A stretch of 64,000 nt of DNA from Eledone cirrhosa (taxonomy: Eukaryota): NCBI GenBank assembly GCA_964016885.1, contig OZ024741.1, forward strand, positions 389,112,001 to 389,176,000, in the 5' to 3' direction. Below are positions 1-64,000 of the stretch, in pieces; position 1 is the stretch's first letter, and each line of letters begins with the position of its first letter. The notes beneath the pieces are model-generated. The model did not search any database and was not told where the DNA came from. It was given only the letters and a program-made list of their open reading frames with translations. The translations under genes and the position numbers were made by a program.

Positions 1-94
1 CATATTCATAAGCCATATTTAGTGAATTATTTCCCTTAATTTTGATAACTGCAACCATTACCACACAAGCTATATATTACATAATTACAAATTT

Positions 95-272
95 TGGCAA
101 TATCAGTCGGCTGGACGCCATGCTTTGCAGCATAGTGTTACGCCCCTTTACGGTTTGAGTTCAAATCCCACCGAGGTTTACTTTGCCTTTCATCCTTACG
201 AGGTTGATAAAATAAAGCACCAGTAATGCACTGGATTATTGCTGGCCTTGTGCCAAAATTAGAAACAATTAT
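95..272 (+). mobile_element. tRNA-derived SINE (family A)
   Basis: A-box-like tggcaatatc, B-box gagttcaaatccc, core ctttgcctttcatccttacg, and a tail like the other copies in the window. Confidence 0.8.
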
Positions 273-1504
273 TACATTCATAATTACAAATTCTTCAATG
301 TTTTCTTGAAGTTTTAAAATGTCCAACCTTTGGAGAAATTATTAAACATATCAATTTATATTTTATTTTAAGAATAATTAAGTTCTATTCTTAAAAAAAC
401 TTTTTGTTAAGAATTAGAAAAGATGTAATCACTTCACAACATACTTTTGTGTCTTGCATCACTTGCTTCAGGCAGGGTTTGTCAAAAGTGTTAAATACAA
501 ATTCAGAAACAGACAATATTGGCATTATATATCTATTGGTCACACTTCAACCATATATGTGTGTGTGTTTATTTAAAGAATCTGTTATTAATATAAATAT
601 GAATTAAGTCTTGTCTCTACTATTGGACAATTAAATACAGTCAGTAAGTGTATATAATATACAGAGAAACAATTTACCTTCCACTATTAGTGATTCTGTG
701 ACATAAATGTTTTCTCAGGTTGAATTCATGAAATATAATGCATTAGTGGATAGATTAAAATATAATCTGAAATCGAGAAGAAAATATTTCCTTTTCTGTC
801 CACTTGTCTGGAAATTCATTATTTTAACTTGCTAGCCACAATAAAAACACTAAAATAGAGACTGTGATAACAAAAAGGCTTTTCACCAGTCAACAGTTTA
901 TAGTCATGATAACTAACAGCCAAGGGACAGTCTCCATCAAGTTGATATGCTTATATATTTAAAGCATGTCTAAAATAACTGTCATACCAGGTGCCAGACA
1001 TTTACACCCATCAATCTGTCAGGTTAAGATAAACATTTGACAAAGTATTTGGAGTGTGCCAAGCATTTTTTCCTAAAGTTGCTTCTGAGAAATCCCAGTG
1101 TTTTGCAAAAAAAGAAAAAAAAAATTGGGGCTTTCACAAGATAGTCTTTTAATAAAATTTAATAGAAATGATGCTTTTTTATGTATATAAAAGTTCTCCT
1201 AAATAATTGTTTCATTTAATGTTTTTCAGAACTAGGGTGGGAGGCATTGTCTATAATGGTATGGGTTCTGTGATTTGGGAACATTTTTTTTTCAGGGTAC
1301 CATGACAAATAAATTTTGGGAACCACTGGTCTAGAAAAACAATTAGTTATAAAATGAAGTGTGTAGATGAGCCTTCAGATTAAAGCCAATAGACACTTCT
1401 AGAAGTGTCTCTGTAATCATTCCTGTGCAGAGAGTTATTTCAATATTAATTTATTTTTGTAAACAAATTGTTTGTGAAGGCGCTGGAAATTGTTTTTATT
1501 ATTT

Positions 1505-1690
1505 TTATGCAGTATAGGTAGAGGGTCGGACACCATGCTTTGACACATAGAGTTACGCCCCTTGCCATTCTGAGTTCAAATTGCGCCGAGGTTAACTTTG
1601 CCTTTCATCCTTACGGGGGTCGATAAAATATAGTACCAGTAATGTACTGGGTAATTGCTGGCCTTGTGCCAAAAGTAGAAACAATTATTT
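1505..1690 (+). mobile_element. SINE family A copy
   Basis: Same B-box, core and tail (gtgccaaaagtagaaacaattatt). Confidence 0.8.
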
Positions 1691-2279
1691 TTATGGGTCA
1701 ATCAAAAAAAGAAAGGCACTGGTCATGACCTATTTTCTAGGCCTCTGGGACTGGTAGGCAAAATAGATGAAGAAACATACTTATTTTGAAAATAATTAAG
1801 AATTTGGAGGAATTTAGTAATATAACAAACTTTCTCGCTATAAAGTTAGTGTGTGGAACATAACCTAATAAAGGTTCTTGGATAATATAAGCACTTTAAC
1901 AGGTAGTTTGGTATCAAAAGGATTATGTATTAAACTGACAAAGTAATATTTCTTCATATATTTATAGGATATTTAAGATATCAGTAAATTTAATTTTTCA
2001 CAATTTATTTTAGTGGTACACAGGGAAAGAAATTGTCCATAAATGAAGAATGTTTTTATTTCTGTTTGGTAAGGAGTGACAGGGGGCTTTTTTGTTTTTC
2101 AAATATGTTTCTCCTGCTATATTTAAGATTCCAGATATTTATTGTTTAATCACAACCTTGATATATGCAAAGTCATCTATAAATGTTCTATTTTCAAACA
2201 AGGATATAAGAACCAACCAAATGTGTTGGGATGGATTCTTTTGATTTTATATATTGGAAGCTTGATGACATGCATTGTT

Positions 2280-2882
2280 GTTTAACCATTTGGATACAAA
2301 CTCACTTGAAGCCCCAGCCATTTTCAAGGATACAAAATTGTTTGTTTTAAGATGTTTATATTTATTTAAAAACCTTCCATCATTAATTTTATGTAAGAAC
2401 TTTTTGTTAAGCTATACTCCAGATCAAAATGTCAGTTATTTTACTAAATCCCTTGAAATTCCTGATTATTTTCAAAATTATTTTAAGGCAATGCTTATAT
2501 TATCTCTAAAGCAGTGAATTGGCAAAGTTGTTAGACATCGGATATAATGCTTTGTGGTATCTCTGCTCTCTTTGAGTTCAAATCCCACTTTGCCTTTCGT
2601 CCGTCCTTTCGAGGTTGATAAAAAATAATACTGGGGTCGCTTCTTCTTATCTCTTTCTTTCTCTCTCATTTCCCCTCTCTCACTCTCTATCATTCTGTGA
2701 AAGAAATCTGTTGTATTCAAACCTGGAGAGGAGATGGGCTCCGCCAGGCTTAAAATGCCCGATAAATGCCTTATGTCAATATAGCACCCCTGCAACTCCA
2801 TCAGGAGTTACAGAACCAGACATATCATTTATTATCTCTGAGGCAGTTTCTTTCATTAGAAATATGATAATGAAAAGATTAA
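2280..2882. mobile_element. Degenerate ~250-bp TTAA-flanked MITE (family 2) interrupted by a SINE A fragment (~2510-2640)
   Basis: Shares motifs (aaccttccat, cctgattattttcaaaattatt, cattagaaatatg) with 30167-30417 and 63340-63586. Confidence 0.5.
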
Positions 2883-5680
2883 AACAAGCAAATCAGATAC
2901 TTACTCAATATAAAATGTAAAACCTCCCAAAATCAAAACAATATGAAACAAACAAAAAATAGAATACTAATGATGGAATAATTAGTTCCCTTGGTGATGA
3001 ACCATTATTATTTATCCTGGTAGTATAGCTTAAATATCTAAATGACAGCAATTTAAGATACTTTTGAGAGCTCTTTTGACAGGTCATTCATTGAAAATCT
3101 TTTTATCTCTTGTTTGTTTTCTTTGCTAAATGACTGAATGTAATTTTTTTAAATCCATAAATCCCTTGATACATACATACCATATGGACGTGTATACACA
3201 AAGTATAAGTATGCAATAATTTCAAGCTGCTATGCAATCTCACAAAAGAAATGTCAGTGTCAGGTTGTTGAGTTTCTCTTCCAAATTCCATATCATCACC
3301 TTTTCATCACCATATTTCTAATGAAATACACTTTATTTCAATTAATTAATGAAGAATTTTGAATGATTTAATAAAATCATTAACTTCACATATAGTTTTT
3401 ATATAAAATTGTGGTGGATGATTTTATTTTCAAAAAGTATCCTTTAATAAGGGTGGTTTTATTCCATAGGACCAGAACCAATTTTGACCAGGCTGGTATC
3501 AAAAGAGTTAAATAAAATAGTTGCAACTGAAAATGAAAACAGAAACCACATCAATAGTCATGAACTTTTTACTCTATCTCCCCATCCATTAACAATTATT
3601 ATATAAAACCAGTGCCTGTTACTAATAATGGAAAATCATATAAGAGATATTTTATCTTTACATCTTTACACTACATATTAGATGTTTAGATAATTAGGTT
3701 ACAGAAAATTAATACTGATGCTTTATATCGAAGAATATATAATGTAAATAGTATAATATTTTGGTTGATTATATGATAATGGTAGAAACATCATTTTATG
3801 TAGAAAAATAAACACGATTAACATTTTTCAGAAATTTATCTAACTAAAACGAAAAAATTAAAATGTCTTATATATATAAACACAATTTATATAATATATA
3901 CAAGGAAACAAATTGTATAAAAAAAACCAAGACACTTACGACATTGTAAGGCTAAGGTGCTGGAATAGTCATGCACCCTCATGAGCACCACCTGATACTT
4001 TAGTAAGGTAAGCTGCCAACAATGACAAAAACCTCATTGTCATCAACTCTGTTTCCCCCAAATGTCTCAAATACCACATGTTGAAAATATATAGTTTACT
4101 GATAAATCATGGTATTTCAGAGGTTTATTGTTTGGCTACAGATGCAGTAATGCTCCATTCCACCCCATCTTCATCACAACTAGGATGTGAGAAAGTCCAA
4201 AAGACAGTGGCTACTTATATGAGGCATCTACCAATTATCTGAATTTGAAATTATGAAGAAAAGTTTTATATAAGAAATACATTAAGGACTATGAGGCATG
4301 TGTAGATCAATGATGCACATAGAATAGACAAAAGGTGTATTAGTCAGGCTTATAAATTAATTTATATTGCATAGTTGGGGGAGTATAGTTAAGTGTTTCT
4401 TTGACAAGGCTTATATTATTTCAGAAACTATGAAATTAATTAAGATGAGGCTTCACATGGATGAATACTAGAATCTGAGAGATTACCTGTAACATAGCAT
4501 GAAGGGATGGTTAGCTTTATCAAATTGATTGGAATGAAGATGATCTAAGAATTAGACATTATAGAAATGAGTAAAAATGTAAATAATATTTTTTTTAAAT
4601 CAATCTATATTATTAAGAATCTAAACTTTAATAAAGTAAGGAGTGCGGGACTGCGTCCAGAATATATTGTTTTATCCCATTTGTAAAATAAGTTGGATTT
4701 GAATAAATAATGAATGAATATTACATAATTTATCTACTAAATTCCGTGGCTGTTCATTAAATATGTTTTATTACTTATTTAAAGATTCACTTCTTTAAAA
4801 TTTTCAAATGTCAACACATCCGGTTAGCGATCGAACATTCATATATTTCTGTCACTAATTTTCTCCTAATACAGTTTATATATAATATCGTCTTTTTTTA
4901 ATGTATCATGGATTACGTTACTGATTACAGAAGACTATCTAACACAGTTCAATTTCTGTGTATATTGTCAATTACGATTTTATTTGATGTATCATATGTA
5001 CATGCATATATACTTGTGTATAATATCAATATGCACACTAAACATGCTATATATAACAATGTTTTCTATTTTCATTTTTGGCAAAATAAATATTAGCAAA
5101 TAAAATTCAGTTACAATTCTTTTTTACCTTCTAATTGTACTGGTCTTTATCAAGACCTCTGGTGTCCTTAATCCTCACACTAATGATTTCCTCCATCAAA
5201 TTGGAAAAACAGCAGCCTGCTTGAGGAAGGAACGCTGTGAGGTGGGATGGCTATTGTAGTGGGGGTCTCAGACCATTCTCTGTGATAATGCCTTTGCCAT
5301 TTTGTCTGTGGGGCACAGTTGAGGCATCGTTTAGACAGGGGTGTAGTGTCTGTCCCTTCCCCTCTATCTTTCTTTGGTCATTGGATTCTTTTTTTTCTTC
5401 TTCTTTTCATTTTTTGTCTCTCTAATAGTGTGTTTTTGTTTTGTATAAACAGCTTTGTATGATTAAAATATATCAATGATGGTAAAAACCAGCTTTTCTG
5501 TAGCAGCTTGTTAATGACATTATTTTTTTCTTTGCAGGTGCTGTCCACAAGTGCATTTACTAATGTCAAATTGATGGTCTCCAAGTGTCAGTAGGAAGCA
5601 AGTACTGACCTTGAGGGACACTAAACCTCCTACAAAACTTGCTAATCTGTGCCAAGTAAATATACCCACATCATTTCAGT

Positions 5681-5780
5681 ATGGCTGATGGAGAAACTTA
5701 TAAACCACAATGGAATTTGGTAGAGTTCACATTGCTCTCGATATTTCCTATTCATCTTTCATTTCTTCATATACACAAAG
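5681..5780 (+). CDS. SLC6-like coding exon 1: MADGETYKPQWNLVEFTLLSIFPIHLSFLHIHK (exon probably starts at 5538 with 5'UTR)
   Basis: Acceptor tttttttctttgcag at 5537, ATG at 5681, donor AAG|gtatgt at 5781. Phase 1 matches exon 2. W..VEF resembles the SLC6 N-terminal W..K(V/I)(D/E)F motif. Confidence 0.72.
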
Positions 5781-8700
5781 GTATGTTCCAAATGATCTAA
5801 AGTTCATTATTATTATTTCTTCATACTCAGATTGATCTGCTGTCATAAAATTTACCCTGGAGCAGGTCATAACAAGTGACCAAGGACCCTGCAGTTTCTC
5901 ATCAACCACTACATTTGTAGTACTCTTCTCAAAATTATGGCTGTTTCTACACCAATCTTTGAAATTCACCTTTGCATCCTCTTTGTCACAACAGAAAGAG
6001 CTCCAACAACAACTTGAATGACCTCCACCCTATTTAATTCCCAAAGTAGCTTTATTTCATGTTTCAGAGTTTGATATTTTTGATCCTTGTCATCTCCAGG
6101 TACTGCTATGTCAATCAAGAGACAATGTCTCTTTTCTTGTCTGCCAGTATCAGATCAGGTATTTTTGCTGTGATATTATCATCACATTATATGCTGAAGC
6201 TCCATAAAAACTTCACATTTTGATTTTCCAGCATGGCTTTAGGTTTGTGCTCATATCATTTTTTTGATCTCTCCAGCCCAAATTTTCTGCACAGTTCCCA
6301 GTGTACAATTCACTCAACATTGTGTCTCCACTTGTACTCCAGTGCTAATACACTACATGCATAATGGAGACTCTTATATGGTCACTGTTGAACTTCACAT
6401 TGTTCATAATGTCTGCTCTTGGACTGCACAGATCAAAGCTTCTGTTCTAACCTTCAAGTCTGATTTCTTCAACCAGGCCCAACTTCTTTCATTATCTATC
6501 CTATCCTTATGTTGATCTTTATCCATATCATTAATAAATTGGCTATGAATCCTTTTTTCTTTTCACTTTCCTGTCGTCCTTCATGTTCTGTTTGAATAAT
6601 CATCATCATTATTTCCTTTATTTAAAAAAACAACAACTTTATTTACATAAGTTTTTTGCACATGTTTAAACACCATTTCCTTCAAAATAGTCCCCTTGTG
6701 CAGCAATGCACTGATCCCAGAATTTCTGTCACTCCTGGAATGCGGCCTCGAAGTCATCTTTTGTAAGCTTGTCAAGAACCTTCTGTGAATCATGCTTGAT
6801 CTCAGCAATGAGCTTCATTTTCATCTTCAGGGAAAGAAAGAAGTCCACAGTAGCTAAACCTGTGAGTAGGGCAGGTGCAGAAGCGATGATATGTTGTGCC
6901 TAGCAAGAAACTTATGGATGATGGGTGCTTAGTGACAAGGTGTATTGTTGTCATGGAGAATCCAGTTCTTTGTGTGCCACAGGTCCGGTCGTTTCCTCCC
7001 TCAAACGCCTCAGAACTTCACAATATAACTCTTTTTTGACAGTCTAACCCTGGGAGACGAATTCTCAATGAAGAATGCCACGGATGTCAAAAAAGACAAT
7101 GAGCATGTTCTTAACTGAACTGCAGCTCTGTCTCGCCTTCTTCAGCCATGAAGATGATGGACTTTTCCATTATGTTGACTGCTGCTTTGTCTCTGAAGAA
7201 TGTTCAATGTCTCTGTGGCCAATTTTCCGAGTTTAGCGCAAAATTTTACGTTCTTTGTTTCAATTTGATGTCCATGATGTAATCAGACTTCCACATGAAT
7301 GTGATCAGATAAACACCAGTTTAACAACTCACTATGTAAACACAATGATGTCACTTGGTACACTGACTTATGACAGTTACAGTTAACTATCACTGCACGT
7401 GCAACCCTGTGCTGCCATCTGCCCGAAAATTTTTTTATACCATCTCGTATATTCTACTGGGCCTCAAGCAGACACCTTGGGGTAAGTGATGGTTTGTAAT
7501 GACGCATTTACTCTCAACATCATAGATAACTGATGGTATTTTGTTGAGAGTTTGAGAAAGTAAGTTACATATTTGTTAATTTTACCTTAGGAAAGAAAAA
7601 AATGTGAATCTCTATGTTAAACAGTACTGCCAAACAAGTCTCAAAACTGGCCTGCTGGCCAATCCTGCAATGTATTGTGTTATGCTCTTATACCCTGTAC
7701 ATTATTATTTTTAGTTTTTCACTCTAGGTAAAAATCAAGTAGATGGGGTATCACACTTCTTTTTACATTTAGGATGTTAGCATTAATGAAAATATCTAAG
7801 TGTCAAACAGTCCTGGAGTGATTATGAAAATTTTCAGATCAATTCAACCATGAAAATATATATGAAACTATAGGAGGGATGGGTCTATTTTGTTCCATTT
7901 TTAAAAAAAACTAATCATTATTACTGTTTAATGAACAAAAACGAATTTCTTTCACTAGCTCTCTCCAAAAAAAACCCTTTCTTCTACTTCTTCTTTACTC
8001 CATTTTCTATTCTATTACTTAACTAATGATTCCTCCCTATTCAAGTTATATTCCTTAGTTTACAATTTAGTTTAAATTTAAATAGCTTAGAAATATTGAT
8101 TACACAAAAGTGTCTTTAATTGGAAATGTGGTAACAAAAAAGTTTACATTAGTACTACAGAATCCTTTTCATGAAGATGTCATTTTTGTGTTGTTTATAG
8201 ATTGAGTTTTTGTTGGGTTTCAAATCATACCTGATCCAAGACAGAAGATCAAAGATATTCCAGTCATAACCAGGGCTGGATTTAATGGAGTGTGGAGGGG
8301 ACAAATGCCCTGGGAACCCCTTGTCAAACATGGTCCTCTCTAACAACTGCTCTGGGCCTCCCCAAGGTCTAAATATGGCCCTGATCATGAACGTTCTTTT
8401 TGTTAGCCATAATGTGTATTTTAAAGGAAATATATATTGGTTCTCAAATGTATATGTGTGAGTGTGTATATATATATATATATTTATATATACATACTTA
8501 AAGATATTTTACTCAACGCCTACGACATTTAAAGATATTTTACTCAACGCCTACGACAGTAAAGAAGAACAGATACAGACATTTAATGTAGAAGAGAACT
8601 GGGAGTTCCTAAAAAATAATTTACTAGAGGCGACGGATGAGGTCTATGGCTGGAGTAAGACCTCAAGCAGGAGGAGAGTGACTTGGTGGTGGAACAATAA

Positions 8701-11700
8701 GGTAGATGAAGCAGTTAAGGCCAAGAGACAGGCATGGAAAGAATGGAAGAACGGGGGGGGGAGCAGGGTACATTACATAGAGACCAAGAGGGAAGCTAGG
8801 CGACAAGTATACTTAGCTAGGAGGGAAGCAGAGGATAGAAAATTCAAGCATGTTTTGCAACGTGAGGACCAGAAACAGGAGGTATTCAAGATTGCGAGGC
8901 AGTGTGTCAGAGATAGTTGTGATGTCATTGGAGAGAAGTGTATCCGGAATGATAAAGGTGAGCTTGCCCTCACAAGTGCTGAGAAGAAAGATGCATGGAA
9001 GAGTCATTATGATAGATTACTAAATGAGGAGAATGCATGGGAAGAAGAGACCCTACCCCAAGTAGACCCTATAGAGGGGCCAGCAGTACAAGTCAGCAGC
9101 AACGTAGTAAGTAAGGCAATCAAAGATATGAAGATGGGGAAGGCAACCGGTCCATCGGGTATAGCTGCCGAGATGCTGAAGGCATCTGGGTCTGTAGGTC
9201 ACACTATAACCACACATATTGTTAACCAGGTAATACTAGAAGGTGTCATACCAAAAGATTGGTGCAGTAGCATCATTGTCAACTGCTACAAAGGTAAAGG
9301 CGATGCACTAGATAGAGGAAACTATAGAGGTATAAAGTTGATGGACCAAGTCATGAAAGTAACAGAAAGAGTTATAGCACAGTTGATTAGGGACCGGGTG
9401 AAAATAGACGAGATGCAATTTGGGTTTGTACCAGGAAGAGGCACCACTGCTGCCCTCTTCCTTGTGAGGCAATTACAGGAAAAGTACCTAGCTAAATGTA
9501 AGCCACTCTACTTGGTATTTGTCGACCTTGAGAAAGCCTTTGACAGAGTTCCACGTGCTGTAATCTGGTGGGCTCTTAGAAAACTAGGAGTAGATGAATG
9601 GCTTGTGAAAGCGGTACAAGCCATGTATAGGGGAGCAGTCAGCAAAGTTAGGATTAGCAATGAGTATAGCGAGGAATTTAGCGTACAGGTTGGGGTCCAC
9701 CAGGGCTCTGTTCTTAGCCCCTCCTGTTCATCATAGTCCTGCAGGCAATAACGGAGGAGTTTAAGACCGGATGCCCATGGGAACTCCTGTATGCTGATGA
9801 CCTCGCACTCATAGCTGAATCTATGGTAGAACTAGAGAATAAATTCCAAACTTGGAAGCAGGGACTAGAAAGAAAGGGTCTCAAAGTCAACATGACAAAG
9901 ACTAAGGTCCTTGTAAGTAGACGAGAAAACAGAACCCAAATCCCCTCAGGGAAATGGCCTTGCTCAGTATGTAGGAAAGGTGTAGGTAGGAACTCCATTC
10001 TCTGCCCCAAATGCAAACAATGGGTACACAAGAGATGTAGCGGGATCTCCCTCAGAATGAAAGGCAGACTGTATGATGCGTGTATCCGAACAGCAATGTT
10101 GCATGGTAGTGAGACCTGGGCGCTGAAGGTGGAAGACTTACGTAGATTAGAGAGAAACGAAGCCTGCATGCTGCGATGGATGTGTAACAGTAATATACGT
10201 GAACGACAAAGCATAAATGAATTGAGAGAGAGACTGAGCATAAGAGGAATCAAATGCTGTGTGCAGGAGAGGCAGTTGCGCTGGTATGGACATGTGATGC
10301 GTATGAAGGATGACAGCTGCATAAAAAGGTGCAGAGCACTAGAAGTTGATGGAAACCGCGGAGTGGGGAGACCCAAGATGACCTGGGATGAGGTGATAAA
10401 AGCCGACCTTACCCAATTACACCTCTCAAAGGCAATGACACACGACCGTGACCTCTGGCGTCATGCAGTAATACAGAGTACCCGACCTCCCATGGGTACA
10501 AGCTGAAGCATATAGACAATATGCCCCCACACCCCCCACCGCAAGGTGGTCGTGGAGGTGCCACGGCAAAAAAGCACCCAGCCCACACTGTAAAGTGGAC
10601 GTGTAGGCGCCACGAAAAAGCACCCAGAACTCACTGTAAATGAGGTTGGTGTTAGGAAGGGCATCCAGCTGTAGAAATCAAGCCAAATCAGTTCCTGTAT
10701 GAGCAAGGCATGGTCAGCCGACCAGACACTGCCCACAACAGGACAACCCGTCTAACCCATGCTAGCGTGGAAGAACGGACGTAAAACGGTGATGATGATG
10801 ATACATATATATATAAATAAAACCCACCTTCCTATGAGTAAGGGTTGAAGCATACATCTAGTATGCACCACCTTCCCTTACCTTTCCCTTCTATACACCT
10901 CCCACATCCTAAAACTGCACCTATACCCTAACACTCAACCTATGCCCTAACACCCCATCCTCTGCCAGCTAAATCCTCCAGCCCTCTGTCCACACTGGGG
11001 GTATTAGGAAGGGCATCCATCCATAGAACCTAAGCTAGAAACAGTTCTGTATGAGCAAGACAGTCAGTTGATCTGGGTTGTCTCACAACGGGACAACTCA
11101 TCTAACCCATGCTAGAGTGGGAAAATGGATGTTAAATGGTGATGATGAATGTATCTCTTTATGATCTGAGTTCAAATCCCGCCGAGGTTAACTTTGCCTT
11201 TCATCCTTACGGGGTCGATTAAATAAAGTACCAGTAATGTACTGGATAATTGCTGGCCTTGTGCCTAAAGTAGAAACAATTATCTGTGTCCTACTTTTTA
11301 ATGACATTGTGGTAAAATGAAGGTATCCTAGTTGGATTGTTCATTGACATAGACGTGAGGGAAGGTCCCTCGTCTATTTACCATTTTGTGTTTGTGAGAA
11401 TTATAACAAAGTGAGTGAGTGTGTGCGCAAACAAGACAATAACCACAACGAGAGTTATATTCAACAATTGTAAATAATGGTGATGTTTATTTATATTACT
11501 AATGGAACGTACCAAATATTGACGTGGTCAGTTGTGGTGAATTACAATTACAAAAGTATTGTGGGGTTTGCTGTTTGCTGTTCCCTTGGCTGTTTTCTAT
11601 GACGTGGTACAGAGGCTGTTTTCTGGCGTGTGTTCCGTCTGCTTTCCCGTGGCTGTCTGTTTACATCTCCTATTTCTCAACCAGGGGGAGATAACTATGG

Positions 11701-14700
11701 GTTGTTCTATTATCCGACAGGGGGCGTGAGGCGTCTTACTACAACATCAATGAGATTTGAAGGCAACAAATTGATAGAGTTTTTAGAGCATTGAATTAAA
11801 TGACTTGTGATATTTGTTCTGGTTCTCTAGACTCTTGGTTCAAAACTCACTGAAGTCCACTTTGGCTTTCATCTTTTAGGATTAAGTACCAGTTCAGGAA
11901 TTGTTAAAGCATTGATCATGAGGCCATGCAGTATCTCTTTTTGCCCTCTGCATTCTGAGTCCACCTGCAGCATCACTGGTGCCAAGCTGTATCAGCCCTT
12001 GCCTTTCTCTTGGTCAACATAGGTAGCAGCGAGAGGGGAGACTTGTATACATTGACAGTTGCTGATCTTTCACAAAAAAGCAAACCTTGACCAGAGAAAA
12101 ACTTTCCAGTTGCAGATTCATAGTCTCATGAGACATATGGATGCATCAGAGTATGATTTGAGGAAATTTGTCTCCTATTTCTAGCAGTTTTTACATAGGA
12201 TAGTAGGAAGTATTGTAACAACTGAAAGCTGCATTCAATAATCTACGATTTGGTGCCTCAAAGTTTTGAGTTCCTATCTTGCTGTTGTTGACTTTCTTTT
12301 TCTTCATGCTCAAAAAATTGATTACACATTATATACAGGAGCCAAATCAATCAACTTCTTTTCTTCCTCCTACAAAAATTGACTTTGCGTCTAATGAAAA
12401 GAAATCACTAGTGATGCTATAAATAATCTTGTCTAATGTAATGTTGTTGTTATTGTTGTTCTAACTGTTTTATTATAAACAAATTAAATGGTGATTTGTT
12501 GGTAGTCATTACACCTTAAATTCATTTTCTTTTCTTTTCAGATTTGTCAGTGATAATTCATTTCATATTTTTAACAGTCCTTTGTATTCCCCCCTTGTTT
12601 CTACAGCTGAAATTAGGGGGGCACTTACAAAAAGGAATTGTGGGGATGCTCTCAACCTATTTTCCTATCTGGAAAGGTAAGCTTATTATTATGAACTATT
12701 ATCAACATCATCATTATTGGCAGTATCGGTAGAGGGCCGGACGCTATGCTTTGCAGCACAGAGTTACGCCCTTTTATGATCTGAGTTCAAATCCCGCCAC
12801 GGTTAACTTTGCCTTTCATCCTTACGAGGTCGATAAAATAAAGTACCAGTAATGCACTGGGTAATTGCTGGCCTTGTGCCAAAAGTAGAAACAATTATTG
12901 CATGGCAAAAACAATAATGAACAAAATATTTGCTTACATACCTCTATGTTCTCATTCCTTTTCTAGAGGCAATATATTAAGTACCAGTCATGTACTAGAT
13001 TAATTCAATTGATTATAATATTACTTTACACCAAAATAAATGGACTTATGCCAGTGTGAGTTATAATTTTCTGACGTTTCCTGTTATGGAAGCATTGTGC
13101 TTCTAAAAATTGTGCTGTAATGCAGAATTCCATAATACAAAACCTATTTTCCCATTGATTTTCATGTTATAAATTAAGATGTCTAACAAAATTTGACATA
13201 AACTTTCTGCTTGCGGAAAACTTGTAAATTCACAGGTACAGGCTGGTTTTATGTTTTTCCTAACAAAATTTATAGCTGAAAGTTTCACTTCATCCAACTA
13301 TGTTTTCTGCAGCATTTATATTATTTAACTTTTTTCGGGGTCTCTAACTGTAGGTTTATCCTTTTATGAGTTGTTTCCAATTACTTCTTATGAGAATTAG
13401 AAGTCCTAGCAGGCACGCACTTCCAGGAAAACCCAGTTTTATCAACATTATATACTTGTTCTGGTGTAGAGTTTCCTTCAGTAATCATTTTCCTCTGTTC
13501 CTCAGTATAATTAGTAACAGTGTCTGTATCAACACTGGTCGCTTTACTGGTTATTTTAATGTTGTGCAAACTAAAACATATCCTAAAACTGTTAAACCAG
13601 CCTTTATTAACCAGAAAAATGTTTGCAAACTTTTAGCTTTCACCAGAATAACCAGTCAGATCTATGAAAAATACCTGAGAAGTTAACTGAGTAGGTACTT
13701 GAGCACTTGAGCTAATTCTGTCTTACAAGTTAAATCAATGCAGGTACAAACAATATTGAGGGAGAATGATAGGTATTGGGATTGGTAGGATTTGAATATA
13801 TATGTGTGTGTGTTTTTTTTTTTTTTTTAATTGCTCAAATTTACCTGAGTTTCTAAAAGTGCGGAATTACAGACGGTATCCAGAAATTAGTGGTCTTACT
13901 TTACTATTTCCATAAATGTGGAATTCCGTATTGAAATGAAAATTTAAAAAAATTGTTCTTATAAACAGCCTTTTTAAATAAGTCTGTTATTTTTTCAAGG
14001 ATTTCTTTTTAACAAATCAACTGTAATATAAAAAATTTCAAGTTTGGCAAAAAACCCAAATTGTTTTCTGTGTACAAACATTTTGTAGCTGTTAGATTTT
14101 CTTGTCAAATTTCTAATTATTTTTCAGTATAATATTTTTTTCCTCTAAGCAATTTTCCCTATAATTCTTCTCAAATAATTAATAGCACTTTTGTGGTTTT
14201 AAAATGTGCTATCTGTTTAATTATTTTTAGAATTTAATTTTTCATCATTTACACTACAGTATAACAAATTAATGATTTTGGTGGTTTTATAGTGGACTAT
14301 CTAAGAGATAAAGGCTAAGAATTTAAATTATTTTCAATCTTGCTTTGCTGTCTTCTAATTTGTCAACTCTTTGATCATTTCTTCTGAGAAAGATTTCAGG
14401 TCTTTCATCCAATCACTACTAGCTCATTTTAACCTAGTTGTACTAATTACCAACCACACACTGTTCAATCACTGAAGCAGTTCGATCCCTGTCTTTATTC
14501 ACTAATTTTATTTAGTTTTCAGTGTTGTATTCAAATTTCCCCATGAGTAAAATGGGGTCTAGAGACTACACAGAACAGATATTTTACAATTGGTGTTTTT
14601 ATTATCTGAAGAATTATAAAACTAAATTCTTTTTATACTGAACACTTTTTTTTATTTATTAACCTGAAAAGACAGAGCCATTTTGACCCATCTAGATAGA

Positions 14701-17700
14701 AAACTTTTATTGTATTATTTTAATTGTATATCTTCCTAGCTGTTTGAATAAAGATTCTTTGTGAACCACAAATACAGAAAGTATCCAAATTTTGTTTGAA
14801 TTTACAAACCCTTGTTGCTATACTATTATTGCTCACAGTTTGCATTTGATAACCACATTTAATAAACAATTTCTTTCAAATGATCATTATTGCAGTGAGA
14901 TTTTATAATGAGATTTGGGAATTGTTTCCATTGTGACATTGTATAGTTAATGTAATTTAAAATTTGGTTTCACAATCAGTCTTTTTAAAATGCTAATATA
15001 CTTCTATTGTTGCAAAGATTACACTTCTATTGAATTGTTGCCAATTTTCTTCCCTTGAGAAAAGCCATTTTTCTGTTGTTGTTGATAGATTTTTTAATTC
15101 CTCCCCAATCTCTATCATTGAATCACACTTTATTTTTAGTTATGTAAACTTACAATTTTGCAAACATTTTCTCGTCGTTGAGTCAATAGTAATTAAGTCC
15201 TAGCTTTTTATTTCTCCTGCTTCCTAACTATCGGCATACAAAATCTCATCTTTACCAAACACATCATTCTGCCTTCATACTTTTCATGTTTTCTCTACTA
15301 ATTAAACATTACAAGTATCCACATTTCCATATAAGTCTCATAACTGTCAGTTCTTATCAGATTCTCAATACTTATGATCTGGTTATTCTACCTTGTCTTT
15401 TGCCATGATTAGTTATAATCCATAGTATTATTGTCAATTTAACTGATGGGCAGAATAAGCTTTATTCTAGAAAAATACAATTTATGTTAATGTGGGTTAC
15501 CTTTTGCATGCATATTTTGGTTGTTATTGTTCTGGTTGTATAGTCTCAGGTTAAGCTTAATCCAGCAGACCTATGATGAAAAACATTCCAACTGAGAAAT
15601 TCCCATTCTCCTGGCCTATGCAGTGTAGTGTCTAGGACTATATTGACTAACATTTCTGTCAATTTTTAAGAGAACATGGTGAGATTTGAGGGAGACTTTA
15701 ACAAGTCTAGTGACTTGAAGAGGTGTAAGCCAATGAGCCAATGAAAACATTTATATAAAGGGCAGTGGGAAGTGCCTGTAAGGTGGGGCAGTGTACCATC
15801 TCTGCTGTGAGCCAGTATTTGGGCTGTTGTGATGTCCTTGCCTTTATTTTCTCTGGAGGATGACCTTGCTCTAGTATACCATAATTTGGGCATAGTGTCA
15901 CGTAATTATGGCTTAATTTAAACTAAGGTGGTGAATTGGCAATTATTAAAGCATTGGATTAAAGGACATGGTATTTGTTTCATCTCATTATGCTCTTTTG
16001 AACAACTTTTGAAACTTTTATGCATTTTTAAAAAATGTAATGTACAGTGTATTTTGTTTCTTTTTACTTCTGCAGGTGTGGGTATTGCAGCATTAGTGCA
16101 TTTAATGTTAATTTGTATATACCAAGGTCCTGTTGTAGCAGAGGTGGCCAGTTATATGTTCATATCTGTAGCCCAGCAGCCATATCTATGGGGAACCTGT
16201 GACAATTCATGGAATACAAATTTTTGTTCCCCAGGTGTTGTAAGGTAAATTTCTTTTGTGTATGTATGCCTGTATATGTTCTATTTTATATATTAACTCT
16301 ATAGTATTTATTTTATACCATAACAGACATAGTTGATTGGTTAAGAAGTTTGCTTCTCAATCACATGTGTCTGGATTCAATTCTAATACAGACAGCACTT
16401 TCAGCAAATATTTTCTACTATAGTTTTAGGTGAAATTGTGAAAATAAAAACAGTTTGGAAGCTTATCACTCTTTTCTACTATAGTTTTAGGTGATATTGT
16501 GAAGATAAAAACAGTTTAGAAGTTTGTCACTCAGTTCTACTATAGTTTTAGGTGAAATTGAGGAGATAAAACAGTTTGGAAGTTTGTCCCACAGTCTCAT
16601 GATCAGTTGGCCTCAAAATTACAATTGTTTGTAGAATACTCAGCTACTTACACTATAATACAAGGAGTGGGTAGTCTTGTTTACTGAACAATTGGAACAT
16701 TCTTTGTCAAATCAAAATCAAACCATTTATTATGTCTTCAAGGTATGTTGTTTACAAGCCTGTGGTATTTTCATTGGAACATTGAAAGCTACTTTAAAAT
16801 GTGCTAGTTAAATATAGCTCTAAAACATGATGTTCGTAGTTTTTTACCTTTTATATCACAATTGCATTGCATGATGTTCTTCCCCAATGTCCTAATTAGT
16901 GCATCACAATAATTCTATCACATGTTGATTAGTGGTTTCATCAAATGAAAGGTGCTATAAACAACAGCCTCAAAGAAATCAATATTTCATAATGAACACT
17001 GTATTTTTTCTTCCCTACTACTTATATTTAAACATTATTGTTATTTTTTTAGTGACCTATTTTTCAATTTGTTGCAGTTCTATTACTGGTTTGCCAGAAA
17101 TGACAAAAAGATCAGCATTTGAATTCTATACGTTAGTATTATTTCTTTCTTAACTCTACTTTTTTTCTGTAATCCATTAATGACATTTTTATTGTTTTAT
17201 TTTTTAACTTTTTTTAACTTTTCTACATAGTTCACATGCAGTTATTTTGTTATTTTTCTCATAATTTTTAATTAATTTCCTCTTCTTTATCTTGTTGAAT
17301 TATCTTACAGGATCATCTGACCTAAAGTATTTGAGTACTCTTGTTTATTACAACCTTTTTAGTGAGGAACCAACAGATTTGAATGTCAATTACAAATTTC
17401 AATTGATATATTTAAAATACTCTATACTCCTCAGTTTAGAAAATACTTTATGTACATATATCTATTTTGAGGTGTATTTTGGATGAATTTATGGGTGTGA
17501 AGTTTTAAAAAAATGAGTACATGTTTCAATAAAGCAACTTGTTTTGTAAATTGATGTTTGTTTCAGGTTAGAATTCTGGCAGATGACTAATGGTATTGAT
17601 CATGTTCATGGATTCCCACATTGGAGATTCACAGAGACAGTCAGTCGGATGACCGTACCAATGTTGCCTATTGCATCTGCATCAGTCTGGCTCCTTGTAT

Positions 17701-18263
17701 TATTGATGGTAGCACTTGGAGGACGTGTCTTTGGATGGGTGAGTACCTTTTTAGTTCTGACTACTTCCTTACTCAATCTAACTTACTTATTGAAATAAAT
17801 AGATTTCCTCATTAGCATGACAACATATTTCTTCATTCCTACAACCAATACGAAGTCATCAATCATATAAATAGTATTAGTTACACACAATTTCCAGAGA
17901 AAGTGATTTACAGGCTTAATTATTCATCCAATAAAATAATTTTACTGTAATAAATTGCTACTTTATATATTAGCATCAAATAGAATATCTGATACTGAAA
18001 CTGCTCATTTTCTTTTATGTATTAATATATAAGTTCTGGTATGGGTAATGATAGTAATAATAATATTAATAGTTTGTGAGGTTTTTTTCCTTTTTGGTGG
18101 GGGTTATTGTTGTTGTTGCTACTATGATTATAAAACATGAAAGTGATCTTTTCATCATTATTATCCTTGTGGCCAAGGTGTTTTTAAGTATACTAGACCA
18201 TCATCATCATTATCAGTCATCAACATTTTACATGTGTTCCATGCTGGCATGAGCTGGAATAAA

Positions 18264-18311
<48 letters not shown>

Positions 18312-21300
18312 CATCATCATTGTCATCACTGTTTAACATCCATTTTTCCATGCTAGCATGGGTTAGACAAGTTGTCCCATTTGAGGCAAGTTGGATTGGA
18401 TGATCATGTCTTGCTTACACAGAACTGTTTCTGGCTTGGTTTCTATGGATGGATGCCCTTCCTAACATCAATCACATTTACTGTGTGTGCTGGGTGCTTT
18501 TTGTTGTGACTCCTACATGACCTCTTTAGTGTGGACTGGGTGCTTTTTGTTGTGACTCCTACATGACCTCTTTACAGTGTGGACTGGGTGCTTTTTGTTG
18601 TGACACCTACATGACCACTTTACAGCATGGGCTGGGTTCTTTATATATATATATATATATATCTCATCATCATCATTTTACGTCCGCTTTTCCCTGCATG
18701 CAAGGGTGGGACAGGTTCTATTTAGCACAGCATCTCCCCACTTGTCACGGTCCTTCGTCATCTCCTCCGTGAGCTTCAGCGATCTGAGGTCTGCTCTCAC
18801 CACCTCTGCCCATGTTTTTCGTGGTCTTCCTCTACTGTGTTTTCCATCTACTGGGATTTCTTGGCACTTCTTTACCCAGCAGTCATCCTCCATGCGCATC
18901 ACATGTCCATACCATCTCAGTCTTCTCTCCCGCACACCACAACGTATCCCTCTTATACCCAGTTTCTTTCTCAACTCACCTATGCTTCGTCATTCATGCA
19001 CATTGACATTGCACATCCAACAGAGCATGCTTGCTCCATTTCTCTCCAGCCGCATATATATATAAAAAAGGTTGGAAGTCAGTCAAATCGAAGTTGCAAC
19101 ATTTGGCCAGCATCCATGAAAAGACAATATTTGGAAGCTTTGCACGAAACAGTCAATAAGAAGATATCAATAAATTGATAGGTTACATCTCAGAGTAATA
19201 AACATACGTTAAAAGGTGTGACAAATTGAAAACTGGTTAAGGAGACAAAGCCATAGCAGCCACCACAACAATGAAAATACAATCAGGGTATATCATCATC
19301 ATAATCGTTTAATGTTCATTTTACATGAGTTAAACAGGTTGTCACATTATGAGACAAGTCAGGTCAGGAGACCCCGTCTTACTCATATGGATCTATTTTT
19401 CTGGCTTGGTTTCTATGGCTGGGTGCTCTCCCTTATGCCAAACACATTACAGTGTAGACTGGGTGCTTCTTATCATTGCACCAAAACGACCACCTTACAG
19501 GGTGGACTGGCCAATTTTTGTTGTGACCAGAACCACCTTACAGGGTGGGCCGGGTGCTTCTTGCTGCACCACCAGCACGACCACCTTACAGGGTGGACCG
19601 GGCGCTTTTTGTCATATCACCAGCACAACCACCTTACAGGGTGGACTGGTTGATTTTTGTTGTGTCACTAGCACGACCACCTTACAGGGTGGACCGGGTG
19701 CTTTTTGTTGTCATCAACACAACCACCTTGCATGGTGGACTGGACGCTTTTGTCATTTCACCAGCCTGCCCACCTTACAGAATGGGCTGATATACTGTTA
19801 TATATTTATATAACAGTTACCTCAAAAAGTATTGGAAAAGTTTAAAATATGTGCATCTCAACACAAATGACCATAATAGTAATAATCATTATAAATAGGA
19901 TAACAAGGGTGATGGATTGGCAGTATTCAGTAGAGCACTGGGCAATATGCTTTACGGCATATAGTTATATCCCTTTACATTCTGAGTTCAAAGCCTGCCG
20001 AGGTTAGCTTTGCTTTTCATCCTTATGGGAGTCAATAATATAAAGTACCAGTAATGCACTGGGGTTGATTTAATCAACTTTCTCTTCCCCTGCCAAACTT
20101 TTGGCCTTGTGCCTAAATCAGAAGCCCTTATATAAATAGGATACATTAGGGCTAATCTACCCCGGTATATCAATAACATTACAAATTAGGGTTAACTTAC
20201 AACAGCCGCTGTCTCTTAGCATTACGTGAATCCCAACAACACAAACCGGTTGTTTTTTCATTGGGAAATAACACACACACACACACTCACTCGGAGGAAA
20301 AGAATTAGGACCCCAACGGCTGAGCTCCGGCCATTTCTGCAGCTAGATTCGAACTAAGCCACCAGTCGGACTGGTGGATTAATCCAGATCTAGCTGTCGA
20401 AACAGCCGGAGCCTAGCCGTCAGGTTACTCACTCTTTTCCTATTACCCACTCTACCACCCTAAATATCGAGTACTCTAGTGCATTATGGTCCACCTGCTA
20501 TCTTACCACACCCTCTTTGTTATATATATATATGTTTGATTCCAGAGTCAGGCCAGTTTGATACAGATCAAGCCTTGAGCTGATCATTCACAAAACGCGC
20601 GTCACACCTCAATAAATGTAATGAAGATCTAGCACCTCATCCTTTTTATTGTTATCATTATTATTATTATTACACTCTGCTTAGTATAACACCAATATAC
20701 CTACTGGAAACTACACATCGAGTGCTCACTTTGGTGAACCTACAATAACTGGACATTACAATCCCAATATATATATATATATCGATATCTATATCTCTCT
20801 CTCTATATATATATATATCATCTTACTAGTCCACTCTGTTTTTGGCTTGGTTTCTATGGCTGAATGCCCATTTCTCATGCCAACCACGTTACAGCATGTA
20901 CATGGACCATTTTATTGTGACTCCAGGAAGGTGGACAGAGTGCTTTTTGTCGTGGCAACAGCACTACCACTTTACAGGGTAGACTAGATGCATTTTGTCA
21001 TGGCACCAACACTACAGATTGGACTGGGTTTCTTTGTTTAAGAGAGTTTGCGGCTATTTAAAGATGATATGATTGCTATTGCTATTGTTTAATATTGATG
21101 TCATACTTCATTTCATATCTGACACAGATGAGACATAGTTGCACAGATGCTACTTTGCTTGTCTAAATCTTGTGTCAGAGTTATTGTCATTGGTATCTTA
21201 TGAGCATATTGTTTCAAGTCTAATCCTACCTCAGTAGTAAAAAAAAAAAAATAATGATGATGATACATATTACAAAATAGTGAATGACATATATATACAT

Positions 21301-24300
21301 ATATATCTAATGATAAAAATGTACAAAGCTTTCACTATGTTGAGAGATTAGGCTGCTATTTCTAGTTGTCATTAAACCCATTCGTGTCACTGTAGACGGC
21401 AATGGCATGCATTGGATTTTTTTTATAATACCATGTGCTTCCTTTGTCATTCTCAGTTCTGTCTGACAAAGGTTAGAGATGGTCGAAAAGTAAACAAATA
21501 ATGAAGATTAACCAGAACTGACGTCATTCAAAGAGGCACAGTTGAGGTAAGATTTGCTATGGAGGAAGAGGCAAGATCTCACTCCATGAAGCCCTTACAG
21601 AGTGACGAGATCCTGCTCGTCCCAGTTTATTGTGTAATGAGGCTAGTGAGGATCAGAATTTGGCAACTACTGCCAGAAATAGCCATTCCTTGGCTAATAA
21701 CTGCAGTCATGTTAGGAAAATTCGAAATCTTGAAGGTCTACCTAACAAAGAGTTGGGAATGGGGGTTGAAATCCTTATGCAAACAATGCAAAGGAATATA
21801 GATGCCATCCTTGAACAAATACATCTTCCAGGCAGTATCATTTTACCAGTCTTAGTAGACGGGAGGAAAACCATCTACAAACTTTCTACAAACCACCTAA
21901 TTGCTTTCTGCCCTTCACTAAAAGGAAAGGAAAAAAAACTTCCACTCCTACTAACACCAAATACCTCACCATCAAATCTCAAACAACATCAACACCAGTA
22001 GCAGCAACAAAATCAAGAAAAACAGCCACACCAGCTCCATCAAGACCAACACCATGAATAATAACACCAACAGAACAAACACCACTAATGCCAATCAAGG
22101 TCATACCACTCCCCAACCTCACACAGTCAGGCTTAAATTCTGACGAGGCTAAGGAACGGCAAACAGTCTGCCCTAAAAAAAAAAAGAGAAAATCTCCCCA
22201 TCTTTACCTTAAAAAAAAGAGGGTGAAAGCAGCAAAGAAATCTTAAAAGCTAAAAGGCAAAAAACACATGTACATCTCCACCACCACAAGCACCTACTGA
22301 TTTCTTCCGATTCCTGGAAACCTTTCTAGGGACATTTCACACTTTAGTCTTAGTGGGTGACTGGAATGGTATCTTAGATAAACACAGGGTCTGTGTGGAA
22401 CTAGCAGATAAGGGAAGAAGGTGTAAAAGTGTAAAGCCTACGGAGACCAGATTAGTGAATTAGCTAAGTGGATATTGACAGAGGCAATTGTCAACAAGTG
22501 GTGGTATGCCCTGAAAGCAAGCGCCCTCTCCCAGCTGTCCTCCCTTAGTACTATAGGCACACGCCCAGGACAAGGCACATTCACACAAGCCAATCTTGCC
22601 TCTCTCACCCACCTTTCAACAAACTGGCCTAAAAGCAGCACTTCCCTCTCCACCTTGAATTTCCTTTTCAAGTGAAACCTGTAATAATTAATGAGAGCCT
22701 CGCCAGAGTGGAAAGTGCCCATCTTCAACCCTTTCAAGCACGTCCACCATAAGCTCTTTCACCGTGGCCACCAGGCAGATAAAAACTACCTGCCCTTCCT
22801 GGTTAAAGGAGGGCAGCAGGGCAATCTTCACGGTGGACTCAGTTGATAGCTGGATCTGTCCTACATGCAACAGCAGATGGTCAACATAAACTCACAACTC
22901 AGCGATACTGGATGAGTGCATGCAGGATGGTCTCGGACAGACCTGGCTGACAGCACTTCCAAGTCTGTAAAGTTTATCTCGAACTGGCACGCTCCCCGGT
23001 AGCACTGCCAGGCTAGGGATTTCTGGAAGTTATCCACTGGCCCTGGACCAAAAATCATCCGGAAGATAATAACTAGTTGGCTTTCGTCAGCACCCAGAGT
23101 TTCCCCAAGGCCGTCATCACTCTTGCTCTCCACTAACCCTCTATAGAAAGCCAAGGTGGAGTTTCTACCGATCACAATCCTAGGTCAAGTTAAAACCAAG
23201 AGGGAGTGCTTGGAATTTAGAATATCTCCAAGAGGAAGAACAACCTGAATGAAAAAGTCCTTCATAGCATCTTTTTAAAGAAAACAGAGTTCAGAGATCC
23301 ATAGATGGAACTGGTTAAAGACAGGGGACCTTAAGAAAGCCACAAATGGAATGATACTGACTGCACAGGAGCAAGCCCTTAGAATGTAGTAGATCAAATA
23401 CCATATTCACAAGGAGGGGGTAGCTTGCTCTGTAGGATCTGTGGAGAGAGAAAGAGGTAACTATGCCTCACATCGTATCCAAGTGTAAACATCTAGCCCA
23501 GACTCACTATAAAGGATGGAAGCATGATATCACAGGAAAAGTGGTTCACTGGCATTTATGCAAACTGAACAAATTACCTTATTCTGAGAAATGATATGAG
23601 CATAAGCCAGAGTCAGTGATAGAAAACGACTGGGTGAAGGGGTTATGGGGTTTCAGGATACAAATGGACAAAGGATTAGAATACAATAGGCATAACCTGG
23701 TGATTTTTGGCAAGGAAAAAAGATCTTGCTTGATAATAGATGTAGCTTGCCCCTTTGACACAAGAGTGCAAGAAAAGGAGAAAATTAACCAGTACCAGGA
23801 TTTAAATTGGGAACTGAAATGGATTTGGAATTGTCATGAGATCAAGTCAATCCCAATTGACAGGAGCACTAGGTACTATTTCAAAGAGCTTCAATGGCTG
23901 GTTAAAGAACAGCCCCCTTTTTTGGAACACTAGTGAAAGCATCCCTACTGGGAACAGCAAGGACCCTCCGATATTTCCTAAATATCTAAGGCTGCAGGTA
24001 GTGGCTCGATGTTCATTAGGGCAAATTTTCCGATTAAATAACTGAAATATCAAGGTAATAATAATAATAATAATAATAACAATAATAAACAGACTTTGAC
24101 TGTGAATTGATTCTTTAGTTCATTAATACATCATTGTTATATAAGACATAAAATATTAATGCAAACGACTGTTTCTTTTGTACTCAGAAATCTGAGGTTT
24201 TCTTCTTGTTGTTTAGATAGTGTTTTTCTGTGACCCTTATTGATAAATATTGATTTTTGAAACAATGCCACTCTTCAGTTTCTATAGCATATGAGATGTA

Positions 24301-26141
24301 CTTGTTTATTAATACATAGTTATCATTTGAATGAGATATGTCAGTTCTATGGGTGTTTTCTGTGTGTAATTACATACAAACATTGAACTTAGTAAACCAA
24401 AATTTCCTGGATCATGGGTCTCTCTCTAATATTCTCCATTTAATATATAGAAATTTCCTTCATGATTATCAAAAAAATGTGGGACACAATATGGCTAAAT
24501 ACTTAAGAAGTTCACCTCAATCTTTAGGTCCTGGATTTGATTCCACTGTGCGGCATAATGGGCAAGTGTCATTTACCATATCTTTGGGTTGACCCCTGTA
24601 ATTCAAAAGGCCAGCTTTGTCACATACTGTGAGATGCTCAACTACTTACACAGTAATTTCACAAGCAGGTTGTTCCATTGATCTAACAACAACCATCATC
24701 TCATTGGGATTTTTTTATCCCATCTAATTAAATTTTCTTAATCAAAACCTTATATATACTTGTTTTACTCTCCACTGGTTAAACCTTACTTTAATCCAGT
24801 GTTTCCCAAACTATGCACCACAAAATTTAATTAGGTGCTCTGCGAAAGAGCAAGATTCTATTTTAAAATGTGAAAAATACAAATTGAAATTAATGGCTAA
24901 CTTCATATATAACTGTCAAAGTGGAAAACAACTAAACTAAAAATGAAAACATTTCCAAAAAACATCAAACACGTGTTTCTCAAAGATTCTTCCATTTATT
25001 GACTAGAGAAGAAAATAGAAATAAATTTTTTGTGTATTTTTAATTATCTATATTTCTACTTTATTCTATGTTAATGTGTATAAATAGCTCTTGAATAAAT
25101 TTTTGAATTTAGTTTTAAAATGCACCAAAGTATTTTACTTGTTCTAAAAAGTACCAAAATATATATATATATATATTTTCATTCTAAAGCGTGCTGTGAG
25201 TAAATAAAAGGAGGAAATTGTTTCTTTTCTTTTGGGTGGGGGTGGGAGCATGCTACCGAAATTATCGACAGGAAAAATTTTAACTCCAAAGAAACCTCTA
25301 CTAAAAAACTTTTTTTTCTCTTCCTTTTTTTCTTCTTTTACAATTCCTTCAGAAATCCATTCTTTGTACACCCCCAAAGGGCCCTTTTCAATAATGTTTA
25401 TACCTATATTTGTATTTATTTTATTTCCCTTATTCTTGCTTTTATCTGCAAACCCTAAAAATAATCTTGATCTATTGACACAAGGGTATCCCACATAGAT
25501 ACACACACACCACAAGATAAAAGAAAAAAATTATATCAAGTCTTAGCTATTTTCACATACCCTTAAAATAACATTTTGACACAAACATTTGCACAATTGA
25601 ATCTCACCTAAATGTACATACACAATAAAAAATATCATCTGGATTGATATTATAAATATTTAAAGAATTTTCTATTTTAATCATGGGGATTTTCAAGTGA
25701 ATTCAATTAAATCCTGACCTGTTGAACCCCACTTCCTCCTTCAACACCTCCACCTTCATGAAAAACATATATATAAGAAGAAATTTTGACAAAAAATTCA
25801 CATATGTTCTAATTGCCACAGAATATGAGAACAAACTTTTTAAAATATTTGTTAAGATTAATATACTAATTATGTTGGTACCACAACATCCAGTCCGAAA
25901 TAAATGAGGTCGTGTAGGTGTCACGACAAAAAAAACACACAGTCCACGCTGTAATGTGGCCGTGTAGGTAACACGGTAAAAACCTCCCAGTCCACACTGT
26001 AAACGTGGTTGGTGTTAGGAAGGGCATCCAGCCGTAGAAAACCCGCCAGACAGTCCTATACGAGCAAGACAACCAATCTTGCCTCAAGTGGGAAAATTCC
26101 CGTCCAAACCCATGCAAGCATGGAAGATTGACGTTAAACGG

Positions 26142-26172
<31 letters not shown>

Positions 26173-29100
26173 ACTAACCAAAACCAGTAATATTTGACAA
26201 AATTTACATCCATTTAATCTAACAATTATAAAAATGTTCACGGAAAAAAGCACCCAGCACTCACTGTAAATGAGGTTGGTGTTAGGAAGGGCATTCAGCT
26301 GTAGAAATCAAGCCAAAATCAGTTTCCATATGAGCAAGACAAGGTCAGCCGACCTAACATTGCCCACAACCCATCTAACCCATGCTAGTGTGGAAGAATC
26401 GCTGTAAAACGATGATGATGATATGTTTGTGTGTGTGTATAAACCAGAAGAGAGAGATCAGCTTTACATATGTTTATTACATGACGCACATTTCTACAAT
26501 GATCTCCCTCAGAACCTCTTTGGGTTACATAACTGTATGGCTTGATTTGTTTGTGCACACACACATAAATAGAGAAAGGCGGAGAGAGTGGCACATGACA
26601 TTATAGACATGAATGAAACCATTTTAGAATATCTGCTCCCATTTTCTTTTTTTGTTCTTTTAACTGTATTCCATGAATTATAAAAAAAAATATTTGAACA
26701 ATTTTATAAGATTTGTGTGAATGATGGACAAAAACCTCTGGTACAATTAGTATACTATAGGTTATAATTATATAGCCTTTCTTTTTATTTTTTTTATTTT
26801 CAGATTTTAGCTATTGTTACTCCCATTGCAGTCTCCTGTACATTGGTTGTATTGGGTTATGGACTTGCACGTTTAGATCAAGAACCAACAAAAGAAATGC
26901 TGAAAATTATTTTTACAATGCCAGATTTTGAACCAAGTCTTTTTACATCTGAAGATATCTTTACAGTAAGTTATTATTATTTTTTTCATCTATGATGATG
27001 AACAGGGTGGGATTAATGATTAGGCAAAATAATCACATGCTGAGGGACCAATGGAAGCAGACCACAACAATCAGGGCTGGATTAACAATTAAGCAGAATA
27101 AGCATATGCATAGGGCATAAAGTGAAAAAAGGCACCATTTTATTCAAATTTAATGTATTTGTCATTCTTTTTCTTCTGCTGCTGCCACTTACTCTTGGGA
27201 AGTTTCGTAGGGGCAGAGTCTTCAAATACATCTTCCAGCAGGTCCTGTTAAAAGCAACTGTCTCCAATTGATCTGGCTAGATCCCCAAGCGAGACCAGCT
27301 GTGCTCATGGATGTTATTCATCTATCTTGCTTAGGATCTACCCCTGGGTCTCCTGCCAGTTGGTTTTGCCTATAAAATCTGTTGAGCAATTTTTTGCTCA
27401 GACATTCTAACTACATGCCCATAGTATCGAAGCTGTGATCTCTCAATTTGGAGAAGTAGCAGTTCTACTTGAAGCAACTCTCTGATCTTCGAGCTATACT
27501 CTCTATCAAGTAACATTACTCCAAAGACCCTTCAGAGGAACCCTATTACAGCCGCTTGTATTTGCAATCATATTACTCGAGATTCATGTGGAACTCCATT
27601 CACATATAGAGTGCACTGCACAGGCTTCCTTGAGATGACAAGTGTCTCTATTTTTTTCACAGCACTGATTTTCATTCCAGTAATTCAACACTTGGCATCA
27701 AACCTATCATGTGCATGTTGGAGATTCCCCCCCCCCCCATAAAAAAAAATTACATACAGATTTTATATTGGGGTGGGGGGCAATCTTTAAAGTAATTTGA
27801 GCCTCAAAAAGATTTAATCTGGCCCTGAAGGTGAATACTAGAAGTTGATAATCAATGGTTTCCCCAAATCAGATTTACTGATAGCTAATAGCTTTAGTCA
27901 GCTTTAGCTTTCATCTTGTCTTGGTAGTCAATAAGGTGTTGACATTTTACTGTGGAATAGTAGTTGCCAGTAAGTCAGGCATGCTATTCCAGTTTCTCTT
28001 CCTATCATTTACATTTCTTATATTCTTTGGAAGAAGAGTATGGCTGCCATCATTGACATTTAGTCTCTTCTCTTCCTCAGTGAGTATTAGAATCATTAAT
28101 TCTAATACACATTGAAGAACATTAATTGTTAAATGAGGAAGAAAATTTAGACATTTAACTTTTTATATCCTCTAATGATTTATTTAGTAACAGTTTTGTT
28201 AATTCAAATGTTTATAATACATTTACTAATGGAAAGATTATTGTGATAATTTTCAGTATTAGTATAGACTTCAATTTTTAATGTGATGCAGTCATTGTGC
28301 TGTTTTGCACTTTTCGTAAATATCTTGCTAATGCAGTTTCGTGGCTGACATATATGGCTGACAAGCTCATACTTTGCTGAAGAATTATCCACAGGAAGAG
28401 TCTCCATGTAAAAAAAAACAATTCTAAATCATCTCTTCCACCCTACCATATGAAACAGTTGAAAATATTCTAAATCTTCTATAAAATGATATTGTAGTAG
28501 TTTAACATGATAGTTTTATAGATAACTTTTTTCACAAGAATATATGTATTAATTTAATCTTTCGTTATTTTCCAGAAATGCATGAGTTCTTTTGTACACA
28601 TTCAAATGGCTTTGCCATTATGGTTTGGAATTGCTCCAACAATGGGTAAAATGACAGGCTTTGGGAAAATTCATAAAAATGTGTAAGTTATTCTGATTTT
28701 ATGATGCACTTAAAAAAATGTGTAAGTCAAATACTTTTGATTATTGTGATGAATTTCTTGGCATAAATATCGTTGTAACTCCCAAACTGAGGTTCCGCTG
28801 TAAGATGGGTTCGGTGTGGCCAACTGGCCTATCCCTCCTCATAACAGTGCCCTCCAGTTTCAGGTTCCCAATATGGTTCCGCTGTGAGAAGGGTTCGGCA
28901 TGGCCAACTGGCCTGTCCATCCTCATAGTGGTGCCATCCAGTTCTACACTGTAAATGTGGCTGCAGCCCCCAAACCATAGGTCTACTGTGAGAACTGCGA
29001 TTCTGCTGTGAGAAGGGTGAGGCATGGCCAACTAACCTGTCCCTCCTCATAACAGTGCTATCCAATTCTCTAATTTTCACCATATTTCTAATAAAATACA

Positions 29101-30847
29101 CTGCCAATGTGTTTTAATTAATTTTGAGAATAAAACAATTTGCAAGAATTCAGTAAAATGATTTACTTGTTCATTATTAAGCTGACATTTGCAATGTAAC
29201 TACAAAAATTTCTTACATAAAATTATGATGGGAAGTTTTTTTTATAGGTGTAAACACTTTAAAATGAAAAGTTTTAAGTCATAGAACCAAGGGCAATTTA
29301 AGGCAGGTCAATAACAAAAGGGTTAATCTGGAAAATATATGGTTGTTTCAGGGTTGTACTTTGGCAAGTAAGATGATTTGAGACTATGTTTTGATCTGAA
29401 ATATATAGATGGGCTTGTTTCAGGGTTGTACTTGACTTGATTTGAAACTGTGTGTTGGAAGTAAAGCAATTATATTGTTGAAGAGTCATTTTAACCATTT
29501 AAAAAATACACATAAACTGTTATATCCACTTTTATTTATTTCATATTATCAATTTTTTTGCTGTGATCTGCTCACTGACAGAGTTTCACTGCAAGATTTA
29601 TGGTTGGAATACCATATTGCATTGTTTGGTTTCTGGAAATTACAATAAATAGACATTTGTATAAACCTGTTAAAATATAAAGATTCTACTGTTAGATTTG
29701 CTTTTGTTGTGAAAATAATTTGTATATTTAAGAGAGAAGCTATTTTGGCATTGTAGAACTTTCTTATTGGTGAGCAAATCTAAAAAGTAGTCCATTACAT
29801 AAGATCCAATAATTTTAAAAGCTTTAAACAATGGCAAATAAGATTTAATGAACAGAACATTATTATTTGATGACTTTTATGAGGAGTAAATATTCTGTTG
29901 AAGGTTTGGCATATATCATTCAATATGTATTATAAATATTTCTCTGTGTATCTATAATTTCTTAGCAAAATAATAATGTGAATAGAATTAGAAGACTAAA
30001 TAGAAAAGAAAATTCTTCCTTAAAGATCTAGACCTACATTTTGTAGGTTTATATTGGGCTTTCATAATCAGCATCATCATTTAACATCAGCAGGGAAAAC
30101 AGACATTAAGTGATGATAATGATGAAGATGGTGATGAAGATAATGGTTGTGAAAGTGCATTCACAGTTAACTCTTTTGATAACAAACTCTCCTGAAACTA
30201 TCCGTGGTTCTATGATACAAAGCTGTTTTTTTTAACATATTTATTCAAAAACCTCCCATTATAATTTATGGTAGAACCTTTATGTTATAAACACCAGCTT
30301 AATAATGAGAAGGAAAGTTATATTAACAAATCCTTCCAAATTCTTGATTATTTTCAAAATAATTTGAAAGCCATAGACAGTGTTTTTCATGAGAAATATG
30401 TTTAATGAAAGGGTTAATATATGTACTCCATTGTGAAAGACAAGAATGCAGTCATTCAAAAACTAAGTATGTATCTCTAGAAAAATATTTTCATCTCTTC
30501 TGACTTATAGCATTATTTTTGGACTACTTGGTAAATGCATTTTATCTAACTCCTACTATTCACTTATCTCACAGGCGTCCATATTCAATTGTACTCATCA
30601 TTGTCTTCATCATCTGTTTAGATAAACAACATATTCACATCCCTTTTTACTATCGTACATGTAATGTTAAGTAAGCTGCAGTTAATCAAAAAGATGGAAA
30701 GGAAACAAAGATGGTTCAAAGACTGGCATAGATATAGGTATCATTTTGAAATGATATCAATTGTACAAGTTGTCTGACCAATAAGCCATCTCTTCTGTTT
30801 TACAAAGGCACACTGGCATATTTTTCAAACCAAATAAACACATTTAG

Positions 30848-30887
<40 letters not shown>

Positions 30888-33800
30888 CCTCTCTCTCTCT
30901 CCCTCTCTCCCTCCCTCTCTCCCTCCCTCTCTCTCCCTCTCTCTCTCTCCATAGTAATATAAGTCAATCATTTCTCTCAACATGTTGCTAACTTTTTGGC
31001 AAATTCAGCTAGATTCTGTTTTTGAAAATTTATTGAAGCTAGCCATTTCAACAGCTCTCTCTCTCTTGATTAGAATTACAATATCTCCATAGCAAGGCAC
31101 TATTTTGGCTCTTCATATCGCTGCATCATTCACAGGTTAGATTACAGATAAACCACAGCTCTCGCAACACTGCTGGCACCACTCCAACTTGCCTGTCATT
31201 TTAGTGAAAATTCCAAGTGGCAGCAGTCACATCAGAAAAGTCACCAAGAGATCAGTTTAAACTTTATTCTACTTACATTTTCTCTTCCTCTTTCTCTCCA
31301 TTAAGCTTATTCTATTATTCATATGTTTTCACACCAACATACATCCTATTGACATAGCTCACACTTTATTGATAAGTCTGTTTATTGGCAGTTTTATTTA
31401 TCAGACATCCCTATATCCCATTGCACAACTACTCTCTGCCCATTCTAAAATCCAGTTTTTATAATTCTTTACTTTTGAAGAGTATGAAGTGGAAACATGT
31501 CTCTGTGGTTTAATAGTTAATTCTCAGATTGATCCCATTACACAACCCATCGACCATATATACCCTATTATATGTACAACATGTCTCAGGTTGACGATTA
31601 CCTTTGACTACCATCATCATCATCATTTTACATCCGCTTTTCCCTGCATGTAAGGGTTGAACGGGTCCTATTCAGTACCTCTCCACTTGTCACGGTTCTT
31701 ATTCATCTCCTCGGTGAGTTTCAGCAAACTGAGGTCTACTCTCATTATCTCCGCCCATGTTTTACGTGGTCTACCTCTTCTGCGTCTTCCTTCTACTGGG
31801 ATTTCTTGGCACTTCTTTACCCAGCGGTCATCCTCCATGCGCATCACATGTCACTACCATCTCAGCCTTCTCTCCCGCACACTACAACTTATCCCTCTTA
31901 TACCCAGTTTCTTTCTCAACTCGTCCATGCTTGGTCATTCACGCATATTGACATTGCACATCCAACGGAGCATGCTTGCTTCATTTCTCTCCAGCCATCA
32001 CATATCCTCTGCAGTTGCCGCCCATGTCTCACTATCATGCAGCATCGCGCATCTCACACAGGCATCATATAATCATCCTTTCGTATGCAGAGAGAAACCC
32101 TTCTTTGTCAACAAATGAAGCAGCTCCCTAAACTTCTTCCAACCAGTCCTTATTCTAGATACTATGGCCTCAGAACACCCCCCCCCCCTCCCATGCTAAT
32201 CTGATCAATCACTTCTATAGAACCCACCTGCATTGGAAAAATGCGTCTATCACTGCAATTAATACTGCCAACCTACCCTGTACATTTACTGCATACGTAG
32301 TTTTCCCTACCTGTTAGTTTGCCTGCTATCCCACTACATCTAAAAACTGGTATTGTAATAAATAAGCTATGGTGTTGATATGATCAATCAAAATCCCTTG
32401 AAAGTGGTGTCATGGCATAACCTCAGTCCAATGACTGAAATTAGTTAAAAGACAAAAGAAAATATATATAAAACACATACACACCAAGATTAAAGATATT
32501 CTTTATTGAAATGAAAGAGGGAATGTTAAAATAGCTCAAAGCACATTTTAGCTATATTAAATCTTTTTTTCTTACTTTCAGCATTTATTATTTATATCAA
32601 TGATTTATATCGAAGAGCAGTGGATTGGCAGTATTGGTAGAGGGTCAGACACTATGCTTTGACGCATAGAGTTACGCCCCTTGCCATTCTGAGTTCAAAT
32701 CGCGCCATGGTTAACTTTACCTTTCATCCTAACGGGATCGATAAAATAAAGTACCAGTAATGTACTGGATAATTGTTGGCCTTGTGCCAAAAGTAGAAAA
32801 AATTATTTATATCAATGATAATGATCATTAATATAGACATATAATTAAAAAATTGTCTCTCAATTAAAAGAACATTCTCTTTTGGCTAAAAGAGAAAAAT
32901 ATGTAAACTATTTTGAAAATTCAAATTGAAGAATAATATAGAAATTATCAAAACACTTTGCGAAGGCCTTCAATTCTGTGCCACACAAAAGGCTTCTGGC
33001 AAAACTCTCTGCAATGGGTGTGAAGGATGATCTTTTAAACTGGTTGAAGTCCTTCATTCTCAGTCGAAGAGAGGTAGTCACGGTTCTGGGACAGCATTCC
33101 TCACCATATGAGATGTCATCTGGTGTACCACAGGGATCTGTTCTTGGCCCCTTTTGTTTGTGGCATATATTAATGACATAGATGCCAACTTAAGGAATGC
33201 CACAGTATTAAAGTACGCAGACGACATCTAGCTGTACCTTGAGATAAAAAGGACAGATCCTGAACACTATAGATCTTGCTTGCAGTCTGACCTGGACACA
33301 ATGCAACAATGGATCTCAGACTGGCAACTCAAGCTAGCTGTGGACAAGTGCACCACCATGCATTTTGGGAGTAAAAACCCAGCGTCCACATACTCCCTCC
33401 ACAGCACTAATATCAAGAAGTCTTCCTGTGAACGTGACCTGGGCATTACGGTCAGCAGCGATTTGCGTTGGATGAGGCACGTCTCTAAAATTGTCAAGAG
33501 GGCCGAGGGTGTCTTAGCATCACTCAGCAAGACCTTTGTCAGCCGCTCTCCAGATATCTATTTAAGGCTGTATACAGCTATGGTGCGACCACACTTAGAA
33601 TTTGCATCACCAGTCTGGAACCCCTATCTTGCTCAGGACATTGACCGCCTGGAAACTGTTCAGAGACGTGCAACCAAGTGAATACCCTCCATCAGGCATC
33701 TACCATACTCTGAGCGCCTTGCTTCCCTGGGCATGGATTCATTGAAGCTCCGACGCCTGGCAACTGACTTGGTAAACACCCACAAAATTGTTAACCATGT

Positions 33801-36800
33801 TGCCAACAACAACCCTGAGTACCTTTTTGATTTCCATGTGTCTAACACACGTGGACATGCCCACAAAGTAAGAAAACAGCACAGCTCCCATGACTTTCGG
33901 AAACATTTTTTCACGCTCAGAGTTGCTGAAGCATGGAACAAACTACCTGCATCAGTTGTTAGCTGTCGAGACACTGCATCCTTTAAGGCCTCCATGCTTC
34001 CCGAGATCCGCCAACACTACAGCTAACACATATACACATGTATGTACTTCCCTGACATTTGTGTATTATTCTATGTACTATACATACACCTTTGACGAGT
34101 TGTAGTGCACCTGAGCACTTTACACAATAATTTCATTATTATGTGTATATCATGACTCATGCACTGTTCATTTTCCTGATGTTTGTACATTACCCTATGT
34201 ACTATACATACACTTTTTGATGAGTTGTAGTGCACCTGAGCACTGTACACAATATTTCATTATTATTATTATTATTTCATTTTTTCCTTCATATGCCAAT
34301 ATAAATTATTATTTCAGACATTATTTCTTGCATATATATAGTGAAAAAAGTGTGGGTGTTAGAAAACGTTCTATATAGATCACGTTATACAACGAAAAAG
34401 ATAATTTAAAAAATGGTTCGAAAAACGCACCTGGTATATATCTATCTAAGGCGGGTAAAATTCCCGAGATCCATGGACGAGTTCTCTCCAGCGGTCTCTG
34501 TCTCTCATTATCGCTGCCATGTCCTGCGTCTCCAACAGACCAGTGTCTGTATTAGGGCATCAACATATGTTAACCATGGTCTTCCTCTTCTAGTGTGTCC
34601 ATGTAGGGGCTCCCAAAGGAGCACTGAGTGCAATGTCAACTCTGGATGTCGGTGAGCATGTCCAGCTAACCTCAGTCTCCTCAGCATTCTCGTGTAGCAC
34701 CCATCCACCATCTGAGTGAGTTTCTTGGTCAGTGTCCAAGTCTCAGACCCATACAGCAGCACAGACTCCACTACAGCAATGAAGAGGCGGATTTTCAGGT
34801 CTCTACGAAGGTCCGACTTCCACACCGATCTCAAGCTGTGGCACGCCGGCCAGGCCTTGCTCTTCCTCTCAACCACATCATCTTCCGTATTCCCAATCTT
34901 TGCTGGAAGTTCTCAACCAATTCCAGCGGCTTCCCGCCTACATTAGTGATCCCCTCTGGCTTCTCAACATTCTCTACCAGATATTTTGTTTTAGTCTCAT
35001 TCATTCTCAGCCCCACACTCATCGACACAGTCTCAACCTCCCGCATCAAATCCTCTGCCTCCTTCACTGTATTTGTCAACAAAACTGGTATATCATCATC
35101 ATCATCATCATCATCATCACCATTTCACGTCCGTTCTTCCACGCTAGCATGGGTTAGACGGGTTGTCCTGTTGTGGGCAGTGTCTGGTCGGCTGACCATG
35201 CCTTGCTCATACAGGAACTGATTTGGCTTGATTTCTACAGCTGGATGCCCTTCCCAACACCAACCTCATTTACAGTGAGTGCTGGGTGCTTTTTCGTGGC
35301 GCCTACACGTCCACTTTACAGTGTGGGCTGGGTGCTTTTTTGCCGTGGCACCTCCACGACCACCTTGCGGTGGGGGGTGTGGGGGCATATTGTCTATATG
35401 CTTCAGCTTGTACTCATGGGAGGTCGGGTATATATATATATATATAACCCTAAGTATTGAGTACACACAATAGTGACCTAAGATAAATATACACAGGTAC
35501 AATAACAAAACTACACATAAACACACACTAGTGAGAAAAGATAGAATACAAACACACACAGACTCAGACACGAACATCATCATCATCAACGTTTAACGTC
35601 CGTGTTCCACGCTTGCATGGGTTTGGATGGGGGTTTTCCCACTTGGGGCAAGAGTGATTGTCTTGCTCGCATAGGACTGTCTGGCGTGTTTTCTACAGCT
35701 GGATGCCCTTCCTAACACCAACCACATTTACAGTGTGGGGCTGGGAGGTTTTTACCGTGTTGCATACACGGCCACATTACAGCGTGGACTGTGTGTTTTT
35801 TTTGTCGTGACACCTACACGATCTCATTTGTTTCGGCCTGGGTGTTGTGGCACCAACATAACTTTACATTGAAAGGGGCGGTGTGGATGGGGTGGGGGTG
35901 GTGGGACGGGGGTGTATTTTGTTAGAGATGCCTACTGACTGTAGTAGGTTTTACTTTGTATTTAAGTAAGGCGGGTCTTCTCTATTACTGAGTACTGCCA
36001 AAGGTCTCGGTCCAGTGACATTGTCTTGGAGAGATGTAAGTGTGTGAGGTCGGAATTTATCAGCTCGTCCCAGGTTTTTCTGGGTCTGCCTACTCCGTGG
36101 CTACCGTCTATCTTTATTGCCCTGCACTTTGTTATACAGCTGTCGTCTTTCATGCGCATCACGTGACCATACCAACGTAGCCTTCTCTCGAGTAAACAAC
36201 ATCTGATCCCTCTTATTTCTAATTTTTTCCTTAGTTCGCTTATGCTTTGCCGTTCACGTATGTTACTATTACACATCCAGTGGAGCATGCAAGCTTAGTT
36301 CCTCTCTAGTCTGCGTATATCCTCTGCACACAATGCCCAGGTCTCACTGCCATGCAACATTGCTGTTCGTATGCAGGCATCATACAACCTGCCTTTCATT
36401 TTTAGGGAGAAGCCTTTAGTGGCTAATAGTGGTATAAGCTCTCTGAACTTTTTCCATCCAGTTCTGACTCTAGCTACTGTACTTTCAGAGCACCCTCCCC
36501 CACTGCTGATTTTGTCACCCAGGTAACGGAAGCTGTCCACTATTTCTATAGAACCCTCTGCGCAATTGAAAGAGCTAGTATTTGTGGGCACTTGCTGTTT
36601 CTTATTGCACCAGAGCACCGGCCACATGTAAAATCTATGTTCTTAGTTAGCTTACCTGTGATCCCACTACATCTTTTATGCACCCATACTTTGCATTTGG
36701 GACATAAAATGGAGTTTCTACCTACGCCTTTCCTACACACTGAGCATGGCCATTTCCCGGAAGGGACCGTCGCCTTATTTTCTTTCCAACAAACTAGAAC

Positions 36801-39800
36801 TTTAGTCTTAGCCAGGTTAATTTTAAGGCCTTTTGATTCTAGGCCGTGCTTCCATGTTTGGAATTTCTTCTCTAGCTCGGCCATTGATTCAGCTATGAGC
36901 GTTAGATCATCTGCGTATAGGAGTTCCCATGGGCAGCCGGTCTTGAACTCCACTGTTATAGCCTGAAGGGCAATAATAAATAGTAGGGGGCTAAGAACAG
37001 AGCCCTGATGAACACCAACTTTTACACTAAACTCTTCACTATATTCGTTGTTAATTCTAACCTTGCTGACTGTTTCTTTATACATGGCTTGTATAGCTCT
37101 CACAAGCCATTCGTCAACACCTAGTTTTCTAAGAGCCCACCAGATAATGGAACGGGGGACTCTGTCGAAGGCTTTCTCCAAGTCAACAAAAGCTAAGTAT
37201 AGGGGTTTACTTTTAGCTAGGTACTTCTCCTGTAGTTGTCGTACAATGAAAAGAGCGTCTGTGGTACTTTTGCCTGACACAAACCCGAACTGCATTTCAT
37301 CTAGATCAATTCTCTCTCTGATTAGTTGCGCTATTACTTTTTCTGTGACCTTCATGACCTGGTCGATTAATTTAATGCCTCTATAGTTACTCCTATCTAG
37401 GGAATCTCCTTTACCCTTGTAACAGTTAATGATGATGCTGTTACGCCAGTCCTTCGGAACAACCCCATTCTGTATGACTTGGTTTACTATCCGGGTGACC
37501 ATGGTGTGTCCCACCGTTCCAGAGGCTTTCAGCATCTCAGCAACTATTTCCGAAGGCCCAGCCGCCTTACCCATCTTCATATCTTTGATTGCCTTACTTA
37601 TTATACTACCTTCGACTAACACTGCCGGTCCCTCTATTGGGTCGATGTGGGGGAGACTGTCTTTCTCCCATTTATTCTCCTCATTTAGAAGCCTTTCGTA
37701 GTGACACTTCCAAGCAACCTTCTTATCAGCGTCAGTGATGGCAAGTACGCCATCATCATTAAGTACATACTTCTCCCCGACAATATCACGGCTTTCCTTG
37801 ACACATTGCCTAGCAATCCTGAACACCTCACGTTTTTGGTCCTCACGTTATAGAACATGCTTGAACTTTCTTTCCTCTGCTTCCCTTCTTGCGAAGTACA
37901 CTTGTCTCCTAGCTTCCCTCCTGGCCACTTGATAGTCTTCTCTACTTCCCCCATCCCACCATACTTTCCAAGCCTGCTTTTTGGCCTTAATTGACTCCTC
38001 CACCTTACTGTTCCACCACCATGTTACTCTCCTCCTACCTACAGGCCTGCTCCAGCCACAGACTTCGTCTGCCGCCGTCAGCAGGTTTGCTTTCAGGAAT
38101 TCCCACTGTTCCTCTATATTATCTGACTCTAATTGCTCTTCCTTACTGTTGAAAGCATCAAGTAACATGCTTTGAAATTTATTTCTGGCTGTGGGGTCCT
38201 TTAGCTTCCATATTTTTCTCCTGAGGATAGTCCTCTTCTGTTGTCTAGTACGTCTCGTCCTGACTATGAGGTCGCTAATTAGCAGTCTATGTTGGGAGGT
38301 GCATTCTTCATGGGGGAGGGATTTAGTGTTTACAACAGAGACTCTGTTACGTCTTCTGGTAAGGATATAATCTACCTGGCTGGTATGTTCCCCTGATCTG
38401 TAGGTGATCAAGTGATTGTCTCGTTTTTTGAAGTTAGTGTTACAGATAGTTAGGTTATTTGCATCACAGAATTCCAGGATTCTGGAGCCTTCCTCATTTC
38501 TAGTACCAAACCCATAGTCTCCGTGGATTCCGTCATAGCCGTCACAATGTTGACCAACGTGGCCATTTAGGTCGCCAGCAATAATTATATAGTCACTGTC
38601 GGTTATTTGGGAGGTAGTGAGCATCAGTGTCTCATAGAATCTGTCTTATATAGCGCCAGGCAGTCCGGATTGGGGCGCGTATGCCGATATTACTGTCACC
38701 GTAGTTCTATTTAGAACAAGTTTTATTTTAATTATTCTGTCATTTACTCTATTTACATCTATTATCTTATCCACCCATTTTTCTGCTAACATGATTCCTA
38801 TCCCACCTATCCCATTGTCATTTCCCACCCAGAAGAGCTTATAGCAACGTTTTTTACCCACAATGAATCTAGCAGACCCGCCCCTCCACCTGGTCTCTTG
38901 GATACAGCAAACATCAACCTCCTTACGTTCAAGCATTTCTACAACCTTGTTAGAGCGGCCTTTTAAGGTGCCTACATTTATGGTACCAACTCTGAAGTTT
39001 TGGATTGTGTTTGGAGGATGGGGCGCAGGGATGGGTGAGGGGGTTGGGGTTATGTTGGCCATACGCGGCCGAAACAAAGAGGAGGGGGACTTGCCCTTTC
39101 GTCCGGCAGCATGAGGTGAATTTGTCGTTATCTTTGGCATTGTCATCGAGTGTCCAGATTCTTCAGACTCTCCAGAAATTCCTTAGTCCAGCCATCATAT
39201 CGAAAAGCAGCCAGAAGTGATAGCATAGGCTGTTGACTTGTGATTGGTCCAAATAATAAGGTGGAGAGTGGGGACGGGAGGGAGGGTATGGGATAGTTAG
39301 CAAAGTGGGGTAGTTAAAAATACAAGAAGATTATTTAGAAACAACTAGACAGAATTATAGAATAGCATTGAGAGAGAGCAAAGATTGGATTTTGGGCGAT
39401 ATACGGATATATGAATGAATGGACCGATAGCAAAGAGAAGATTATTTAGAACAATATGAATGAATGAACCGATAGGCTGGAGAGAGATAAGAAAAATGGC
39501 ATTTACATTATACTTCGCAGGGACGAGGTCTCACCATTTTTGAGCGTTGACAAATTCTGAGATTCGTACCTCGCTACAGGTTTATTTATATTTGGAGAGA
39601 GAAGGGAGTGATTGAAAGGGTGAGCTAGCCAGCGCGTAACACGCTATAGTGGGGACTGGGGGTAGAGAAAACACACACAAACGCATGCACAAACGGAGAC
39701 AAGAATAAATAAATAAATAAAAAATAGAATAGACATTACAATATAATGGGAGGAAACATAATAGTACCACTGATGATGTCACAGGTGTGTGATGAAATAA

Positions 39801-39813
39801 CTTTGATAGACTA

Positions 39814-39852
<39 letters not shown>

Positions 39853-39894
39853 TCCCACCCTTGCAAGCCAGGAAAAGCGGACGTAAAATGATGA

Positions 39895-39938
<44 letters not shown>

Positions 39939-42900
39939 AACTGTTGGTCAATCTATGATAAACGTTGATTGCCAGCTAAATTAACTATAGGGATATAAAA
40001 TACACAGAAGCAAAAACCAATCCAAACCAAACAGTCAGTATGTCTTATTATTTCTGGCAATATTATAACAATACGACCCTCCCCAAATATAAAAATATTT
40101 GTTTCAACACACGATTTCATATAAAAAACCTTACAAAACAAAATATATAGAGAGAGAGGTGGTTAATTTTGTTTAAAAATTAAAACAAAAAACAGAAAAT
40201 ATTCATACTTGTTATGACTCCTACCTGTGTAGGTTTAGCTAACCATCTATGGGGTTGCATCACATAAGGGGGTTCTTGGACGGTATTATGGCCTTAATCC
40301 TATTATATATCTAAATAATATTTATGATATGTTTACCAGCTAGTAAGCCAAAGCTTTAATCTTTTAGATTAGTAATGTTGTTTTAGAGTGGGGAAGGGTG
40401 CATATCAAACATAGATGCCCATTAAAGTTTAAAGAACACAAATGGTGGTAGTTATGAAAAAATGTTCATGTAACATGTTGAAATTATCTGAAATTTTATT
40501 TCAGATAATAATTATTTCAATATTTAGTTTTACTTTTCCTAAGTTTCTATTTTATACTAAACCACACGAAGCTGCCACTAGTTATATGATACAAAACTAG
40601 TTGTGTAAACATTTGTATATTTATAAAAAAAGAAAACCTTCCATTTTCATTTTATGTGAGGACCTTTGCTGAATTATTTCTCTAACTAGAAAGTTAGTTA
40701 TTCACTAAATCTCCATAAATTCTTGATTATTTTCAAAATTATTTGAATATCAGAGGCATTGTTTTTCATTAGAAATCATCATTAACATCACTGTTTTACA
40801 TTCATTTACCACACTAGCATGGGTTGGCTGAGTCATCATTTTCTGAGACTAGGAAGGCCAGATAGCCACATCTTACCCATACATTCCATTTTGGTATGGT
40901 TTCTATGGCTGAATGCCCTTCCTAATGCCAACCCCTGTGCAGCATGTATTGGGTGAATTTTGTTGTAGGGAGGTTCATTGACTTGACTGAAGAGCTCTCT
41001 CTATCCGATGAGGGGAAGGGTGATAGAGGCAACTGCATTTAGGGAGTAAGAATTGGAGTAATAGGGGTGTCAAGTATGAAGCTATGGGTGTATGACAATA
41101 AGTAATATGGAAAGAAAAAGGGTTAAAACATTTAGAATACCTTATATTGTAAAATCTGTTATTACCTTTTTCTTCACCCACTTATTTTTGAGAGTGTCCC
41201 GAAGGCTGAGTTATCAAATACACCTTCCAGCAGGTCCTGTCACAAATAACTGTCTCCAACTGATCTGGCCGGATCCCTGAGACCAGCTGAGTTCATGGAT
41301 GTTATCCAACCATTTTGCTCTGGGTCTACCCATGGGTCTCTTGCCAGTTGGTTTTGCCTGTAAAATCTGTCTAGTGATTCTTTCCTGAAGCATTCTAAAC
41401 ACATCCGTAATATTGGAGCTGTGATCTCTCAATTCAGAGAGGTAGTAGCTCTACCTGGAGTGACTCTCTGATTGACACTCTATTGAGTAATGTTACCAAC
41501 ATAATATAATTCAGGAATAGGTTATTCTTTGTTTTGTGTTGCCTTCATGAGACCTTTCAAAATGTGTTCTGTCCATGTTTTATCAATATATACTGCTATC
41601 TTTTATGTTTGTCTATATATTCCAGAACCTGGTTATTAATGATAGTGATGTATGGTGTTTTCTGGATGCTGCCTACATTAACTATGGCACCCTACCTTGG
41701 TAATCTCATACAAAAATCTCAAGCAATACTTAGTGATGTTCCTCTTAGTGGTATGTTATATATTGTCTTTTTTGTTGTTTTTATTAAAATATTTAATATT
41801 TTATCTTCTCAAGCATTTATATTGTCAAACTGTGTTATTTATTTTGTAATTTAATTATTAAAATATTTAACCCTTTAACATTAACCGGCCGTATCCAGCC
41901 AGAATTCTCTCACCCCTTTCTGTTCAAACTGGCTGTAACTGGCCACTCATACATCAGTAGTATTGTTCTCAAAAAAATAACATCAAAATCTCATAGATTC
42001 GATATTATGTGAGATAAAGCTTTTACTACGAAAATACAATAGTATATATTGAGTAATGTAAATGCTAAAGGGTTAACCATCTATTTAGTATAAAGTGTTT
42101 ATGGTAGCCAATCTCTATCAGCATAAATTATTCCATCATACATTACTTTGTCTTAACTTCCAGCATCTGTGCCATATTGTCAATTTGTTTGGTGATATAG
42201 CTAATTATCTCTTATCATTACTAAAAGTATTTTATCGTTAATTAATTATTTACTGTAGTTGATTATGTGACTCTAATCTTATATTCCCTTTAATCTCTAT
42301 CAGCTAAGTTGGACTTGCTGTTGTATTCAGTATTAGAGAACATTTTTGACTTGACTTCATCCGTTAGCTAGAAAATGAGTTCTAGTTTCATTTAACACTC
42401 AAAGTATCCACCTGTAACAGAATATATCACTGAAACCTGAAACATTGCTCTTTTCTTCAGTCTTGTATTAAATGTTTTCTGTGAAGCTCTTCATCTTTAA
42501 CCCTTTAGCATTCGTATCCGGCCAGAAATGTCTCACCTCTTTCTGTTCAAATCGGCTGTAACTGGCCACTCATGCTGATGTTAAGGTATTGTTCTCAAGA
42601 TAAATAACATCAAAATATCATAGATTCGATATTATGTGAGATAATTATGTAAAATAAAGTGTTTACTACCAAAATACTATAGTATATATAGAGTTATGTG
42701 AATGCTAAAGGGTTAAGACAAATATTTTCTATTTTGATCTAATTACATCTTCGTCTTTGGTCAGACTAGGCGTCTGCCTGCTGCTGCTGCTGGTACCATA
42801 TAACTCAGTACAATCTGCTTCATGGTTGAGTGGTCAGTGACTAAACCAGATCCACTTCCAGAGAAGGGTTCCTCCAATAGAAGTGAGAAGACATTAGATT

Positions 42901-45742
42901 GGATTGGACATCATCGTCCATCATCACCATTGTTTTTACATCCACTTTTCTATACTGATATGAGTTGGACAAGAAATTTTTGAGACAGTATTCTACAGCT
43001 GGATACTCTTCCTGACATCAACCCTTACTTGGTTTTCAAGCAAGTTACTGATCTTTGCATGTCAAAACCCCGACCTACAAGACATTGTTTGTGTGGGACA
43101 TAAACAAATGCCACCACCTGGCATTATAGTACCATTAAATACCACAAAACTCACTGGATACAGAAGGCTGCTTCAAATCTATCACTTATAATATAGAATT
43201 ATGTTTTCTGTGATTCAGTTGGAGGGGGGGGGGTAGGACCTCTTGGTAAATACCATAACTAACAGCCTCTCTAATCAGCGCCACTAATAGCTAACATCTT
43301 GAATTTTATTGTGAATGAAGTACTTTTGTTTGTTTTTTCATATATAAATAATATCAAAATCTCAGATTCAATATTATGTGAGATATTATGTAAGGGTTAA
43401 GACACTTCAAATTAAGGGTGTATTTTAATACACCCTTAATTTGAAGTGCCTTAACCCTTTAGCATTTACATTACTCTATATTTACTATTGTATTTTCGCA
43501 GTAAAGTCTTTATCTTATATAATATCTCACATAATATTGAATCTGAGATTTTAATATTATTTATTTTGAGAACAATACCTTAACCTAAACATGAGTGGCT
43601 AGTTACAGCCAGTTTGAACAGAAAGAGGTGAGGGAATTCTGCTGGCCGGTTATGACTGGGTTAAACACCAATAAATATGGTTTCACTTTTGAACTCTGAT
43701 GACTTCTATATTTTTCTATTTGCAGGTTATCCTCTCATTTTTGATACCATGGCTACAGCCTTCAGCTATTTGCGCATCCCACCTGCATATGCCTTGTTAT
43801 TCTACCTCTCCATTTTCTTATATCATATTCTATTTCTGGTAAGCCATTTCTTCACAAGCAATATGTTTATTCCAATTTTTTGTTTGAGAATTTAGTTTGA
43901 AAAGGAGTAAGTTAATGTCTATTTCTTAATGTGATTCTTCTTCTTCTTTATCTTTTTTCTTTTTTTTTTTTCTTTACCTTTTCCTTTTTCTTCCTCCTCC
44001 TCTACAACTGTCTCCAAATGGATCCACAAAGATCCCCAAATGAGACCAGCCAAGCTTATAGATGTCATCTAACTATCTTGTTTATTGTCTATTTCTGTGT
44101 TATTGTTTAACCCTAGGTCAGACCTGATCATGCAAAGGTGTTCTAACCATTTATGCCAATATGTAATTCATTAAGAAAATAAGGTGTGATTTGAAGTAAA
44201 TTCAGCTGCCTGATTTAGCCGAGGAAAAATCTTAAAACACTTATAATATCATGCAACTATTTAAATTTCTAGTTTGGTTATACAACTACATTTAGTGGGC
44301 TTGTAAAGTCATTAGTTATATATTTGAGTTGATGTGGTAAACACAAATTGTTGTTTGTACCAGTTGCATCTTTAACAACACTTCTCATAAACAGTTTAGA
44401 TAAACTGTTTAGATAAATCACATCTCATTAAAAACAAGTATTCATTTCTTTGACAAAGATAAAGCACTTAGATTAGAATAATAACATCTTGATTGAGTCT
44501 ACATGCAACCTCTCTCATAAACAATACAGCTAACTTCAGACCATTCAAAACTCCACCCTTTCCAACTCTGATTAGGGAATTGCTCACAAACAAATCTCTT
44601 TGTCTCTCTATATTTCTCTTTCAGTTTCTTTCTCTCTAATCATTTCCTCCTCTGCCCCCTTCTTTCACTCTTAGACAACTTAGAAATCACATGACTATAT
44701 GCTTCAACAAGCACTAATATAACAGAATTCTGAAATCTTTGTCCCTCTTCTTAAAAAAATCAGTATCAATCTTTATCCTTCCTCTCAGCTAATTAATCTT
44801 TCATTTGATACACTAACAACAAGTGTTTTAAGGCCATTTTTTCCTACTAAAGAAGAGGTTAACCATACGTGGGCTACATGCCAAGGTTCCCCATTTTGTC
44901 CTATTATCTACGTTTTCCTCCACCAGTACTCTGACTTTCATTTCCTTTTCTGTTACTCATCTTTGTCTCTATTCATAGATTTTTATTACAAAATAATTCT
45001 TTAGTAGTTTTTAACAACTCTGTAATTTAAATCTTTCTGATTTGTACTGATGGTTTTTAGAAATGCAAATTAAATGAATTAATTATGGTAATTACTTTGT
45101 TACTTTCTACAACAGGCAGAGAGAAAAAAAACATAAATAAAAACATTCCATCCACCTTGACCATAACCAAAGAATAATTAAACCGATAAATAAATAAATG
45201 CTACATCGTAGTGATTGTTTCTCTCCCTTCTCTCTTTCCCAGTTTCACAGTCTGTGAGAACATATCTATATATACACACAGTTGTCTCCTGGTATTCGTG
45301 GCATTAGAGCACCTACGAAGAGTGAAAAACCACACATATTGGACATGGTCCATAAAAATGCCTATAAACGTCAAAACATAACGTAAAATATAGGCCTGCA
45401 AATACAATATATTGTTATTAATAATTTAACGTGAAAAAATATATATTGCCAGGAAAAAAGCCATAAAATAATCGCAGAAGATATTTACAATTTCGCGAAT
45501 ATGCAGCGGTTTTCACGGACAATCATTAGTCAGGTTCTAAGGAAAATTCCATGAATAAGCAGGACCCCGAATACTAGGGGTACACTGTATGTATATATAT
45601 AGTGGTTACCTCCGATTCAACCCGGAATAACTTATGAAACAGTTCTAGTCCTGTAGAATCTCATCTATATTAAAACTTTTATACTCTGCTATGTATTGAG
45701 TACCTTACTTACTGTGGTTACCTCCGATTCAACCCGGAATAA

Positions 45743-45783
<41 letters not shown>

Positions 45784-48700
45784 CAATATATATATACGTC
45801 ACCATCGTTTTTACATCCATTTTTCCAAACTTGATAGGTTGGACAGGTCATTTTTGGCACATCTTCTCTCCACTCACCACGTTTCTTCAACATCTCCTCT
45901 GAGTCTCAGCTTCCATCCACTAGCATTTCCTGGCATTTTATTACCTATCAATCATCATTCATACACATCACATGTCTGTACCAACACATTTTTCGCAAGC
46001 AAATGGCCCGACAAAGCCATTCTGTTCAGATGAGCAATCATCATCCACTTGTTCAACAGTGGCATCGAGGAGCAATCAACATGTTTCCGAGTCACTACCT
46101 TTCATCAGGACCGTCCACCTCTCTGCCAATCTGTTGAACAGTTGAAAACATAGCACCTTCTGAATGGAATATTATTGTTACTGTTCGACGTAGCCCATAC
46201 TTGCATATGTGTATATATATGCAGAGGATATACGCAGACTAGAGAGGAACGAAGCTTGCATGCTCCGCTGGATGTGTAATAGTAACATACGTGAACGGCA
46301 AAGCATAAACGAACTAAGGAAAAAATTAGAAATAAGAGGGATCAGATGTTTACTCGAGAGAAGGCTACATTGGTATGGTCACGTGATGCGCATGAAAGAC
46401 GACAGCTGTATAACAAAGTGCAGGGCAATAAAGATAGACAGTAGCCACGGAGTAGGCAGACCCAGAAAAACCTGGGACGAGCTGATAAACTCCGACCTCA
46501 CACACTTACACCTCTCCAAGACAATGTCACTGGACCGAGACCTTTGGCGGTACTCAGTAATAGAGAAGACCCGCCTTACCTAAATACAAAGTAAAACCTA
46601 CTACAGTCAGTAGGCATCTCTAACAAAATACACCCCCACCCCATCCACACCGCCCCTTTCAATGTAAAGTTATGTTGGTGCCACAACATCCAGGCCGAAA
46701 CAAATGAGATCGTGTAGATGTCACGACAAAAAAACACACAGTCCACGCTGTAATGTGGCCGTGTAGATAACACGGTAAAAACCTCCCAGTCCCACACTGT
46801 AAATGTGGTTGGTGTTAGGAAGGGCATCCAGCTGTAGAAAACCCGCCAGACAGTCCTATGCGAGCAATGACAACCACTCTTGCCTCAAGTGGGAAAACTC
46901 CCGTCCAAACCCATGCAAGCGTGGAACATGGACGTTAAACGATGATGATGATGATGATGATATATGTGTGTGTGCGTATGAATGCTTACAGTTATTATTG
47001 TTGGTTGCTAAAAACAGCCCTAACCAACTGACCTAAGAAATTCAATATATTTGTTATTGGAATGGTGAAACTAAATCTGACCAATAAGAAGGAGGTGAAT
47101 TCTACTGATGCTTGAATTTGTTCATTCTGAATCATATGCCACCATGGGTTGGATGGGTCCTTTTCAGCACAGGTTGTGTTCCTTCGTCATCTTCTCTGTG
47201 AGTCTCTGATTTTAGATCAGCCCTCACTATCTCTGCCCAGGTCTTCCTTGGTCTACCTCTACTATGGCTTTCTTCTACTGGGATTTTCTGGCACTTCTTC
47301 ACCCAGCGATCATCATCCATGCACATCACATGTCCATACCAATGCAGTTTTCTCTTTTGTACACCACTTTGGATTCCTCTTAAGCACACTTCCTCCCTCA
47401 GCTCATCCAAGTTCTGCCTTTCTCTCACATTTACATTGCATATCCAACGAAACATGGTTGCTTCATTTCTCTCCAGTCTATACATGTTCTCTGCAGTCAT
47501 TACTCATGTTTCACTGCCATGCAGCATCGCCCTTTTCACAGAGGCATCATTGAGCTGTCCTTTTGTATGTAGGGAGAAACCTTTTGTTGTCAACTGTGAG
47601 AGTATCTTTCTAAACTTTTTCTATCCTATCCTCATTTTAGCTATTATATACATTTATTTTGCAGTTATTTTATCAACTTGCATAACAGTATTTCTGAAAC
47701 TGTTCTCATTTCAGTGTGTAGCTATCCTGACTTTGGTGGACAACATAATGGAATCCCTGATACCATGTTTGGAGAGAAATTCCATTAATAAAACATTCAT
47801 CAATGTTGTTGTCACTTTTCTTGTTGTTGGTGTTATCAATGCTTTGGGAGTTCCACACACCACAAATGTGAGTATCATACTAGCTAGATGGCTTTCGTGC
47901 CTTTCATTCTTTCATAGACAATGAGATCGATTTAACTCTTAACATCTTGTACCACATGAAACCCTATTAGTATGATGTTCTCGAAAAGTACAAAACAGTA
48001 CTATGACGTTTAAAATTGAACTGTTCACTCTGATACTATAACTTTTCCCAATGATCTGTTCACTAGTAAAGATACTCTTGTTTTTAAATAATTTCTAAAT
48101 CATTACAGGATGTTGACCGTTAATTAACTATGCATACATCTAAATATCACTTCTTTCCTTACAAAAACAAATGTAACCAGATACCTATCTTAAAGATCAT
48201 CATTGTTGACTTTGCCTTTCATCCTTACGGGGTCGATAAAATAAAGTACCAGTAATGCAATGGGTAATTGCTGGCCTTGTGCTTAAAGTAGAAACAATTA
48301 TTATGAAATGCCAGGGGCGGTGAATTGGCAGTATCGGTAGAGGGCCGGATGCCATGCTTTGACGCATAGTTACGGCCCTTGCCTTTCTGAGTTCAAATCC
48401 CGCCGAGGTTAACTTTGCCTTTCATCCTTACGAGGTCGATAAAATAAAGTACCAGTAATACACTGGGTAATTGCTGGCCTTGTGCACAAGGCCAGCAATT
48501 ACCCAGTGTATAAACAATTATTATGAAATGCCATAAACAGTTCAAGGGTAATACCAATTTTATGTGGCTAATAATTCAGAATTGATATACAAATGTATTA
48601 TTTTTCTATTTGATATGAATAGAAAATATATCAAGTTTACTAGTCATTTAGAAAATATTAGAGTAATAAGGAATAGAATGTTATGTTATGTAAAACTTGT

Positions 48701-51700
48701 CTATCCAGTTGCTACTAACATTGAAACATTCATAGTTTATGTTAAATATGCAAGACTATTTCTTTTGTCATCCCCAAATATTTGTTATTAAAATGGAATT
48801 TAAGAAGCAGCAAATTGACCGAGTCATTACGATGTCTGAGTAAATGCCTCTGTATTTGTCACAGCTCACTGTGCTCTGAGTTCAAGTCCCAAATTAAGGA
48901 TCAGAATAAAATTTTATGAAATGCACATTTTTCCTGATGTAATTTTCAAATTGCTAGTTGTTACAGCAAATGAATTTATTGTACAACTGTAGAAGCCAGC
49001 AGTCTTTCATCTTTAGTAATTACTAATTCCATTGTTCTCTTTGTTTGGTATTTAGGCTGGACCCTACTTCAATACCCTAATGACTGTTTCATTGGAGCGG
49101 CTGGTATTCTTGGTGGTAGTCCTCACTTTTATTGGACTTATTGTGGTCTATGGTAAGTCATGGCAATTCCCACAGATAATTTTTTAACACTTTTCTTACC
49201 ATATTTCTAATGAAAGACACTACATATAATTTTCAAATCATTTGAAAATAATCAAGAATTTGGAAGGATTTTATAACATAACTAACTTTTTCATTATTCA
49301 TCATCATCATCATCATCGTTTAACTTCTGCTTTCAATGCTAGCGAGAGTTGGACGGGTCTTTATAGACCAAGTCAGTACTGAAACGAGGTTACTGACCTC
49401 CCAGACAGATCAAGGGGTCTGTATCTTGCTTATTTATAATCATGCATTCTATTGAATGCAAATGAGAAGTTATCATGTCTTTTAACACAAACTGAAAGGG
49501 TCCTTCCAACCTCTTGTTTAGCAAGCTTTCTATGGTTGGATGCCCTTCCTAACACCAACCACCATTATTATAAATATAAATATAAAAGGGCGGTGGATTG
49601 GCAGTATCGGTAGAGGGTCGGACGCCATGCTTTCCAGCTTAGTTACGTCCCTTTACGATCTGAGTTCAAATCCCGCCGAGGTTGACTTTGCCTTTCATCC
49701 TTACGGGGTCGATAAAATAAAGTACCAGTAATGCACTGGGTAATTGCTGGCCTTGTGCCTAAAGTAGAAACAATTATTATAAATATAAACACTTTAAAAG
49801 AAAACAGCTTGGTATCTTAGAACCTGAGGTGGTTTGGTAGGAAAAGGATTAAACAGTATATTCTGAAATAATATTTTCACTACCACTAACCCTTAAAACC
49901 ATGGATTAGATAGGTGTCTTCAAGAATGCAAGTATTATTACATCTATATTGAGTTCCAGAGATGTTTAATTGAAGTAAAAGTTTTACAAGTTTTAAAAAT
50001 GTACCAGTATGTTTTTTGTGTGCTAAAAATATACTGTTACGTTATTTTAACTTTCCACCCCATGTGTGCCAAAAACATACTGGTACATTTTCTTACCTCC
50101 TGCCCCTAATATCTCTTTTATATTATTTTTACCAATTTTTTGAAAATTGCAAAATGTAATGTATAATCCTGGCATGTAATCGCACCAGTACTCAAAGAGT
50201 TAATAATAGTCCCTGGCTCAATCTCTTTAAAGAATGCTCCAAAAGGTTTTATAAAATGCAGTATGGTAGGTAAAGAAAGCAAACCAATTATAACAAAGAG
50301 GATGCTTTTCTTGTTTATGATAATTTGAGTAATTATTCTCAAACTAATCTGTAATGTACTGTATTTGATGTCAAAATCTGCCTGCAGTCTATACACCAAA
50401 GATATGAATACATCATCATCATCACATAACATCCACTTTCCCTGCTAACAGGAGTTGGACAGGCCTACGTAGACCAAATCAGTACTGAAGTAGGGCTACG
50501 GACTGCCCAGACAGGCCAACAGATCTGCATATACAAAAGTTGTACATAAATAGAGATTTCCTAAACTGTTTTCTTCAAAATAAGGTTGCATGTTATATAA
50601 CAAAAAATATAATTAATTGTTATTAATAGTCATAAAAGATATTTGTTTTTGACAAGATTGTTATAAGGAAATATTTTTATTATATTTTCCTTATATAAAA
50701 CACCATGTTATAAAAATAAGTTTTACTGAACTGTATCCCCCACAACCATATCCCTTTTGCTGCTAAAACAGTCAAAAGATGTGTAAAGACAGCCTACTCC
50801 CATTACACCAGAGCTACAGAATTGGAAATGTTATGCCTGTGTAACAAATTATATCTTCATGATTATATTTAATTTTTACTGACTATTAATGTGATGCTAA
50901 TTATTAAGCGGAAGCACGTGGCCTAGTGATAAGAGTGTTGGACTTATGATCATAATGTTGTGGGTTCATTTCCTGGACTAGGTTGTGTGTTGTGTTCTTA
51001 AACAAAACACTTCATTTCACTTTGCTCAGTATACTCAGCTGAAAATGAATACCAGCAATAGCTGGGAGTTTTAATCTGTGATGGACTGGCACCCTGTCCA
51101 GGGGAGAGTCTTGTACTGTCAATTGCTTAACACTATAGAAACCAGGATAAGCACCAGGCTTGAGACAGATGTTAGACTTTTTAAATTATTAATGTTGTAT
51201 AATTGACCATCGTTTATTTGCTTTGTTTTATCTAGTTTTATTTATTTATCCATTTATTTGTACAGCAAAGCAGAACTTTTCATTAGCTGAACGCATCATG
51301 ATGGGTGTTTGGTTTGCCCTGTCCTGTCTGGCAACTGCTGTAAGTGAATTTCAACTATTTCATTTTCATACTTTTTTTTTTTTTTTTAATTCATGAATAT
51401 CATTTTTTCTGTGATTTCGTGTGAACACGTAGGGTTGTTGACTGCATACGTAGCAGAGTTCAAAGGGTTAAAATAGGACTAACATACTTCATGTAGTGAT
51501 CCCTCAAAAACGAAAAGAAAAAATTGTTAGCAAATAAAATTACATTCCTACTTAAAATAAAAATCATTAACGTCCCCGATAATTTTGATCAAAGGTAAGG
51601 GAGATAAGTCCGAAATTCAAATAGATTTTAAAACTCGCCAGAAGGAATCACATGAGAAATTTCTCCTGTCATTATTTTAACTGATGGATTGGCAGTATCG

Positions 51701-54700
51701 GTAGAGCGTCGGAAAACATGTTTTGCGGCATAGTTACTGCCCTTTACATTCTGAGTTGAAATCCTGTCGAGGTTAGCTTTGTCTTTCATCCTTACAGGGT
51801 CGATAAAATAACATACCAGTACGACCTTCGTCTCCCAAAAAATTGTTTTCCTTGCGCCTAAATCAGAAACCATTATTTAATTTGCCCAATCCGAATATTT
51901 TACAAATTCTTCCAGTCATTATAATTGTTTCTACTTTAGGCACAAGGCCAGCAATTACCCAGTGCATTACTGGTACTTTATTTTATCAACCCCGTAAGGA
52001 TGAAAGGCAAAGTCAACCTCGGCGGGATTTGAACTCAGATCGTAAAGGGACGTAACTATGCTGGAAAGCATGGCGTCCGACCCTCTACCGATACTGCCAA
52101 TCCACCGCCCTCCAGTCATTATAATGCCTGGTAATGGTCTAATAAAGGTTTTACCGTACTTAAAGTTCACTCACTTCTTAATGAATGCCTCCATTTAATT
52201 TTTACTATTTGGATTTCAGAATTGTCTCCCTTGCTTTTAACTCAATTATAATTAACACTGATTTTTCTTTTATTTATTTTTTTTTTTTTATCATTGCAAG
52301 TGTGATTTCAAATGATTAAACATTTTTTGATTCACTACACTAAACATGTTAGTCTTTCCACACCTCAGGGAAATTTTATCATGTCATTATGTATAATATT
52401 CTCTACCTTTGCTTTCTTAATCTCATCAATGCTTCTTGTATGAAGATAAAATTAATTTTCATAGATTGATTAGAATCTCGTATTCACTACCGCAAATTAT
52501 ACGTAACTTATAATGCTTAATTTGGCAGTATCGGTAGAGGGTTGGACGCCATGCTTTCTTGCATAGTTACGTCCCTTTACAGTCTGAGTTCAAATCCCGC
52601 CGAGGTTAACTTTGCCTTTCATCCTTACACTGTCGATAAAATAAAGTACCATACCAGTAATGTACTGAGTAATTGCTGGCCTTGTGCCTAAAGTAGAAAC
52701 TTTTTAATCTATCTTAGGTAAGGTACATTACTCTGCTTCACTTCTAGTTTATTGTTTCGCTAAAAGTTAGTTATCGCCCTTGCTTCATAATTGCGTAGAA
52801 AGATTAAATAGAGTATAATTTAATAAAACATATATCCTATCCTTGTTATGGAAAAAATGGTGGGGGGGGGGGGGGGGGGGGTGAAATAGCATAGAAAAAA
52901 AAAGAACTGATTGCAAACATGTATCTGTCCAATGGAGATAATTTCTTTACATATCATCCTTTTATAGTGCCAACCCCGTTTAGCTGATTCATATGATGTG
53001 TCTATTATGTATAAACCAGGTCCGTACTGATATGGTATACCTATTCACACAGCTTGATTTATTTATCAAATTATGTGTATGTATATTGAATAATCAGTTG
53101 TTTTCTCTTTATAATAAGTCAACTGTAAATAGTACAAATTATTAGTTAAGCATTAAGGAAATGTTTAGCATACACTTTAGATTGCTTATATTTGTTAGTG
53201 TGTTGGATTGGCAGAATCATTAGTGTCATGGTCATTCGTCTAGTGCAGAGGTTCTCAAACTTTTGGGGTTATCGCCACTCACGGCCACGTAATATTCCCC
53301 CCCCCCCCCAAAAAAAAAAACTATTTCCAGAGAGACCTGCCTACACACAAATTGTAAATAAAATCGTTAATTTATATATAATGAATAATATGATATATAC
53401 TATGTATAATCATCATTTTACATCCGCTCTTCCCTGCTGGCAAGGGTGGGACGGGTCTTATTCAGCACAGCATCTCTTCACTTGTCACGGTCCTTTGTCA
53501 TCTCCACCGTGAGCTTCAGCGATCTGAGGTCTGTTCTCATCACCTCCGCCCATGTTTTTTCGTGGTCTACCTCTACCACGTCTTCCTTCAACTGGCATTT
53601 CCTGGCACTTCTTCACCCATCGATCATCCTCCATGCACATCACATGTCCATACCACCTCAGTCTCCTCTCCCGTACACTACATTCTATCCCTCTCAGACA
53701 GAGTTTCTCTCTCAACACATTCATGCTGGGTCGTTCACGCACATTGACACTGCACATCCAACGGAGCATGCTTGCCTCATTTCTCTCCAGCTGTCGCATA
53801 TCCTCTGCAGTTGCTGCCCATGTCTCACTACCATGCAACATCGTGCTCCTCACACAGGCATCATATAACTGACCTTTCGTACGCAGGGAGAAACCCTTCT
53901 TCATCAGCAGAGGAAGCAGCCCCCAAATCTTCTTCCAACCTGTCCTTATTCTAGATAATATGGCCTTGGAACACCCCCACCCATCTCCCATGCTAATCTG
54001 ATCACCTAGGTACCAGAAGCTATCCACCACTTCTATAGCATCCGCCTGCATTTGAAAAATGTGTCTATCAATGCGTTTCTACTGTCTAATTTCCCTGTGC
54101 ATCTACTGCATACATATTTCTCCCTACCTGTTAGTTTGCCTGCTATCCCGCTACATCTCTTGTGTACCCAGGGTCTGCATTGTGTGCATTTTATAGAATA
54201 TAAATAAATATATATTTTTTATTTTACTATATTTATATATATATGTATCATTTGATATTTAATATACTATATCATCTCTCCTGCCTCCTTAGGCCCCAGT
54301 CCTCCTGGACATTCTCAATGCCCCCTCCCGAAGAGTGGCAGTAGCACCCACTTTGAGAACCTCTGGTCTAGTACCTTGTGGTAATTAGTTATGAGTTTAA
54401 ATCTAACTATGGTCAACTTTGCTTTTCATCTTTCATCATCATCATTTTACATCCGCTTTTCCCTGCATGCAAGGGTGGGACGGGTCCTATTCAGCACATC
54501 ATCTCTCCACTTGTCACAGTCCTTTGTCATCTCCTCTGTGAGCTTCAGCAATCTGAGGTCTGCTCTCACCACCTCCGCCCATGGTTTTCGTGGTTTTCCT
54601 CTACTACGTCTTCCTTCAACTGGCATTTCTTGGCACTTCTTCCCCCATCGGTCATCCTCCATACGCATCACATGTCCATACCATCGCAGTCTCCTCTCCC

Positions 54701-57700
54701 GCACACTACAATTTATCCCTCTCAATGGTTTTTAAAATAATGTATCGATCAAGTGTTGGGATTGATTTCATTGATTATATTTTCCAAAATAAAGTGTAGT
54801 CTTATACCATTGTCTGTCAGAAATCAACAATTATATTTATCATAATCTATAAAGCTCAGTGTGTGGTCATGCTCCTTCGTTATAGAAATCTACGATATAG
54901 AATTTCTTCAATTGAAATTTACAATTCAGTATTCGAAATAGTTTCGATTGCGTCTTGACGCATATAATTTTTTCATTTAAACTGCTGAACTCTTTCTACT
55001 ACCATTCAAAATCTATACAACTTCATACTTTCTGCTACTTTCTCTTTCCAAGCTTGATGGTGATACTGTCCGTTCACACCACTCCCTACTGTCTTAAATT
55101 CAGAAAACACATATCCTCTATGAGGTTACTAAACCTGCTAGAAACAGCAGCTAACTCTCCGCCATATCACACCACTCCCTACTGTCTTAAATTTAGAAAA
55201 CATATCTTCTATGAGGTCACTAAACCTGCTAGAAACAACAGCTAACTCTCCCTCATATCACAACCCTGCCTACTGTCTTAAATTTAGAAAACACACAGAC
55301 AACCATGCAGAACAACTCCATCGCAGCTCTGTTGTTCGGCTGGCATCGTCTACGCGCATGTTGCGCAAGTACTGTGAAACAATAAATTTCAACACTTTTT
55401 TGCACGGAGATAATATCCATAGGCGAAACTACAATTGTCACTGCTGGCGCAGCTCATGCTTCCAGGTCTGCAATTCATTCACCCAGTGCCTGGCAGATAA
55501 AAAAGTGCTGCCATAAAATGGGTGGTGCAACCTAACTTTGGTAACTTAATGACCCCGAGCAACGCCGGGCTTTAATGCTAGTAGTTTATAAAAGAGAAAA
55601 ATTAATGCAAATCATTAAAACATTAGACGAAATGTCTTGCAGAGTTGTTGTTTTTGTGAATTTCTGTTTAGATTCTGAGTTGAAATAATGTGTGAGATGG
55701 GAAATGCATTGTTTGTATATTTGTGCGCGTAAATTATAAAGTGTTACAGACAGAGATATACATATAGATAAATATACAAACACACATAGCCTGTTACTTT
55801 GGTTGATTCTGTTGTTTTTCCTTGCTAAGCAGAATCTCTAAGATAATTCTGTTGTCAATAATTCATCTTTGTTTCTCTTCTTCAGGGTATTTGGGTTTAT
55901 AAATTTGTTCATGGCCAAGACGAACTGAATTACAAAGGCAGCGTATACTCTGAAACTTGGGAAACTATTTCATGGATTGTATCTGGTGTACCGTTTGTGT
56001 TCGTACTTGTTGGAGCCATCCATGCTATTATGGTAGGACGTGGCCCCTGTTGTCAGGTATATATTTTGTTTGCTCTTTAATTCTTTTACCGAATTCAATC
56101 GGTAAATTGTGGCCATGTTGGGGCACTTGATTTAGTTGATCCAGTACTTTTTTTTTTCTTGTAATTTACTCATTTTATCAATCTCTTGTTTTTTATCAAA
56201 CATAAACCATAGACACAGACACAAATGTAAACACACACATACACAGTGGGCTTCTGCTGTTTCTATCAACCAATTCCATACACAAGGCATCGGTTAATGA
56301 CAAGAGTATAGTAGAAGGCACTTACCCAAATTGTTGCATGTGGGGAACTGAGAACTACATGGTTATGAAGCAAACCTGTTAACTACACAATCATACCTAT
56401 AGATATTCTTTTGTTGGTCTAGGGTACCAACTTGAAGCGACTTAATCATCAACTCCAATACATATTTTAGTCTATTGTTTATTTTATTGATGTATATTTT
56501 ATAAAGTGGCTTAGTTATCTTTTGGAGCAAAGCTGTTGTGTCAAACACAAATATTAGCATACACATACACACACTATATATATATAGCACCCAGTTCATC
56601 TTGTAAGGTTGAACTGGGTGTTGGTGCCATGACAGAAATAAAACCAGCCTACCCTGTAAGGTCATACTGGTGCCCCAACAAAAAAAAAACCCAGGCCACC
56701 GTATGGTGGTTGTGCTCTTGCAACAACAATAAAGTATCTAGTACAGCTTATAAGGTGGTCATACAGGGACCACAACAAATGACACCCAATTTCTCTTTGT
56801 AAGGGGGTTGTACTAGTTCTATGACAAAAAACACCCAGTCCACTCTGTAAGGTGGTTGTGCTGGTGCCATGAAAAAAGCTCCCAGTGCATGCTGTAGTGT
56901 TGGCATTATGAAGGGCATTGAGCTGTAGAAAACCAATCCAAAATTGGATTGTATGAGCCTCATAACATGACAACCTGTCTAAGCCTTGCAATCAGGGGAA
57001 ATAAATGTATGATGATATATAAATGGTCTTATACACAATCTCCATCTACCAAATTCCACTTCCAATTTAACCCAAGGCTGTAGATGTAAACATTTATAGA
57101 ACATCAGATCCAGATGACACAAACCAAGAACCCCGTGGTCTATATATGTATATTAATTTCATGATAGGCTACCATTTGGATTCCTACTCCAACAGGTAAA
57201 TTTACATGATGCAATTTGCCTCTTATATATGAGTGTTCTTAGGACTGTCAATGTTTACATATTACTGCTGTTTTGAGGCTTTAATTAACTGTGTAGTTAA
57301 ATACAAAGAGACATACACACACACACACACACATACATACATATATATGACAGGTTTCATGCAGTTTCCATCCACCAATGTCACTCACAAAGCATTAATC
57401 AGTCCAAAGTTATAGTAGAAGACACCTCCACAAGGTGTCCTGCAGTAGGATACCCACCCAATGGTTGCAAACCCCATGGCTGCAAAACAAACCTCTTGGA
57501 AAGATATATCATCACATCATCATTTAATGACTGTTTTCCTTGCTAACCAGGGCTGGACGGGTTTTCAGGGATAGAATCGGTACTCATGTGGGGCTACTGA
57601 CTTCTCAGATGATCCAGAGGCCTGAATATCACTTACATACATTCCCACACTCTACTAAGTGACACCAACACTAGGGAGGTTGTCATGTTTTTGATACAGC

Positions 57701-58034
57701 TGAAGAGTCTTCCCAACACTTTGTTTCCTAAGTTTTTTATGGCTGGCTGCCCTTCCTATCATCATATAATATTTCTAAACTGACTCTCTAATGTGTTTTG
57801 ATTTAATTTTATATTCATTGGAATATAAAACACACAGTCCACGCTGTAATGTGGCCGTGTAGGTAACACGGTAAAAACTTCCCAGTCCACACTGTAAATG
57901 TGGTTGGTGTTAGGAAGGGCATCCAGCTTTAGAAAAGCCGCCAGACAGTCCTATACGAGCAAGACAACCAATCTTGCCTCAAGTGGGAAAATTCCCATCC
58001 AAACCCATGCTAGCGTGGAAGATGGACGTTCAAC

Positions 58035-58065
<31 letters not shown>

Positions 58066-58474
58066 TGCAGATTCAGAGGAAGAAAGTGTCAACTATGTTT
58101 ATTATATTGCAATATATTACTGTATTTCACAACATGCAAGTCACTGGGTTTTTTTCTTCTCCAAAATAAGCCTGGGAGATTTAGCAACTCAAAATTGGGG
58201 TGTGTTTACAATGTTAGACTGTCTTTGACACTTGGAAATACAATATGTTGTTTAAGTATATATAATAATTTAATTCTTATAAATATGTGATGTCTCTGTA
58301 TTTCAGCGTTTCCTCGGGACATTCCAGGAGTCTTCAAGACAATCCCGCTTAGACAATGGAAGGACGTACCACCGCGCTGAGCCCAGCGCCCCTCCATATG
58401 TCTACATGGACGGAGATGCATTTCCCTTGGATCACTTACCATACAAGTCAGACCCAGACCTAAACCCATTGTGA
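5681..58474 (+). CDS. Divergent SLC6/NSS-family (sodium:neurotransmitter symporter-like) membrane protein, 14 coding exons, 599 aa
   Basis: Manual join of 5681-5780, 12542-12676, 16076-16244, 17078-17131, 17567-17738, 26804-26965, 28576-28682, 41626-41750, 43726-43838, 47715-47867, 49056-49152, 51266-51339, 55886-56056, 58307-58474 gives 1800 nt with no internal stop. All introns are GT-AG with matching phases. SLC6-like segments include IPPLFLQLKLGG...PIWKGVG (TM2/IL1), WGTCDNSWNTNFC (EL2 disulfide), SAFEFY, GIDH, and the 135/125/113-nt exon sizes I recall from SLC6 genes. Confidence 0.88.
5960..6520 (-). mobile_element. R4/Dong-clade (RLE-type) non-LTR retrotransposon remnant
   Basis: Minus-strand translation gives WAWLKKSDLKVRTEALICAVQEQ, VHWELC and LIDIAVPGD, the C-terminal region of R4-clade ORFs; frameshifted. 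Confidence 0.7.
6620..7450 (-). mobile_element. Decayed Tc1/mariner transposase remnant
   Basis: Minus-strand KRPDLWHTKNWILHDNNTPCH followed by a degenerate HPPYSPDL-like segment and a GDYFE-like end; contains stops and frameshifts. Confidence 0.72.
8271..8383. mobile_element. Small hAT-like MITE
   Basis: Terminal inverted repeats cagggctggattta ... taaatatggccctg; weak 8-bp TSD. Similar termini occur at 27003-27826. Confidence 0.5.
8498..10802 (+). mobile_element. 5'-truncated RTE-clade LINE (RT domain, frameshifted, internally deleted)
   Basis: ORFs 8462-9736 and 9823-10506 contain NYRGIKL, QFGF, FVDLEKAFDRV, GVHQGSVLSP, LYADDL, LHGSETW and RWYGHV; (GAT)n tail at ~10790-10802. Confidence 0.95.
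11155..11282 (+). mobile_element. 5'-truncated SINE family A copy
   Basis: B-box, core and tail essentially identical to the young copies. Confidence 0.8.
11308..11743. mobile_element. Solo LTR (Gypsy-like)
   Basis: Starts TGTGGTAA and ends TTACTACA (7/8 inverted match); flanked by a perfect 4-bp TSD ACAT (11304-11307 and 11744-11747). Confidence 0.75.
12542..12676 (+). CDS. SLC6-like coding exon 2 (TM2-IL1)
   Basis: ttttcttttcag acceptor; LSVIIHFIFLTVLCIPPLFLQLKLGGHLQKGIVGMLSTYFPIWKG; donor gtaagc; 135 nt, phase 1-1. Confidence 0.9.
12716..12899 (+). mobile_element. SINE family A copy
   Basis: tggcagtatcggtagag head, B-box, core and tail. Confidence 0.85.
13280..13720 (-). mobile_element. 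pogo/Tigger transposase remnant
   Basis: ORF 13381-13569 contains PEQVYNVDKTGFSWKCVPART, resembling the pogo DDE motif PEQIFNADETGLFWK. Confidence 0.7.
16076..16244 (+). CDS. SLC6-like coding exon 3 (TM3 and start of EL2)
   Basis: cttctgcag acceptor; VGIAALVHLMLICIYQGPVVAEVASYMFISVAQQPYLWGTCDNSWNTNFCSPGVV; donor AG|gtaaat chosen because phase 2 matches the next exon. Confidence 0.9.
16410..16590. repeat. Tandem repeat, ~3 x 60 bp
   Basis: Unit ttctactatagttttaggtga(a/t)attgtga..ataaaaacagtttggaag occurs three times. Confidence 0.85.
17078..17131 (+). CDS. SLC6-like coding exon 4 (EL2, 54 nt)
   Basis: ttgttgcag acceptor; SITGLPEMTKRSAFEFY resembles SP..EF(W/Y); donor gttagt; phase 2-2. Confidence 0.82.
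17567..17738 (+). CDS. SLC6-like coding exon 5 (EL2 end and TM4)
   Basis: gtttcag acceptor; LEFWQMTNGIDHVHGFPHWRFTETVSRMTVPMLPIASASVWLLVLLMVALGGRVFGW; donor gtgagt. Confidence 0.9.
18310..18640 (-). mobile_element. RTE 3'UTR-only insertion
   Basis: (CAT)n tail, catgctagcatgggttagac terminus, ggatgcccttcctaaca motif, internal ~40-bp repeats; bounded by (TA)n on both sides. Confidence 0.75.
18664..19052 (-). mobile_element. RTE LINE 3' fragment (subfamily with short 3'UTR)
   Basis: ORF 18678-18974: RRLRWYGHVMRM...GRPRKTW; (CAT)n tail; TA tracts on both sides. Confidence 0.9.
19290..19790 (-). mobile_element. RTE 3'UTR fragment with an expanded ~40-bp internal tandem array
   Basis: About 7 copies of accaccttacagggtggac(c/t)gg..gctttttgt at 19486-19790. 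Confidence 0.75.
19907..20124 (+). mobile_element. SINE family A copy (longer-tail variant)
   Basis: Head, B-box and core, plus tail ggggttgatttaatc...gcctaaatcagaa. Confidence 0.8.
20129..20510 (-). mobile_element. Probable solo LTR
   Basis: Minus strand starts TGTGGTAAG (same terminus as the 11308 LTR) and ends TATA; flanked by the 4-bp direct repeat CCCT (20125-20128 and 20511-20514). Confidence 0.6.
21550..23190. mobile_element. Decayed, rearranged L1/Tx1-like LINE
   Basis: The + strand carries an APE-like LVGDWNGILD motif (~22345). The - strand at 22530-23185 carries ORF2 C-terminal-like SLAWQCYRGA/PVRDKL and HLKRKFKVER. Confidence 0.55.
23200..24090 (+). mobile_element. R4/Dong-clade non-LTR retrotransposon 3' fragment
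   Basis: AQEQAL, HIVSKCKHLA, VHWHLC, YEHKPESVIEN and LIIDVACPFD (RLE) motifs; ends in a (TAA)n tract at 24055-24088. Confidence 0.8.
25873..26171 (+). mobile_element. RTE 3'UTR-only insertion (same subfamily as 35575-39810)
   Basis: Closely similar to 46670-46960; (GAT)n tail. Confidence 0.85.
26238..26421 (+). mobile_element. RTE 3'UTR fragment (subfamily of 8498-10802)
   Basis: Matches 10612-10800. Confidence 0.8.
26804..26965 (+). CDS. SLC6-like coding exon 6 (TM5-EL3)
   Basis: Long pyrimidine tract plus cag; ILAIVTPIAVSCTLVVLGYGLARLDQEPTKEMLKIIFTMPDFEPSLFTSEDIFT; donor gtaagt; 162 nt, phase 0-0. Confidence 0.88.
27205..27600 (-). mobile_element. Another RTE-like LINE 3' fragment; a related copy lies at ~41200-41500
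   Basis: Shared gccagttggttttgcct.taaaatctg; the 41214-41432 ORF gives QILQAKPTGKRPMGRPRAKWLDNI. Confidence 0.6.
28576..28682 (+). CDS. SLC6-like coding exon 7 (TM6)
   Basis: attttccag acceptor; KCMSSFVHIQMALPLWFGIAPTMGKMTGFGKIHKN; donor gtaagt; phase 0-2. Confidence 0.85.
28790..29068. repeat. Tandem repeat, ~3 imperfect 80-120-bp units
   Basis: ggttccgctgt.agaagggttcggcatggccaactggcctgtcc.tcctcata..agtgc occurs three times. Confidence 0.75.
30167..30417. mobile_element. TTAA-flanked MITE family 2 (piggyBac-type ends)
   Basis: ttaa|ctctttt ... aaaggg|ttaa; homologous degenerate copies at ~1790, 2280, 3295, 29070, 40540, 49183 and 63340. Confidence 0.6.
30855..30950. repeat. (CT)n/(CCCT)n microsatellite
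   Basis: Visible directly in the sequence. Confidence 0.95.
31612..32342 (-). mobile_element. RTE LINE 3' fragment
   Basis: Antisense of the RTE C-terminal coding region; (CAT)n tail; closely similar to 53409-54198. Confidence 0.88.
32614..32806 (+). mobile_element. SINE family A copy
   Basis: Full head-to-tail copy; flanked by the direct repeat ttatttatatcaatgat. Confidence 0.85.
32958..34275 (+). mobile_element. 5'-truncated CR1-clade LINE with a duplicated 3' end
   Basis: KAFNSVPHKRLLAKL, SGVPQGSVLGP, KYADDI, ERDLG, MVRPHLEFASPVWNPY, TRGH and FFTLRV..WNKLP motifs; (ATT)n tail. Confidence 0.9.
34440..35085 (-). mobile_element. Fragment of a distinct RTE-like LINE family
   Basis: GLRMNETKTKY, VESVLLYGSETWTL, RLRLAGH and RRGRP motifs (ORFs 34508-34876 and 34831-35082). 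Confidence 0.8.
35091..35429 (-). mobile_element. RTE 3'UTR copy nearly identical to 10478-10802
   Basis: The ORF track shows nearly the same peptide at 10461-10736 (-) and 35173-35460 (+). Confidence 0.9.
35575..39810 (-). mobile_element. Near full-length RTE-clade LINE (APE endonuclease + RT + inserted PHD-type finger), inactivated by stops and frameshifts; 5' boundary uncertain (39150-39810)
   Basis: APE motifs GTINVGTL, CIQETRW, SAYAPQ, AGDLNGHVG, QVDYIL and SQHRLL; RT motifs through LYADDL and FRYLG; (CAT)n tail at 35575. Confidence 0.95.
39851..39898 (+). mobile_element. Minimal RTE 3'-terminal insertion inside (TA)n
   Basis: catcccacccttgcaagccaggaaaagcggacgtaaaatgatgatgat is the reverse complement of the RTE terminus at 18666-18712; TA tracts on both sides. 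Confidence 0.8.
41626..41750 (+). CDS. SLC6-like coding exon 8 (TM7-EL4)
   Basis: ttccag acceptor; TWLLMIVMYGVFWMLPTLTMAPYLGNLIQKSQAILSDVPLS; donor gtatgt; 125 nt, phase 2-1. Confidence 0.88.
41867..42076. mobile_element. piggyBac-type MITE family 1, copy 1
   Basis: TTAA|CCCTTTAACATT ... AATGCTAAAGGG|TTAA. Confidence 0.8.
42497..42716. mobile_element. piggyBac-type MITE family 1, copy 2
   Basis: TTAA|CCCTTTAGCATTC ... GAATGCTAAAGGG|TTAA; internal sequence homologous to copy 1. Confidence 0.85.
43451..43664. mobile_element. piggyBac-type MITE family 1, copy 3 (opposite orientation), with a partial copy at 43345-43400
   Basis: TTAA|CCCTTTAGCATT ... GGG|TTAA; reverse complement of copies 1 and 2. 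Confidence 0.78.
43726..43838 (+). CDS. SLC6-like coding exon 9 (EL4-TM8)
   Basis: atttgcag acceptor; YPLIFDTMATAFSYLRIPPAYALLFYLSIFLYHILFL; donor gtaagc; 113 nt, phase 1-0. Confidence 0.88.
46219..46961 (+). mobile_element. RTE 3' fragment nearly identical to 35577-36327
   Basis: ORF 46209-46583 is almost the same peptide as 35962-36288 (-); (GAT)n tail. Confidence 0.92.
47135..47645 (-). mobile_element. Older RTE 3' fragment ending ~70 nt before exon 10
   Basis: ORF 47132-47500: LERNEA...WYGHV...GRPRKTW. Confidence 0.85.
47715..47867 (+). CDS. SLC6-like coding exon 10 (TM8 end to TM9)
   Basis: catttcag acceptor; CVAILTLVDNIMESLIPCLERNSINKTFINVVVTFLVVGVINALGVPHTTN; donor gtgagt. Confidence 0.87.
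48205..48521 (+). mobile_element. Two tandem SINE A copies; the second has TSD attattatgaaatgcca and a palindromic 3' rearrangement
   Basis: Partial copy at 48205-48302, full copy at 48315-48521. Confidence 0.85.
49056..49152 (+). CDS. SLC6-like coding exon 11 (TM10)
   Basis: tatttag acceptor; AGPYFNTLMTVSLERLVFLVVVLTFIGLIVVY; donor gtaagt; phase 0-1. Confidence 0.87.
49588..49779 (+). mobile_element. Young SINE A copy with TSD attattataaatataaa
   Basis: Full-length copy with a direct repeat on both sides. Confidence 0.9.
50908..51175 (+). mobile_element. tRNA-derived SINE family B (second copy at 60888-61150)
   Basis: A-box gtggcctagtg, B-box gggttca; body gtgttctt..caaaacacttcatttca...ctgtgatggactggcaccctgtccagggg shared with the 60888 copy. 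Confidence 0.75.
51266..51339 (+). CDS. SLC6-like coding exon 12 (IL5-TM11)
   Basis: ttgtacag acceptor; KQNFSLAERIMMGVWFALSCLATA; donor gtaagt; 74 nt, phase 1-0. Confidence 0.83.
51683..51876 (+). mobile_element. SINE family A copy (older)
   Basis: Head, B-box and core present. Confidence 0.75.
51918..52110 (-). mobile_element. Young SINE A copy, antisense, with 15-bp TSD tccagtcattataat
   Basis: Its reverse complement is nearly identical to 49588-49779. Confidence 0.9.
52521..52700 (+). mobile_element. SINE family A copy
   Basis: Head, B-box, core and tail present. Confidence 0.85.
53246..54365. mobile_element. hAT (Charlie-like) MITE carrying a nested RTE fragment
   Basis: TIRs CAGAGGTTCTCAAA ... 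TTTGAGAACCTCTG; 8-bp TSD gtctagtg / gtctagta. Confidence 0.8.
53409..54198 (-). mobile_element. RTE 3' fragment nested in the hAT MITE
   Basis: ORF 53485-54051: IEVVDSFWYLGD...LHGSETW...RWYGHV; remnants of the Cys-rich insert at 54090-54195. Confidence 0.9.
54432..54725 (-). mobile_element. RTE 3' fragment
   Basis: ORF 54447-54725; (CAT)n tail. Confidence 0.88.
54846..55581 (+). mobile_element. Non-autonomous Helitron with an internal 3 x ~92-bp tandem array
   Basis: A|TCTATAAAGC 5' end; subterminal GC hairpin cccgagcaacgccggg (55554-55569); CTAG|T 3' end; no TSD. Confidence 0.72.
55886..56056 (+). CDS. SLC6-like coding exon 13 (TM11 end to TM12)
   Basis: cttcttcag acceptor; GIWVYKFVHGQDELNYKGSVYSETWETISWIVSGVPFVFVLVGAIHAIMVGRGPCCQ; donor CAG|gtatat. 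Confidence 0.88.
56588..57015 (+). mobile_element. RTE 3'UTR fragment with internal repeats
   Basis: Repeated cccagtccactctgtaagg motif, gaagggcat..agctgtagaaaacc motif and gatgat tail. Confidence 0.7.
57826..58064 (+). mobile_element. RTE 3'UTR-only insertion
   Basis: Closely similar to 25930-26171; (GAT)n tail. Confidence 0.85.
58307..58474 (+). CDS. SLC6-like terminal coding exon (cytoplasmic tail containing PSAPPY)
   Basis: gtatttcag acceptor; RFLGTFQESSRQSRLDNGRTYHRAEPSAPPYVYMDGDAFPLDHLPYKSDPDLNPL, then TGA at 58472-58474; GC-rich relative to the flanks. Confidence 0.82.
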   Translation, partial: RFLGTFQESSRQSRLDNGRTYHRAEPSAPPYVYMDGDAFPLDHLPYKSDPDLNPL

Positions 58475-58629
58475 AGGAGAGTTTATACTGAAATTCCAGC
58501 TGACATCACATCTGGACAATAACTATTTTCATTTTCTTCTTCACAACTTGCTGCTATTAAACGTGACAACAACACCAGCAGCAACAACAACAACAATAAT
58601 AATAGTCATTATTCTTATTATTATCATTA

Positions 58630-58830
58630 TGGACAATATGCTTTGTGGTATATAGTTACGGCCCTTTATGTTCTGGGTTCTAATCCCGCTGAGGGTAGCT
58701 TTACCTTTCATCCTTATTGGGTGATAAAATAAAGCATCAGAAACGCACTGGGGTCAATTTAATTGACTTTCCCTTCCCCAAAAAAATTGTTGGCCTTGTG
58801 CCTAAATCAGAAACCATTATTATTATTATT
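58630..58830 (+). mobile_element. SINE A variant in the presumed 3'UTR
   Basis: Core ctttcatcctt and tail ggccttgtgcctaaatcagaaacc(att)n. Confidence 0.75.
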
Positions 58831-60023
58831 ATTTGTTGGTGTTGTTGCCATAGATACCTACACTGAAGCCTACACCAGAAATTAAAAAAAAAAAATAATG
58901 TTCCTATACTCCACTATCCACTTCATCAATACTCAATAAGGTTTCAACTTGCAGATCTTCATATTTTTCCACTTGTGTCTCTGTATTCATGAAGGAATTC
59001 ATCAGATCACTTAAACATGATCCTGGTTCAAAGATCACTCAACAGGGAATTTTTATTTTATTTCAACTTCCTCCTCTCACCCCACCCACCTCTCCTGTTT
59101 CTGGGACCTGTTAGCTAGACAAAAGAAGTGTAGGACCATTTTTGGCAGTCTCTGAAAAACTATGCGCTATTTTAACTATAGCTCTAAATAACACTAGTAC
59201 TTCTATATTCTCTGCTCTCAAAACCTGTCCTGGGCTATCCTTTATGTTACTATGCACAAAATAAGTTATTTTGTAAACTTCATTAATATGTGTATATATA
59301 TATATGTATATATATGTTTGTGTTAAGTATTTCCATAGAAAAGGTAAAAGAAAGAAAAGTATTCTATGTGTAGTACAGAACTATTTAATTATGTAATAAA
59401 CAACACAATACAATTATTCCATTACCCAAGGTTTCATGAAGTCAGACGGTTCTAACAGAAACGTCCGTCTCGTTCATCATTGTGTTGTTTATTACATAAT
59501 TAAATAAATAATATATATATATATATATATAAACAAGAGAATAACTAGGGCAGCATCAGTTTAGAAGTATTGTCTTCCACTAACTTTCATAATGCCTGTC
59601 CCAATCTTTCACCACCACCACCACCACCATTTCCACTTCCCTTCCCATCTACTTCAATATAATAGGAAACGTCAGCTGACTTAGAGATAATGTTTGTGTT
59701 GTTTATTTTTCTTCAGTTTTTGTTTTGTTGTTGTTTAATCTTTCACACCTACTGTTACATTTTATATTTACTGCTGTTGTTGTTCTTTTTATCTTATTTT
59801 GCATTTTTTTTTAAATTGTTTTCAAATTACAAAAAAGGCATACATTTTTCTGTAGGTTTTTAATTTTAGAATTTATTGAAGTAAACAATAGATTATTATG
59901 TTTGTTTACTGTTCTTTCAAATATATAACTCCCTTCTCTATCTATCGGTCTATCTCTAAAAATCAACTATTTTTGCCTAGTTTTACACATTTTTCTCTGG
60001 AAACATATTTTACAGAGGCTGCC

Positions 60024-60027
<4 letters not shown>

Positions 60028-60057
<30 letters not shown>

Positions 60058-60059
60058 GA

Positions 60060-60126
<67 letters not shown>
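60028..60126. repeat. (TA)n microsatellite (others at 18272, 39820, 45745, 61687; (CA)n at 62598)
   Basis: Visible directly in the sequence. Confidence 0.95.
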
Positions 60127-60129
<3 letters not shown>

Positions 60130-60719
60130 ATATAACTAACACATAAATACAGGAAAATATTTTCTCAATATTTCTGTAAATAACTTGTAAGAAAACAACT
60201 TTCAGTACATTAAATCAGACAATTTTTGTTTTTTTTCAATTAAAAATAAAATGAATTATAACTAATACAAACCATCATCTGTTCACATACATCATTATAT
60301 ATAATGTAAAATTGCACTTCAACATTTGTACATTAGTTTAATTAATTCATCTAGAATATGTAATATATGTGAAAAATTCAGTTGATGCTAAAATCAATCT
60401 CCTCAACTGGATGTCTGAAACTTCTCTATTCTTGGGACTTGAAGCATTGTTGTAAGTTTTGCAGGAACTACAGATGAGCTAAAGATTAAAGTGATGGTCT
60501 CCTGTTAAAATTATTAATTTCTTTGATGTATTTTCCTATAATCCCCGACCCATCCACCCAATGAATATTTCCATTGAAAAAAAGGGAGCCTTTATACGAT
60601 ACTACCTTCTAATTTTGTTCTACCTCCTGCCCCTCCTGGTCTTTTATTTTTACAGATCATCAGATGATTAAATCCTCAACATTTCACTTCATAATTATCT
60701 TTGTTCTTCATTCTTCTTT

Positions 60720-60754
<35 letters not shown>

Positions 60755-60887
60755 TGCAGCAACTTCTTAATCTATTGGAATAATAAATGTGAGCCACCTG
60801 ATAATCTGTGATCAGTTCCAAGATGTGAATGTGTTGAGATTTATTGACCTTTATTGTATATAGTTAATTATTGTTCTGTTAATATTG

Positions 60888-61150
60888 TGGAGACATGTGG
60901 CCTTGTGGTAAGGGTGTTGAACTTACAATCATAATGTTGTGAGTTCAATTCCTAGACTGGGTTGTGTGTTGTGTTCTTGAGTAACACACCTCATTTCATG
61001 TTGCTCCAGTATACTCTGCTGAAAAGGAATACCAGCAATAGCTGGGGGGTTTAATCCTGTGATGGCTAGTATGCTGTCCAGGGTGTACTCTCAGTCCCTT
61101 CATGCCACAAAAACTGGAATAAGCAGCAGTCTGATGAGCCTCCAAACTCA
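60888..61150 (+). mobile_element. SINE family B copy
   Basis: Homologous to 50908-51175. Confidence 0.75.
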
Positions 61151-61695
61151 GGACAGACTTTAGACTTTAGACATTGTGTGTTGTATTTATGTTTACTTTA
61201 CTGTTCTGTCCTTCACTTTTTTAGTTTGTGTGCGCGCATGTATGAGGGTATGTGACTTAGTGATTAGAGTGTTTGGCTTACAATTGTGAGGTCATGACAT
61301 TGATTCCTTGAGCACAACACTTTGTTTCATATTGCTCCAGTTCACTCAGCAATGAGTTGTAATTCAAAGGGCCAGCCATGTCATGCTGAATCTCCCTGAG
61401 AATTACATTAAGGGTACCTCTGTCTGTGGAATGTTCAGCCATCTCACATCAATTTCATAAGCAGCAAACAGCACTCAGCAAAACTGACAGAGGTCCAGCA
61501 ACTATGTATGTTTATGTTCCTTGCACCAAATGAACATTGCTTTCTCATTACCAAATGTTCCTGCTGAATACAACTGCAATCCCAACCTAACAATGCCGAT
61601 AAGGAATGGATAATTTCTTTTGCAAATAAAGATTTGCATCATTTCTGTACTTGTGAATTTTTCTACATTATCACAACTCTTGTGTGTGTATATAT

Positions 61696-61788
<93 letters not shown>

Positions 61789-61889
61789 CTGTACCATATA
61801 TCTATTATCACTTTGTAATATACCACCTCTATGTATGTTTGTATTTATGTACATTATTATGATTATTATTATTATCATTATTATTATTA

Positions 61890-62100
61890 TTATGGATTGG
61901 CTGAATCGTTAGAGCATCAGACAAATGCGTAGTGGTATTTGTTCCAGCTCTTTATGTTCTGAGTTAAAATCCCGCCATGGTTAACTTTGCCTTTCATCCT
62001 CGTGGGGTTGATAAAATGCACTGGGGTCGATTTAATCGATTTTCCCCTCCCAAAATATTGTTGGCATTGTGCCTAAATCAGAAACCATTATTATTATCAT
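61890..62100 (+). mobile_element. SINE family A variant
   Basis: Head ggattggc, B-box, core and long tail. Confidence 0.78.
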
Positions 62101-62595
62101 CATTATAGCTTACTATGATAGGTCACTTTTAGGAGTTACCTATGGATATTTTTTTATCATTTCAGACAATCTATATTCATGGATAAATGATAGTTTGACT
62201 GTTTGCAATCTGGGATACTTTACAAAAGATGATTACCATCCTAACTGAGCAATGTCAGTAACCAAGTAGCTAATGAGAGAGAGAATGAGTAGGAGAGAGA
62301 GGAAATCACCTTACTGTGTCTGTCACTCTTTGGAAACTCTTGATCTCCATTTATGTCAAATCTTCATAAATTATTATATTTTTATTTTATTTTATTTTTT
62401 TCCAAATCTGCTACAAATTTATTCATTAAGTATAAGAGTATAAGAGATATTTTTTTGACAGTGTCATTAGAATTAATGATATTCTTATGCAATATCAAAG
62501 TTTCAGCTAAACTTGAGCAGTTTATAAACCATTGTACTTTTCACCTTTCATACACACTACATAGGGTTGGACACATTTTCCTTTTATATTCAATG

Positions 62596-62652
<57 letters not shown>

Positions 62653-62942
62653 TCCTGTTCATGAAGACTTACAAAACTTATTTGAAATTGCAACAGTTAC
62701 TGACTATCATGTTTGTACTGTTGTAATGTGACTGGATATTTTACCATTTTTAGAATATTTCTACATTTTAACAAAAAAAAGCATTATCTATTCATTGGTT
62801 CATGTATGTGTGTGTGTGTGTTATGTGGGAGAAAAAGATTACTTATGTACCTGTGTGTGAGAGAGAGAGAGTGTTTATTACCTGTATGTGTGTTTATATA
62901 CATTTGTCTGTGTATACACATATGCAATATATGCAGAGTGAC

Positions 62943-62979
<37 letters not shown>

Positions 62980-63339
62980 ATTTATGTATGTATATATATA
63001 TAAAGACATTTTAAAAGTTAGTAATCTTTTATTGATTGCTTGTGTACACTGACATATGTTATGGCCAAAATATTGCTACTGACCCTGGCTCACATAGAAA
63101 ATTAAAATAAACCTGATTGTTGAACCAAAAGTTTTAAAAATTTCTTTAATTCTTTGTGATTTCTATTCCTGAACCAAAATAAAAATCTATGAAACATTCT
63201 ACTTACCGTGTTAACATCTGTTCAGAGCATGGATTGCCAAGTTGATAGGTTACTGGATAACTAACTAAGAGGTTGGCTGTTCACATCTTGTCACTGGCAT
63301 ACAGTTGTTTTGGTATTGTTTTATTAAGACAGTTCATTC

Positions 63340-63586
63340 TTAACCCCTTCATTACCATATTTCTAATGAAAAACATTGCCTGTCATTTTCAAATATTGTT
63401 TAAAATAAGTATTTGGAGGGATTTACTAACTTTCTCATTATTAATCTGGTGTTTAGAGTATAATCTAAGAAAGGTCCTATTATAATAAGATTATAATAGG
63501 TTTTTAGATAAGTATAAACACTTTAAATAGGCAGCTTTGTATTGTAGAAGTAGAAGTTTCAGGTGGCTTGCTATCAAAAGGGTTAA
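63340..63586. mobile_element. TTAA-flanked MITE family 2
   Basis: ttaa|ccccttc ... aaaaggg|ttaa; reverse-complement homolog of 30167-30417. Confidence 0.65.
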
Positions 63587-64000
63587 ATGAACCAAGTGAA
63601 CCAGAGTGTCTCTATATGGCCACTCACCTGTTAGAAACAGCAGTCAAATCTCGTTTTAAGTCACAACCTACTATCTTTAAAAAAAAAAACAAGACCAATT
63701 TGATGATGTAGTCCAAGACTGTGATCATGGTTCTACTTGATTAAGTTTGACCTGAAGCTGTATAATCCTAGCTATTCAAACTCCTGTGCAAATGATAATG
63801 TCAATTATCTATTTACTTTGTTTCTTATGATATATGAGGACAGAATGTTTCTCTAGATAAAACTCAGTTTTCAGTAATCAATCATCTGTGAAAGTCTCAC
63901 AACCACCACTAGCACTCCACCCTTTCATATTAACCACACTCCTTTTATCTTGATTGCAATATTTTATCTACACTTTTTCATTTTAACCACACCCTTTTAT

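What the first reader, a model, noticed from the sequence alone, without database searches (positions are those of the whole stretch)
5681..58474. Intact SLC6-fold gene lacking almost all ion, substrate and gate residues: candidate pseudo-transporter or repurposed membrane protein
Seen: an unbroken 599-aa ORF over 14 exons, with the EL2 disulfide (CDNSWNTNFC) kept. I aligned it by eye to canonical SLC6 motifs (established for LeuT/SERT/DAT/GAT). TM1 GxxVxLGNVWRFPY is absent. TM3 YYNxIxAW becomes YQGPVVAE, so the gate Tyr becomes Q and the conserved Trp becomes E. TM6 WxDAxxQIFFSLGxGFG becomes CMSSFVHIQMALPLWFG, losing the gate Phe and the Na1/Cl Ser and gaining a Pro. The TM7 Na1 Asn is missing. 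TM8 LGLDS becomes YHILF. The TM10 acidic gate partner is missing (TLMTVS). Inference: the frame and fold are conserved while Na+-coupled transport chemistry is gone. That points to a non-transporting scaffold or sensor, or an ion-independent carrier with a new substrate. New His residues in TM1, TM2, TM3, TM6 and TM8 could indicate proton or metal involvement (speculative).
Basis: partly seen in the sequence, partly recalled or inferred. Interest (0 to 1): 0.8.

Follow-up and report, generated by a model that had tools for sequence, protein, structure and literature searches.

The report
Disarmed SLC6 transporter with ESCRT tail
An intact octopod gene encodes a relative of the neurotransmitter transporters whose sodium, chloride and substrate-site residues are replaced; it belongs to an old, apparently undescribed branch found in molluscs, worms and brachiopods, and likely works as a non-transporting membrane scaffold rather than a pump.

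Summary
Fourteen exons with 13 of 13 GT-AG introns give 599 aa, 97% identical to Octopus database proteins auto-named 'taurine' or 'proline transporter'. It matches PF00209 and models as a complete SLC6 fold (pTM 0.90; Z 38.8 to SERT).

The Na1, Na2, chloride, substrate and most gate residues are replaced, often by bulky side chains. This is not an octopus oddity. A single-copy mollusc-wide orthogroup sits inside a long-branched spiralian clade with chiton, nemertean, brachiopod, annelid and flatworm members.

New here: in the mollusc orthogroup the former binding-site positions are no more conserved than other membrane positions (0.66 vs 0.66), unlike canonical groups (0.94 vs 0.69). A cytosolic P[ST]AP motif of the TSG101-binding type is kept in 22 of 24 clusters. 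Four coleoid-only histidines sit on the old gate, chloride and substrate positions.

Best reading: a non-transporting scaffold sorted by ESCRT-I (0.5). Main rival: an ion-independent carrier (0.27). No function was tested. I found no paper describing the clade.

The parts
5681..5780 (+). coding exon 1 (aa 1-33): short N-terminus, W11, remodelled TM1
   Evidence: the intron after codon 33 (phase 1) is shared with canonical paralogues
5744..5776 (+). TM1 residues 22-32: former Na1/Na2/substrate segment and outer gate Arg, now P23, H25, S27, H30, H32
12542..12676 (+). exon 2 (135 nt): TM2-IL1; H40 at the chloride-site Tyr position, clade residues Q55 and K57
16076..16244 (+). exon 3: TM3 (Q95 for gate Tyr, P97, E101) and both EL2 cysteines (C120, C129)
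17078..17131 (+). exon 4 (54 nt): EL2
17567..17738 (+). exon 5: EL2, TM4, IL2
26804..26965 (+). exon 6: TM5 and EL3
28576..28682 (+). exon 7: TM6 (H272, M275, A276, P278, W280, K289, M290)
41626..41750 (+). exon 8 (125 nt): TM7 (W302, Y309 for the Na1 Asn, W313 for the chloride Ser)
   Evidence: an exon of the same length and phases in a canonical paralogue fixes the register (L012)
43726..43838 (+). exon 9 (113 nt): EL4 and TM8 to the former Na2 site (H375, L377, F378)
47715..47867 (+). exon 10: inner half of TM8 (L384, D388, N389, E392) and TM9
49056..49152 (+). exon 11: TM10 (T440 for the outer gate acid)
51266..51339 (+). exon 12 (74 nt): shortened IL5-TM11, clade residues E471 and R472
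55886..56056 (+). exon 13: EL6 and TM12 (H533)
58307..58474 (+). exon 14: cytosolic tail and stop codon
   Evidence: pLDDT under 50 for most of aa 563-597
58382..58399 (+). tail motif, aa 570-575, holding P[ST]AP: candidate TSG101-UEV (ESCRT-I) binding site
   Evidence: meaning of the motif from PMC8402826 passages; binding not tested

Best explanation
This intact single-copy gene encodes an SLC6-fold membrane protein whose sodium, chloride and substrate-site residues are replaced, and it likely no longer transports but acts as a membrane scaffold whose cytosolic P[ST]AP tail is predicted to recruit ESCRT-I. Shown: the gene, the sequence family, the substitutions, the clade, the motif and its conservation. 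Predicted: the 12-helix fold. Inferred step 1: bulky residues at 25, 280, 309 and 378 fill the old ion and substrate space. Inferred step 2: clade-specific cytoplasmic residues (Q55, K57, K289, W302, D388, N389, E471, R472, H533) replace the inner gate with a fixed, closed face or a docking surface. Inferred step 3: TSG101 binds the tail and sorts the protein, with whatever it binds, into endosomal or shed vesicles. In coleoids a later set of histidines on the outer vestibule may add metal or pH sensitivity.
For: Site table: the Na1 Asn of TM1 is in 36 of 44 outside rows and 0 of 14 orthologues. The TM7 Asn position is Tyr/Phe in 14 of 14, the Na2 Ser position is Phe/Tyr in 14 of 14, and the TM3 gate Tyr and TM8 Glu are in 0 of 27 clade rows. 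Conservation test, 28 ion/substrate/gate positions against other TM positions: 0.94 vs 0.69 (7 monoamine-like rows, p 3e-8), 0.88 vs 0.73 (7 ine-like rows, p 6e-4), 0.72 vs 0.50 (44 outside rows), but 0.66 vs 0.66 in 11 non-cephalopod orthologues (p 0.57). Summed side-chain volume at 18 core positions: octopod 2824, 14 orthologues 2503-2849, 42 gap-free outside rows 2075-2481. The gene is constrained: octopod and decapodiform proteins differ at 30 of 351 TM and 50 of 248 other positions. The tail motif is in 22 of 24 clusters, 11 in the Ser and 11 in the Thr form, column conservation 0.90 against 0.45 and 0.60 on its flanks; it is in only 3 of 102 long rows, all three of this orthogroup. The genome holds a UEV-domain exon. 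Cellular adaptors use this motif to bind the TSG101 UEV domain (PMC8402826, passages).
Against: No transport, binding or localisation datum exists. Non-cephalopod orthologues keep the outer gate Arg (6 of 11), its Asp (10 of 11) and the TM6 Ser (8 of 11), and an acid remains at the inner-gate position (E392). New invariant mid-membrane residues (P97, P278, W280, P316) could line a new site. The tail motif is missing from all 13 more distant clade rows, so it cannot explain why the clade arose. Working transporters also carry sorting motifs (general knowledge). Volumes are recalled standard values, position 280 was added after seeing the alignment, and no cavity could be measured on the model.
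Confidence: 0.5

Rival explanations
1. It is an ion-independent or proton-coupled carrier for a new substrate; alternating access is kept, the pocket is rebuilt, and the tail only sends it to endosomes or lysosomes.
For: Helix breaks in TM1 and TM6 are predicted, and Pro at 23 and 278 fits them. The outer gate pair is often kept outside cephalopods; W11 and an inner-gate acid are kept. All 12 helices are conserved, rmsd 2.7 over 519 residues to SERT.
Against: Pocket positions show no excess conservation among orthologues, and pocket volume is above every outside row. TM5 has no mid-membrane Lys or Arg of the kind that replaces Na2 in Na+-independent LeuT-fold carriers (feature recalled). The TM6b Tyr and TM8 Glu of the inner gate are lost.
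Confidence: 0.27
2. In coleoids it is a metal or proton sensor (or metal carrier): His25, His30, His40 and His272, on the old substrate, gate and chloride positions, form a Zn/Cu or pH site whose state is read at the cytoplasmic face.
For: 4 of 28 listed functional positions are His, against 16 His in residues 8-540 (hypergeometric p 0.007). 10 of 102 coleoid-fixed novel residues are His against a 1.7% background (p 8e-6; 1e-3 at 3%). All are invariant in 10 of 10 coleoid records. The gate Arg, TM2 Tyr and TM6 Gln are neighbours in LeuT-type structures (recalled).
Against: 0 of 15 other mollusc orthologues have His at these positions, so it is not the family's function.
Confidence: 0.13
3. It is an ordinary Na+/Cl- symporter (taurine, proline or GABA type, as the databases name it) and the losses are an alignment error.
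For: Automatic names; PF00209 match; nearest Atlas clusters are SNF.
Against: Intermediate relatives such as the nemertean P0041 bridge TM1 residue by residue. Shared intron positions fix the register. The octopod protein keeps only 26 of 75 columns that are at least 80% conserved outside. The clade is set apart from all outside rows by a long branch.
Confidence: 0.04
4. It is a decaying pseudogene or a gene-model artefact.
For: No RNA of this organism was laid on the junctions.
Against: Open frame, 13 of 13 GT-AG introns, 86% identity to decapodiform proteins found on contigs of 2.7-3.1 kb that must be spliced transcripts; orthologues across molluscs.
Confidence: 0.01

Closest known systems
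SLC6/NSS Na+/Cl- symporters (dDAT, SERT, TauT, BGT1; PF00209)
   Same: PF00209 67 bits, cut-off 27; modelled fold Z 38.8, rmsd 2.7 over 519 residues to 6vrh; EL2 cysteine pair; shared intron positions and phases.
   Different: 15-19% identity in the structural alignments; Na1, Na2, chloride, substrate and most gate residues replaced; deletions in TM1, EL1 and IL5-TM11; P[ST]AP tail.
Insect orphan SLC6 proteins (silkworm SLC6-14/15/16 and CT1-L; Drosophila blot and bedraggled, the last recalled)
   Same: Divergent TM1 and TM6, function unknown (PMC5085708, passages). The Atlas's nearest clusters by features are mostly arthropod SNF clusters.
   Different: All 12 named distant members of this clade are spiralian. 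I held no named insect-orphan or SLC6A16 sequence, so common origin was not tested.
C. elegans SNF-12
   Same: An SLC6 protein described as a signalling protein that traffics in the epidermis and is needed to activate STA-2 (PMC7043892, passages): precedent for a role beyond uptake.
   Different: No sequence link was tested; its binding-site state was not examined here.
Yeast Ssy1 (amino-acid receptor evolved from transporters)
   Same: A transporter fold turned to a non-transport role (PMC12958826, start of abstract only).
   Different: Another family, and it still binds amino acids; here the pocket shows no special conservation.
P[ST]AP adaptors of ESCRT-I (HRS, ARRDC1, viral late domains)
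   Same: Same short motif with the same Ser/Thr interchange, in a disordered cytosolic segment.
   Different: Here it hangs on a 12-helix SLC6 fold; binding is untested.

Membership tests
SLC6/NSS sequence family | PF00209 above the curated cut-off | tested here: met
   67.2 bits vs 27, profile 41-518 of 524 (on the 96.8% identical P0001); 7 of 7 further clade members also pass
SLC6/NSS sequence family | 12-helix NSS fold with breaks in TM1 and TM6 | tested here: met
   predicted only: pTM 0.90, breaks at 20-21 and 277-282, Z 38.8; the shallower model lacked the TM6 break
Na+/Cl- coupled SLC6 symporter | Na1 site (TM1 Asn, TM6 Ser/Thr, TM7 Asn) | tested here: not met
   S27, A276, Y309; role of the TM7 Asn from PMC8310414 passages, the others recalled
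Na+/Cl- coupled SLC6 symporter | Na2 site (first TM1 Gly, TM8 Asp/Thr and Ser) | tested here: not met
   Gly deleted in 14 of 14 orthologues; L377 and F378
Na+/Cl- coupled SLC6 symporter | chloride site or a substituting acid (TM2 Tyr, TM6 Gln, TM7 Ser/Glu) | tested here: not met
   H40, H272, W313
Na+/Cl- coupled SLC6 symporter | substrate site: TM1 Gly/Asp and TM3 Tyr | tested here: not met
   H25 (aromatic in 11 of 11 other orthologues) and Q95 (Tyr in 0 of 27 clade rows)
Na+/Cl- coupled SLC6 symporter | outer gate Arg-Asp pair and inner gate network | tested here: not met
   H30 and T440; M290 and L384; only K8, W11 and E392 remain. Other molluscs keep Arg in 6 of 11 and Asp in 10 of 11
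Na+/Cl- coupled SLC6 symporter | Na+-dependent uptake | not testable with these tools
   needs an assay
ine-like, taurine, proline or monoamine subfamilies (database names) | grouping with them in a tree | tested here: not met
   the clade is one side of a branch, SH-aLRT 100, in 70-row and 38-row quick trees; long branches; the careful search did not finish
insect orphan SLC6 / SLC6A16 | common clade or shared derived residues | not tested
   no named sequence of these was held; most rows carry no name
Na+-independent LeuT-fold carriers | basic residue in TM5 at the Na2 position (recalled) | tested here: not met
   no Lys or Arg within 207-232 in the orthologues shown
ESCRT-I P[ST]AP cargo or adaptor | conserved P[ST]AP in a disordered cytosolic segment | tested here: met
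   22 of 24 clusters; low-confidence tail behind TM12
ESCRT-I P[ST]AP cargo or adaptor | binding to the TSG101 UEV domain | not testable with these tools
   only one exon of a UEV gene was found; no whole domain was held for a complex job

The most novel reading that the evidence does not exclude
A spiralian-wide clade of SLC6 pseudo-transporters, older than the split of molluscs, annelids and flatworms, whose molluscan branch became a 12-helix ESCRT-I-recruiting membrane scaffold and whose coleoid branch built a histidine metal or pH site on the dead gate and chloride site.
Probability: 0.25. Interest if true: 0.85.

Novelty: new variant of a known kind. Interest (0 to 1): 0.62.

Why it matters
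Divergent orphan SLC6 proteins are known in insects, but whether an SLC6 fold can be kept for hundreds of millions of years without transport is open. This clade offers a graded natural series for asking that: a nemertean with a near-canonical TM1, bivalves that keep the outer gate, and coleoids that have lost it. It also gives a directly testable handle in the tail motif. Practically, the 'taurine', 'proline' and 'GABA transporter' labels on these mollusc genes are probably wrong and can mislead osmoregulation and neurotransmitter studies.

Tried and rejected
RNA support in this organism: no RNA holder listed. The three listed runs were laid on 41400-58700 and behaved as genomic contigs, with no exon-exon joint among the rows shown; this is no evidence either way.

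dN/dS could not be computed because no orthologous coding DNA was held; amino-acid differences by region were used instead.

'TM6 is an unbroken helix, so the protein is rigid' (18 rows) was dropped after (75 rows). 'The whole unwound part of TM1 is deleted' was my first by-eye reading and was dropped. 'His residues are a family feature' was rejected. Candidate exon 52369-52437 and the longer acceptor at 51236 are not used by the orthologous proteins.

The profile search by words returned the same 24 clusters; only full HMMER reached the distant members. One paralogue search in the own genome found 6 of 6 matches inside the window, but ran with a stricter first look. The careful mixture tree did not finish and no AU test was run. 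No complex prediction was run.

Earlier findings of this scan: nothing returned. Accession search: one irrelevant hit. Octopus brain atlas supplements: 0 occurrences in 3 files, 1 file unreadable. Supplements of 10.1101/301192 (its 503-protein SLC6 tree) were not seen and may show this gene as a tip.

Full report
Gene. Splice-site scans and comparison with database proteins give 14 exons, 13 of 13 GT-AG introns, 1800 nt, 599 aa (one search had exon 1 one base too long). A search with exon 13 found two 599-aa clusters. Their members are Octopus vulgaris/sinensis, O. bimaculoides and Argonauta records auto-named taurine or proline transporter-like, a cuttlefish record, and six Logan proteins on contigs of 2.7-3.1 kb in the second cluster. 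A 53-kb gene cannot lie on such contigs, so these are spliced transcripts of relatives with the same exon set. The window protein is 97.3% identical to P0003 and P0006, 96.8% to P0001 and 86% to the second cluster, without indels. Folds and searches used P0001 as a stand-in; none of its 19 differences falls on the 28 functional positions used below. The gene appears single-copy (with a stricter first look).

Family and fold. PF00209 matches at 67 bits over nearly the whole profile. The best solved-structure sequences are BGT1, TauT, GlyT1 and dDAT at weak E-values. Two models were made: 18 rows, pTM 0.80, and 75 rows including canonical ones, pTM 0.90, mean pLDDT 89. They align to dDAT at Z 35.8, rmsd 2.9 over 502 residues and to SERT at Z 38.8, rmsd 2.7 over 519. 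They disagree on TM6: unbroken in the first, broken at 277-282 in the second, which I prefer. Exon borders at codons 33, 78, 152, 210, 264, 299, 341, 430 and 487, with the same phases, recur in canonical SLC6 exons of the same genome (a rough automatic exon caller on loci L001-L030). This anchors the alignment independently.

Reach. The word-based search gave 24 clusters at E 1e-20 or better among 8000 scored candidates; the 14 named are bivalves and gastropods. Full HMMER gave 705 hits at 0.001, 148 at 1e-10 and 22 at 1e-30; 64 of the 150 listed score better with a clade profile than with an outside profile (15 of them were training rows, many are fragments). Of 13 distant full-length members, 12 are named, all spiralian: chiton, Lineus, two Lingula, Owenia, Capitella, Macrostomum, Cichlidogyrus, Fasciolopsis, and a second mollusc paralogue in Haliotis, Mya and Magallana. 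I aligned 73 rows: 14 orthologues, 14 distant rows and 45 others, picked from the 86 new rows of 450-950 aa. P0057, P0078 and P0101 were left out of the tree, and P0057 and P0078 out of the tables. The 27 clade rows form one side of a branch (SH-aLRT 100), with the 14 mollusc orthologues inside (98). A 38-row mixture-model quick tree agrees, branch 0.97 long. Long branches could attract, but shared derived residues support one origin: Q55 in 26 of 27 against 0 of 44, W280 23 against 0, W302 24 against 0, K289 21 against 0, D388 21 and N389 22 against 0, H533 23 against 0, plus shared deletions. No root was inferred. Most outside rows are unnamed; 'monoamine-like' and 'ine-like' are my labels from motifs and the name of P0077.

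Sites. Functional roles follow LeuT (partly from PMC8310414 passages; otherwise recalled). Counts are (3 coleoids, 11 other orthologues, 13 distant rows, 44 outside). TM1: first Gly deleted in 14 of 14 orthologues; substrate Gly/Asp to H25 (aromatic in 11 of 11 others); second Gly deleted; Na1 Asn to S27; gate Arg to H30 (Arg in 6 of 11); seven residues lost behind it. TM2 Tyr to H40; TM2 Glu to Q55. TM3 Tyr to Q95; Trp to E101. TM6 Gln to H272, gate aromatic to M275, Ser to A276 (Ser in 8 of 11), then P278 and W280 (14 of 14); TM6b Ser and Tyr to K289 and M290. TM7 Asn to Y309, Ser to W313. TM8 Na2 pair to L377 and F378, Glu to L384, inner acid kept as E392. TM10 acid to T440 (Asp in 10 of 11). 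So the ion sites were lost early, and coleoids lost the outer gate later, on a long stem (0.59-0.65) followed by slow change.

Transport or not. In canonical groups the 28 functional positions are far more conserved than other TM positions; in the orthologues, at similar overall divergence (pairwise TM identity 0.52 against 0.57 and 0.60), they are not (numbers in Best explanation). Summed side-chain volume at 18 core positions exceeds every outside row (recalled volumes, one position chosen after the fact). The clade's derived polar residues lie on the cytoplasmic side by the model's topology. These points favour a protein kept for its fold and inner face. Against this stand the predicted helix breaks, the gate pair in many bivalves and gastropods, and new invariant mid-membrane residues. 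I give non-transport 0.5 and an ion-independent carrier 0.27.

Tail. P[ST]AP followed by Pro and an aromatic residue is present in 22 of 24 clusters; the two without are truncated or mis-spliced models (P0033, P0034). The Ser and Thr forms occur 11 times each. It is absent from the 13 distant rows, and present in only 3 of the 102 long rows, all orthologues. HRS and ARRDC1 use this motif to bind the TSG101 UEV domain (PMC8402826, passages), and the genome has a UEV exon at 72 bits (TSG101 or a relative). It is not a strict PPxY motif. Binding is inferred only.

Histidines. H25, H30, H32, H40, H87, H272 and H375 are invariant in 10 of 10 coleoid records and absent from 15 of 15 other orthologues of alignment A2, which omitted 9 of the 27 rows of A1 as near-copies or faulty models. 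Four fall on listed functional positions (p 0.007), and His makes up 10 of 102 coleoid-fixed novelties. This is a coleoid addition worth testing, not the family's mechanism.

Literature. Ten searches returned no paper that describes this clade; the library lacks most subscription journals. Passages of PMC5085708 (insect orphans with divergent TM1 and TM6), PMC5809530, PMC8402826, PMC8310414, PMC7043892, PMC3029318 and PMC9815951 (other slc6 genes only). Supplements of PMC9712504. Listing and abstract start of PMC12958826.

Verdict. A real, conserved gene. It is a member of the SLC6 sequence family but should not be filed as a Na+/Cl- symporter. The proteins are in public databases under misleading automatic names, and degenerate SLC6 orphans are a known kind. 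The spiralian clade, the loss of pocket conservation, the ESCRT-type tail and the coleoid histidines appear undescribed. Interest 0.62.

Noticed in passing
window 8462-10506 (+), intron 1: LINE-type reverse-transcriptase fragment in two frames; PF00078 at 64 bits.
   Followed up: partly
window 36546-39182 (-), intron 7: Longer LINE copy with an endonuclease part, reverse transcriptase (111 bits) and a PHD-like Cys finger, broken by stops.
   Followed up: partly
window 53485-54078 (-) and 47202-47600: Further short pieces that resemble the same LINE family; one lies just upstream of exon 10.
   Followed up: no
window 707-754 and 5538-5680: Possible upstream exons: 707 onward matches 10 of the first 16 residues of the longer O. 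vulgaris model P0005; a splice acceptor precedes 5538 and another directly precedes the start codon.
   Followed up: partly
window about 105-270, 1515-1690, 58640-58820, 61900-62090: Repeated short interspersed element-like sequence of about 170 nt, seen by eye.
   Followed up: no
proteins P0040, P0045, P0049, P0053, P0069, P0074: A second degenerate mollusc paralogue, sister to the nemertean P0041; two members carry a PPxY near the C-end instead of P[ST]AP. No cephalopod copy was seen, but it was not searched for.
   Followed up: partly
proteins P0070, P0081 (Lineus), P0175 (Macrostomum), P0181 (Trichinella): Other partly degenerate SLC6 proteins outside the clade, with altered TM1 or TM6.
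   Followed up: no
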